This document shows, piece by piece, positions 1 to 64,000 of a stretch of DNA of 64,000 nt. This DNA is from Eledone cirrhosa (lineage: Eukaryota). A program made the position numbers and the translations under genes. Below the pieces are notes generated by a model. It did no database searches, was not told the origin of the DNA, and saw only the letters and a program-made list of their open reading frames with translations. Numbering within the stretch: the stretch's first letter is position 1; the number at the start of each line of letters is the position of its first letter. The stretch spans positions 13,330,001-13,394,000 of the forward strand of contig OZ024763.1 in assembly GCA_964016885.1 (NCBI GenBank), read 5' to 3'.

Positions 1-369
1 TTGGTGTTAGGAAGGGCATCCAGTCATAGAAGCCAAGCCAAAATACAGATTTGTATGAGCAAGATGCAGTTTCCTGATGTGACTTGCCTTATAATGTGAC
101 AACCCTTCTAACTCATGCAAGCATGGAAAATGGACGTTAAACTATGATGATGAAATCTCTCAAAATTCTTCATTAATTGAAATAGCATGTGTTTCATTAG
201 AAATACAATTCCGAAAGGGTTAATATTGAAGTGCCAAATTCAAGGATTGCAATACAACACTCACACCAGATGGTTTCAATAACACTATGTAACCTTTGCT
301 TTATCAGGATTTATTTTTCAGTCTATTACTAAATTTAAGGAGCTGATTCACCCTTCTTTGCTCACTTAA

Positions 370-660
370 TCCTGGGAGGACCATGGGAGCAGACTCCTCA
401 AACACGCCTTCCCCCACTTATTCCTTTATTCCTGGGAGAGTTGGGGGGGGGGGGGGGGGGGGGCAGAGTCCTCAAGCACAACTTCTAGAGGGTCTTGTCT
501 GAAGCAACAGTTTCCAATTAATCTGGCTAGATCCCCAAGTGAGACTAGCTGAACTCATGGATGTTGTCCAACCATCTTGCTTATTGTCTACCTCTGGGTT
601 TCCTGTCGGTTGGTTTTGCACATAAAATCTGTCCAGCAATTGTTTCTTTAGACATATCCA
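370..660 (-). mobile_element. RTE-like LINE 3' end remnant; paralogue at 6320-6510
   Basis: Minus-strand WxDNIH.L.W..LGI....LET.A.DR..W segment is shared by both copies. Confidence 0.6.
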
Positions 661-1070
661 TAATTAATTTTTCTCTATCATCAACTGAAATTACAACCAT
701 GAGACCATCTTCCTAACCACTAGGCCATGCACTTCTATATAGACACCTGAATAAACAAAATAGTCATTATATACTGTAGGAGCACTTGATAGAATGAGGG
801 CATGTGTGTAAGGGAGAATCAGGGCACCCAGCCCATCAGTAACTCTGCTTGAGACTGACTTGGTCAGTGATAACCCATCCAACCGTTGCTAACAGGGAAA
901 ATGGATGTTAAATGATGATACTGTATTGTTAACCTTTCTGATACTGACCCCAACCACTGGTTCTAACATAAATCAGTTGATTCTTTTAACACTAAACTGT
1001 CCTTTGTTCAACAATACAAAACTGTTCGTTTTAAAATGTTTATATTCACCTAAAAACCTTCCATTATAAT

Positions 1071-1250
1071 TGGCAGAATCGGTAGAGGGTCGGACGCCAT
1101 GCTTTCCAGCATAGTTACGTCCCTTTACAGTCTGAGTTCAATTCCTGTCCAGGTTAACTTTGCCTTTCATCCTTACGGGGTCGATAAAATAAAGTACCAG
1201 TAATGCACTGAGGTAATTTCTGGCCTTGTGCCAAAAGTAGAAACAATCAT
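1071..1250 (+). mobile_element. tRNA-derived SINE family A, representative copy
   Basis: A box TGGCAGAATCGG, B box GAGTTCAAxTCC, shared body ctttgcctttcatccttacggggtcgataaaataaagtaccag. Other copies at about 2940-3200(-), 4424-4605(+), 4875-5030(-), 9550-9760(+), 13955-14090(-), 15517-15700(-), 40949-41127(+) and 54697-54850(-). Confidence 0.85.
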
Positions 1251-1775
1251 AATTTTATGTAAGAACCTTTGTTAAGTTATATTCCAAACACCACCTTAAC
1301 CCTTTAGCATTTACATTATTCTACATTGACTCATATTTTCGTGGTAAAGGCTTTACCTCACATAATATCGAATCTATGAGATTTTGATATTTTTTTTTAG
1401 TACAATACCTTATTGTCAGTATGAGTGGCAGGTTATGGCCAGATTGAACATAAAGAGGTGAGAGAATTCTGGCCAGATACAGCCGGTTTAAATACTAAAG
1501 GATCGATAATGAGTATTTTACTAAATCCTTCTAGATTCTTGTTTATTTTCAAAATTATCTAAAAATTACAAGTAGTAAAATTTCAATAGAAATATGCTAT
1601 CAAAAGAGTGTGTTTTATATTCATCTGAAAACTTTCCATCATAATTCTGTAACAACCTGTGTTATGTTCCAAATAATAAGAAAGTTGGTTATATTACTAA
1701 ACCCTTCCAGTTTCTTGATTATTTTCAAAATTATTTGAAAATAATAGAAATGTCAGTGATAGGTACATTTTTCAA

Positions 1776-2370
1776 ATGCATGAAAGATCTATAGAGGTGG
1801 TTGTTAACTTCCGAAATCAAGGTGATCAAATTAGCAAGGGATCAGGATGCTCCAAAGTCATAGCATCTAGAATAAGGACAGGATGGGAGAAGTGTAGGGA
1901 GCTGCTTCCTCCGTTGACAACGAAGGGTTTCTACCTGCAAATGAAAGGTCGGTTGTATGATGCCTATGTGAGATGCACGATGCTGCATGGTAGTGAGACA
2001 TGGGCAGCTACTGCGGATGATATGCGAAGGCTGGATAGAAATGAAGCAAGCATGCTCCGATGGATGTGCAATATCATCAATGTGCGTTAATGACCCAACA
2101 CAGACGAGTTGAGAGTGAAACTGTGTATAAGAGGGATAAACTGTAGTGTGCAGAAAAGAAAACTGCATTGGTATGACCATGTGATGCGCATGGAAGATGA
2201 CTGCTGGGTGAAGAAGTGCCAAGTGGAAAGAAAACACAGTAGAGAAAGACCACGCAAAACATGGGTGGAGGTGGCGAGAGCTGACCTCAGATCACTGTAG
2301 CTCAGAGAGGAGATGACGAAGAGGGCCCGCTCACCCTTTCAAGCAGGGAAAGTGGATGTAAAATGCTAGG
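1776..2370 (+). mobile_element. 5'-truncated, decayed RTE-clade LINE (RT C-terminal region)
   Basis: [38 protein letters not shown] and RPRKTW motifs, with frameshifts. Confidence 0.85.
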
Positions 2371-4244
2371 AAGATTTATTAAGTTAAAAAAATTTTTTTT
2401 TTCTATATTGACAAAATAATTCTTTAATTCTTTTCTATACATATTTACTTTTACTAACTTAAATATGGAATGTTACGTGATGCCCCCCCCCCCCCCCCCA
2501 CAGCCCTGGCAAACAGGATGGAGAAGGCATTCCCCACTCCAACTCACAGGGTTCACACCTGCGGCTGGCCAGCTCAGCGCCTATGGTGGTGAGTAGGGAG
2601 GTAGCCCTAGGGCCGAGGACACCAGAAGTCTCCACTGCCAGGGGTACAACCGCAAACCTGTCGGAGAGCGACTGGTATTTGAGGAGTTTGGCCTCCTCAG
2701 CCTGACATGCACAGAACCTCGGTTAGTCGCAGTTATATTTCAAACATCAGCTTAATAATTGGATTCTGGATTATTTTTAAAATTATTTGAAAAACATAGA
2801 CAGTGCCTTTCATCAGAAATATGGTAATATCTTAACATAATCGTTTTTCTTCATCGTAGAAAAACATGTCAGTAAAATTCCATTAAAAATATGGTTAATA
2901 AGAAAGTTTTGAGAAACGAATACGATATAATAATAATAATAATTGTTTCTATTTTAGGCAAAAGGCCAGCAATTTTGGGGGCAAGGCAAAATCAATTAAA
3001 TCGACCCTTGTGCATTACAGGTGCTTTATTTTATCGACCTCATAATTGTTTCTACTTTTGGCACAAGGCCAGCAATTATTCCAGTGCATTACTGGTACTT
3101 TATTTTATCGACCACGTAATGATGAAAGGCAAAGTTAACCTCAGACCATACAGGGCCTAACTCTTTGCTGCAAAGCATGGCGTCCGACACTCTACCGACC
3201 CCATAATAATGAAAACTATAGTGTAGTGCTCAGGTGTACTAACTACTACGAAAGAAATGGTTGTAAAATTAGCATATAAATATATCATTATACGAAATAA
3301 ATGACATTCAATGCATCATTCATTAATTTAACTGGTGTGAAACAACTAAAATTATACATACATGTTAACTACAACTATATATACACTGAGCAATAAAAGA
3401 ACATCTAGATAGAGAGAGAGAAATGTATAAATACGCACGAACAGATACAAACAGGTATGTATATATATATATATATATATGGCGAAGGAAGTGTGGTAAG
3501 GAACCAGATGGACTATAACGCACCAGAGTACTCAATAGTTAGGGTAGTAGAGTGGGTAATAGGAAAATATTAAACCCCTATATATATATATATTTAAAAG
3601 AATAGAGGTGTAACACACAAGTTATGATATATTGGTAAATGGAAAAGAAAATGCTGACAAATTGTTCACAGTGAAAAATAGTTTAATTAGGAATAAGTGA
3701 GAATTAGTAATAGTATTGGTTAGTATTCAGTTTTGGTTTTAAGTTTTACCGGTTGCGCATTTCTAATGCTTTTCAAAAATAATTTTCAGATAGAGCGTCC
3801 GTGATGTTTGCTCTGATCTGATATATATATATCAGATCAGATATATATATATATATATATGGAAAGTTATATTTAAATTGTTGTGTTACAACTAGTAAAT
3901 ATTTATAACTGATATAAAAGCACTCGACAAATATTTGGAGTATATTTACAAGAGTTTTGCAAGATAAGTCAACATGAATGGATCTGTTATTTTTATCTAA
4001 AGACATTTTTTCCAATTCCAAATCTATCTATCGTCCGAAACGGCATAGCATATTGTTAATATGTTATCCCTGAAATATATATAATGAAATAAATATGGTT
4101 TTATAAATATAGTTTCCATTTATTTAATATTGTATATATATATATATATATAAAGTATTTCCGTAGAAAAGGTAAAGGAAGAGTGTCCTGTGTATAGTAT
4201 AGAGCTATTTAATTACATAATAAACAACAATATAATTATGTAAT

Positions 4245-4324
<80 letters not shown>

Positions 4325-5039
4325 GAGAATGTAAAAAGGTAGATAGGAAACGGACAGCTTATAAATTGGGACAACTTTATCTCCAGTGCTGTTTAACAAT
4401 AAAAATATTATTAAGGGCGATGTAGGCAGTATCGGTAGAGCGTCGGACGCCATGCTTTGGCGCACAGAGTTACGGCCCTTGCCATTCTGAGTTCAAATCC
4501 CACCGAGGTTAACTTTGCCTTTCATCCTTACGAGGTCGATAAAATAAAGTACCAGTAATACACTGGTTAATTTGCTGGCCTTGTGCCAAAAGTAGAAACC
4601 ATTATTACGATAGACATTGGAAATAAAACTCCATAGAATACAAACTTTATTTGGGAGATCTTTGTGTCCCTACAATATTAAAAGGCAGACTAAACTTTTC
4701 CTCTAATAGAGAAGGATTATAGGAATTTACTGTACAAATGGCGAACAGTGGGAGAGGTTGCTTGAGTAAAGGTTAATCTACGTTCCGTTACTAATCTTTG
4801 AAGGTCAATGTAATGTTACAGGTGGAATAACGGGCTGAGTAGATTGTTAGACGGCCATGAAATCTTAGCGACGGATAAAGTTGATTAAATCAAGCCCCAG
4901 TGTTTCACTGGTACTTTATTTTATCGACCTCGGTAGGATGAAAGGCAAAGTTGACCTGGGCGGGATTTGAACTCAGAACGTTGAGAAAAAGTCAGAACAA
5001 ATACCGCAAATCCGACGCTCCACCAATTCTGTCAATAAC

Positions 5040-6320
5040 CTCAAGAACGCCTTCCACTTATTCCTGGGAAGGTTGGGGAGGACAGAGTCCGCAAGAACGC
5101 CGTCCACCTGTTCCTGGGAGGGCCGTCGAGGGCAGAGTCCACAAGAACGCCTTCCACTTATTCCTGGGAAGGTTGGGGAGGGCAGAGTCCGCAAGAACGC
5201 CGTCCACCTGTTCCTGGGAGGGCCGTCGAGGGCAGAGTCCCCAAGAACGCCTTCCACTTATTCCTGGGAAGGTTGGGGAGGGCAGAGTCCGCAAGAACGC
5301 CGTCCACCTGTTCCTGGGAGGGCCGTCGAGGGCAGAGTCCCCAAGAACGCCTTCCACTTATTCCTGGGAAGGTTGGGGAGGGCAGAGTCCGCAAGAACGC
5401 CGTCCACCTGTTCCTGGGAGGGCCGTCGAGGGCAGAGTCCCCAAGAACGCCTTCCACTTATTCCTGGGAAGGTTGGGGAGGGCAGAGTCCGCAAGAACGC
5501 CGTCCACCTGTTCCTGGGAGGGCCGTCGAGGGCAGAGTCCGCAAGAACGCCTTCCACTTATTCCTGGGAAGGTTGGGGAGGACAGAGTCCGCAAGAACGC
5601 CTTCCACTTATTCCTGGGAAGGTTGGGGAGGACAGAGTCCTGAAGACCACCTTCCACTTATTCCTGGGAAGGTTGGGGAGGACAGAGTCCGCAAGAACGC
5701 CTTCCACTTATTCCTGGGAAGGTTGGGGAGGACAGCGTCCTGAAGACCACCTTCCACTTATTCCTGGGAAGGTTGGGGAGGACAGCGTCCTGAAGACCAC
5801 CTTCCACTTATTCCTGGGAAGGTTGGGGAGGACAGAGTCCTGAAGACCACCTTCCACTTATTCCTGGGAAGGTTGGGGAGGACAGAGTCCTGAAGACCAC
5901 CTTCCACTTATTCCTGGGAAGGTTGGGGAGGACAGAGTCCTGAAGACCACCTTCCACTTATTCCTGGGAAGGTTGGGGAGGACAGAGTCCTGAAGACCAC
6001 CTTCCACTTATTCCTGGGAAGGTTGGGGAGGACAGCGTCCTGAAGACCACCTTCCACTTATTCCTGGGAAGGTTGGGGAGGACAGAGTCCTGAAGACCAC
6101 CTTCCACTTATTCCTGGGAAGGTTGGGGAGGACAGCGTCCTGAAGACCACCTTCCACTTATTCCTGGGAAGGTTGGGGAGGACAGCGTCCTGAAGACCAC
6201 CTTCCACTTATTCCTGGGAAGGTTGGGGAGGACAGCGTCCTGAAGACCACCTTCCACTTATTCCTGGGAAGGTTGGGGAGGACAGAGTCCGCAAGAACGC
6301 CTTCCATTTATTCTTGGGAA
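5040..6320. repeat. 50-bp minisatellite, about 25 units, with a 100-bp dimer structure in the left part
   Basis: Unit cttccacttattcctgggaaggttggggaggacagagtcc(gc/tg)aaga(acgc/ccac). Confidence 0.97.
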
Positions 6321-6866
6321 GGACGCGGAGAGCAGCGTCGTCAAGCACGCCTTCCAGAGGGTCCTGTCAGGAGCAAACGTTTCCAGATGATCTGGCTGAA
6401 TCCCCAATCGAGACCAGCCGAGCACATGGATGTTATCCAACCATTTTGCTCGGGGTCTAACCCTGAGTCTCCTGCTGATTGGTTTTTGCCCTTAAAATCT
6501 GACTTACAAATCAGTCCGAAAGTAACGATAATATGCGAATATGTAAAGTGTACTATGTGTGTGTGTGTGTACGGCTATCTCTACATAAGTATATATGAAT
6601 GTATTTCTCATTTAAAATGAAATCGTCTTTAGTCTATGCAATGTAAACAATAAGTTCGTCAGTTTCCATGCTGTAAAACGTTTATTTTTGCCATCACCGC
6701 CCCTCCTTTGTTTTCTGAAAACACGAGTCATTTCCGACTGATTTGGAGGTCAGATTCGTTGAAAACACGAATAACCCTAGCAAAAAGAACAATTTTCCAG
6801 AGTAGCTAAGGGTTTTTTTTCTATAAATTAGTGCCAATTTACCCTAAACTAGTTGTGCCATCTTAT

Positions 6867-6893
<27 letters not shown>

Positions 6894-6897
<4 letters not shown>

Positions 6898-6980
6898 GGG
6901 TCCCCCCCAAAAAACGTATACACCCTTCAACAGCATTCTAATCAAAATGTGTACACAAGTTTGGAGGACACCCTGCATAT
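6894..6980. mobile_element. Short Tc1/mariner-like MITE
   Basis: Imperfect TIRs cagggtcccccc..gtatacac / gtgtacac..ggaggacaccctg in TA-rich context. Confidence 0.5.
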
Positions 6981-7087
6981 ACACGAGATGTAACTAGTTA
7001 AGGACCAGTACGACCATTATTTAACTTAGTACGCTATACTTTAAAACAGTAAAATGTATACATTATAGGAATTCTTCAAGAATCCCC

Positions 7088-7150
<63 letters not shown>

Positions 7151-7328
7151 TGGCAACTTTTTCCGTCTATAGGGGAATTTTGCTCGTTTTTTTAAGGTAT
7201 GATTTATAACCAACTACGTATAAAGTTATTTTCTGCGTCGCAGATGTCTACATTTTTTTTATGTACGCGTGTGTGTATCCCGTTAAGGGTGAAAGCAGCG
7301 ATTCTTTGCTTAAACTTTAATCTGTTCT

Positions 7329-7360
<32 letters not shown>

Positions 7361-7522
7361 AGATTAAAGGTTTAAGCAAATCATTTCTGCTTCCACCCTA
7401 AACAGGGTCATCTGAAACTTGCTCTACGCGTTTATATATATCAATATATATATTTTAGATATTTTCGAAGAAAAAGCAAAGGAAAATAGAGTGCTCTATG
7501 TATAGAACAGAGCTATGTAATT

Positions 7523-7706
7523 AGAAAGTGAACAACAATATATAACTACTCCATTACCAAAGGTTTCAGGACCCTAGACAATATTAGCATACGTCTAGAT
7601 CGTTCATCAGACGATCTATCTGATGAACGATCTAGACTGTGTTAATATTGTCTAGGGCCCTGAAACCTTTGGTAATGGAATAGTTATATAGTGTTGTTCA
7701 CTTTCT
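7523..7706. repeat. Long near-perfect palindrome, arms about 90 bp
   Basis: agaaagtgaacaac...cgttcatcag / ctgatgaacg...gttgttcactttct. Confidence 0.9.
7615..7679 (+). ncRNA. Type I hammerhead ribozyme motif, with an inverted twin at 7551-7614 on the - strand
   Basis: tctat-CTGATGA-(ctagac..gtctag stem II)-GAAA-cc ttt gg-TA-atgga. Stem I pairs. Confidence 0.65.
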
Positions 7707-8001
7707 TATATATATATATATATATAACCTTAATCTGGATTTTGGTCTTTGTATCATATACATACATGTGTATATATCACAGTGTTTAGTGCCTATATCT
7801 GACTTTGTTTCCTCATAAAGTTCTTAATCTAAATTTTACAGAGATACATGTTCGTTCTTTTATCGAAGGGTGTAAATTAGGACAATGTTGAATGAAATTT
7901 AAGAAAATAACAATAAATTGCTGATTGTCACTCACGGAAATTGCCGGGAGTTGTCTGTGATGTTAAAGGGAAGGGTTAAGATTAAAATGAAAGTATCTTA
8001 C

Positions 8002-8080
8002 CTCCGTGGTCCCCAGGAGTAGCTGAAGGACCTTGAACAGAGAATGTCCTTCTGAAGATGTTTCCAAGACGGGAGGCCAT
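8002..8080 (-). CDS. COX6A: First coding exon of a nuclear-encoded mitochondrial protein, probably cytochrome c oxidase subunit 6A (MASRLGNIFRRTFSVQGPSATPGDHG); downstream exons not found in the window
   Basis: Kozak context aaaatcATGG and strong donor GAG|gtaaga (phase 1). The Arg/Ser-rich, acid-free presequence with RxFS is followed by a DHG segment, like COX6A N-termini. Confidence 0.55.
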
Positions 8081-8426
8081 GATTTTGGTTCACAACGAAA
8101 ATAGAATATAAAAAGTTTTTTGATTGGTTCAGTACCGCAGAGTTGGCATTAGTGTATTTAACCCTACTTTCGTAGCTTATTTATTATCGATTTCAGGTTG
8201 TTGTTATTATTGTTGTTTTGGATGTTTTTTTTTATTTTTTGCCGCAAAGCAAAATATTGGTAGCCAATTTATTTCTAATCGATATAATAATATATACATA
8301 TATAAAAAGGGAGAGAGAAAAGAGATAGATATGTATGTGTTTCTGAGTATCTGTGTGTACGTTTTTAGAATATGTGGACGTGAGTGTGTATGTGTTTTTT
8401 AGTATATATATATATATATTTAATTC

Positions 8427-8474
<48 letters not shown>

Positions 8475-8869
8475 GGGGGGGGGGGGCCTCATTACTGCAG
8501 TTATATAATCACCATGAATTCCATCATAGCTGTTATGTAACCGTAGTTTCGTATCATATTCTGCCATCAGGCGGAAGTAAATAGTCACATATTTCTATTT
8601 ACAATTTACTCGTCCGTAGCCTCTGCGTTTTTAAGTTCAATTCCTACCTGGAGACTGACTTTGTCTTTTAATCCCACCACATCTAGTGTGATCAATAATA
8701 TAAGACTAAAAAAACAATATTTCCATTACTGATATTATCTGCTGGTCGCAACTCCTGTTAGAAGGAGTAACAGAAAATAAAGTATTTGTTCAAGAATCGA
8801 ACCCATAACATTTTGATCGTTAGTCTAACCCCCTGGCCACTAGGCCACGTGCCTTTCGGAATATGTATC

Positions 8870-9270
8870 CTATGTAGATGGCTAGAAATAGCACCTAAAT
8901 CTCCCTCAAATCACACTCTACTGTCTTATATATCTAGACATGGTAGAAATAGTAGCCAAATTTCCCTCAAAATCACACCTTACTGTCTTATATATCTAGA
9001 CATTGAAATAGCCGCCAAATCTCCATCAAATCACATTCTACTGCCTTATACATCTAGACATGGTAGAAATAGCTGCCAAACCTCCTTCAAATCACACTAC
9101 GATGTCATATATATCTAGAAATGCTAGAAATAGCAGCCACTGTCTTATATATCTTGACAGTAAAAATAACTGCTAAATCTCCCTCAAACCACACTCTACT
9201 GTCTTATGCATCTAGACATGCTAGATGCATTGCTAATAGCAACCAAATCTACCTCAAACCACATCCAAAC
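8870..9270. repeat. Degenerate tandem repeat of about 59 bp
   Basis: ctagaaatagc..ccaaatctccctcaaatcacac..ctactgtcttatatatctagacat repeated about 6 times. Confidence 0.85.
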
Positions 9271-10214
9271 CCTCACTTCTGTTATTTCCCATGAACTAAC
9301 AAGGGAGCCAGTATGCAGTCGACATGCTAGAAACAACAGCCAAAAATAAAAAATTTCCTGGTGGAAGTTGGGGTGGAAACTATTGGTGTTGATAAAATAA
9401 AATATCACGCAAGTAATAGGGTTGGTATAAACCACTTTACCCTTGTCTCAAAATAAAGTACCAGTCACGTTCTGGGGTCAATATAAAGCATTTTCCCTTT
9501 GTCTGAAATTGCTGGATTTGTGCCAAAGTTAGAAAGAATTATTGGTTGATTGGCAGAATCGATAGAGCGCCAGACAACAAGTTTTGTGGCATATAGTTAT
9601 GACCCTTTTTGTTCTGAGTTCAAATCCCACCAAGATTAGCTTTGCCTTTCATCCTTATTGGGTTGATAGAATAAAGTACCAGTAACACTCTGGGGTCGAT
9701 TTAATCGACTTTCCCCTCCCCCAAAAATTGTTGGCTTTGTGCCTAAATCAAAAACCATTATCATTATTGTGTTATTTTACTTGGTTCTGTTCCGTTTCCC
9801 TGTTGCTGGGTTTAGGCCTTGAATCTAGGGCAATAGAAGATTTCCTTGTAGAGAAAGTGAGCTAGTCTGACAATGTGTAGTGTTCCTAGTAACCAATCTC
9901 TGTAACTCATATTTGCTGATCCTGAAGGTAAGGATATCAAGGTTCAGCTCGGATCATCATCATCATCATCATCACCGTTTTACATCCGTTCTTCTACGCT
10001 AGCATGGGTTAGACGGGCTGTCCTGTTGTGGGCAGTGTCCGGTCGGTTGACCTTGTCTTGCTCATATGGGAACTGATTCTGGCTTGATTTCTACAGCTGG
10101 ATGCCCTTCCTAACACCAACCTCATTTACAGCGAGTGCTGGGTGCTTTTTTTTTTTCTGTGGCGCCTACACGTCCACTTTACAGTGAGGGCTGGGTGCTT
10201 TTTTGCCGACTACT

Positions 10215-10620
10215 TTGCAGGACTCAACCGCAGAGATGGCAAGCAGCCCAATGGAATAACCCTCTTCCCATTTAAAGGAGGTAGATCCCTCATCTGGGAT
10301 GCCACATGTTGTGAAACATTCTTTGTCTCCAACTTAGTCTCATCGACCACAAACCCGGTAGCATGGGCCACTATGCAAAGGAAATGAATTTAAACAAATA
10401 CCAGGGATTGTCCGGCTGCTTCCTCTTTGCACCGGTCGCCGTTGAGACCTCAGGCGTACTTGGAGCCTGTACTGCCGAGTTCCTCTACAAGATCGGAACC
10501 TCAGTGGCCTGTCTGAGGTGGGAGCCCTGCAAGGTGGTGTAACCATTGCAGCAGGTGTCACTGGCCATTCTCCGTGTGAATGCTTTTGCGGGTCTTGTCT
10601 GTGAGGTACAGCCCCAATAC
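10215..10620 (+). mobile_element. CRE-like non-LTR retrotransposon endonuclease remnant
   Basis: GLNRRDGKQPNGITLFPFKGGRSLIWDATC is a decayed DGKRPDG...WDxT motif, followed by QQVSLAILRVNA. Related remnants at 30610-30830(+) ([10 protein letters not shown]...[14 protein letters not shown]) and 2520-2720(-). Confidence 0.7.
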
Positions 10621-10854
10621 TGTCACATCCTAGGTCTAGAGCCCCTCCCCCTCCCTCTCCCATCCCATTCTTCTGTGACCCTAGAGCCTTTGCCTTTTTC
10701 TTCCTTTTCCGTTTTCATAACCACAAAAGACCCTTGTATTTTTTTACAATAAAACCTGTAATTTATTTCTTTAAATTCACTTGTTTTTAATATTTTTGTT
10801 TTTTGTACAAACAAATGTTAATGATTTCCAACTGTGGTTAGCATGTACTTACAC

Positions 10855-10930
10855 CCTGAACCCTAAACACAACCCTAACTCTAACCTTAACCTTAACCCT
10901 AACCCTATCCTAACCCTAACCCACTACCTA
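10855..10930. repeat. Degenerate (CCCTAA)n telomere-like tract
   Basis: aaccctaactctaaccttaaccttaaccctaaccctatcctaaccctaac. Confidence 0.7.
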
Positions 10931-11330
10931 ACTCTGTAAAGTGGTAGTGTTGATGCCACAATCAAATGCACCCAGTACACTCTGTAAACTGGTAGTGATG
11001 ATGACATGATCAACTGCACCCAGTACACTCTGTAAAGTGGTAGTGCTGATGACATGATCAACTGCACCCAGTACACTCTGTAAAGTGGTAGTGCTGATGA
11101 CAAGATCAAATGCACCCAGTACACTCTGTAAAGTGGTAGTGCTGGTGTTACAATAAAATGCACCCAGTGCACACTGCAAAATGGTCGTACTGGTGTCATG
11201 ATAAAATACACCCAGTACACTTGGTAAAGTGGTAGTACTGGTGTCACAATATTAAACACCCAGTACACTCTATAAAGTGGTAGTGTTGGTATCACAATAA
11301 AATGCACCCAACCCACTTTATAAATGGTAG
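10930..11330 (-). repeat. About 51-bp tandem family; same family on + at 36770-37850 and 43850-44280
   Basis: Unit cactttacagagtgtactgggtgcattttattgtggcaccagcactac. Confidence 0.9.
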
Positions 11331-11339
11331 TGTTTACGC

Positions 11340-13690
11340 TTGACGAACTACATAGACGGCTTTCTTAAGAAGCCGTTGAAAAGGTTATTATTTCCCTCCG
11401 CCTCCTACCCACGAAAATATGGGACTTAATTCAGGATTATTACATTCTCAACATCCATAAATTCTCCAGGCGTATTGTCACTTTATTGCAATCAACCGCC
11501 GGCCGGCAACTTAAATTACCTGTTGCGTACGACAACGAAGTTACTTACAAATTAAGACTGGAAAAGGTATGTATGTTAAATATATCATTTTTTAATTTTC
11601 TGAACGCGTAACTACAGTTTAATACCCACTTCCTCCCCAGCAAATTTGTTTCATCATGACTTTCATAATAAGGTATTTTTTAGAAGTGTACATTTAAAAA
11701 AAATATTAAATAATATAAATATACATAAATAACATTACAAATTTCAGGGGGAAGGGACACATAAGGCTAAATAAAATGGCAGAATACGTTGGCTGTTGAC
11801 AGGCGCGTGTTGGAGGCGAGGAATCAAAGTTCTTAATTTATGATTATACGCAAAACGTCACAATCTTTTCTCAAAACCCACCCAAAACGTCATTTTGACG
11901 TTTTGGGTGGCAATTTGAGTATGGACGTCACCTCTTAATTGGTAATGAAAATATAAATAAACTTTTGTGTTAAATCTGTGTTGTTATTTTTAACATTACC
12001 TGTCTTCGTAGTAATAATAATAATAATTAAATTATTGTGTACAGTGCTCAGGTGCACTACAACTCACCAGAGTACATATAATTGTTTCTACTTTTGGCAC
12101 AAGGCCAGCAAATACTCAGTGCATTACTGGTACTTTATTTTAAGACAATTTGAAATCTTTTACACTAACAATTAAAAGACAAGTTAAAATCATTTAGTAG
12201 TCCATTCGTAACGTACGTTACGCTTAACTTACATACAAACACATCTACACGTAAATACATAAACAGACAACACAAGTGCATATACACACACACACACAAA
12301 CATCTACTCATACATATTCATAAATAGATACATTATACAAAATAATTATTACATACACATCTATGAATGATTGAGGAAGGAAGGGGCTGGTGGAACACTA
12401 TAGCGATGTGTGTTGCGTCCCTTTAGGGTTTTCCAGCTACATTTATTCGATTTTTTTCAATTTATTTTCTTATATCACAAATATATAGCCTAAGTCGAAT
12501 AGGTCGGCGGAGGGTGGACATTCCAGAGGGCCATCATTCGGAGCAAGAAGGGTTGAGCCATAGTGATTAACGCATAGCTGGAGTTGGGGATGTGTGGGTT
12601 AGGCAGGGTGGGGAGAAAGCGATATGGTAGTCAGGTGGGCGAAAGTTAGAGTACCAACTTTCTAGGTGAGAATTTGGTGTAGTTGTTAGCACAGAGGCCT
12701 GTGTGTAGGGGTCAGTCGGAGTACACACCGTATGAAATGACGGAGAAAGATGCTAATTTTCCTCAAATGGAAGACGAAAGCCAAATTAGTCATCCATATC
12801 ATACCTTCGTTTGTAATTTCATTGAAAATACAGTTTTTCCGCGGTATTCATGGGGGATTACATTCCTAGAGCACCTGTGAAGAAAAATGCCTATAAATGT
12901 ACATAAAAATGGCTACAAATGTCAAAATATAATGTAAAATATAAGCAGACAAATATGGTATATTGTTGTTAATAATTTAGCGTGAAAAAATATATATTAA
13001 CACGATAAAAGCCATTAAAATAATTGTGGAAGATATTTACAATTCCGCGAATATGCGGTGGTTTTCACGGACAATTATTAGTTAGGTTCTAAGGAAAATT
13101 CCGCAAATAACCGGGATTGCTAATGCCGAGGGTCCACTGTACATGTAGTAAGCAAAGGCACTACTAACCGTGGCGGAACAATTGGGTTGCGCTTGGTAAG
13201 TCGCCAGGCCTAGAAATACCAGGTACTTACTTCCGCCCAGCTAAAAAAATTGGGCCCTTTTTTTTTTACTTCTAAACAGTTGCTGCTTTCATTTCGTGGA
13301 GACAAGACCTAACTAATTACATTCCCGGTCGATACTAACAAGATGTAGCACTGAACAAGAAACTTTGGCCCTCGCGGCAAGGGCCCAGCAACATTCTTCC
13401 CTTATTTCAAATAAATTTTTATTCAACTTAATAATGCGGTATGCTACCAGCTTTTCAATCTCTTAGCAGTTTATTGTAATATTTTATGAAAAAAAAAAAT
13501 TCTTTGTCATGTTTTAACGGCCATCTGATAATTTCCGCCACCATTGAATCTTCACACATTTAAAAAATATTTCTTCTGAGATGATCTCTCAAAACTATAA
13601 ATATTTCGTCTGCTAAAGTGTTGACCCCAACGTGATATGGGAAAAATCACTTTCCACAAAGTAATATCACTTTGCACCACAACAAGTGAG
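11340..13690 (+). promoter_or_regulatory. Candidate promoter and 5'-UTR exon region of the RmlC/D gene
   Basis: Mostly non-repetitive and locally CpG-richer DNA with consensus donors AAG|gtatgt (11566), TG|gtaagt (about 13195) and AA|gtgagt (13685). Coding exon 1 has an acceptor upstream of its ATG, which implies a non-coding exon. I cannot tell which donor is used. Confidence 0.3.
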
Positions 13691-14818
13691 TACAGTTTTT
13701 GTTTCCTTAAAGTTGGCATAACTTCTCTTAATTCACTGAGATCAACTTCACTTACTCACTTGCCAACAACAACAGCTAACTAAAAAAAATGTTCTGCTAA
13801 ATACACAACACATAAGGGAGTCATAGGGACACTGTATTGATATACAGTGCATCTAGGGCATTTTAAAAACCAGGCTTGAATACAGCAGATTTCTTCCAGA
13901 GAAGGATAGAGAGAGTAAGAGAATGGAAGTGATAAAAATATATGGTGGAAGAATCAACCCCAGTACTTGACTGGTACTTTTTTTTATCGACCTTGAATGG
14001 ATAAAAGGCAAAGTTGACCTCGGCGGGATTTGAACTCAGAGTGCAGAAACGAATACCACATCCGACCTACTAACGACTGTCAATTCGCCACGGGATATTA
14101 ATAATACATAGACACATATACGAGATATTAATCAAATTTTGCTTAAATTGACAGCTAAATGTCATTTTACATATTGCGTAAACGGGCTTCCATCATTTTT
14201 TTCAACTTTGAGGATATATTTCAAGAAAGATAACTTATGTCTACACGATTTACTTCCCTTTGACGGTAAATTGAGGAAAATATATTTAAATAATTTCTCA
14301 GCCCCTCTACCACTGCACCCTAGTCCCAGAGCCCAATCACCGTCCCTACTCCCTCCACATTCTTCTGTGATACGAGTCCTTGTCATTCCCTCCTCTTTCC
14401 GTTTTTTTTCTTTTTCTCTTTTTTTGTTTATATTTTCCTATTTTACATTCCATTCTTCTCAATCTAAATTTTCTTTTTTTTTCTTTTTCTCATCATCATC
14501 ATCATCGTCGTTTAACGTCCATCTTCTACGCTAGCATGGGTTAGACGGGTGTGTCCCATTTAGAGGCAAATTGGGTCGGGTGACCGTGTCTCTCTCATAT
14601 AGGACTGTTTCTGTCTGGTTTTCTACAGTTGGATGCCCTTCCTAGCGCCTGTCACATTTACAGTGTGGGCTGGGCGCTTTTTGTCATGACACCTACAAAA
14701 CGACTTTACAGTGTGGACTGGATGTTTTGGGATACCAACATAATATATATATAACAAACAAATAGTTTATCGCTCTACATAGCTGAATACAATGAATGTA
14801 ATCTGAGTTTTTTTAATA

Positions 14819-14843
14819 TCTATACATATATATCAAACTGTAG

Positions 14844-14883
<40 letters not shown>

Positions 14884-16213
14884 TCATTTTTGCAAAGTCT
14901 ATACAAAGCCACATTTCTACTCCGATTGACTTCAAAGCTGCATTTAAATATTCCTTGCGATCTAAAGATATTAACTGCAGCTTTTATTTTTCAATTTTCT
15001 GTTGTTAAAGGGGTGTTAGGCACCGGTTATCGATCACCGTCGAGCCCTTATAATATCTGTCTGTATATCTGCTGTCTGTAATACGACATTTTGACAAACA
15101 TTGATGACGTATTATGTTTGCTATTTTCCGTTCATTGCCAGGGAACGGCTTCACGAACCAAAGTATCGTCTTACTGTTTTCCTTCAGTTGCAACGTTTTT
15201 CGAAATATTTACTTCTGCGTTCACAGATTGATTTTTTTTTTTAGTTTCAGAAGATCCCGTTAAGGGTGAAAGCAGCGATTCTTTGCTTAAACTTTAATCT
15301 GTTATTTTAGTATATAATATAAGTGAGGCAAGCCAGCCCAGTTGCCACTTCTTGCCAATAAACATTAGCCCTTTGTGCGCCATTCATCTAACTGTAGACC
15401 AACAAATACCAACTAAACAGAGCGTTGACAAGAACGATGGCGAATGAATCTTCGGGGTAAGCAGTTTCCTCCTGAGCTGTTAGTTCACGAGGGATTCTCT
15501 GCTACACCTTTTCGTAATAATTGTTTCTACTTTTGGCACAAAGCCAGCAATTATCCCAGTGTATTACTGGTACTTTATTTTATCGACCCCGTAAGGATGA
15601 AAGGCAAAGTTAACCTCGGTGGGATTTGAACTCGGACCATAAAGGGCTCTAACTCTTTGCTGAAAAGCATGGCGTTCGACCCTCTACCGATTCTGCCAAT
15701 CCACTGCCCTTTTTCATAATAATACCGAACAACGTACTGCTGAGCACTCCTTCCTCCAAAACCCGAACAAAGCGGACATGTGCATCGGGCAGATGGATCA
15801 GGTGCAAATCTACACCAGGCCTATGCCAGAAATTCGCAAGGAACTGCATCGGGAGGGATAGAGACAAAGAGTAATTTAGTGGAAAGGTGCGAATGAACTT
15901 TTGAGGTACGTAGCCTACGCCTTACTGCTATTGCACTGGAACCTTCTGCCAACTTAACCTGTGACTTTCTCTTTCACATTTACTCCAAAAGGCCAAAACA
16001 GAGGAGTATGAAAAGAAGAGGCTCAACAATATTTCTATGAACAATGCACGTAGACAGCTAAACTGTACTTTCAACTTAATTTTCTCCAAATAAAACAAGT
16101 TTCCTGTTGGTATATTTTCGTGAGTTTTTAACAGGCACTCACAAATAAACGTTTCTCATTGGAGTAGCTATTACCAATGTTCTTACCCGTGCAACGCCGG
16201 GATACACTGCTAG
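14819..16213 (+). mobile_element. Complete non-autonomous Helitron, about 1.4 kb, with a nested SINE
   Basis: Starts TCTATA followed by (TG)n. Ends with the hairpin cccgtgcaacgccggg and CTAG. Inserted between A and T with no TSD. The rejoined flanks match the reverse complement of the repeat at about 16450-16550. Confidence 0.8.
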
Positions 16214-16306
16214 TTAATAACAATATTCGATTTGTTTGTAATTATGCAAACAGCCTCTTTAAAGCCATGTCTCATAAGCCCTGATGGTGAGTAAATTAAT
16301 ATATGT

Positions 16307-16364
<58 letters not shown>

Positions 16365-16366
<2 letters not shown>

Positions 16367-16910
16367 CTTTCCTAATACTACTCTAAATTGGTAAATCCCA
16401 CTCTATATTTGAATGACAGACTCATTCTACTGACAGGGTTTTAAAGAGGCTGTTTGCATAATTGCAAACGAAGCGAATATTATTATTAATATTCGAAAAA
16501 CTCAGATTACATTTATTATATTCAGCCATGTAGAGCGATAAACTATTTGTTAGTTATTGGAATATGGCAAAGCCGGCCATTAATCACTTGTATAGATGAA
16601 ACTGACTGGCCTATCTGCTGATATGCAGATCTGACTGATCAGCCAGTCTGCTAATATGCAAATCAGGCCGATCAGTCACTGTATATTTTAGAAAATATCA
16701 TATTTTCACTAGCTCTGACAGTTTGGCAGGTGAACGGTGAGCTGTACTGATGAAGGGTAATCACCCAGAAATATTAGTGTCTGCAGTTCTGTTTATATGC
16801 CAACGCAGGAGCTAGAATGATGGGGGTCATTCTACTGCCATGGCTTTAAAATTGAGGCTTGTTTGCATAATTGCAAATGAATCGAATATTACTATTAATA
16901 TTTGAAATAT
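16365..16910 (+). mobile_element. Hammerhead-bearing dispersed repeat (Penelope pLTR/retrozyme-like); second copy at 49763-50370
   Basis: Two similar copies, each with an internal direct repeat about 410 bp apart (gtttgcataattgcaa) and a hammerhead motif. Confidence 0.55.
16741..16787 (+). ncRNA. Minimal type I hammerhead ribozyme motif
   Basis: gctgta-CTGATGA-a ggg taatca ccc a-GAAA-tattagtg-TC-tgcagt. GUC cleavage triplet and 6-bp stem I. Confidence 0.65.
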
Positions 16911-16959
16911 CGCCCTCCTCATCAAGCAAGCTTGGTAGGATTGCCGGTTTAGTCGCTGA

Positions 16960-18570
16960 CAACCCGACCATGAGACAGGTTTACTGAGTTACATGTTACT
17001 AGTAGCACCTGACCATGAGACAGGTTTACTGAGTTACATGTTACTAGACGACCCGACCATGAGACAGGTTTACTTAGTTACATGTTACTAGTAGCACCCG
17101 ACCATGAGACAGGTTTACTGAGTTACATGTTACTAGTAGCACCTGACCATGAGACAGGTTTACTGAGTTACATGTTACTAGTAGCACCTGACCATGAGAC
17201 AGGTTTACTGAGTTACATGTTACTAGTAGCACCCGACCATGAGACAGGTTTACTGAGTTACATGTTACTAGTAGCACCCGACCATGAGACAGGTTTACTG
17301 AGTTACATGTTACTAGACGACCCGACCATGAGACAGGTTTACTGAGTTACATGTTACTAGTAGCACCTGACCATGAGACAGGTTTACTGAGTTACATGTT
17401 ACTAGACGACCCGGCCATGAGACAGGTTTACTGAGTTACATGTTACTAGTAGCACCTGACCATGAGACAGGTTTACTTAGTTACATGTTACTAGTAGCAC
17501 CTGACCATGAGACAGGTTTACTGAGTTACATGTTACTAGACGACCCGACAATGAGACAGGTTTACTGAGTTACATGTTACTAGTAGCACCCGACCATGAG
17601 ACAGGTTTACTGAGTTACATGTTACTAGTAGCACCTGACCATGAGACAGGTTTACTGAGTTACATGTTACTAGTAGCACCTGACCATGAGACAGGTTTAC
17701 TGAGTTACATGTTACTAGTAGCACCTGACCATGAGACAGGTTTACTGAGTTACATGTTACTAGTAGCACCTGACCATGAGACAGGTTTACTGAGTTACAT
17801 GTTACTAGTAGCACCCGACCATGAGACATGTTTACTGAGTTACATGTTACTAGTAGCACCTGACCATGAGACAGGTTTACTGAGTTACATGTTACTAGAC
17901 GACCCGACCATGAGACAGGTTTACTGAGTTACATGTTACTAGTAGCACCCAACCATGAGATAGGTTTACTGAGTTACATGTTACTAGACGACCCGACCAT
18001 GAGACAGGTTTACTGAGTTACATGTTACTAGTAGCACCCAACCATGAGATAGGTTTACTGAGTTACATGTTACTAGTAGCACCCGACCATGAGACAGGTT
18101 TACTGAGTTACATGTTACTAGACGACCCGACAATGAGACAGGTTTACTGAGTTACATGTTACTAGACGACCCGACCATGAGACAGGTTTACTGAGTTACA
18201 TGTTACTAGTAGCACCCGACCATGAGACAGGTTTACTGAGTTACATGTTACTAGACGACCCGACCATGAGACAGGTTTACTGAGTTACATGTTACTCGTA
18301 GCACCCGACCATGAAACAGGTTTACTGAGTTACATGTTACTAGTAGCACCCAACCATGAGACAGGTTTACTGAGTTACATGTTACTAGACGACCCGACCA
18401 TGAAACAGGTTTACTGAGTTACATGTTACTCGTAGCACCCAACCACGAGACAGGTTTACTGAGTTACATGTTACTAGTAGCACCCAACCATGAGACAGGT
18501 TTACTGAGTTACATGTTGCTAGACGACCCGACCATGAGACAGGTTTACTGAGTTACATGTTACTAGTAGC
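16960..18570. repeat. 44/45-bp minisatellite, about 36 units
   Basis: Unit gaccatgagacaggtttactgagttacatgttactag(tagcacct|acgaccc). Confidence 0.97.
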
Positions 18571-18807
18571 CCCCCCCCCCCCGAGTGTGACCTGTCATAA
18601 TACATACATATGTGTACACCCATACAGTAAGTGTTGCTTCCCTTCCCTCCTTCAAGCTGTAGTCTATTATTACAGCTGCTGGTGTCCTCTACAACACACC
18701 TATTTGAGATCTTGCTTGTGTTTAGGTAAGAAATATTCCTGGTGTTGTTTTATGTGTGTGTAGACTTCTATATATGTATGTATGTAATATATGCATGTAT
18801 ATATATG

Positions 18808-18852
<45 letters not shown>

Positions 18853-18937
18853 CTGTATGTATATATGTAATATATGCATGTATATATATATATGTATGTG
18901 TATGTATGTATGTATGTATGTATATATATGCATATAT

Positions 18938-19533
18938 GTCAGGTCACCAGTTGGTGCTACTGGTAACATGTATCCCAGTACAACCTGTCTCATGGTCGGG
19001 TCGTTGGCGACTAAACTGGCAACCCCCACCAAGGTTTCTTGGTGAGGAGGGTGACTTTGGACATCCTGCAGGACTAAAAACAAAACCTGTCAAAGGGCAA
19101 GGGAGCTCTTAAGAGTCAATAGCCATCCAAAATCACCGGGAGAGATGACCCCTTAGCCTTTGTCAAGGCAGAATTCTAGGAGAAGGAAAACTCTGATATA
19201 ACACCTGCAACCCTGATGGTATCCAATGATGTTGACTTGTTCTTCTTTTTGGTAAATATCATCTTGGTTAAGAGAGTGGGACTGGCTTTGCTCACTATAA
19301 AAGCTTCACGGCACAGGCATTGCTTTATATCTGGAGATCTCTCTGCACTTGTCATCACATGGTACCATGGGCCCTGCACTATGTGTCAATAATGGTCACA
19401 AGTGTAGCCTTTGTACCAGAGTTTTCAAGTCGCTGGCTGGACTAAAAAGTCACATTCATTCAGCGCGTCGGTAGGGGTTCTCCTACATGGATATAAAGTA
19501 GTGGCCGTACTCGAAAACGAGTTGGCAGCCACC
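18938..19533 (+). mobile_element. About 600-bp dispersed non-autonomous element with a C2H2 remnant
   Basis: Near-identical inverted copy at 63117-63727. Partial copies at 41547-41895, 62000-62160, 40715-40850 and 58400-58600. Encodes the remnant [20 protein letters not shown]. Confidence 0.75.
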
Positions 19534-19642
19534 ATATGCATATATATGTATGTATATATATATATATATATGTATGTATATGTATGTATGTATGTATGTG
19601 TATGTATATATATATATATGTATGTATGTATATGTATGTATG

Positions 19643-19677
<35 letters not shown>

Positions 19678-20081
19678 ATGTATGTATGTATGTATGTATA
19701 TATATATGTATGTATGTATGTATGTATATGTATGTATGTATATATATATATATATATCCAAACCCATGCAAGCGTGGAACATGGACGTTAAACGATGATG
19801 ATGATGATGATGATGATATGTATGTATATATATATGTATGTATATATGTATGTATGTATGTATGTATGTGTGTATGTATGTGTGTATATATATATATATA
19901 TATGTATGTATGTGTATGTATGTATGCATGTATATATGTATGCATGTATATATATATGCATGTATATATATATGCATGTATATATATGCATATATGCATG
20001 TATGTATATGCATGTATGTATGTATATATATGTATGTATATGCATGTATGTATATGTATGTATATATATGTATGTATATGC

Positions 20082-20112
<31 letters not shown>

Positions 20113-20583
20113 TGTATGTGTATATATGTATGTCCAGGTAGAAGGAGCAACGTGAAAAAAATGTCTTGTTCAAGGACATAACGCATCGCTAGATCCAGGA
20201 ATCGAACAGACAACCTCACGATTGCGTGTTCTCTAACCAATCAGCCACATGCCTTCACATATATGTAAATGAGGTTGGTGTTAGGAAGGGCATCCAGCTG
20301 TAGAAATCAAACCAGAATCAGTTTCCATATGGGCAAGACATGGTCAGCTGACCGGGCACTGCCCACAACAGGACAACCCGTCTAACCCATGCTATCGTGG
20401 AAGAATTGACATAAAACGGTGATGATGATATATATGTGTGTATATGTGTGTATATGTGTGTGTGTGTGTATATATATAAACTTCATTTGTATATGTATAA
20501 ACTTGTGTATATGTATAAACTTCATTTGCATGTTATTTTTTCTTGTCATTCATTGGTCAGCTAGTGGAGTGTTTTGGTAGAAA

Positions 20584-20751
20584 ATGGTAGAAGTGTTTCA
20601 AACCCATATTAAGGATGTCTTCATCTGCAAAATTAAGAAATTCAATGACCACCGTGGTATGCTGTGTGAGTTATTCAACATGGAGAAATATCCTGAAGTG
20701 ATAAAGAAATTCTTTCCATCACAACAGATTACCTACGTGACTAATAAAAAG
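20584..20751 (+). CDS. rmlC: RmlC/D coding exon 1 ([32 protein letters not shown]...TNKK)
   Basis: ATG in gaaaATGG context, preceded by an acceptor cattggtcag ending at 20560. RmlC N-terminal F-x-D-x-RG-x-x-x-E motif. Donor AAG|gtaagc. Confidence 0.85.
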
Positions 20752-21895
20752 GTAAGCTATATTTATACGCTCACACACACTCACACACACACACACACAC
20801 ACCCACACCCACACCCACACCACACCACACACACACACACACACGTATTAATGTTGTTATGCAGACATACAGACAGATATTATAAGGGCGCAACGTTATA
20901 TCTATGTATCTATCTAAAAAGAGGAGTTGTAGAGAGAGATCGCTAAATCGCCTAATGCGGTCCGTAGGGCATTGAAAATTTGAAATTTCTTTTGCTCAAA
21001 ACACTCACAGGACCATAAGTATTACATGTGTAAAGTTCGAAAACAATCGGTTGGGTGGTTCTCGAGTTTTAGTGATCGGACAGACAGACAGACAGACATT
21101 TTTTGTTTTAGATATATAGATATGTAAAGATCCACCTAAGTGTACTTAGAGTGCAAAACTAACAAAGAAAAAATTCTATTTCTACCTAAGTATGCTTGTG
21201 GTTTCCTCTAATCTTAGATTGTAATTAGGAAGGAGATATCTGATATCTACCCACCTGGGTCATGAGGAGGTTAAGAAGATAAGATATGTCATATATATTC
21301 TATGTTTACACGAGATAACTGCCAATACTGGAATTAAACTATCAAGACCGTTGGGGTATGTCATACATCAATTCATGTATTTTATCTGACGAGGATGTAC
21401 TGAAAAAAACAGCACAGTACCTTCGAAATATATATAATAAAACATATATTTTGATTATGTGAATGTCTTCATTTATTATTATTCTGAATAATAATAACTC
21501 CAGAAAACTTTTTTGTAGAGTGCTTTTCTTTTAATCTATTGTAAAACTATATTGAGATCTGTGTTATATATAAATTTAAAACACACACTCATACACTCAT
21601 TCATCTCTCTATATATATATATATATTTTGAGTATATGTTGGTTGTATACCAACACCTCAGTATGCAGATTCGAGCACTCGACGTAGTGCGCAGGTTGGT
21701 TTGGTTACTCCAGAGTACTGTAAAATAAAATTAAAATTTGGCTTCGTTTATTACTGCTATATATATTTCGGTGACAGCCATCTTTGGCTGTGACCTCTTC
21801 AGGCAGTCCGAATTAGTGTGGTAGAGACGAGTACACATGTTGTTGAGGTGTATAACTTTGTCAAACCCTGATATGCCCAGTTCCTGGTTGGGTTG

Positions 21896-21927
<32 letters not shown>

Positions 21928-22453
21928 TACGGGACACATGTGCATGCCCCACATGTAACTATTGCATACACTAACTACTTCTAACTATCCTCTTCCATCA
22001 TCTTCTCTTCGTAAACTGCCAGTGTTGTATTATAACTTTAATTTTGTTGTAATTCTCTTTTAATATGACTTTAATCTTTGAATGTAAACTGCCATGCTTA
22101 AATATTATAATGGATGTCACCCCACTGTGCATCGATATATACATATGTTTCTGTATGTCTCTTGTGTTGGAAAAGAGGTCATGTATGTAAACAATCATTG
22201 AAAAATTGCTCCGAAGACTCCAAACCCCGGTTTGGAAGAAACAATTGTAAGTGAATAAATGATTTGAACATAGCTTTGATTCATGTAATTTCTATATAAC
22301 TGCTCTGTAGAACAACTGATGTTATTACATTGAGCTATTTATCTTACTGGTAATAAGGTAGTAATAAATTACTGTCTTTCACTGTTTAGAGTTTAAAATA
22401 TATATAACTATAAAAGGTTTTAGTATATACATAACCATAAATAGTATCCTTAA

Positions 22454-22491
<38 letters not shown>

Positions 22492-25400
22492 CTTCATTGT
22501 GTGATTGCTAAACAATTTGAAGTGGCTGAGGGCACTGTGCGCATTCATTCGTGATGATCTGAACATGTGCAAAGTTTGTTCCCAGAGTACTCAATGAAGA
22601 TCAAAGGCAGAGGCACATTGATGACAGCAGGGAGGTGGTCCGGTGGATTGTTTTGAATCCAAGTGTCCTTTAGTCTCTGGTAACCTGTGACAAGAGCTGG
22701 GTCTGCTGTTATGATCCACTGACCCAGAGACAATGCCCAGTGGAAACATCCTGACTCTCCAAGATCCAAGAAGACCAGGCAAAGCAAGTCCAATAGGAAG
22801 CTCATAATGATCCCATTCTTCAACAGCAAGGGCATCATCTACACCCAATGGGTTTGCCATGGCCAGACAGTCAACATAGGGTACTATGTAGAGGTTTTGA
22901 GGCAGTTCAGAAAGAGATTTCATCACAAGAAACCAGAACTCTTCAAGTCTGGTCGTGGCACCAGAACAATGCTCCCAGCCACCAATCCATCCTGCACCTT
23001 TTCTTCTTTTTCTTCTTTTTCATCATTTTCTATTTCTTTTTTCTTCATTTTTCTTTTTCTTCATTTTCTTCTTCTTGTTCTTCATCTTCTTCCTTCTGTC
23101 TTCTTTTTCTTCTTTTTCTTTCCTTTTCTTTTTCTTCTTTTTACTTTTTCTTTTTCTTTTCCTTTTTTTCTTTTTACTTTTTCTTTTTCTTTATTTTCTT
23201 CTTGTTCTTCATCTTCTTGTCTTTTTCTTTTTTTCTTTTTCTTCTTGTTTTTCGTTTTCTTCTTTTTCGTCTTCTTCTTGTTGTTCAGCTAGTTGCTTCT
23301 TACTCTCCCTCTCTCTCTCTCTCTCAGACAAACTATACAAATATTTCTCTCATATTTTAAAATCTATTTCCCTGCCTCCTCTCTCTCTATGTGCCACCCG
23401 CTCGTGCCACCCGCTCGTGCCACCCGCTCGTGCCACCCACTCGTGCCACCCACTCGTGCCATCAACACTGCAGCTAGCCCACCGTGGATTACACATCTCT
23501 CCATACTCGAAACTGTTGACCTGCGTGAAGGGTTCCGTCTATGACGTTGTGGTTGACAATCGACCTGATTCCAGTACATACCTGCAATGGGTTGGTAAAA
23601 CATTGTCCGAAGAGAATGGCTACCAGCTCCTTGTCCCGCCAGACTGTGGCCATGGTTACCTAGCACTAGAGGAAGGAAGTACCGTCATTTACTGTCAGGT
23701 CAGCATTCTCTTTTCATTTAGCTATTAAAAAGTTATTTTAATTTTGTTTTTTAAATTGTGTTTACTTAAAATATATTTGTTAATTTTAAATTGTTTTAAT
23801 TCAAATTTCTTTTTAAATTTTTAATATCTTTAATATTTAATTTATAGTTTTAAAAAATTATTAATAATTTTTAATTTTGAGGAATAATTTTTTTTTTTAA
23901 AGTTTATTCCTTTTTTATTCCTATTTTAAAAAATTAATTTTTATTTTTGAATATATTTTCTCATTTTTAATTTTCTATTCATTCTTAATTTGATTTTTTT
24001 TTTTTTTTTTTAATTATTTTAAAATTTTAAGTTTTTTCATTTTAACATTTTAAAAGGTTTTTGAATTTCAATTTTCTAATTTCCTTTCTTAACATTTACA
24101 TTATTCTATATCAGTGGTTCCCAACCATTTGTGTCCTATGCCCCACCTCATCTCAGACATTTTTCTGCCCCATTTTGATATAAAAACAGTGATGATCAAC
24201 TACAAAGTGTAAACTAATTGGTGTATGGGCGATGCCAGATGTACAATAACATGTGTGGAGGAGGTGAGACAAGAGTTTCTGACAGTAATGTCTACCAAAG
24301 TTGCCTTGCTGTAGGTGATGCCAGATGTACAATAACATGTGGTGGAGGTGAGACAGGAGTTTCTGACTGTAATGTCTACCAAAGTTGCCTTGGTGTAGGT
24401 GATGCCAGATACACAATAACATGTGTGGAGGAGGTGAGACAGGAGTTTCTGACAGTAATGTCTACCAAAGTTGCCTTGGTGTAGGAGATGCCAGATGTAC
24501 AATAACATGTGTGGAGGAGGTGAGACAAGAGTTTCTGACAGTAATGTCTACCAAAGTTGCCTTGGTGTAGGAGATGCCAGATGTACAATAACATGTGGTG
24601 GAGGAGGTGAGACAAGAGTTTCTGACAGTAATGTCTACCAAAGTTGCCTTGGTGTAGGAGATGCCAGATGTACAATAACATGTGTGGAGGAGGTGAGACA
24701 AGAGTTTCTGACAGTAATGTCTACCAAAGTTGCCTTGGTGTAGGAGATGCCAGATGTACAATAACATGTGTGGAGGTGGTGAGACAGGAGTTTCTGACAG
24801 TAATGTCTACCAAAGTTGCCTTGGTGTAGGTGATGCCAGATGTACAATAACATGTGGTGGAGGTGAGACAGGAGTTTCTGACTGTAATGTCTACCAAAGT
24901 TGCCTTGGTGTAGGAGATGCCAGATGTACAATAACATGTGGTGGAGGTGAGACAGGAGTTTCTGACAGTAATGTCTACCAAAGTTGCCTTGGTGTAGGTG
25001 ATGCCAGATGTACAATAACATGTGGTGGAGGTGAGACAGGAGTTTCTGACTGTAATGTCTACCAAAGTTGCCTTGGTGTAGGTGATGCCAGATGTACAAT
25101 AACATGTGTGGAGGAGGTGAGACAGGAGTTTCTGACTGTAATGTCTACCAAAGTTGCCTTGGTGTAGGTGATGCCAGATGTACAATAACATGTGTGGTGG
25201 AGGTGAGACTGGAGTTTCTGACAGTAATGTCTACCAAAGTTGCCTTGGTGTAGGTGATGCCAGATGTACAATAACATGTGGTGGAGGTGAGACAGGAGTT
25301 TCTGACTGTAATGTCTACCAAAGTTGCCTTGGTGTAGGTGATGCCAGATGTACAATAACATGTGGTGGAGGTGAGACAGGAGTTTCTGACTGTAATGTCT

Positions 25401-28400
25401 ACCAAAGTTGCCTTGGTGTAGGTGATGCCAGATGTACAATAACATGTGTGGAGGAGGTGAGACAGGAGTTTCTGACTGTAATGTCTACCAAAGTTGCCTT
25501 GGTGTAGGTGGTGCCAGATGTACAATAACATGTGGAGGAGGTGAGACAGGAGTTTCTGACTGTAATGTCTACCAAAGTTGCCTTGGTGTAGGTGATGCCA
25601 GATGTACAATAACATGTGTGGAGGAGGTGAGACAGGAGTTTCTGACAGTAATGTCTACCAAAGTTGCCTTGGTGTAGGTGATGCCAGATGTACAATAACA
25701 TGTGTGGAGGAGGTGAGACAGGACTTTCTGACTGTAATGTCTACCAAAGTTGCCTTGGTGTAGGTGATGCCAGATGTACAATAACATGTGTGGAGGAGGT
25801 GAGACAGGAGTTTCTGACAGTAATGTCTACCAAAGTTGCCTTGGTGTAGGAGATGCCAGATGTACAATAACATGTGGTGGAGGAGGTGAGACAGGAGTTT
25901 CTGACAGTAATGTCTACCAAAGTTGCCTTGGTATAGGTGATGCCAGATGTACAATAACATGTGGTGGAGGTGAGACAGGAGTTTCTGACAGTAATGTCTA
26001 CCAAAGTTGCCTTGGTGTAGGAGATGCCAGATGTACAATAACATGTGGTGGAGGAGGTGAGACAGGAGTTTCTGACAGTAATGTCTACCAAAGTTGCCTT
26101 GGTATAGGTGATGCCAGATGTACAATAACATGTGGTGGAGGTGAGACAGGAGTTTCTGACAGTAATGTCTACCAAAGTTGCCTTGGTGTAGGAGATGCCA
26201 GATGTACAATAACATGTGTGGAGGAGGTGAGACAGGAGTTTCTGACAGTAATGTCTACCAAAGTTGCCTTGGTGTAGGAGATGCCAGATGTACAATAACA
26301 TGTGGTGGAGGAGGTGAGACAGGAGTTTCTGACAGTAATGTCTACCAAAGTTGCCTTGGTATAGGTGATGCCAGATGTACAATAACATGTGGTGGAGGTG
26401 AGACAAGAGTTTCTGACAGTAATGTCTACCAAAGTTGCCTTGGTGTAGGAGATGCCAGATGTACAATAACATGTGTGGAGGAGGTGAGACAGGAGTTTCT
26501 GACAGTAATGTCTACCAAAGTTGCCTTGGTGTAGGAGATGCCAGATGTACAATAACATGTGGTGGAGGAGGTGAGACAGGAGTTTCTGACAGTAATGTCT
26601 ACCAAAGTTGTCTTGGTGTAGGAGATGCCAGATGTACAATAACATGTGTGGAGGAGGTGAGACAGGAGTTTCTGACAGTAATGTCTACCAAAGTTGCCTT
26701 GGTGTAGGAGATGCCAGATGTACAATAACATGTGGTGGAGGAGGTGAGACAGGAGTTTCTGACAGTAATGTCTACCAAAGTTGTCTTGGTGTAGGAGATG
26801 CCAGATGTACAATAACATGTGTGGAGGAGGTGAGACAGGAGTTTCTGACAGTAATGTCTACCAAAGTTGTCTTGGTGTAAGAGATGCCAGATGTACAATA
26901 ACATGTGGAGGAGGTGAGACAGGAGTTTCTGACAGTAATGTCTACCAAAGTTACCTTGGTGTAGGAGATGCCAGATGTACAATAACATGTGTGGAGGAGG
27001 TGAGACAGGAGTTTCCAACAGTAACTTGTTCCAAAGTTGCCTTGGTGTAAAAGTAATAAGATAAAACCTGAAGTTTGTTCTCATTAACATCATTTTCAAA
27101 TTGCCCCTTGAATATTCAAATTGCTACCTTGTGGGGCATGCATCTCATGTTGGGAATCACTGCTTTATATATACTATTATATTTTCATGGTAAAGGATTT
27201 ACCTCACATAATTATTTCACATAATACCAAATCTATGAGATTTTGATATTATTTATTTTGAGAGCAATACCTTAACATCAGTTTGAACGGTTAGTTACAG
27301 CCAGTTTGAATAGAAAGAGGTGAAAAAATTCTGGCCGGATATGGCTGGTTTAAATGCTAAAGGGTTAAATTTATTAAGTAAAAATCTAAATTCCATAAAA
27401 AAAAAACTGAAAATAAATCTTTTGATTTCTTTCTTTTTTTCTTTAGGGAGGTTGTTTCCTCCCATCACTTCCAGAGAAATCAATCAACTTGTTTGATCCC
27501 ATTGTCTCAATTGATTGGCCTCTCCTCAAGAACGTGAAGTCCCTCATCTCTGAAAAGGACATCATAGCCCCCTTCATAAATCATGAAAACCTAATCTTTC
27601 AAAAACATCGCAAAAGAATCTTGATTATTTCTGCAAAAGGGCAAGGTTAGCCATTTCATTATTTATTGATAATTTATTGATAATATTTTGATTAATTATC
27701 GGTTGATCATTTATTGATAACTTATTGATTGTTTATTGACAATCTGTTGACAGTCTATTTATTGACAGTCTGTTGACAGTCTGTTGACAGTCTGTTGACA
27801 GTCTGTTGGCAGTCTGTTGGCAGTCTATTGGTAGTCTGTTGACGGTCTGTTGGCAGTCTGTTGGCAGTCTGTTGGCTGTCTATTGGCTGTCTATTGGCTG
27901 TCTATTGGCTGTCTATTGGCTGTCTATTGGCTGTCTATTGGCTGTCTATTGGCTGTCTATTAGCTGTCTTTTGGCTGTCTTTTGACAGTCTTTTGACAGT
28001 CTATTGACTGTCTGTTGACAATCTATATACATATTTCAATGTCGTATAAGTTTTTAATGATATATACATTTGTGATTTACCACTCTCTAACATGTCTTCC
28101 TCTATTTCCAGTTGGTCAAACATTCTACAGGCTACTGGGGCAGTTCGATGACAAATATGTGGTTTTGGGGACGTATCACTCTGATCACGAGCCCCAGCAT
28201 TTCAAATTGGATCTGGAAACTGTTGCAAAGTACGGTTCAATTAACACTCTTTTCCTTCTCTTGTATTGTGGGCTAATTGGCAGAGTCATTAGAGTGTCTG
28301 TATTTCTTCTGGCTCTCTGAGTTCAAATCCCACCAATGATGATCAGCATTGTTTCTTTGGTCTCATCTGATGATCAGCTCCTTTCTTCTGCCAGTAGCTG

Positions 28401-30985
28401 TGACCAACAGACAGTATCAGCAATGAAAAGACCAATAGAAACATTGTTTCCCTGGTCTGATCTGATGATCAGCTCCTTTCTTCTGCCAGGAGTTGTGACC
28501 AACAGACAGTATCAACAATGGAAAGATCAATAGAAACATTGTTTCCTTTGTCTGATCTGATGATCAGTTCCTTTCTTCTGCCAGAAGTTGTGACCAACAG
28601 ACAGTATCAGCAATGGAAAGACCAGTGAAAACATTGTTTCTGAAGTGTGATCTGATGAACAGCTCCTTTCTTTTCCGTTTATATTTTTAGTGGCATCGTG
28701 ATGCTGGTGGTGGTGGTGATGGTGGTTGTGGTGATGAGGAGTGTTGGAGATGATGGTGGTGATAATAATAACTGTGGCGTTGGTTTTAATGATGATGTTG
28801 ATGATGATAGTAGTGATGATGACAATGGTGGTGGTGATGGTGATGGAGTGATAATGATGATAAGGTGTAGTAGGAAATGGTGATGATGATAATAGATGTG
28901 ATGGTGGTGCTGGAGATGATGGTGGAGGTGGTGATGACGATGACAGTAATGATGATGATGATGGTGGTGAGGGTTATGGTGGTGTTGGAGGTGATGATGA
29001 TGGTTCTGCCGATGATATTGACAAGATGGCTTAATCTCTCTTTTTCTAGGGACCCTTCCTCCATAGAACTGGTCCTAGATGCCTGTAAACCCCACATAGT
29101 CATAGTGTGTGGTGCTATGACCAATGTGAACCTCTGTGAATCAGAAACAAAAATGGTTTGTTGCTCACTTTCTTTACTAGTAGCTGTGATGGTGGTGGCA
29201 GTCTTGTTGTTGGTGGTGGTGTGTAATATGTATATCAACATCACCGTTTTACGTCCATTCTTCCACACCAGCATGGGTTAGATGAGTTGTCCTGTTGTGG
29301 GCAATGCTAGGTCAGGTGACCATGTTTTGCTCATCCAGAAGTGATTTTGGCTTGGTTTCTACTGCTGGATGCCCTTCCTCATTTGCAGTGAGTACTGGGT
29401 GATTTTTTTACTGGGGCGCCTACATGACCATTTTACAGTGAGTACTGGGTGCTTTTTACCATGACATAACCACTTTACAGTGTGGACTGGGTGATTCTTT
29501 TGTCATGACACCTACACGACCACTTTACAGTGTGGACTGGGTGATTCTTTTGTCATGACACCTACGCGACCACTTTACAGTGTGGACTGGGTGATTCTTT
29601 TGTCATGACACCTACACGACCACTTTACAGTGTGGACTGGGTGATTCTTTTGTCATGACACCTACACGACCACTTTACAGTGTGGACTGGGTGATTCTTT
29701 TGTCAAGACACCTACACAACCACTTTACAGTGTGGACTGGGTGATTCTTTTGTCATGACACCTACACGACCACTTTACAGTGTGGACTGGGTGATTCTTT
29801 TGTCATGACACCTACACGACCACTTTACAGTGTGGACTGGGTGATTCTTTTGTCATGACACCTACACGACCACTTTACAGTGTGGACTGGGTGATTCTTT
29901 TGTCATGACACCTACACGACCACTTTACAGTGTGGACTGGGTGATTCTTTTGTCATGACACCTACACGACCACTTTACAGTGTGGACTGGGTGATTCTTT
30001 TGTCATGACACCTACGCGACCACTTTACAGTGTGGACTGGGCGATTCTTTTGTCATGACACCTACGCGACCACTTTACAGTGTGGACTGGGTGATTCTTT
30101 TGTCATGACACCTACACGACCACTTTACAGTGTGGACTGGGCGATTCTTTTGTCATGACACCTACACGACCACTTTACAGTGTGGACTGGGTGATTCTTT
30201 TGTCATGACACCTACACAACCACTTTACGGTGGGAGGGGTTGGGGGCATAATGTCTATATGCTTCAGCTTCTGCCTGCACCTGTGGAAATTTGGGTCTTC
30301 TGTGTTACTGCGTAACGCCAGAGGTCTCGGTCTTGTGTCATCGCATTTGAAAGGTGCAATTTGGTAAGATCTGCGAATTGGCAGAGTTGTTAGAATGTCA
30401 GATAGAATGATTTGCGGTATTTGTTTCAACTATCTGCTCTCTCAGTTCAAATCCCACCAAGGTCAACTTTATATATATATATATATATATATTTCCTATA
30501 CGCTAGCTGCAAACGCCAGAGATATTAGACACTAGAGTTGTTTCCCTTTTCTCCTGTTGCATTATGGGCATCACTTGTGCAGTCAACACTCATAACACAT
30601 TTGCTGTTTGCTTGTACCAGTTGCTGTCTGACAGGTTTGCGGTTGTACTCTTGGCAGTGGAGACTCCTGGTGTCCTTGGCCCTAGGGCTACCTCTCTACT
30701 CACCACCATAGGCGCTGAGCTGGCCTGCCGCAGGTGTGAGCCTCGCGAGTTGGAATGGCTCTTCCAGCGCATTTCCCTTACCATCCTCTGGGGAAACGCC
30801 TTCTCTATTCTGTTTGTTGGGGCTGTGGGGAGGCCAGCACGTGGGACCCCATTTGCTCACCATATAGAGAGATGGGGAGGGCGACAGAGATGGAGGCAAT
30901 GACAGTGGGAGTCCCACCATTCCCACATCAAATGAAGCAAAACCGTCTAACCCATGTTAGCATGGAAGATGGACATTAAACGATG

Positions 30986-31032
<47 letters not shown>

Positions 31033-34000
31033 TCTGAAGACAGCATATATATGTGTAGGTATATATATTCCCTCTGATAGTTTGTAAAAATTTTACATAG
31101 ATCTATATAATATACATACCAACACACACATATATATCCTAGAAACGATCGTAAAATGATGAATTTTTTAATATAAGGAACTGTTTCTCTGTTTTTATTC
31201 ATTGTTTTTATTAATTTATATATATATATATATATATATATATGCTGATGATCTGGTTCTTATAGCAAAATCAGTAGAGGAGCTGGAGAATAAATTCTGG
31301 TTATGGAAACAGCAGTTGGAATCAAGAGGACTGAGAGTGAACCTAGCTAAGACAAAAGTGTTGATAAGTAGAAGAGAGGACAAAACCCTGATTCCATCAG
31401 GGAAATGGCCATGTTCGATATGCAGAAAAGGAACTGGCATAAATTCCATAAAATGAATGCAATGCAGATCTTGGGTACACAAGAGATGTAGTGGGATAGC
31501 AGGCAAACTGACACGTAGGGAAAACTATGTATGCAGTAGATATACAGGGAAAGTTGGTGGTAGTAATAGCAGTGATAGACACATTTTTCCAATGCAGGTG
31601 GGTTCTATAGAAGTGGTTGATACCTTCCGGTACCTAGGTGATCAGATTAGCATGGGAGGGGGTGTTCCGAGGCCATAGTATCTAGAATAAGGATGGGTTG
31701 GAAGAAGTTTAGGGAGCTGCTTCATCTGTTGACAAAGAAGGGTTTCTCCCTGCATATGATGTCTGTGTGAGATGCGCGATGCTGCATGGTAGTGAGACAT
31801 GGGCAGCAACTGCAAAGGATTTGTGACGGCTGGAGAGAAATGAAGAAAGCATGCTCCGTCAGATGTGCAATGTCAATGTGCGTGAACGACCAAGCATAGA
31901 CGAGTTGAGAAAGAAACTGGGAATAAGAGGGATAAGTTGTGTGTGCAGGAGAGAAGACTGAGATGGTATGGACATGTGATGCGCATGGAGGATGACCGCT
32001 GGGTAAAGAAGTGCCAAGAAATCCCAGTTGAAGGAAGACGCAGTAGAGGAAGACCACGAAAAACATGGGCGGAGGTGGTGAGAACAGACCTCAGATCGCT
32101 GAAGCTCACGGTGGAGATGACGAAGGACCGTGACAAGTGAAGAGATGCTGTGCTGAATAGGACCCGTCCCACCCTTGCAAGCAGGGAAAAGCGGACGTAA
32201 AATGATGATGATGATTATATACACACACATGTATGTAAAAGGTAAACAGAAATAACAACACAATCGGTACAGTATATGGAAGGAATATATTAGGTTAACG
32301 CTTGATATAGCAGGAAGAGGGTCTAGTCCTTCATCAGAAGAAAGAATGAGAAATAAGATAGATTGAGGGGACGGGCAGGTTGGAATTGGAAAAAAATGTC
32401 TTTAGATAAAAATAACAGGTCCATTCATGTTTAATATAGAAATGGCTTCTACAGGACTAGAACTGTTTCATTCAAAGAAAATCATCAGGAAAGCCCAATG
32501 ATGATTTCCTTTGAATGAAGCAGTTTTAATCCTGTAGAAGCCATTTGTATATTAAACATTATATACTCTGCTATGTATTGAGTACGTTACTTACTGTGTT
32601 TACCCACGATTGAAGCTGAGACACACCATTTTGTATTTCTTTTCTTATATATATATATATATATCATGACTCATACACTGTTCATTTTCCTGACGTTTGT
32701 ACATTATTCTATGTACTATACATACACTTTTTGATGAGTTGTAGTGCACCTGAGCACTGTACACAATATTTCATTATTATTATTATTATTTTAATTCTTA
32801 AATTGAGTCTGGCAAACCCTATTGTTCATAGTTAGTATTTTTTTCACCCTAGTGAATCTGGTCCCTTACAATTTGAACACATATATGTATATGTCTGTGT
32901 TTATCTCTCTTTTATATTCAATCACAACCTGGAAAAATTTAATTCATATATATATATATATATATCATCATATATATATATATGATGATGAAATGATGAT
33001 ATATATATATATATATATATATTATTATTAGAAATGTAAGTTATCGCCGTATTTTGACTAAAGAAATTAAAGAGATTATTTAGTCTGATAGTGGGGTTAA
33101 GAACCCTCGGAGAAATGGAAAAAGATGAGTATTGACGTACATGTACGTCAATACTCATCTCGAGGGAGTCTGTAGAAAGCAAATGTTTTACATCGTTACT
33201 CTATCAGGGACTGCTTCGAACTGCCTTTCGCCAGGTCTAAGACGGGCTATTTATATCTGTCGCTTCCTCTGTCCTCTGCCTTGAGAACCACTGGGGTGAC
33301 CTTAAGAGATCACCCATGCATAGACTTGTTTATACCAAAAGGAGGTGACCCAGAATTTGACTGTTAAATGTCAGCCAGGGTCATGGTGTGGACAGATTTC
33401 ACTAGAAACACACACACACACACACGTCATTTCTCTAATATATGTGTACATATGTATAAGTTTCAGCTCAATAGTTCCTGTTACCATCTCAAATTATTTG
33501 CTCCCTTTCATTCATTCCAGGCTTATTTGATTAACAAAGACAGTATTGCTCAGCTGGGTGCCCAGGTAAAGAAACGTGGAGCCAGAATGATCTACTTCTC
33601 AACCAACTATGTCTTCAGTGATCCACTTACACCAGAGTTACGCTCTCAACAAAAAATTGATATGTTAGGTATGTGTTTCACTCAACCCTTTCATTACCAT
33701 ATATCTAATGAAAGACACTGTCTATGTCTTTAACCCTTTCACTACCATATATCTAATGAAAGACACTGTCTATGTCTTTAACCCTTTCATTACCATATTT
33801 CTAATGAGAGACATTGTCTATGTCTTTAACCCTTTCATTGCCATATTTCTAATGAAAGACACTGTCTATGTCATTAACCCTTTCATTAACATATTTCTAA
33901 TGAAAGACACTGTCTATGTCATTAACCCTTTCATTACCATATTTCTAATGAAAGACACTGTCTATGTCATTAACCCTTTCATTACTATATTTCTAATGAA

Positions 34001-35634
34001 AGACACTGTCTATGTCATTAACCCTTTCATTACTATATTTCTAATGAAAGACACTGTCTATGTCATTAACCCTTTCATTACCATATTTCTAATGAAAGAC
34101 ACTGTATATGTCATTAACCCTTTCATTACTATATTTCTAATGAAAGACACTGTCTATGTCATTAACCCTTTCATTACCATATTTCTAATGAAAGACACTG
34201 TCTATGTCATTAACCCTTTCATTACCATATTTTTAATGAAAGACACTGTCTATGTCATTAACCCTTTCACTACCATATATCTAATGAAAGACACTGTCTA
34301 TGTCTTTAACCCTTTCATTACCATATATCTAATGAAAGACACTGTCTATGTCATTAACCTTTTCATTACCATATTTCTAATGAAAGACACTGTCTATGTC
34401 TTTAACCCTTTCATTACCATATTTCTAATGAAAGACACTGTCTATGTCATTAACCCTTTCATTACCATATTTCTAATGAAAGACACTGTCTATGTCTTTA
34501 ACCCTTTCATTACCATATATCTAATGAAAGACACTGTCTATGTCATTAACCCTTTCATTACCATATTTCCAATGAAAGACACTGTCTATGTCATTAACCC
34601 TTTCATTGCCATATTTCTAATGAAAGACACTGTCTATGTCTTTAACCCTTTCATTACCATATTTCTAATGAAAGACACTGTCTATGTCATTAACCCTTTC
34701 ATTACCATATTTCTAATGAAAGACACTGTCTATGTCTTTAACCCTTTCATTACCATATATCTAATGAAAGACACTGTCTATGTCATTAACCCTTTCATTA
34801 CCATATTTCCAATGAAAGACACTGTCTATGTCATTAACCCTTTCATTACCATATTTCTAATGAAAGACACTGTCTATGTCATTAACCCTTTCATTACCAT
34901 ATTTCTAATGAAAGACACTGTCTATGTCTTTAACCCTTTCATTACCATATATCTAATGAAAGACACTGTCTATGTCATTAACCCTTTCATTACCATATTT
35001 CCAATGAAAGACACTGTCTATGTCATTAACCCTTTCATTACCATATTTCTAATGAAAGACACTGTCTATGTCATTAACCCTTTCATTACCATATTTCTAA
35101 TGAAAGACACTGTCTATGTCATTAACCCTTTCATTGCCATATTTCTAATGAAAAGACACTGTCTATGTCATTAACCCTTTCATTACCATATTTCTAATGA
35201 AAGACACTGTTTATGTCTTTAACCCTTTCATTACCATATTCATAATGAAAGAAACTATCCCCTATGGTTTTCAAATGATTTTTTTTAAATAATCAAGATT
35301 TTGAAGGGACTTAATAATATTACTAACTTTCTCATTATGAAGTTGGGGTTTGAAACATAACCTAACCCTTTAGCATTTACATTACTCTATATTTACTATG
35401 TATTTTCACAGTTAATGTATTATCTCACGTAATATTAAATCTATGAGATTTTGATATTGATGTTGAGAACAATACCTTAACATCAGTACGAGTGGCCAGT
35501 TACAGCCGGTTTGAATAGAAAGAGGTGAGGGAATTCTGGCTGGATATGACCGGTTTAAATGCTAAAGGGTTAACTCACTCACCCTCACTCTTTCTCTTCC
35601 ATTCACCGTCGCTCTCCCTTATTCTCTCCCTCCC

Positions 35635-35708
<74 letters not shown>

Positions 35709-35940
35709 CCTCCCTCCCTCTCTTCTCTCTATCTCTCTGTCTTTCTACAGCCAGCAATATTGGTCTGAAGAACAATACCTTAACATCAGTATGAGTGGCC
35801 AGTTACAGCCGGTTTGAATAGAAAGAGGTGAGGGAATTCTGGCTGGATATGACCGGTTTAAATGCTAAAGGGTTAACCCACTCACCCTCACTCTTTCTCT
35901 TCCATTCACCGTCGCTCTCCCTTATTCTCTCCCTCCCTCA

Positions 35941-36017
<77 letters not shown>

Positions 36018-39000
36018 CCTCCCTCCCTCTCTTCTCTCTATCTCTCTGTCTTTCTACAGCCAGCAATATTGGTCTGAAGAACAATACCTTAACATCAGTA
36101 TGAGTGGCCAGTTACAGCCGGTTTGAATAGAAAGAGGTGAGGGAAATCTGGCTGGATATGACCGGTTTAAATGCTAAAGGGTTAACCCACTCACCCTCAC
36201 TCTTTCTCTTCCATTCACCGTCGCTCTCCCTTATTCTCTCCCTCACTCACTCTCTCTCTCTCTCCCCCCCTCTCTCTCTCTCTCTCTCTCTCTTCTTCTC
36301 TCTTTCTATCTCTCTCTCTTTCTACAGCCAGCAAAGTTGGTCTGAAGGAAGATTCAACACCAAACTGTGTTAATGTCTATGCTAAGAGTAAGCTAGCCTC
36401 TGAAGAACTCTTTAAAGACGACCCCAGTTGCCTCATTATACGCACTTCTGTAGGTAGTCCTTTCATCTTTTTATTGTATTTTTGTTTTTGCTTTTTTTTT
36501 TTTTTATTAGTGGACTGTGGTCATGCTGGGGCACCACATTCTTTTTTTTTTTTTTTACTTTTTACAAGTCAAGTTTCAGTCACAGGACTGTGGCCATGAT
36601 CGGGCACTGGGGCACCACATTTTTTTTTTTTTTACTAGTTTCAGTCACGTGACTGTGGCCATGCTGGGGCACCACATTCTTTTTTTTTCATTTTTTTTTT
36701 ACTGGTTTCAGTCATTAGATTGTGGCCATGCTGTGGCACTATTCAGTGTAACAATACTAAAACTTTACCATCTTACAATCTGTACTGGGTGTATTTTATT
36801 ATAGAACCAACACTACCACTTTACAGAGTGTACTGGGTGTATTTTATTATGGAACCAACACTACCACATTAGAGAATCCAGAGTGCATTATATTGTGACA
36901 TCAGCTCTAAAATGTTACAGAGTGTATTAGGTGCTTTTTATCAGAGTGTACTGTGTACATTTTATCAGGGCATCAACACTACCACTTTACAGAGTCTACT
37001 CGGTGCATCTCGTGGTACCAGCATTACTACTTTAAGAGCAAGCTAGGTGCAATTTTATTGTGGCACCAGCACTATCACTTTACAGAGTGTACTAGGTGCA
37101 TTTTATTGTGGCACCAGCACTATCACTTGAAGAGTGTACTAGGTGCATTTTATTGTAGCATCAGCACTGTCACTTTACAGAGTGTACTAGGTGCATTTTA
37201 TTGTAGCATCAGCACTGTCACTTTACAGAGTGTACTAGGTGCATTTTATTGTAGCATGAGCACTGTCACTTTACAGAGTGTACTAGGTGCATTTTATTGT
37301 GGCACCAGCACTCACTTTACAGAGTGTACTAGGTGCATTTTATTGTGGCACCAGCACTGTCACTTTACAGAGTGTACTAGGTGCATTTTATTGTGGCACC
37401 AGCACTATCACTTGAAGAGTGTACTAGGTGCATTTTATTGTAGCATGAGCACTGTCACTTTACAGAGTATACTAGGTGCATTTTATTGTGGCACCAGCAC
37501 TCACTTTACAGAGTGTACTAGGTGCATTTTATTGTGGCACCAGCACTGTCACTTTACAGAGTGTACTAGGTGCATTTTATTGTGGCACCAGCACTATCAC
37601 TTGAAGAGTGTACTAGGTGCATTTTATTGTAGCATGAGCACTGTCACTTTACAGAGTATACTAGGTGCATTTTATTGTGACACCAGCACTCACTTTACAG
37701 AGTGTACTAGGTGCATTTTATTGTGGCACCAACACTATCACTTTACAGAGTGTACTAGGTGCATTTTATTGTGGCACCAGCACTATCACTTGAAGAGTGT
37801 ACTAGGTGCATTTTATTGTGGCACCAGCACTGTCACTTTACAGAGTTGGTACCAGCACTAGAGAGGTTATCATACTCAGAAAGACTGACGAGTATTGTCT
37901 CCATTCAATTGCCAACCTCTTTACAGAGTGTACCGGGTGCGTGATATAGTGTCTCACCAACACTAGAGTTGTTTTTATTTGAAGTATGTGTATAATTTTA
38001 TTTTCTGTGAATATTTTCAGGGTGTGTATGGACCAGATATTAAAAAAAAGAACTTTGTGTACCAAGTTATAGGAAACCTCCTGGCAGGGAACAAGTTGAC
38101 TCTGCTCACAGATGAAGTAAATTCCTTATTTTTCATTTTAACCCTCTAGCATTTAAACCAGCCATATCCGGCCAGAGTTCTCTCACCTCTTTCTGTTCAA
38201 ACCAGCCGTAACTAGTCACTCATACTGATGTTAAGGTATTGTTCTCACAATTAATATCAAAATCTCATAGATTTAATATTATGTGAGATAAATTGAGGCA
38301 CATGGCTTAGTGGTTAGAGCATTGGCCTTGCAATCGAAAGGTTGTGAGTTCAATTCTCAGACCGGGTGATGTGTTGTTGCCTTGAGCAAGACACTTTATT
38401 TCACATTGCTCCAGTTTACTCAGCTGTAGAAATGAGATGATAGGGACTGCGGTCCCTATCATTCCACTGCAAAGTGGTCATGGAGGTGCCACGGCAAAAA
38501 AGCACCCAGCACTCACTGTAAATGTGGTTGGTGTTAGGAAGGGCATCCAGCTGTAGAAAACCCGCCAGATAGTCCTATGCGAGCAAGACAACCACTCTTG
38601 CCTCAAGTGGGAAAACCCCCGTCCAAACCCATGCAAGCGTGGAACAGGGACGTTAAACGATGATGATGATGATGATGAAGGGATGAACACAGATATAACT
38701 ATATATGTGTTCCAATTGCAAATGACCGAGTTAGCTCATTTGAAATTGGAACACATGTAACACTGTAAACGTGGTTGGTGTTAGGAAGGGCATCCAGCCG
38801 TAGAAAACCCGCCAGACAGTCCTATACGAGCAAGACAACCAATCTTGCCTCGCATGGGACAATTCCCGTCTAAACTCATGCTAGCGTGGAAGATAGACGT
38901 TAAACGATGATGATGATGTATACTTATATCTGTGTTCACCCCTCTCATATATCCAATTGTATTACATGGCTCGGAAATATTCCCTTCTTTGAGCTATTTA

Positions 39001-42000
39001 ATTGTAAAAGACTATTTTGAGTTTCTAACTCAATATATGATATATATATATATATAAACATGGAGGCACATGGCTTAGTGGTTAGAGCATTGGACTTGCA
39101 ATCGAAAGGTTGTGAGTTCAATTCTCAGACCGGGTGATGTGTTGTTTCCTTGAGCAAGCCACTTTATTTCCCATTGCTCCAGTTTACTCAGCTGTAGAAA
39201 TGAGATGATAGGGACTGGGGTCCATATCATTCCACTGCAAAAGTGGTCGTGGAAGTGCCACAGCAAAAAAGCACTCAGCACTCACTGTAAATGAGGTTGG
39301 TGTTAGGAAGGGCATCCAGCTGTAGAAATCAGGCCAGAATCAGTTCCCGTCCCACCCTTGCAAGCAGGGAAAAGCGGACGTAAAATGATGATGATGATGA
39401 TGATGATGAAACAAATGTAAGTGCATTTTGCTACTTTCTGCTTACACAGAAAATGAGCACCAGTTTCCTCTCAGATTTTACTATTTCATTGCAGATCCAG
39501 TGTCCAGTTTACAGTGAGGACCTTTGTAGAGCTACATCCCTACTGATGGAGAAAGGGTGTTCAGGAATTTACCATATTGTAGGACCTGAGGCATTCAACA
39601 AATGCTCATTTGCAAAAGAGATTGTAAGTTATTTATGTTGTGGTGTTGATGATGATGATGATTATGGATGTATGGATGTATGTGTGTATGTGTGTGTGCT
39701 TGTGTGTGTATGTGTGTATGTGTGTGTGCTTGTGTGTGTATGTGCATATGTAGATCCCAAGTGATATTGGGAGTAATCAAAGTAACTAAGGTAATCAATA
39801 CATTAGTAGAGTGAGAACAACTAAATTTAATAGAGAAATGGCTTCTACAGGACTAGAACTGGTTCATTCGTAAGAAGTCATCAGGAATGCCGGATGACAT
39901 AATAAGTCGTTAATATTTATAGGTTTCATAGTGGTTGGGGGTGGTAGTGGTGATTGAGGCATATTTTTAGGATAGTAGCCCAAGAAGAAAACAGCCTCTC
40001 TATGGGTCTGACAATAATGTCTGGGACTTCAGTAAGTTGGAGGGCCTCTATCATCCAAGAGTGGGGAACAGAATTGAAAGCTTTCCTGTAGTCCAGCCAG
40101 ACTATAGTCATATTCCTCCTAAGTTGTCGCACCTCCGACATCGCAGTTTTGTTGATTAGGAGTTGTTCAGCACATCCCCAAACCCTTTTCTTTCCAGGCG
40201 CTTGTTCATCTGTGATGATGTTATTATTTTCACAGTGATCTTGGAGGAATAGGTTCAGGCAGGCTGTATACATCTTATACATCAGGTTCTGGCATGTAAT
40301 GGATCGGTAGTTTTTTGCCAAGTGGGTGTCTTTGTTCTTGGGGACCAGTAACGTTTGTGCTAATGTCAACCATTCTGGTATAAGTGTATCTCCCTTAAGA
40401 ACTTGTTGGTAGAGGTCAGTAAGATACCTCCGATAGAATATTAGTTTTTTGTACCAGTAGCCGACAATCATGTCTCTTCCTGGTGTTTTCTTATCTTGGA
40501 GTTTTTCTATCACAGTCTCAAGGGTACCCTCACTTATTTCGTATGTTTTTGTTGTAGTGTAGGAACAATAGTTCTTTCGGATTTCTCTTAGCCGCACTGC
40601 ATCTTGATTGAAATTCTTCTTTTCACCCCATATTTGTATGTATGTGTGTATGTATGTATGTATATATATATATGTATATATATATGTATATATGTATGTA
40701 TGTATATATATATGTATGGTCGGGTCGTTGGCTACTAAATTGGCAACCTCACCAAGTTTACTTGGTGAGGAGGGTGATTTTGGACACCCTGCTGGACAAA
40801 AAACAAAACCTGACAAAAGGAGGAAGAAATCATAAGAGTCAAACGGTCATCCCAAAGTGTGTAAATATGTATATAGATATATACATGTGTATATATATAT
40901 ATGTATATATGTGTATACTTGTATACACATATATACAAGGGTGGTGGATTGGCAGTATCGGTAGAGGGTCGGACGTCATGCTTTCCAGCATAGTTACGTC
41001 CCTTTACGATCTGAGTTCAAATCCCGCCGAGGTTGACTTTGCCTTTCATCCTTACGGGGTCGATAAAATAAAGTACCAGTAATGCACTGGTAATTGCTGG
41101 CCTTGTGCCTAAAGTAGAAACAATTATATGTGTATACTTGTATACAAATGTATATATATGCGCGGGGACATAGAAATAATTGGGCTGGATATCTGATTGC
41201 GCAGTTAAACCACTGGGAGTGAAGGACCCCTAGCCTTTGTCAGGGCAATCTTCTAGGAAAAGGCAACTCAGGAAACTGGGATAACTCCGATATAAAACCT
41301 GCGGCTCAGTAGTTACCGATGATGTTGTTCTTTTCTTCTTTTCGGGTTATAGCTACTGTCGCTCAGAGAGTGGGATTGGCTCAGTGCACAGTCTTTCCTC
41401 ACTTTAAAAAAAATCTTCACGCACAGGCATTGCACGATAGAATTAATTGATAATTATTAATAATGTTATATCGTGCAATGGCCATACTCGATAACGAAGG
41501 GGCAGCCATCATCATATATGTATGTATGTATGTATATATATATAGATATAACGCCTGCAACCCTGATGGTATCCATTGATGTTGACTTGTTCTTCTTTTT
41601 GGTAAATATCATCTTGGTTAAGAGAGTGGGACTGGCTTTGTGCAGTGCCTTAGCTCACTATAAAAGCTTCACGGCACAGGCATTGCTTTGTATCTGGAGA
41701 TCTCTGCACTTGTCGTCACATGGTACCATGGGCCCAGCACTATGTGTCAATAATTGTCACAAGTGTAGTGTTTGTACCAGAGTTTTCAAGTCGCTGGCTG
41801 GACTAAAAAGTCACACTCGTTCAGCGCATCTGTAGGGGTTCTCCTACATGGATATAAAGTAGTGGCCGTACTCGAAAACGAGTTGGCAGCCACCATATAT
41901 ATATATACATATATATATATATGTATGCATGTATATATATATATATATGTATGCATGTATATATATATATATATATATATATATGCATGTATGTATATAT

Positions 42001-43403
42001 ATATATATGTATGCATGTATGTATATATATGTATGCATGTATGTATATATATATATATGTATGCATGTATGTATATATATGTATGCATGTATATATATAT
42101 ATATATATATGTATGCATGTATGTATATATATGTATGCATGTATGTATATATATGTATGCATGTATGTATATATATGTATGCATGTATATATATATATAT
42201 ATATGTATGCATGTATATATATGTATGCATGTATATATATGTATGCATGTATATATCTATATGTATGCATGCATGTATATATATGTATGCATGCATGTAT
42301 ATATATATATGTATGTATGCATGTATATATATATATGTATGCATGTATATATATATATGTATGCATGTATATATATATATGTATGCATGTATATATATAT
42401 ATATATGTATGCATGTATATATATATATATATGTATGCATGTATATATATATATATGTATGCATGTATATATATATATATATATATGTATGCATGTATAT
42501 ATATATATATATGTATGCATGTATATATATATATGTATGCATGTATATATATATATATGTATGCATGTGTATATATATATATATATATGCATGCATGTAT
42601 ATATATATATATATGTATGCATGTGTATATATATATATATATATATGTATGCATGTATATATATATATGTATGCATGTATATATATATGTATGCATGAAT
42701 ATATGTATGCATATATGTATGCATGTATATATATATGTATATATATATATATATATAAATATATATATAAAGTATACACACACACACACACACACACACA
42801 CTCTTTCTGACCTGTGCCTAAATATAAAACCAATAATTATTTTGTGAGGTTTGTTATAACTGTTTTTATTGTTGCTGAAGACTTAGTTATTGGATTATTG
42901 TGGTAGAGGTTTATATGGAAGTTTATCCTTCTCTGAAATTTCCAGGCTGAGTTTTTCAACCTCAACACTTCGTTGATCATTCCAATGACATCGGAAGAAC
43001 TCAAGTTGGCCGCAGAAAGGCCAAAGTTTGCGGCGTTGTCGACAGAGAAGTTCCGGTAAGTAACATCAACATCATCATTATCATCATCATCATTATCATC
43101 ATCATCATCATCAACACCAGCATCATTGCCAACAGCATCATCATCATCATCATCATCATCATTATCATCATTATCATCATTATCATCATTATCATCATTA
43201 TCATCATCATCATCATCATCAACACCAGCATCATTGCCAACAGCATTATCATCATCATCATCATTATCATCATCATCATCATTATCATCATTATCATCAT
43301 TATCATCATTATCATCATCATCATCATTATCATCATTATCATCATTATCATCATTATCATCATCATCATCATCATCAACACCAGCATCATTGCCAACAGC
43401 ATT

Positions 43404-43465
<62 letters not shown>

Positions 43466-43537
43466 TATCATCATCATCATTATCATCATTATCATCATTA
43501 TCATCATCATCATCATTATCATCATTATCATCATTAA

Positions 43538-43591
<54 letters not shown>

Positions 43592-46514
43592 TATCATCAT
43601 TATCATCATTATCATCATTATCATCATTATCATCATTATCATCATCATCATTATCATCATCATCACTGCCATCAACACTATCATCATCATCATCACTACC
43701 ACCAACACTATCATCATCATCATCATCATCACCAATATCACCATCTCCACTATCATAATCACCGTTGGCATGGTTTCTAAAGCTGGACGTCCTTCCTAAT
43801 GCTGACCAGTTTGTAAAGTGTCCCAGGTGAATTTTATTATGACATCGTCACTACCACTTTACAGAGTGTACTGGGTGCATTTCATCATGACACCAACACA
43901 ACCACATTAGAGAGTGGGCTGGGTCATGGCACTAGTACTACCACTTTATAGAGTGGGCTGGGTGCATTTTATTGTGGCACCAGGACTCTCCTTTTACAGT
44001 GTTTACTAAGTGTATTTTATCATAGAATCAGCACTACCACTTTATAGAGTGTAGTGGGTGCGTTTTATTGTGGCACCATTATAACCACGTCACAAAGTGT
44101 ATTGGGTGTATTCTATCGTGGCACTAGCACTGCTACATTAGAATATCCTGGCTGCATTTTATCTTGGCATCAGCACTATTACCTTACAACCACTTTACAG
44201 AGTGTACTGGGTGTACTTCATAATGACCATTAGCACTAAATCTTTACTGAGTGTACTAGTTTTCATTTTATCTTGGCCCCAGTACTAAAAAAGTTAAGTT
44301 GTTGACTGGACCAAAGGGTTCTCTCTACGTTATGTTTTCTCTGTTTTTCCATTACTTTACCACATATAGTATAAACATATTTGTGAAGGTGTGTGGCCTG
44401 GTAAATATGTTGGACTTAAGATCATAATATCATGGGTTCGATTCCTTAGACTGGGTTGTGTGTTGTGTTCTTGAGCAAAACACTTCATTTCACGTTGCTC
44501 CAGTACACTCAGCTGAAAATGAGTACCAGCAATAGCTGTGGGGTGGGACTTAAACCTGTGATAGACTGACAACCTGTCAAGAGGGAAATATTGTACTCTT
44601 GGCTGCTTAACCACAAGGAAACCAGGATAAGCAGCAGCCTAATGAGCATCAGAGCTTAAGACAGGCTTTAACTTAACATTATACATCATCATCATCATTT
44701 TACGTTCGCTTTTCCCTACTTGCAAGGGTTGGACAGGTCCTATTCAGCTCATCATCTCTCTACTTGTCACAGTCCTTCGTCGTCTCCTCCGGGAGTTTCA
44801 GCGATCTGAGGTCTGCTCTCACCACCTCCGCCCATGTTTTTCGTGGTCTACCTCTACTGATTCTTCCCTCCACATATACTTTACATGAAGCCAGTCCATC
44901 ACAGAGTTATGGCCAGCATGTAGTATTGTACTCTCAGCTGCTTAACACCAAGCAAACTTGGATGAGCACCGGATTAATCAGCTTCGGAGTTTGGAACAGA
45001 CTTTAACCCTGCTTCTGACTGACGTCCTATCCAGGGGTGAGTCCTGTACTCTGTCACTTAACACCAAGGAAACTAGGATAAGATCCAGGCTAATGAGCTT
45101 CGGAGTTTGGAACAGACTTTAACCCTGCATCTGACTGACGTCCTATCCAGGGGTGAGTCCTGTACTCTGTCACTTAACACCAAGGAAACTAGGATAAGAT
45201 CCAGGCTAATGAGCTTCGGAGTTTGGAACAGACTTTAACCCTGCATCTGACTGACGTCCTGTCCAGGGGTGAGTCCTGTACTCTGTCACTTAACACCAAG
45301 GAAACTAGGATAAGATCCAGGCTAATGAGCTTCGGAGTTTGGAACAGACTTTAACTCTGCATCTGACTGACGTCCTGTCCAGAAGTCCTGTACTCTGTCA
45401 CTTAACACCAAGGAAACTGATGAGCCTCTAAGATCGAGAGACAAACTTTAGACATTTTATTTTTAATCATATACAATTTTATGTATTTATGTGCCTGTTT
45501 TTCAATATTCTTGATGTGCAATCATATATTGAAACAACTATTGTTATATTATCATCATCATCATCATCATTTTACATCCACTTTTCCCTGCTTGCAAGGG
45601 TGGGATGGGTCCTATTCAGCACAACATCTCTCCATTCATCACGGTCCTTTGTCATCTCATCCATGAGCTTCAGCAATCTGAGGTCTTATTTCACCACCTC
45701 CGCCCATGATTTTCGTGGTCTTCCTCTACTGTGTTTTCCTTCCACTGGGATGTCTTGGCACTTCTTTACCCAGCGGTCGTCCTCCATGCACACATGTCCA
45801 TACCATCTCAGCCTTCTCTCCTGCACACTACAGCTTATCCCTCTTATACCCAGTTTCTCTCTCAACACATCACATGTCCATACCATCTCAGCCTTCTCTC
45901 CTGCACACTACAGCTTATCCCTCTTATACACAGTTTATATAAATTTAAATAATTTTAAAAGCCATACAATGCATTAGAAAATTAAAGGTGGCAAGATAAC
46001 AATAGAATCTTACCTTAGCAAATTTTATAATCCCAAATATTTTTGGGCTTAAAAACCCATTATCAAGGGAGTATCTCTGTAATGGTGTTAAAGGATTGGT
46101 CAGAGATTAGTTATTGTTAAGAAGGCAGATTTAATTTAAATGTAAAGATATTGTTATATTTGGGGACGATCATGTTGCCAGTATTGCTAATAAAAAGAAA
46201 CACACACACTGTATGATTTTCACTTTATTTTTATTATTTATTAGTTAGTTCGTCAAAGTTCTTTTGTCACACATTCTGTAACCTCCTCAATGTCTATCTG
46301 TTCTCATTTATGCCTCCTCTTCTTTCTGGTCTTAATCTGTTATTCCATCTCGTCTTTAACATGACCATTCCCAAATATACCAACATGTGTAAATTGTTTT
46401 ATTTCTATTTCCAGCCAAGAGTTCCCAGGCTTTAAGTTCCACAGTGTCTCTGATGCTCTGAAAGACTGGCGGCAGACACAACTGAAATGTGGCAAGATTT
46501 TCCCTGAACTGTGA
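20584..46514 (+). CDS. rmlC-rmlD: Spliced bifunctional RmlC/RmlD fusion (dTDP/NDP-4-dehydrorhamnose 3,5-epimerase plus 4-reductase), 11 coding exons, 506 aa
   Basis: Exons 20584-20751, 23474-23698, 27447-27645, 28112-28229, 29050-29155, 33521-33668, 36328-36449, 38021-38116, 39495-39623, 42946-43055 and 46415-46514 total 1521 nt. All introns are GT-AG, phases are compatible (0,0,1,2,0,1,0,0,0,2) and there is no internal stop. RmlC motifs: [43 protein letters not shown]. RmlD motifs: [52 protein letters not shown]. Confidence 0.9.
20860..21120 (-). mobile_element. Helitron-like non-autonomous fragments
   Basis: Minus strand starts TCTATATATCTAAAA followed by (GTCT)n. 20864-20890 matches an internal part of the 14819 Helitron. 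Confidence 0.5.
21380..21442 (+). ncRNA. Type I hammerhead ribozyme motif in RmlC/D intron, sense orientation
   Basis: ttttat-CTGACGA-g..gtactg/cagtac..c-GAAA-tatata-TA-ataaaa. Confidence 0.7.
21753..21807 (-). ncRNA. Type I hammerhead ribozyme motif
   Basis: Minus strand reads actgc-CTGAAGA-ggtcacagcca aaga tggctgtcacc-GAAA-tatata-TA-gcagt. Perfect stem I and long stem II. Confidence 0.75.
22540..22990 (+). mobile_element. Mariner transposase remnant
   Basis: [35 protein letters not shown]...GQTVN..YY.EVL..FR and HQNNAP motifs, with frameshifts. Confidence 0.85.
23474..23698 (+). CDS. rmlC: RmlC/D coding exon 2, catalytic cupin core ([36 protein letters not shown]...[17 protein letters not shown])
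   Basis: Acceptor ctgcag|CTA and donor CAG|gtcagc. Hallmark RmlC RGLH, K, DVVVDxR, HGY and Y residues. Confidence 0.92.
24112..27162. mobile_element. hAT (Charlie-like) MITE enclosing a 2.8-kb tandem array
   Basis: TIRs CAGTGGTTCCCAAC / GTTGGGAATCACTG. 8-bp flanks ttctatat / ctttatat match at 6 of 8 positions with central TA. Confidence 0.75.
24230..27050. repeat. 84-87-bp minisatellite, about 33 units
   Basis: Unit gatgccagatgtacaataacatgtg(tg)gaggaggtgagacaggagtttctgacagtaatgtctaccaaagttgccttggtgtagg. Confidence 0.97.
27447..27645 (+). CDS. rmlC-rmlD: RmlC/D coding exon 3: RmlC C-terminus (IDWP...ISEKD), linker, start of RmlD Rossmann fold ([11 protein letters not shown])
   Basis: Polypyrimidine tract with ttag|GGA acceptor, and donor CAAG|gttagc. 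Open frame; not in the ORF track because it lacks a start codon. Confidence 0.88.
27740..28020. repeat. 12-bp tandem repeat
   Basis: gtctgttgacag drifting to gtctattggct-type units. Confidence 0.9.
28112..28229 (+). CDS. rmlD: RmlC/D coding exon 4 ([11 protein letters not shown]...[10 protein letters not shown])
   Basis: Acceptor ttccag|TT completes GQVG; donor AA|gtacgg. The LD motif is at the RmlD-like position. Confidence 0.82.
28345..28672. repeat. 95-bp tandem repeat, about 3.5 units
   Basis: acattgtttc recurs at 28441, 28536 and 28631. Confidence 0.85.
29050..29155 (+). CDS. rmlD: RmlC/D coding exon 5 ([35 protein letters not shown])
   Basis: Acceptor tttttctag|G, donor ATG|gtttgt. 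Matches the RmlD PDxIVNAAAxTxVDxAE segment. Confidence 0.87.
29470..30228. repeat. 50-bp minisatellite, about 15 units
   Basis: Unit cactttacagtgtggactgggtgattcttttgtcatgacacctacacgac. Confidence 0.97.
31241..32215 (+). mobile_element. 5'-truncated RTE-clade LINE
   Basis: [32 protein letters not shown] and GRPRKTW motifs; (GAT)n tail; internal stops. Confidence 0.9.
33521..33668 (+). CDS. rmlD: RmlC/D coding exon 6 (AYLINKDS...[14 protein letters not shown]...DML)
   Basis: Acceptor ttccag|GCT, donor TAG|gtatgt. AYxIN and STxYVF motifs. Confidence 0.9.
33683..35255. repeat. 48-bp minisatellite, about 33 units
   Basis: Unit ttaaccctttcattaccatatttctaatgaaagacactgtctatgtca. Confidence 0.97.
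35363..35573 (+). mobile_element. piggyBac-like MITE family
   Basis: 14-bp TIR CCCTTTAGCATTTA / TAAATGCTAAAGGG with a TTAA flank. Other copies at 1297-1502, a split copy at 24090/27170-27368 and 38138-38290(-). A second TTAA-CCC family lies at 46748-47140. Confidence 0.7.
35465..36347 (+). repeat. About 300-bp tandem triplication including the exon-7 splice acceptor
   Basis: Three units of MITE end, (CT)n and ctacag|ccagcaa..tggtctgaag. Confidence 0.92.
36328..36449 (+). CDS. rmlD: RmlC/D coding exon 7 ([27 protein letters not shown]...LIIRTS)
   Basis: Acceptor ctacag|CC, donor TCT|gtaggt. SDR catalytic YxxxK (YAKSK). Confidence 0.9.
36770..37850. repeat. 49-51-bp minisatellite
   Basis: cactttacagagtgtactaggtgcattttattgtggcaccagcact units, with a four-unit higher-order pattern. 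Confidence 0.92.
38021..38116 (+). CDS. rmlD: RmlC/D coding exon 8 ([32 protein letters not shown])
   Basis: Acceptor ttttcag|GGT, donor GAA|gtaaat. RTSxVYG...NFV...D motif. Confidence 0.88.
38294..38680 (+). mobile_element. tRNA-derived SINE family B with LINE-type (GAT)n tail
   Basis: tggcttagtggttagag A box, gagttcaattctc B box, ccttgagcaagacactt core, and gttaggaagggcatccag...(gat)n tail. Copies at 39061-39410 and 49402-49742, related copy at 44385-44680. Tail-only copies at 1-150, 9955-10200, 14490-14730, 20270-20430, 29238-29460, 38760-38918 and 49155-49395. Confidence 0.82.
39495..39623 (+). CDS. rmlD: RmlC/D coding exon 9 ([13 protein letters not shown]...[20 protein letters not shown])
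   Basis: Acceptor ttgcag|ATC, donor ATT|gtaagt. PxYxxDL...GIYH...FAxxI motif. Confidence 0.9.
39955..40630 (-). mobile_element. Reverse-transcriptase fragment of an R4/Dong-like non-LTR retrotransposon
   Basis: [21 protein letters not shown]...NYRSITC...MYK, EQLLIN and [15 protein letters not shown] motifs. Confidence 0.8.
41895..42800. repeat. (TA)n/TATGCATG compound microsatellite; similar arrays at 18770-18935, 19535-20130, 55600-56310, 57355-58075 and 63727-64000; (GT)n at 47381-47506
   Basis: Direct inspection of the sequence. Confidence 0.95.
42946..43055 (+). CDS. rmlD: RmlC/D coding exon 10 ([36 protein letters not shown])
   Basis: Acceptor ttccag|GCT, donor CG|gtaagt. AxRPxxxxLxxxK motif. 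Confidence 0.88.
43062..43760. repeat. (ATC/ATT)n trinucleotide array just after the exon-10 donor
   Basis: Direct inspection of the sequence. Confidence 0.95.
44980..45420. repeat. 116-bp tandem repeat, about 4 units
   Basis: gagcttcggagtttggaacag at 45095, 45211 and 45327. Confidence 0.9.
45555..45935 (-). mobile_element. RTE LINE 3' fragment; a second short copy at 44685-44870
   Basis: LRWYGHV...GRPRKSW on the minus strand, with the same tail as the 31241 element. Confidence 0.85.
46415..46514 (+). CDS. rmlD: RmlC/D terminal coding exon 11 ([33 protein letters not shown])
   Basis: Acceptor ctatttccag|C matches phase 2; ends in TGA at 46512-46514. Length fits the RmlD C-terminal helix. 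Confidence 0.72.
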
Positions 46515-47157
46515 AACCATGGGGATGTGTCTTGACATAACAGTTCAATGAGGTATTGACGGTGTATCAATTAATCTGTTCATTACCATATTTTTAATGA
46601 ATGACACTATCCTCTATGGTTTTCAAAAATTAAAAAAATAAAGATTTTGAAGGGGCTTACTAATATAACTAACATTCTCATTACTAAATTGATCTTTGGA
46701 ACATAACTTAATGAAGGTTTTTGCATGAAATTATGAATATAAATACTTTAACCCTTTTGTTACCATATTTCTAATGAAAGACATTGCCTCTGGTTTTCAA
46801 ATAATTTTGAAAATTATCAACGATTTGGAGGGATTTTGAAAAATAATTAAATGTCTCACTATTAACAGGGTGTTTGAAATATAATTTAACAAAGGTTCTT
46901 ATATAAAATTATGACCAAATTTCTAATGAAAGACACTCTATAATTTCCAAATAATTTTTTAAATCATCAAGAGTTTTGGTGGGATTTAGTAATATAACTA
47001 ACCTCCACTGTATCAAACTGGTGTTTGGAACATAACTTAACAAAGGATCTTACATAAAATTATGATGGAAGGGTTTTAAATAAATATAAACAGCTTCATA
47101 TCATAGAACAGCTTGAAGCTGTTTGGAGTCAAAAGGGTTAAATGCAATTTTTGGTTT

Positions 47158-47323
47158 AATAAAAGGTTTTCACTCCAGATTGTAGTAAAATCTATTTGTT
47201 TTGTGTACCATATACAGTTATTGGTATACACTGTCATGTTATACAAGGTCATGTTCAAGGTCACTTGTATATGAGGTCATGTGTACTCTTTAATTTCATT
47301 TTGGGTATTTTTGGTGGAATAAA
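47158..47323 (+). promoter_or_regulatory. Candidate polyadenylation signals for the RmlC/D gene
   Basis: AATAAA at 47158 and 47318, the latter followed by a T/GT-rich tract; 0.65-0.8 kb after the stop codon. Confidence 0.35.
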
Positions 47324-47378
47324 ATAATTTTCTCAAGCAATTTCTGTTGTTTGTTCATTTTTTTCCTGTAATACAACA

Positions 47379-47522
<144 letters not shown>

Positions 47523-48011
47523 TATGTACTGGTTACAGACCTGCCAACCTCTAAAAACCCAAACAGGGAGTACCATGAAAAAAAAGGTCGCAAAACGGGG
47601 AGATTTTTACATATTGAAAGCTATACCCGTTTTCCCAAGAAAAGATATCTCTTGCCCACTCTAAAGAGGGTGGAAGATCTCCCTATCGGATGGGAAGAGT
47701 TGACAGGTCTGTGGTTAGTAATGAGTTAAACCAAGAAGGAACATGGAGCGTTCCAGTAGTAATAAATAGCCAACCATGCTTCCTGAGATTCGCCAACACT
47801 ACACCTAATATTCCCCCTCCATACACACACACACACATGTATATCATGACTCATACACTATTCACTTCCCTGACATTTGTATATTATTCTATGTACTATA
47901 CATGCACCTTTGACGAGTTGTAGTGCACCTGAGCACTGTACACAATCATTTCATAAGAACAAAATGTAGACAGCATCCCGAGGCCGAGGTATTCCGTACT
48001 TCTCTGTAATG

Positions 48012-48046
<35 letters not shown>

Positions 48047-48134
48047 GGAGGTGAGTTTTATTGTGGTACAATAAAGCAATGCAGATATCAGATAAGAAGC
48101 ACTCTACAGTTTGTAGGACTGGAGTATAAATAAT

Positions 48135-48448
48135 ATATAAGATCAAAAGATGGTTAAAAGAGTTCCATGTATTTTATTATGCGCATTTCAAAAACAAATA
48201 TCATCATGCAATAACATTTGCGTTTTCGTCAGATAAAATAGGGAGACATGATATGAAGGTTAAACACACACTTGTGAATAGTGCAGTTGATTTAAAACTG
48301 CACTATTCACAAGTGTGTTTTAACCTTCATATCATATCTCCCTATTTTATCTGACGAAAACGTAAATGTTATTGCATGATGATATTTGTTTTTGAAATGC
48401 GCATAATAAAATACATGGAACTCTTTTAACCATCTTTTGATCTTATAT
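48135..48448. repeat. Long near-perfect palindrome, arms about 150 bp
   Basis: Centre gtgcagtt gattta aaactgcac; arms match out to ataagatcaaaagatgg / ccatcttttgatcttat. Confidence 0.92.
48343..48413 (+). ncRNA. Type I hammerhead ribozyme motif, with an inverted twin at 48170-48240 on the - strand
   Basis: tattttat-CTGACGA-aaac...gttttt-GAAA-tgcgca-TA-ataaaata. 8-bp stem I and palindromic stem III. Confidence 0.72.
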
Positions 48449-48822
48449 ATATATATATATATAATTATATATTCGTATACAGATATTTTTGCATACACAA
48501 TAACAAAACTTAAACAAACGTATTTATTCCATGAGGCTCAATAAGGATCATCATCATCATAATCATCATTTTACGTCCACTTTTCCCTGCTTGCAAGGGT
48601 GGGACAAATATATATCAAATATATAAGAACCCCAGAGCAAATCCCGAACAACGCTGGGCCAGCCTTTCATCCTTACAGGGTCGATAAAATAAAGTACCAG
48701 TAATGCACTGGATTATTGCTGGCCTTGTGCCAAAAGTAGAAACAATTATTAAAAGCAATAGAGATCAATTAAAGGGAGGTATCAAGTTGGTGGTCATGAA
48801 TTTTGCTGAGTTAAAGCACATA

Positions 48823-49125
48823 TACGAGGGTCAGACGAAAAGTTCATAGGCTGCCTATGAAGGAGTGATGCTAGAGCTGTGAAATCTTGCATGCATTAAT
48901 TTCAACTCTTCTTATTAATATCTGCATTGTTTCTATCCACTAACTATGTTGGAAAGTTCATAGGCTGACCAAGATACTCTCATGGAATGACCAAATGAGG
49001 TTTATTTTCCAACAGAGTCCCTGGATAGAAACAATGCAGATATGAATAAGAGTTGAAATTAATGCATGCAAGATTTCACAGCTCTAACATCACTCCTTCA
49101 TAGGCTGACAAAGATATGCTCATGG
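48823..49125. mobile_element. Mariner-like MITE with internal inverted repeat
   Basis: Begins TACGAGGG. About 48850-48940 is the reverse complement of about 49022-49105. Confidence 0.55.
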
Positions 49126-51603
49126 AATTATCTGATGGTGAGTAAATTAATATATGCAAAAAAGCACCCAGCCCACACTGTAAAGTGGACGTGTAGGCAC
49201 CACGAAAAAGCACCCAGCACTCACTGTAAATGAGGTTGGTGTTAGGAAGGGCATCCAGCTGTAGAAATCAAGCCAAATCAGTTCCTGTATGAGCAAGGCA
49301 TGGTCAGCCGACCAGACACTGCCCACAACAGGACAACCCGTCTAACCCATGCTAGCGTGGAAGAACGGACGTAAAACGGTGATAATGATGATGATGTATA
49401 TATGGAGGCACATGACTTAGTGGTTAGAGCATTGGCCTTGCAATCGAAAGGTTGTGAGTTCAATTCTCAGACCAGGTGATGTGTTGTTTCCTTGAGCAAG
49501 ACACTTTATTTCACATTGCTCCAGTTTACTCAGCTGTAGAAATGAGATGATAGGGACTGGTGTCCATATCATTCCACTGCAAAGTGGTCGTGGAGGTGCC
49601 ACGGCAAAAAATACCCAGCACTCACTGTAAATGAGGTTGGTGTTAGGAAGGGCATCCAGCTGTAGAAATCAAGCCAGAATCAGTTCCCATCCCACCCTTG
49701 CTAGCGGGGAAAAGTGGACATAAAATGATGATGATGATGATGATATATATACTCACACACAATACTTTCCTAATACTACTCTAAATTGGTAAATCCCAAT
49801 CTATATTTGAATGACAGGCTCATTCTACTGACAGGGTTTTAAAGAGACTGTTTGCATAATTGCAAACGAATTGAATATTATTATTAATATTTGAAAAACT
49901 CAGATTACAGTTATTATATTCAGCCATGTAGAGCGATAAACTATTTGTTAGTTATTGGAATATGGCAATCGCTTGTATACATGAAACTGACTGGCCTATC
50001 TGCTGATATGCAAACCTGGCTGATCAGTGGGTCTGCTAATATGCAGATCTAACTCATCAGGCAGTCTGCTAATATGCAAATCAGACCGATCAGTCACTGT
50101 ATATTTTAGAAAATATATATTTTCACTAGCTCTGACAGTTGGCAGGTAGGCAGTATACTGTACTAATGAAGTGAATCGCCCAGAAACATTAGTGTCTGCA
50201 GTTCTATTTACAGGAGCAAGAATGATGGGGTCATTCTACTGCCATGGCTTTAAAATTGAGGCTTGTTTGCATAATTGCAAATGAATCGAATATTACGATT
50301 AATATTTGAAAAACTCAGATTACTATATTGTATTCAGCCATGTAGGGCGATAAATTATTTGTTAGTTATATATATATATATATATATATTTATTTATGTT
50401 TGTTGGTTCACCACTGGATAGAACTGGTCATTCCGTTTGGTCAACCTTGATGTAATATTATGGAGAGCACTCGACGTAATACAACTTACCCGTCTTCGTT
50501 TGTGTTGTTGGTGGTGCGAGTACGGAGTTAATTATTGTAAAATAACAGGAGGCTGGACTGGTGTAATTCCTTAAAAGGTTTATTACACTATGATCATTTT
50601 AATGACCGGGTTCAGTATGAATCTAGTGACATCATCAGGTATTCGAAATATAACAAAGGAATATAATAGGCAAAATCTACCAAGTACCTTACAGAGTGTA
50701 TTAGGTACATTTTCCTAGCACTTGTACTAGAAAGGTTATTTATTGTCCTAACTGAATATCCCCTTCTGCTATGTGAGGGGTGGTGTGGAGAAAAAAGGGA
50801 GGGAAGTATGATGTTTTAGATGTATGGTAGGTGCAGGGGGATTCAACAGGTGGATGAGTGGGTGGGAAGGGGTGGCTTCTGAATGGACCTGTTATTTTTA
50901 TCTAAAGACGTTTTTTCCAATTCCAACTCACCTGTCCCTTCAATCTATCTTATTTCTCATTCTTTCTTCTGATGAAGGACTAGCATCCGAAACATTGAGG
51001 CCCTCTTCCTGCTATTTCAAGTGTTAACCTAATATATCCCTTCCATATACTGTACCGATTGTGTTGTTATTTCTGTTTACCTTTTACATACACACACGAA
51101 GACACACACACATATATATATATAAAAATAATAATAAATTTGGAGACTAAAATCCAAAGAGGGCTCAATAAGGATAAATATATATCAAATATATAAGAAC
51201 CGTAGAGCAAATATTTATTAAAATAACAGATTAAAGTTTAAGCAAAGAATCGCTGCTTTCACTCTTAATGGGATCTTCTGAAAGCAGCAATTCTTTGCTT
51301 AAACAATTCTTTGCTTAAACTATCCGGGAGCTTCCAACAGTAATGGTTGTATTCTTTAATCGTATGTCAATATTTATTTATAAAACTGCTCTATATTATA
51401 TTTTATCTGATGAAAGCACACCATAATTTAACTTGGTGTCCTTGGAATATGTATAATGAAATAAATATGGTTTTATAAATATAGTTTCCATTTGTTAATA
51501 TCGTATATATATATATACACGCGTGTGTGTGTGCGCGTGTGCATGTGCATATATGCATGTGTGTTTATATATGTATATGTGTATATATATACATATATAT
51601 CTG

Positions 51604-51634
<31 letters not shown>

Positions 51635-51789
51635 ATAAGAGCATGTTTTTGTTTATATCTAGTAACTTATGATTTGACAAAAAGAGATCATATGTATGTA
51701 TGTATATATATATATGTATGTGTGTAGATATGTATGTATGTGTAAAGTGGGATGTGAGGAAGGGCATTGCTGTTGCATTTCCAGACGGC

Positions 51790-52110
51790 GAAGGTCCTCC
51801 TATGGCGCTGACATGCAGCGTCTGTGCCAAGACTCTGCCTAAGGAAAGCTGGACTTGAAAGTCATCTTCGCAGTCATAAAGTAAGACCAGTGGTTGACTC
51901 CCAGGCTGCTGTTGGAGATGTTACTCATCATACTTGCCAAGCATGTGGTAGAGAATGTAAATCAGCAGGAGGGCTCAAACGACATGCAAAAGTACACAAA
52001 CTCCAACCACAGCCGACTATTCCCAGTGAATGTTTTGGTTGCCAACTTTGTGCAAGACATTTAGATCATTGGCTGGGCTAAAAAGCCACATTCGATCGCA
52101 ACGCTGCTAA
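51790..52110 (+). mobile_element. Decayed C2H2 zinc-finger tail, probably the 3' end of an RTE-type LINE
   Basis: GLESHLRSH, CQACGRECKSAGGLKRHAKVH and CQLCAR...GLKSHIRS with frameshifts and no splice context. Confidence 0.55.
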
Positions 52111-52145
52111 TTGCTATCGTGTGTGTGATTGTGTAGATATGTTTA

Positions 52146-52191
<46 letters not shown>

Positions 52192-52200
52192 AATGGATTT

Positions 52201-52261
52201 TTTCATTCTGATGACTGAAAGCAAATTTTGTTTGCTTTCAAGAAACCACTGGTAAGTGAAA
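52201..52261 (+). ncRNA. Type I hammerhead ribozyme motif
   Basis: tttcatt-CTGATGA-c tgaaagcaaa ttttg tttgctttca a-GAAA-cc act gg-TA-agtgaaa. 10-bp stem II and 7-bp stem I. Confidence 0.72.
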
Positions 52262-52368
52262 TAATTATCCTATATTGTTTATTACATAACTATATAACTA
52301 TATATATATATATGCATATTATTATTGTTGTTGTTGTCGTTATTATTATTGTTGTTGTGTGCGGTGAA

Positions 52369-53650
52369 TTGGCAGAATCGGTAGAATCGGACACCATGCT
52401 TTGAAGCATAGAGTTACGTCCCTTTATGATCTGAGTTCAAATCCTGCCGAGGTTAACTTTGCCTTTCATCCTTACGGGGTCGATAAAATAAAGTACCAGT
52501 AATACACTGGGTATTTGCTGGCCTTGTACCAAAAGTAGAAACAATTATTATTGTTGTTTGCCAAAAGTAGAAACAATTATTTGGCAGTATCGGTGGAGAG
52601 TCGGACGCCATGCTTTGCAGCACAGTTACGTCCCTTTACGGGCTGAGTTCAAATCCAGTCGAGGTTAACTTTGCCTTTCATCCTTACGGGGTCGATNNNN
52701 NNNNNNNNNNNNNNNNNNNNNNNNNNNNNNNNNNNNNNNNNNNNNNNNNNNNNNNNNNNNNNNNNNNNNNNNNNNNNNNNNNNNNNNNNNNNNNNNNNNN
52801 NNNNNNNNNNNNNNNNNNNNNNNNNNNNNNNNNNNNNNNNNNNNNNNNNNNNNNNNNNNNNNNNNNNNNNNNNNNNNNNNNNNNNNNNNNNNNNNNGGCT
52901 CATTCTTTTTCTTCTTTGCCTTCTTCTTCTACGTCTCCTTCTTCCTCGGGCTCATTCTTCTTTGTCTTCTTCTTCTAGCTCATTCTTCTTCTTCTTCTAG
53001 CTCATTCTTCTTCTTCTTCTGCTAGCTCATTCTTCTTCTTCTTCTTCTTCTTCTTCTTCCTCGGGCTCATTCTTCTTCTTCTTCTTCTTCTTCTTCTTCT
53101 TCTTCTAGCTCATTCTTCTTCTTCTTCTTACCCTTACTGGGTCGATAAAATAAAGTACCAGTCACGCACTGGGGTCGATTTAATCGACTTTCCCCTCCCC
53201 CAAAATTATTAGCCTTGTGCCTATATAAGAAACCATTATTATTGAGGTCTGAATTGGCAGTATCGGTAGAGGGTCGGACACCATGCTTTCTAGCATAGAG
53301 CTACGGCCCTTGCCATTCTGAGTTCAAATACCGCCGAGGTTAACTTTGCCTTTCATCCTTACGGGGTCGATAAAATAAAGTACCAGTAATGTACTGGGGT
53401 AAGTGCTGGCCTTGTGCAAAAAATAGAAACAATTATTATTGAATTGGCAGTATCGGTAGAGCGTCGTACATCATACTTTGCAGTATGTAGTTACATCCCT
53501 TTACGTTCTGAATTCAAATCCCGCCAAGGTTAGGTTTACGTTTCATTTTTACGGGGTCGGTGAAAGTACCAGTAATACACTGGTGCCGATTTAATCGACT
53601 TTCCTCTCCCTCAAAATTGTTGACCTCGTGCCTAAACCAGAAACCATTAC
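52369..53650 (+). mobile_element. Cluster of about five same-orientation SINE family A copies flanking the assembly gap
   Basis: Copies at about 52369-52548, 52581-52696, 53130-53240, 53254-53435 and 53444-53650. Confidence 0.8.
52697..52896. other. Assembly gap (200 N)
   Basis: Run of N characters. Confidence 1.
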
Positions 53651-53654
53651 TGGA

Positions 53655-53926
53655 CTCTGATTGATATTGCGATCTCTCGTGACCACAATGTGGCTGATTA
53701 GGAAATGGAAAAGATCAATAAGTATGCAGACCTTGCAGGTGCTATTAGAACTGAGCACCATGTAGAGACAGATGTCGTGCTAATCGTTATTAGGGCGCTA
53801 GATACGGTCCCTAAACACCACACGTCTTTCATCAAAAGCCTTGGGATCCCCGACTTCATAACCAGTGCCCAAATTTCTAACGTCTCTAGCATCGCCAGAA
53901 TCCTACACGATATACTGAGCCTCTGA
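53655..53926 (+). mobile_element. C-terminal restriction-like endonuclease fragment of an R4/Dong-like element
   Basis: LIDIAI..DHNV...EKINKYADLA...VVLIVIRALDTVPK...ARILHDILSL* resembles the EKxxKYxDL...PIVIGALG consensus. Confidence 0.7.
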
Positions 53927-54610
53927 GATATACTTGATATACTGAGCCTCTGAGGTATACTCGATATACTGAGCCTCTGAGGTATACTGAGCCTCTGAGA
54001 TGTACTTGATATACTGAGCCTCTGAGGTATACTCGATATACTGAGCCTCTAAGATATACTAGATATACTGAGCCTCTAAGATATACTAGATATACTGAGC
54101 CTCTGAGATATACTCGTTATACTGAGCCTCTGAGGTATACTGAGCCTCTGAGATGTACTTGATATACTGAGCCTCTGAGGTATACTTGATATACTGAGCC
54201 TCTGAGATATACTAGATATACTGAGCCTCTGAGGTATACTTGATATACTGAGCCTCTGAGATGTACTGAGCCTCTGAGTTATGCTTGATGTACTGAGCCT
54301 CTGAGATATACTTGATATACTGAGCCTCTGAGATATACTCGATATATTGAGCCTCTGAGATATACTAGATATACTGAGCCTCTGGGGTATACTTGATATA
54401 CTGAGCCTCTGAGATGTACTGAGCCTCTGAGTTATGCTTGATGTACTGAGCCTCTGAGATATACTTGATATACTGAGACTCTGAGACATACTAGATATAC
54501 TGAGCCTCTGGGATATACTCGATATACTGAGCCTCTGAGACATACTAGATATACTGAGCCTCTGGGATATACTGAGCCTCTGAGGTATACTAGATATACT
54601 GAGCCTCTGG
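53907..54610. repeat. 27/18-bp tandem repeat
   Basis: gatatactgagcctctgagatatact(a/t/c) units. Confidence 0.93.
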
Positions 54611-54898
54611 GATTAGGGACTGATCTGAAGCAAATTAACACATTTTACCTAGCAAGCTATTGCTAGAGAAACCTTACAAAGGAAAGAAAAAATATCATTG
54701 GTTTCTGATTTAGGCACAAGGCCGGCAATTTTGAGGGAGGGGAAAATCCATTAAATCGACCCCAATGCGTTACTGGTACTTTATTTTATCGACCCCCGTA
54801 AGGATGAAAGGTAAAGCTAACCTCGACGGGATTTGAACTCTGAACGTAAAGGTGGTGGGGTTGATGGTGGTAGGGGTGAGGATGATGATGGTTGTGGT

Positions 54899-55280
54899 GA
54901 TGGTTGTAGTAATGGTTGTGGTGCTGGTGATATGTGGTGGGGTTGATTGTGGTGGGAGTGGTGATGGTTGTAGTAATGGTTGTGGTGCTGGTGATATGTG
55001 GTGGGGTTGATTGTGGTGGGAGTGGTGATGGTTGTAGTAATGGTTGTGGTGCTGGTGATATGTGGTGGGGTTGATTGTGGTGGGAGTGGTGATGGTTGTA
55101 GTAATGGTTGTGGTGCTGGTGATATGTGGTGGGGTTGATTGTGGTGGGAGTGGTGATGGTTGTAGTAATGGTTGTGGTGCTGGTGATATGTGGTGGGGTT
55201 GATTGTGGTGGAAGTGGTGATGGTTGTAGTAATGGTTGTGGTGCTGGTGATATGCGGTGGGGTTGATTGTGGTGGGAGTG
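54899..55280. repeat. 64-bp GT-rich tandem repeat
   Basis: gatggttgtagtaatggttgtggtgctggtgatatgtggtggggttgattgtggtgggagtggt repeated about 6 times. Confidence 0.9.
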
Positions 55281-55619
55281 GGAGCGATGACGGTTGTGGT
55301 GGTGGTGCTGGTGTAGGCAGTGTGAGAGTGATGGTGGTGGCGATAGTGGTGGTAGTGGTGGTGGGGTTGGTGATTGTCACGGTTAGGTTGAAATGTTTTA
55401 CATCGAGTATGATAGGGCAAAAAAGCCAACAGACAAGTTATTATAAAAATGGCGGCGAGAAGGATTGAAAAACAGACGACATCGTGTCACGTGGTTGCTG
55501 GACCTTGAAGAAAAAAATTCACTCACTTCACCAAAATCCTCCATGTATACATACATATTTACATACATACATGCATACATATATACACACATAAATACAC
55601 ACACACACACATATATATG

Positions 55620-55701
<82 letters not shown>

Positions 55702-55750
55702 TAAATAAGTAGATGGATAAATAGATAATGTGTGCATGTATGTATATATG

Positions 55751-55781
<31 letters not shown>

Positions 55782-55782
55782 T

Positions 55783-55827
<45 letters not shown>

Positions 55828-55832
55828 GTATG

Positions 55833-55863
<31 letters not shown>

Positions 55864-55864
55864 G

Positions 55865-55947
<83 letters not shown>

Positions 55948-56043
55948 GGTATAGAAAGTAATGTAGCAAGAAGCTAACAGTATTCCATAATATATAAGTG
56001 ACTATAGCGTCAAAATGGGAAAATAGTTAACGTAAGATGTGGG

Positions 56044-56082
<39 letters not shown>

Positions 56083-56267
56083 AGTATATATATATGTGTG
56101 TATATATATATATATATGTGTGTATGTGTATATATATATATATATGTGTGAGTATATATATATATATGTGTGTGTGTGCGTGCGCGCGTGTGTGTGCGTG
56201 TGTGTGTTTCAAGAAAATAATTTGAAAATGCACTTTAGAGATATTTTGCGTGGTTAGAAATATGAGG

Positions 56268-56312
<45 letters not shown>

Positions 56313-56374
56313 CATAAAGAGAGAGAGAAAGACAGACACACAAACAGATAGATAGATATATAGATAGATAGATT

Positions 56375-57100
56375 TCTTTATTAGCCACAAGGGCGCACAA
56401 GAAAAGGGGACAATACAAAGACATGCCGGGGATTTTACATACAATCGTGTAAAAATATAAAAACAAACAATTACAACAATCGAAATCCCCAATAGGAGGG
56501 AGGCCCCACAAATGGGTTGTTTAATACCCCGTAGATAGAACAACCCTCAACTCCAGGAGCGTGTTGTGCAAGTGCTCCTTTCTTCCTTTTACTCTCTTCT
56601 TTAACCTACAGGCTTATAAACAGCGAAGGTCCAATCACTCGGGCCATTTTTGCTTCATTCACCCACCTTTCAGTAAATTTACTGGGGTGCAGTGCCTCTC
56701 TCTCCCCCCTGATTCTCCTTCTAAAGTGATACTTAAAGAAGGGAATCAATAGATAGATATATTTCTTTATTAGCCACAGGGGCACAAAAGAAGGGGACAA
56801 ATACAAAGGGGGAAGTTTACATACAATAAAAACGTGTAAAATGTTATCACAGATGGAATTTAAAAGTTAGTCGATTTTCCCCAATAGAGGGAGACAGTTT
56901 ATATGGGTAACACATACCCCCGAAAAAAAATGTGCAACCCTCATCTCCAGGAGTACGAAGAGCTTGTACTCCTTTCCTCTCCTCCTCCTTTTCCTCAACC
57001 TACAGGCTGATATAGAGAGAAGGAGGGCCCTGCAAGGCGATGGGTGAGGGGGAACGGGAGGTGGGCTTAGCAGAGATGGGGAGGAATTCTCGTTACGCTT
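56375..57100 (-). mobile_element. Two tandem 3' ends of an L1/Tx1-like LINE
   Basis: Duplicated end ttctttattagccaca at 56373 and 56763; decayed FFKYHFRRRIRGERE...FTERW ORF tail. Confidence 0.45.
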
Positions 57101-57119
57101 CGTTGCATCATTTCACGTT

Positions 57120-57351
57120 TTGGGTTCGTTCCCCAGCCTAGTTCACCATTGATTTTCATCGATAAATTTGGGATCGATTTAATCAAATGTTTCCCCCGCC
57201 ATAAATCATATATATAAATATATGTATATATATAATTTATATATATATAATTTATATATATATAATTTATGGCGGGGGAAATATTGCATTAAATCGATCC
57301 CCAATTTATCGATGAAAAACAATGGTGAACTAGGTTGGGAAACGAACCCAA
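57120..57351. repeat. Inverted repeat with arms of about 85 bp around an AT spacer; similar ones at 7275-7410 and 32427-32559
   Basis: tgggttcgtt..cccccgccataaat / atttatggcggggg..aacgaaccca. Confidence 0.88.
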
Positions 57352-57354
57352 TAA

Positions 57355-57397
<43 letters not shown>

Positions 57398-57478
57398 AAC
57401 ATGTATATGTACATCTATGTATATATACATATACATATATATATAATATATATATATATGTATACATATACATACATA

Positions 57479-57536
<58 letters not shown>

Positions 57537-57711
57537 AATACATATATGTATACATATACATACATATATATATGTGTGTATATGTGTATATATATATACA
57601 TAAATACATATATGTATACATATATACATATACATATATATATGTATACATATATATATGTATACATATAGATATACATATACAGCATATATATTTATAT
57701 ATATTTATATA

Positions 57712-57775
<64 letters not shown>

Positions 57776-57886
57776 ATATATATATACATATACATATATA
57801 TATATATATACATATACATACATATATACATATATATACATATATATATATATATATACATATATATACATATATATATATATATA

Positions 57887-57920
<34 letters not shown>

Positions 57921-58011
57921 TATATATATATATATATACATACATACATATATATATATACATATATACGTATATATATACATACATATATATATATACA
58001 TGTATATATAT

Positions 58012-58081
<70 letters not shown>

Positions 58082-58780
58082 TGCAAACTCTGCTAAGAGT
58101 ACTGCAATCGCTTGTCAGATTATAGAGTTTGGTGCACTTTTAGGCTACGGCCAATCACACGTACCTGTAACAGATCCTGAACAAGCAGTCCCTGGGCTTT
58201 GAAGGTTTTCTTAAGTGGGCAAAGGCCTTGCACTCGACCAATCCCATTCTCTGAGCATCGAAAACACTACCCGAAACGGAGAACTGGTCAACATCATCGG
58301 ATGCTTCGAAGCCGCAGGTTTTCTTTTTCAGAGTTTCCCTCTCCTAGAAAGGTGTTGTGACAACAACTGGGGGCCTTTCACTCCCAGGTAAAAGAAAAGT
58401 ACTATTTGGATGGCCCTTGACTCTGCCGAGTTCCTCCGCCCTTTACTGGGTCTTGTATTTCATCCCGCAGGGTGTCCCAATATCCCCCTCCTCATCAAGC
58501 AAGCTTGGTGGGGGTTGCCAGTTTAGTCGCCGACGACCCGACCATGAGACAGGTTGTACTGGGTTACATGTTACCAGTAGCAGTCGAGAGCGACCTGACA
58601 TATAAGACATGGACACACTAGAAGAGGAAGACCAAGGTTAACGTATGTTGATGCCCTAAGGACAGACACTGGTCTGTTGGAGACGCAGGACATGGCAGCG
58701 ATAATGAGGGACAGAGACCGCTGGAGAGAACTCGTCCATGGATCTCGGGAATTTTACCCGCCTTAGATAGATATACATAC

Positions 58781-58814
<34 letters not shown>

Positions 58815-58983
58815 TGATATACTTGGGGAGGGTCATATTGTTATAATATTGTCAGAAATAATAACAGAACACACTCACTGTTTGGTTTGGGTTGGTTTTC
58901 GCTTCTGTATCTTTTATATCTCCATAGTTAATTTATCTGGCAATCAATGTTTATCATTGATTGACCAACGGTTAAAAATACAG

Positions 58984-59026
<43 letters not shown>

Positions 59027-59129
59027 ATCAAAGTTCTTTCATCACACACCTGTGACATCATCAGTGGTACTATTATGTTGCCTCCCATTGTATTGTAATG
59101 TCTACACCATTCATCGACGTCATATATAT

Positions 59130-60690
59130 AACAACAACAACAACAATAACACTAACAACATCACCACCAACAGCAACACCACCACCCACAACAACACCAC
59201 CAACAACAACAACACCAACAACACCAACACCAACACCAACACCACCACCACCACTAACACCACCAACACCACCAACAGCACCACCACCAACAGCACCACC
59301 ACCAACAACAACAGCACCACCACCACCAACACCACCAACAGCATCACCATCAACAGCAATGCCAACAGCACCACCACCATCACCACCAACAGCACCACCA
59401 CCACCACCAACAGCAATGCCAACAGCACCACCACCACCAACACCAACAGCAATGCCAACAGCACCACCACCACCAACACCACCAACAGCACCAACACCAA
59501 CACCACCAACAGCATCACCACCACCACCAACAGCAATGCCAACAGCACCACCACCACCACCACCAACAGCAATGCCAACAGCACCACCACCACCAACACC
59601 AACACCACCAACAGCATTACCACCACCACCAACAGCAATGCCAACAGCACCACCACCACCACCACCAACAGCAATGCCAACAGCACCACCACCACCACCA
59701 CCACCACCACCAACACCACCAACAGCACCACCACCACCACCACCAACACCACCAACAGCATCACCACCACCAACAGCAGTGCCAACAGCACCACCACCAC
59801 CACCACCAACAGCAATGCCAACAGCACCACCACCACCACCACCAACAGCAATGCCAACAGCACCACCACCACCACCACCAACAGCAATGCCAACAGCACC
59901 ACCACCACCACCACCACCAACACCACCACCACCACCAACACCACCAACAGCATCACCACCACCAACAGCAGTGCCAACAGCACCACCACCACCACCACCA
60001 ACAGCAATGCCAACAGCACCACCACCACCACCACCAACAGCAATGCCAACAGCACCACCACCACCACCACCAACAGCAATGCCAACAGCACCACCACCAC
60101 CACCACCACCACCAACACCACCACCACCACCAACACCACCAACAGCATCACCACCACCACCAACAGCAATGCCAACAGCACCACCACCACCACCACCAAC
60201 AGCAATGCCAACAGCACCACCACCACCACCACCAACAGCAATGCCAACAGCACCACCAACAACAACACCAACAACAACCACCACCAACAACACCACCACC
60301 AACACCACCAACACCAACACCACCAACAACAACACCACCACCAACACCACCACCAACACCACCAACACCACCAACAACACCAACACCAACAGCACCACCA
60401 CCATCAACACCACCACCAACACCAAAACCACCAACAGCACCACCACCACCACCAACACCACCACCAACACCACCACCAACACCACCACCAACACCACCAA
60501 CACCACCAACACCAACACCAACACCAACACCAACAGCACCACCACCAACACCAAAACCACCAACACCAACAGCACCACCAACACCAACACCACCACCAAC
60601 AGCAACACCAACACCAACACCACCAACAGCACCACCACCACCACCAACACCACCACCAACACCAACACCACCACCAACACCAACACCAAT
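59130..60690. repeat. (ACC/AAC)n low-complexity array with about 33-bp aacagcaatgccaacagc(acc)n units
   Basis: Direct inspection of the sequence. Confidence 0.95.
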
Positions 60691-61128
60691 GTCAACGTCG
60701 TCGACGACAATGAAACGATGACAATAGCGATGACAGTACCATAGAGATAGGACCGGAGGTATATCTGTCTGTCAGCCCTACCCCCACACGTGACCCCAGG
60801 GGTCAACAAGGAACAATGGTACATTCCACAGTGTAATATCACTGAAGATATAGACACCCGGCTACCCCTTTCACACCCCTAATATATAAAGTTACGTGAT
60901 AGGGTCGTATGACATGTCATAGAGTACACTGGGGTGGTGGTGGGACGGGGGGTAGTGGTGGTGGTGGTGTGGCGGGTGGTGGTGGTGGGGGTGGTTGGGT
61001 GGTAGTGGTGTTGGGACGGGGGTACTGTTATGTCATAAATAGTGTCTGGGGGTAGACGAAACACACACGTGTGTGTGTATCTGTGTGTGTGTGTATGAGT
61101 GCTTGTGTATAAATGCACATATATATGC

Positions 61129-61162
<34 letters not shown>

Positions 61163-61705
61163 ATTATAAAATAACAGGAGGCTAGACTGGTGTAATTCCT
61201 TAAAGGTTTATTATACTATGAACATTTCAATGACTGGGTTCAGTATGAATCCGGTGACATCATCAGGTGTTCAAAATTTAACGAATATAATCCATGGGGC
61301 TGAAAAGGAGGCCACACATTTAGCAGTTTCTACTTGGGTCGGCCGCCCCAGCCTCCTGTTATTTTATATTAATTAGCTCCGTACTTGCACCACCAACAAC
61401 ACAAACGAAGGCGGGTGAGTAGCATTACGTCGAGTGTTCTCCCTAATATTACATTGAGGTTGACCATACGAAATGACAAGTTCTATCCAGTGGTGAACCA
61501 ACAAACCTAAATATATATATATAACGAAGGAGTGTGGTAAGGAACCAGGTGGACCATAACGCACCAGAGTACTCAATACTTAGGGTAGTAGAGTGGGTAA
61601 TAGGAAAAAGTATGACCCCGAAAGTGTCTTGCTCAAGGACATAACGCATAGTGCGGTCCAGGAATCGAACTCACAACCTCACGATTGAGAATTCACTACA
61701 TATTT

Positions 61706-61752
<47 letters not shown>

Positions 61753-61757
61753 CATAC

Positions 61758-61827
<70 letters not shown>

Positions 61828-62156
61828 TCCTGGACCGGGTGATGCGTTATGTCCTTGAGCAAGACACTTTATTTCACGTTGCTCCTTCTACCCGGAGTTG
61901 CGACCGATAGATAGTACGAGCAACTGGAAAGACCAATGGAAACATTGTTTCCTCGGTCCGATTTGACGAAAGTCAATCGACTGTCATATATATATACATA
62001 ACCTGTCTCATGGTCGGGTCATTGGCGACTTAACTGGCAACCCCACCAAGGTTTCTTGGTGAGGAGGGTGACTTTGGACATCCTGCAGGACTAAAAACAA
62101 AACCTGTCAAAGAGCAAAGGAGCTCTTAAGAGTCAATGGCCATCCAAAATCACCGG

Positions 62157-62190
<34 letters not shown>

Positions 62191-62238
62191 CATTCATAAA
62201 AGAGTTACACACATTATAATACACACACGTGTGTGTAC

Positions 62239-62333
<95 letters not shown>

Positions 62334-63784
62334 CTATCTGGCCCGTCCGGCTGGCGCCCGGCTAGGTATACCGGCATTTTATCTTTTCTGGAATCCCCCC
62401 TCCACTCCAGTCCAAAGATACCGCACTCCTTCTCAAGTCAGCGAGGGAGGGGCGGGGGGTAAACGTGGTCTGATATTGGGTTTGAATAGTTAAAAATCGG
62501 AGTCAGTTTTGCAAGGCCGCTGATCACTCGACCTTAAATATAGTGTGTGTGTCTGATCAAATGATCAAATCATCGGAATACTGTATATATATATATATAT
62601 ATATGGGGGGGGGGGGGTGATGTCCGCCTTAACAAGTTTTGCTCAATGACCGAAAGATTTAAAATAATCAAAATAATTGAAATAACACAATAATCAGAGC
62701 TATTTATCAAATTAAATATACGAGAAAATAATAGACAAAATATACCAATTACAGCAATGCAACGAGAGGAAACATGATAATATCACTGATGATGTCACAG
62801 GTGTGTGACGAAAGAACACTGCGAAACTATATTTATATCTATATTTTCAACTGTTGGTCAATCAATGATAACCATTGATTGGCAGCTGAATTAATTATAG
62901 AAATATAAAATATACTGAAGCGAAAATCAAACCAAACAGCGAGTGTGTTTTATTAAATATTTCTGGCAATATTACAACATGACCCTCCCCAAATATAACA
63001 ATATATATATATATACATATACGCATACATAGATAATTACATACACACATACGTACATATATACATATATACATATATACATACATACACACATACGTAC
63101 ATATATACATACATATATGGTGGCTGCCAACTCGTTTTCGAGTACGGCCACTACTTTATATCCATGTAGGAGAACCCCTACCGATGCGGTGAACGAGTGT
63201 GACTTTTTAGCCCAGCCAGCGACTTGAAAACTCTGGAACAAACACTACACCTGTGACAATTATTGACACATAGTGCTGGGCCCATGGTACCATGTCACGA
63301 CAAGTGCAGAGAGATCTCCAGATATAAAGCAATGCCTGTGCCGTGAAGCTTTTATAGTGAGCAAAGGCACTGCACAAAGCCAGTCCCGCTCTCTTAACCA
63401 AGATGATATTTACCAAAAAGAAGAACAAGTCAACATCATTGGATACCATCAGAGTTGCAGGTGTTATATCAGAGTTTTCCTTCTCCTAGAATTCTGCCTT
63501 GACAAAGGCTAAGGGGTCATCTCTCCCGGTGATTTTGGATGGCCATTGACTCTTAAGAGCTCCTTTGCCCTTTGACAGGTTTTGTTTTTAGTCCTGCAGG
63601 ATGTCCAAAGCCACCCTCCTCACCAAGAAACCTTGGTGGGGTTACCAGTTTAGTCGCCAACGACCTGACCATGAGACAGGTTGTACTGGGATACATGTTA
63701 CCAGTAGCACCAACTGGTGACCTGACATATATACATATATACATACACACATGCATACGTACATATATATATATACATACATAT

Positions 63785-63817
<33 letters not shown>

Positions 63818-64000
63818 TACACATACATACATATATATATACATACATACATATATACATATATACATACATATATATATATATATATACATATATATAC
63901 ATACATATATATACATATACATATATATACATACATATATATATATACATATATATATACATACATATACATACATACATATACATACATAAATATACAT

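What the first reader, a model, noticed from the sequence alone, without database searches (positions are those of the whole stretch)
20584..46514. Intron-rich RmlC/RmlD fusion gene, a rhamnose-pathway enzyme in an animal (octopus-like) genome
Seen: 11 exons scattered over 26 kb of repeats splice by GT-AG into one uninterrupted 506-aa protein with an RmlC cupin (about 180 aa) followed by an RmlD SDR. Known: RmlC and RmlD catalyse the last two steps of dTDP-L-rhamnose synthesis. The pathway is typical of bacteria; plants and fungi use different UDP-rhamnose enzymes; in animals it is characterised mainly in nematodes, with separate genes. RmlC/D fusions are described from the haptophyte Prymnesium parvum and some bacteria. 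Inference: this animal may make its own NDP-L-rhamnose or a related 6-deoxyhexose, through either an old horizontally acquired gene that gained introns or a patchily retained ancestral gene. Ten spliceosomal introns filled with host TEs exclude bacterial contamination.
Basis: partly seen in the sequence, partly recalled or inferred. Interest (0 to 1): 0.92.

Follow-up and report, generated by a model that had tools for sequence, protein, structure and literature searches.

The report
Octopus gene for making rhamnose sugar
An octopod genome holds an intact, intron-rich gene for a two-part enzyme whose algal relative is known to make the sugar rhamnose; related genes in other cephalopods, amphioxus and a sea squirt suggest, still untested, that roundworms are not the only animals able to make it.

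Summary
Eleven exons (20584-46514, +), all ten introns GT-AG, give a 506-aa RmlC-cupin plus RmlD-reductase fusion. An Octopus sinensis protein matches 11 of 11 exons in order. Catalytic residues of both halves are intact. It is not MAT2B, which has its own gene here, and it is no fresh bacterial import. It belongs to a eukaryotic RmlCD family that includes a close relative of the assayed Prymnesium enzyme, prasinophyte algae, other cephalopods, Branchiostoma and Styela. The genome has a TGDS-like dehydratase with the UDP-type histidine and no RmlA was found, so the best reading is UDP-glucose to UDP-4-keto-6-deoxyglucose to UDP-L-rhamnose (about 0.6). No activity, no transcript from this species and no cephalopod rhamnose glycan was shown, and octopods carry two odd changes in the reductase half. 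Cephalopods group with amphioxus (95/98) in the full-length tree, but less firmly in single-domain trees; ancient retention versus transfers from algae is open. New member of a known kind, in an unexpected place: a 2023 paper calls nematodes the only known rhamnose-making animals.

The parts
20584..20751 (+). Exon 1, start codon, aa 1-56, RmlC N-terminus with Asp22/Arg24
   Evidence: (PF00908 E 1.6e-5)
23474..23698 (+). Exon 2, aa 57-131, RmlC core with Arg60, His63, Lys69, His116, Tyr129
   Evidence: (PF00908 E 3.6e-23)
27447..27645 (+). Exon 3, aa 132-197: end of RmlC (Asp169), linker and start of the RmlD Rossmann motif; the fusion point lies inside this exon
28112..28229 (+). Exon 4, aa 198-236, RmlD Rossmann fold
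   Evidence: 62% to P0001; no Pfam hit alone
29050..29155 (+). Exon 5, aa 237-272
   Evidence: (PF04321 E 0.001)
33521..33668 (+). Exon 6, aa 273-321, catalytic Thr300 followed by octopod-type Asn301
   Evidence: (PF04321 E 7.5e-5)
36328..36449 (+). Exon 7, aa 322-362, YxxxK motif Tyr339/Lys343
   Evidence: (PF04321 E 0.0013)
38021..38116 (+). Exon 8, aa 363-394, substrate-binding subdomain
   Evidence: 74% to P0001; no Pfam hit alone
39495..39623 (+). Exon 9, aa 395-437
   Evidence: (PF04321 E 0.0028)
42946..43055 (+). Exon 10, aa 438-473
   Evidence: (PF04321 E 0.057)
46415..46514 (+). Exon 11, aa 474-506 and TGA stop
   Evidence: 55% to P0001, E 4e-6
46637..46642 (+). Nearest AATAAA after the stop; candidate polyadenylation signal (inference only)

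Best explanation
A single-copy, host-encoded, probably cytosolic bifunctional NDP-4-keto-6-deoxyglucose 3,5-epimerase / 4-reductase (RmlCD). Step 1 (inferred): the animal's TGDS-like dehydratase turns UDP-glucose into UDP-4-keto-6-deoxyglucose. Step 2 (inferred from conserved residues): the cupin half inverts C3 and C5, His63 acting as base and Tyr129 as acid. Step 3 (inferred): the SDR half (Thr300, Tyr339, Lys343) reduces C4 with NAD(P)H to give UDP-L-rhamnose, a donor for an unknown glycan. Shown here: gene structure, family placement, residue conservation, fold and the presence of the upstream gene. Not shown: activity, product, expression in this species, any rhamnosylated molecule. History: present since at least the octopod-decapodiform split, and most simply shared with amphioxus from an older ancestor.
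For: Intact ORF conserved from 71% (Octopus) to 47-50% (Sepia-cluster proteins). RmlC Arg24, Arg60, His63, Lys69, His116, Tyr129, Asp169 and RmlD Tyr339, Lys343 are invariant in 18 of 18 full-length rows; Thr300 is kept. RmlD triad Thr/Tyr/Lys per PMC4832382; the RmlC roles are recalled, their alignment to Salmonella RmlC 1DZR is. Model of the O. sinensis orthologue: pLDDT 93.9, pTM 0.93; its SDR half matches RmlD 1vl0 at Z 34.8, rmsd 1.9, 281 aligned. P0020, 34% identical to the window protein and in the sister clade, agrees by eye with about four in five of the first 200 residues of the Prymnesium RmlCD printed in the supplement of PMC6556577; that enzyme makes both TDP- and UDP-L-rhamnose. 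A TGDS-like gene lies at G000 C4:127.10-127.14 Mb with 9 matching segments; it has His where S. venezuelae has Tyr208, the UDP-preference mark of PMC9741107. [quoted passage not shown] Full-length 503-aa relatives lie on Logan contigs of 1.8-2.8 kb, which for an intron-rich gene implies spliced transcripts (inference).
Against: No assay. My literature searches listed no report of rhamnose made by a cephalopod (listings only). Octopods alone replace the first Gly of GxxGxxG by Ser (Gly in 45 of 49 rows; the 3 Ser rows are all octopods) and the acidic residue after the catalytic Thr by Asn (3 of 49 rows, all octopods); the window has both, so cofactor or sugar binding may differ. Only 34% identity to the Prymnesium-like protein; RmlC and RmlD folds also serve heptose, allose and other sugars, and family member P0027 is fused to an RfbH-like domain. 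All 6 proteins scanned score below the rmlC and rmlD equivalog cut-offs, though so does P0020. Human TGDS is reported in ER and Golgi with very low Vmax, while this protein shows no obvious signal peptide, so substrate access is unproven. The genome search misses short exons (the PF04321 search missed this gene's own exons), so absence of RmlA is weak. No rhamnosyltransferase or transporter was identified.
Confidence: 0.6

Rival explanations
1. Same chemistry, different product: the fusion makes another NDP-6-deoxyhexose, for example 6-deoxy-L-talose by the opposite C4 reduction or an N-acetylated analogue from a UDP-GlcNAc-derived keto sugar.
For: Low identity to the assayed clade (34%); the position after the RTS motif varies widely in the family; octopod-only Asn301 sits next to the catalytic Thr; homologous folds act on other sugars.
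Against: The only assayed member of the family makes L-rhamnose; top sequence and structure matches are rhamnose enzymes.
Confidence: 0.17
2. In octopods the reductase half is weakened or has become a scaffold, as MAT2B is thought to be (recalled), leaving an epimerase-only or regulatory protein; decapodiform, amphioxus and algal copies keep full activity.
For: Two octopod-only changes at near-invariant positions, Ser193 and Asn301; MAT2B structures rank just under RmlD (Z 33.0 against 34.8, tied within about 2).
Against: Thr300, Tyr339, Lys343, Gly196 and Gly199 are kept; the SDR exons are 55-76% identical to O. sinensis; a true MAT2B gene exists elsewhere and branches far away.
Confidence: 0.1
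3. [quoted passage not shown]
For: TGDS product has that role in mammals; TGDS-like and UXS1-like genes are in this genome; no cephalopod rhamnose glycan surfaced in my searches.
Against: Removal needs only a reductase; a conserved 3,5-epimerase points to an L-sugar that is used. Vertebrates manage without the gene.
Confidence: 0.08
4. On origin only (independent of function): the animal copies came by separate transfers from marine microbial eukaryotes into cephalopods, amphioxus and Styela, not by descent from one animal ancestor.
For: Very patchy: of the 13 best new full-length or near-full hits P0016-P0028, all looked up, the only named animal is Branchiostoma. Styela falls outside the other animals in the careful tree; forcing it in costs 8.3 lnL, p-AU 0.06. 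The RmlC quick tree does not join amphioxus to cephalopods; the LG+G4 quick RmlD tree puts amphioxus with algae at 97; in the careful RmlD tree cephalopods+P0016+amphioxus alone form a clade in 16% of bootstrap trees because unnamed P0019 falls inside.
Against: Full-length careful tree: cephalopods + P0016 + amphioxus 95/98, apart from an algal clade 95/95; careful RmlD tree groups them with P0019 at 94/87; animal monophyly is not rejected; no animal copy nests beside a particular algal donor in the mixture-model trees.
Confidence: 0.35
5. On origin only: a direct bacterium-to-cephalopod transfer, or contamination.
For: Both domains are bacterial-type; bacterial RmlC-RmlD fusions exist (bioRxiv 854612); the RmlD half sits among unnamed stand-alone reductases that may be prokaryotic.
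Against: Ten spliceosomal introns with host repeats; 0 fused ORFs in 110 prokaryotic and viral loci fetched (patterns were narrow and from the RmlC half, 80 of 462 relatives kept); the RmlC half falls in a 34-row set split at SH-aLRT 95 from the 92-row set holding all 61 named prokaryote rows (quick tree); a short His-to-Lys loop of 5 residues is shared by 17 of 17 family fusions against 8-9 in 15 of 16 outgroup fusions.
Confidence: 0.05

Closest known systems
Prymnesium parvum RmlCD (Wagstaff et al. 2019, PMC6556577)
   Same: Same domain order and length class; same family, through P0020 which matches the published sequence closely by eye; shared catalytic residues and short loop.
   Different: About 34% identity (to P0020); animal host; octopod Ser193 and Asn301; a short insertion after the STxY motif in cephalopods; no assay. 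That paper reported RmlCD mainly in haptophytes and Gymnodiniaceae and none in green algae; here Micromonas pusilla and Pycnococcus records also carry it.
Bacterial RmlC (TIGR01221, PF00908) and RmlD (TIGR01214, PF04321)
   Same: Folds and catalytic residues.
   Different: Fused; below both equivalog cut-offs (P0001: 114.6 of 155.75 and 159 of 224.05 bits); shorter His-to-Lys loop; no RmlA found; probably UDP.
Nematode dTDP-rhamnose pathway RML-1 to RML-4 (Feng 2016, not held; Pandey 2023, PMC10473587)
   Same: An animal with an RmlC-type epimerase in an intron-bearing gene.
   Different: Nematode RML-3 is stand-alone and reported as a transfer from bacteria, with a different reductase; here a fused eukaryotic-family enzyme. 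No nematode sequence was available to my trees, so their relation was not tested.
MAT2B (methionine adenosyltransferase 2 beta), the name some databases give the orthologues
   Same: RmlD-like SDR fold.
   Different: MAT2B has no cupin; the genome's own MAT2B is at C3:251.96 Mb and branches apart. The database name is a misannotation.
Plant, fungal and viral NRS/ER (UGER) and RHM
   Same: Same net reaction on a UDP substrate (per PMC6556577, PMC9741107).
   Different: Those do both steps in one SDR domain, without a cupin.

Membership tests
Eukaryotic RmlCD (Prymnesium type) | N-terminal RmlC cupin fused to C-terminal RmlD in one ORF | tested here: met
   fusion point inside exon 3
Eukaryotic RmlCD (Prymnesium type) | Branches with the assayed enzyme's clade, apart from other fusions | tested here: met
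   25-row group split 100/99 from 12 outgroup fusions; contains P0020, tied to the Prymnesium sequence by eye only
Eukaryotic RmlCD (Prymnesium type) | Converts NDP-4-keto-6-deoxyglucose to NDP-L-rhamnose | not testable with these tools
   needs an enzyme assay
RmlC 3,5-epimerase | Catalytic His, Lys, Tyr, Asp and substrate-binding Arg residues (roles recalled) | tested here: met
   His63, Lys69, Tyr129, Asp169, Arg24, Arg60, His116
RmlC 3,5-epimerase | NCBIfam equivalog cut-off TIGR01221 | tested here: not met
   orthologue P0001 114.6 of 155.75 bits; P0020 113.7 also below. Lowers 'is a bacterial-type RmlC', not 'works like one'.
RmlC 3,5-epimerase | Cupin fold matched to solved RmlC structures | tested here: inconclusive
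   the half is modelled confidently as all-beta but the structure lists were filled by the SDR half; sequence match to 1DZR E 7.5e-24
RmlC 3,5-epimerase | Homodimer with shared active sites (recalled) | not tested
   no complex job run; a pass would rest on likeness to solved dimers
RmlD 4-reductase | Thr/Tyr/Lys catalytic triad | tested here: met
   Thr300, Tyr339, Lys343; triad per PMC4832382
RmlD 4-reductase | GxxGxxG cofactor motif | tested here: not met
   first Gly is Ser193 in the window and in 3 of 3 other octopods; met in Sepia-cluster, amphioxus, Styela and algal rows
RmlD 4-reductase | RmlD fold | tested here: met
   Z 34.8, rmsd 1.9, 281 aligned to 1vl0, on the O. sinensis orthologue
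RmlD 4-reductase | NCBIfam equivalog cut-off TIGR01214 | tested here: not met
   P0001 159 of 224.05 bits; P0020 205.4
MAT2B | Single SDR domain, orthologous to human MAT2B | tested here: not met
   extra cupin; separate MAT2B gene with E 1.9e-30 to human MAT2B from one exon against 5.5e-17 for the whole P0001
Complete NDP-rhamnose pathway | 4,6-dehydratase (RmlB/TGDS) in the genome | tested here: met
   exons found, gene not fully assembled
Complete NDP-rhamnose pathway | RmlA thymidylyltransferase (needed only for a dTDP route) | tested here: inconclusive
   3 matches, none RmlA; search is weak on short exons
Complete NDP-rhamnose pathway | Rhamnosyltransferase and rhamnose in glycans | not tested
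   no usable query; needs chemistry

The most novel reading that the evidence does not exclude
The last common ancestor of protostomes and deuterostomes had a UDP-L-rhamnose pathway made of TGDS plus RmlCD. Cephalopods, amphioxus and some tunicates still run it and carry undiscovered rhamnosylated self-glycans; vertebrates lost RmlCD and kept TGDS as an orphan first step, later useful as the UXS1-rescue enzyme whose loss causes Catel-Manzke syndrome.
Probability: 0.3. Interest if true: 0.85.

Novelty: new member of a known kind. Interest (0 to 1): 0.68.

Why it matters
Pandey et al. (PMC10473587) state that nematodes are unique among known metazoans in encoding an L-rhamnose pathway and that an RML-3-type epimerase appears absent from other eukaryotes; a genome survey (bioRxiv 854612) found the rml pathway absent from eukaryotes. 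An intact RmlCD in cephalopods and two invertebrate chordates challenges that and makes a cheap test available: one recombinant protein and one sugar-nucleotide profile. It offers a candidate original partner for animal TGDS, whose downstream pathway PMC13080230 calls unidentified. It also bears on rhamnose as a non-self signal for invertebrate rhamnose-binding lectins (general knowledge). The enzyme type is not new, and the orthologues are already in public databases under automatic names.

Tried and rejected
First structure model from a 7-row alignment had a poor cupin half (pLDDT 63.5) and was replaced by a 49-row model. Rhamnose mutarotase PF05336: no match in the genome, not evidence of absence. 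Feng et al. 2016 is not held; known only through citing papers. Three papers on tunicate or amphioxus genomes and transfers (PMC13390645, PMC7540406, PMC13350694; passages) do not mention this gene in the passages found. Supplements of PMC10473587 hold 0 occurrences of Octopus, Branchiostoma, Styela, Sepia, Prymnesium. Earlier findings of this scan: none. Neighbouring genes: 34 of 135 filtered ORFs scanned gave only RT fragments and weak zinc-finger hits; no sugar-pathway neighbour. Rejected: MAT2B identity, contamination, pseudogene, two separate genes (the domain boundary lies within one exon). Intron positions in amphioxus and Styela could not be fetched.

Full report
Observation. I read 20000-50500 and fixed eleven exons by coordinates. 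They give 1521 nt, a 506-aa ORF with one terminal stop; 10 of 10 introns are GT..AG. Pfam places PF00908 on exons 1-3 and PF04321 on exons 5, 6, 7, 9 and 10, in profile order; exons 4, 8 and 11 have no hit alone. The independent check is the annotated Octopus sinensis protein P0001, found from exon 3 alone: it hits 11 of 11 exons in order. The domain boundary lies inside exon 3, so the two halves cannot be separate genes. The locus is on a contig of a 3.0-Gb assembly and is the only PF00908 match there.

Relatives. Full-length fusions occur in O. sinensis and O. vulgaris (71%), Argonauta hians (62%), two Logan clusters (48-51%; one holds a Sepia pharaonis protein), Branchiostoma (35%) and Styela clava (31%). 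Database names are MAT2B-like, dTDP-4-dehydrorhamnose reductase, SpsK-like or uncharacterised. No other named animal appeared, so the distribution looks very patchy, though most rows are unnamed and the animal coverage of the library is not known to me. The 503-aa relatives lie whole on contigs of 1.8-2.8 kb; I infer spliced transcripts in those relatives. For this species no RNA evidence was obtained.

Link to an assayed enzyme. The supplement of PMC6556577 prints the Prymnesium parvum RmlCD gene. Translated by eye, its first 200 or so residues agree with P0020 at about four in five positions, with one run of 27 identical residues; this is a visual comparison, not a computed one. P0020 is 34% identical to the window protein. 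The paper shows that enzyme makes both TDP- and UDP-L-rhamnose.

Trees. Full length, 37 rows, careful mixture model: 25 family rows split 100/99 from 12 other fusions. The window protein is sister to the two Octopus proteins, then Argonauta, then the Sepia-cluster pair, as expected for vertical descent in coleoids. Cephalopods, unnamed P0016 and Branchiostoma group at 95/98; a 12-row clade with Micromonas, Pycnococcus and P0020 has 95/95; Styela is long and outside. Holding all animals together is not rejected, p-AU 0.06, which is marginal. Near-duplicate cluster members were left out of all trees and three rows were trimmed. Single domains are weaker. RmlC, 126 rows, quick: the window falls in a 34-row set split at 95 from the set with all 61 named prokaryotes, but amphioxus is not joined to cephalopods. 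RmlD, 177 rows, quick LG+G4: amphioxus and P0016 go with algae (97) and cephalopods sit outside. RmlD, 51 rows chosen from that tree, careful mixture (bootstrap not fully settled): amphioxus, P0019, P0016 and cephalopods group at 94/87. A five-residue His-to-Lys loop marks 17 of 17 family fusions against 1 of 16 outgroup fusions. A scan of prokaryote genomes kept 80 of 462 relatives and the viral scan 30; none encodes a fusion, though bacterial fusions exist. So the gene is an old eukaryotic-family member; descent with heavy loss (about 0.55) and separate transfers from algae or protists (about 0.35) both remain.

Mechanism. RmlC residues Arg24, Arg60, His63, Lys69, His116, Tyr129, Asp169 and RmlD Tyr339, Lys343 are invariant in 18 of 18 full-length rows and Thr300 is kept. 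The RmlC roles are recalled and supported by alignment to 1DZR; the RmlD triad is from PMC4832382. The orthologue's model is confident and its SDR half matches RmlD structures best, MAT2B close behind. The genome has a separate MAT2B, GMDS-like and UXS1-like genes (named by recalled motifs) and a TGDS-like gene. In the latter, His aligns with Tyr208 of 1R66, the position that PMC9741107 ties to UDP preference. The three nucleotidyltransferase matches are GMPPB-like and eIF2B-gamma-like. Hence the UDP route is favoured. Against: Ser193 and Asn301 are octopod-only changes at conserved sites; human TGDS is reported in ER and Golgi and is slow; all six proteins scanned miss the bacterial equivalog cut-offs; no transferase or product is known.

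What is in print. Seen: PMC6556577 parts 1-4 of 7, passages and supplement passages (one of two files not searched); PMC10473587 passages, section 5 and a supplement search; PMC9741107 passages and a supplement search; bioRxiv 854612, PMC12488480, PMC13080230, PMC13390645, PMC7540406, PMC13350694 and PMC4832382 passages. PMC10473587 calls nematodes unique among known metazoans for this pathway. [quoted passage not shown] Searches listed no paper on RmlCD in cephalopods, amphioxus or tunicates; the library lacks most subscription papers, a 2021 review on NDP-rhamnose biosynthesis cited was not read, and bioRxiv supplements are closed.

Verdict. A real, conserved gene; a new animal member of the Prymnesium-type RmlCD family; probably a UDP-L-rhamnose synthase's last two steps (0.6). 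The enzyme type is known and the orthologues are in databases, but the implication that non-nematode animals make rhamnose appears unreported in what I could search and is directly testable.

Noticed in passing
window 35742-35880 and 36051-36190, + strand: Two decoy copies of the exon-7 acceptor and about its first 20 bases lie upstream of the true exon 7 and run into stop codons; a local tandem duplication or an assembly artefact that could affect splicing.
   Followed up: partly
window exon 3 (aa 193) and exon 6 (aa 301): Octopod-only Gly-to-Ser in the Rossmann motif and Asp-to-Asn after the catalytic Thr, shared with Octopus and Argonauta but not with Sepia-cluster proteins.
   Followed up: partly
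G000 C4:127.10-127.14 Mb, minus strand (L124-L126, L130-L135): TGDS-like 4,6-dehydratase gene, 9 matching segments, UDP-type His.
   Followed up: partly
L091-L095:3001-3501: Large viral contigs (110-509 kb, one labelled GVMAG) carry a stand-alone 185-aa RmlC that branches with the eukaryotic short-loop type; a possible vehicle for transfer among eukaryotes.
   Followed up: partly
P0027 (868 aa): Triple fusion RmlC + RmlD + RfbH/DegT-like domain, hinting that some family members serve dideoxy-sugar routes.
   Followed up: no
P0095, P0134, P0162, P0077, P0089: Short-loop RmlC fused to a different SDR that looks NRS/ER-like (recalled resemblance); P0095 adds the start of a dehydratase domain. Recalls the rhizarian RmlC-NRS/ER fusion of PMC6556577.
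   Followed up: no
P0016 and P0019: Unnamed full-length fusions that branch with the animal copies; P0019 is encoded on a 357-kb contig. They may mark further animal lineages.
   Followed up: no
P0167, P0172: RmlCD in Micromonas pusilla and Pycnococcus records, although PMC6556577 found none in the green algae it examined.
   Followed up: partly
window 31172-32137 (+) and 39929-40846 (-): Decayed reverse-transcriptase (LINE-like) fragments in introns 5 and 9; many minisatellite arrays, e.g. about 24230-27050, 29450-30230, 33680-35250.
   Followed up: no
G000 C3:262.33 Mb and C9:11.27 Mb: Two matches with identical translated stretches of an SDR that looks like threonine dehydrogenase (recalled), one in a 304-aa open frame, possibly a retrocopy.
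   Followed up: no
window 58965-60878: Long low-complexity triplet-like repeat giving open frames of several hundred codons on both strands; probably non-coding.
   Followed up: no
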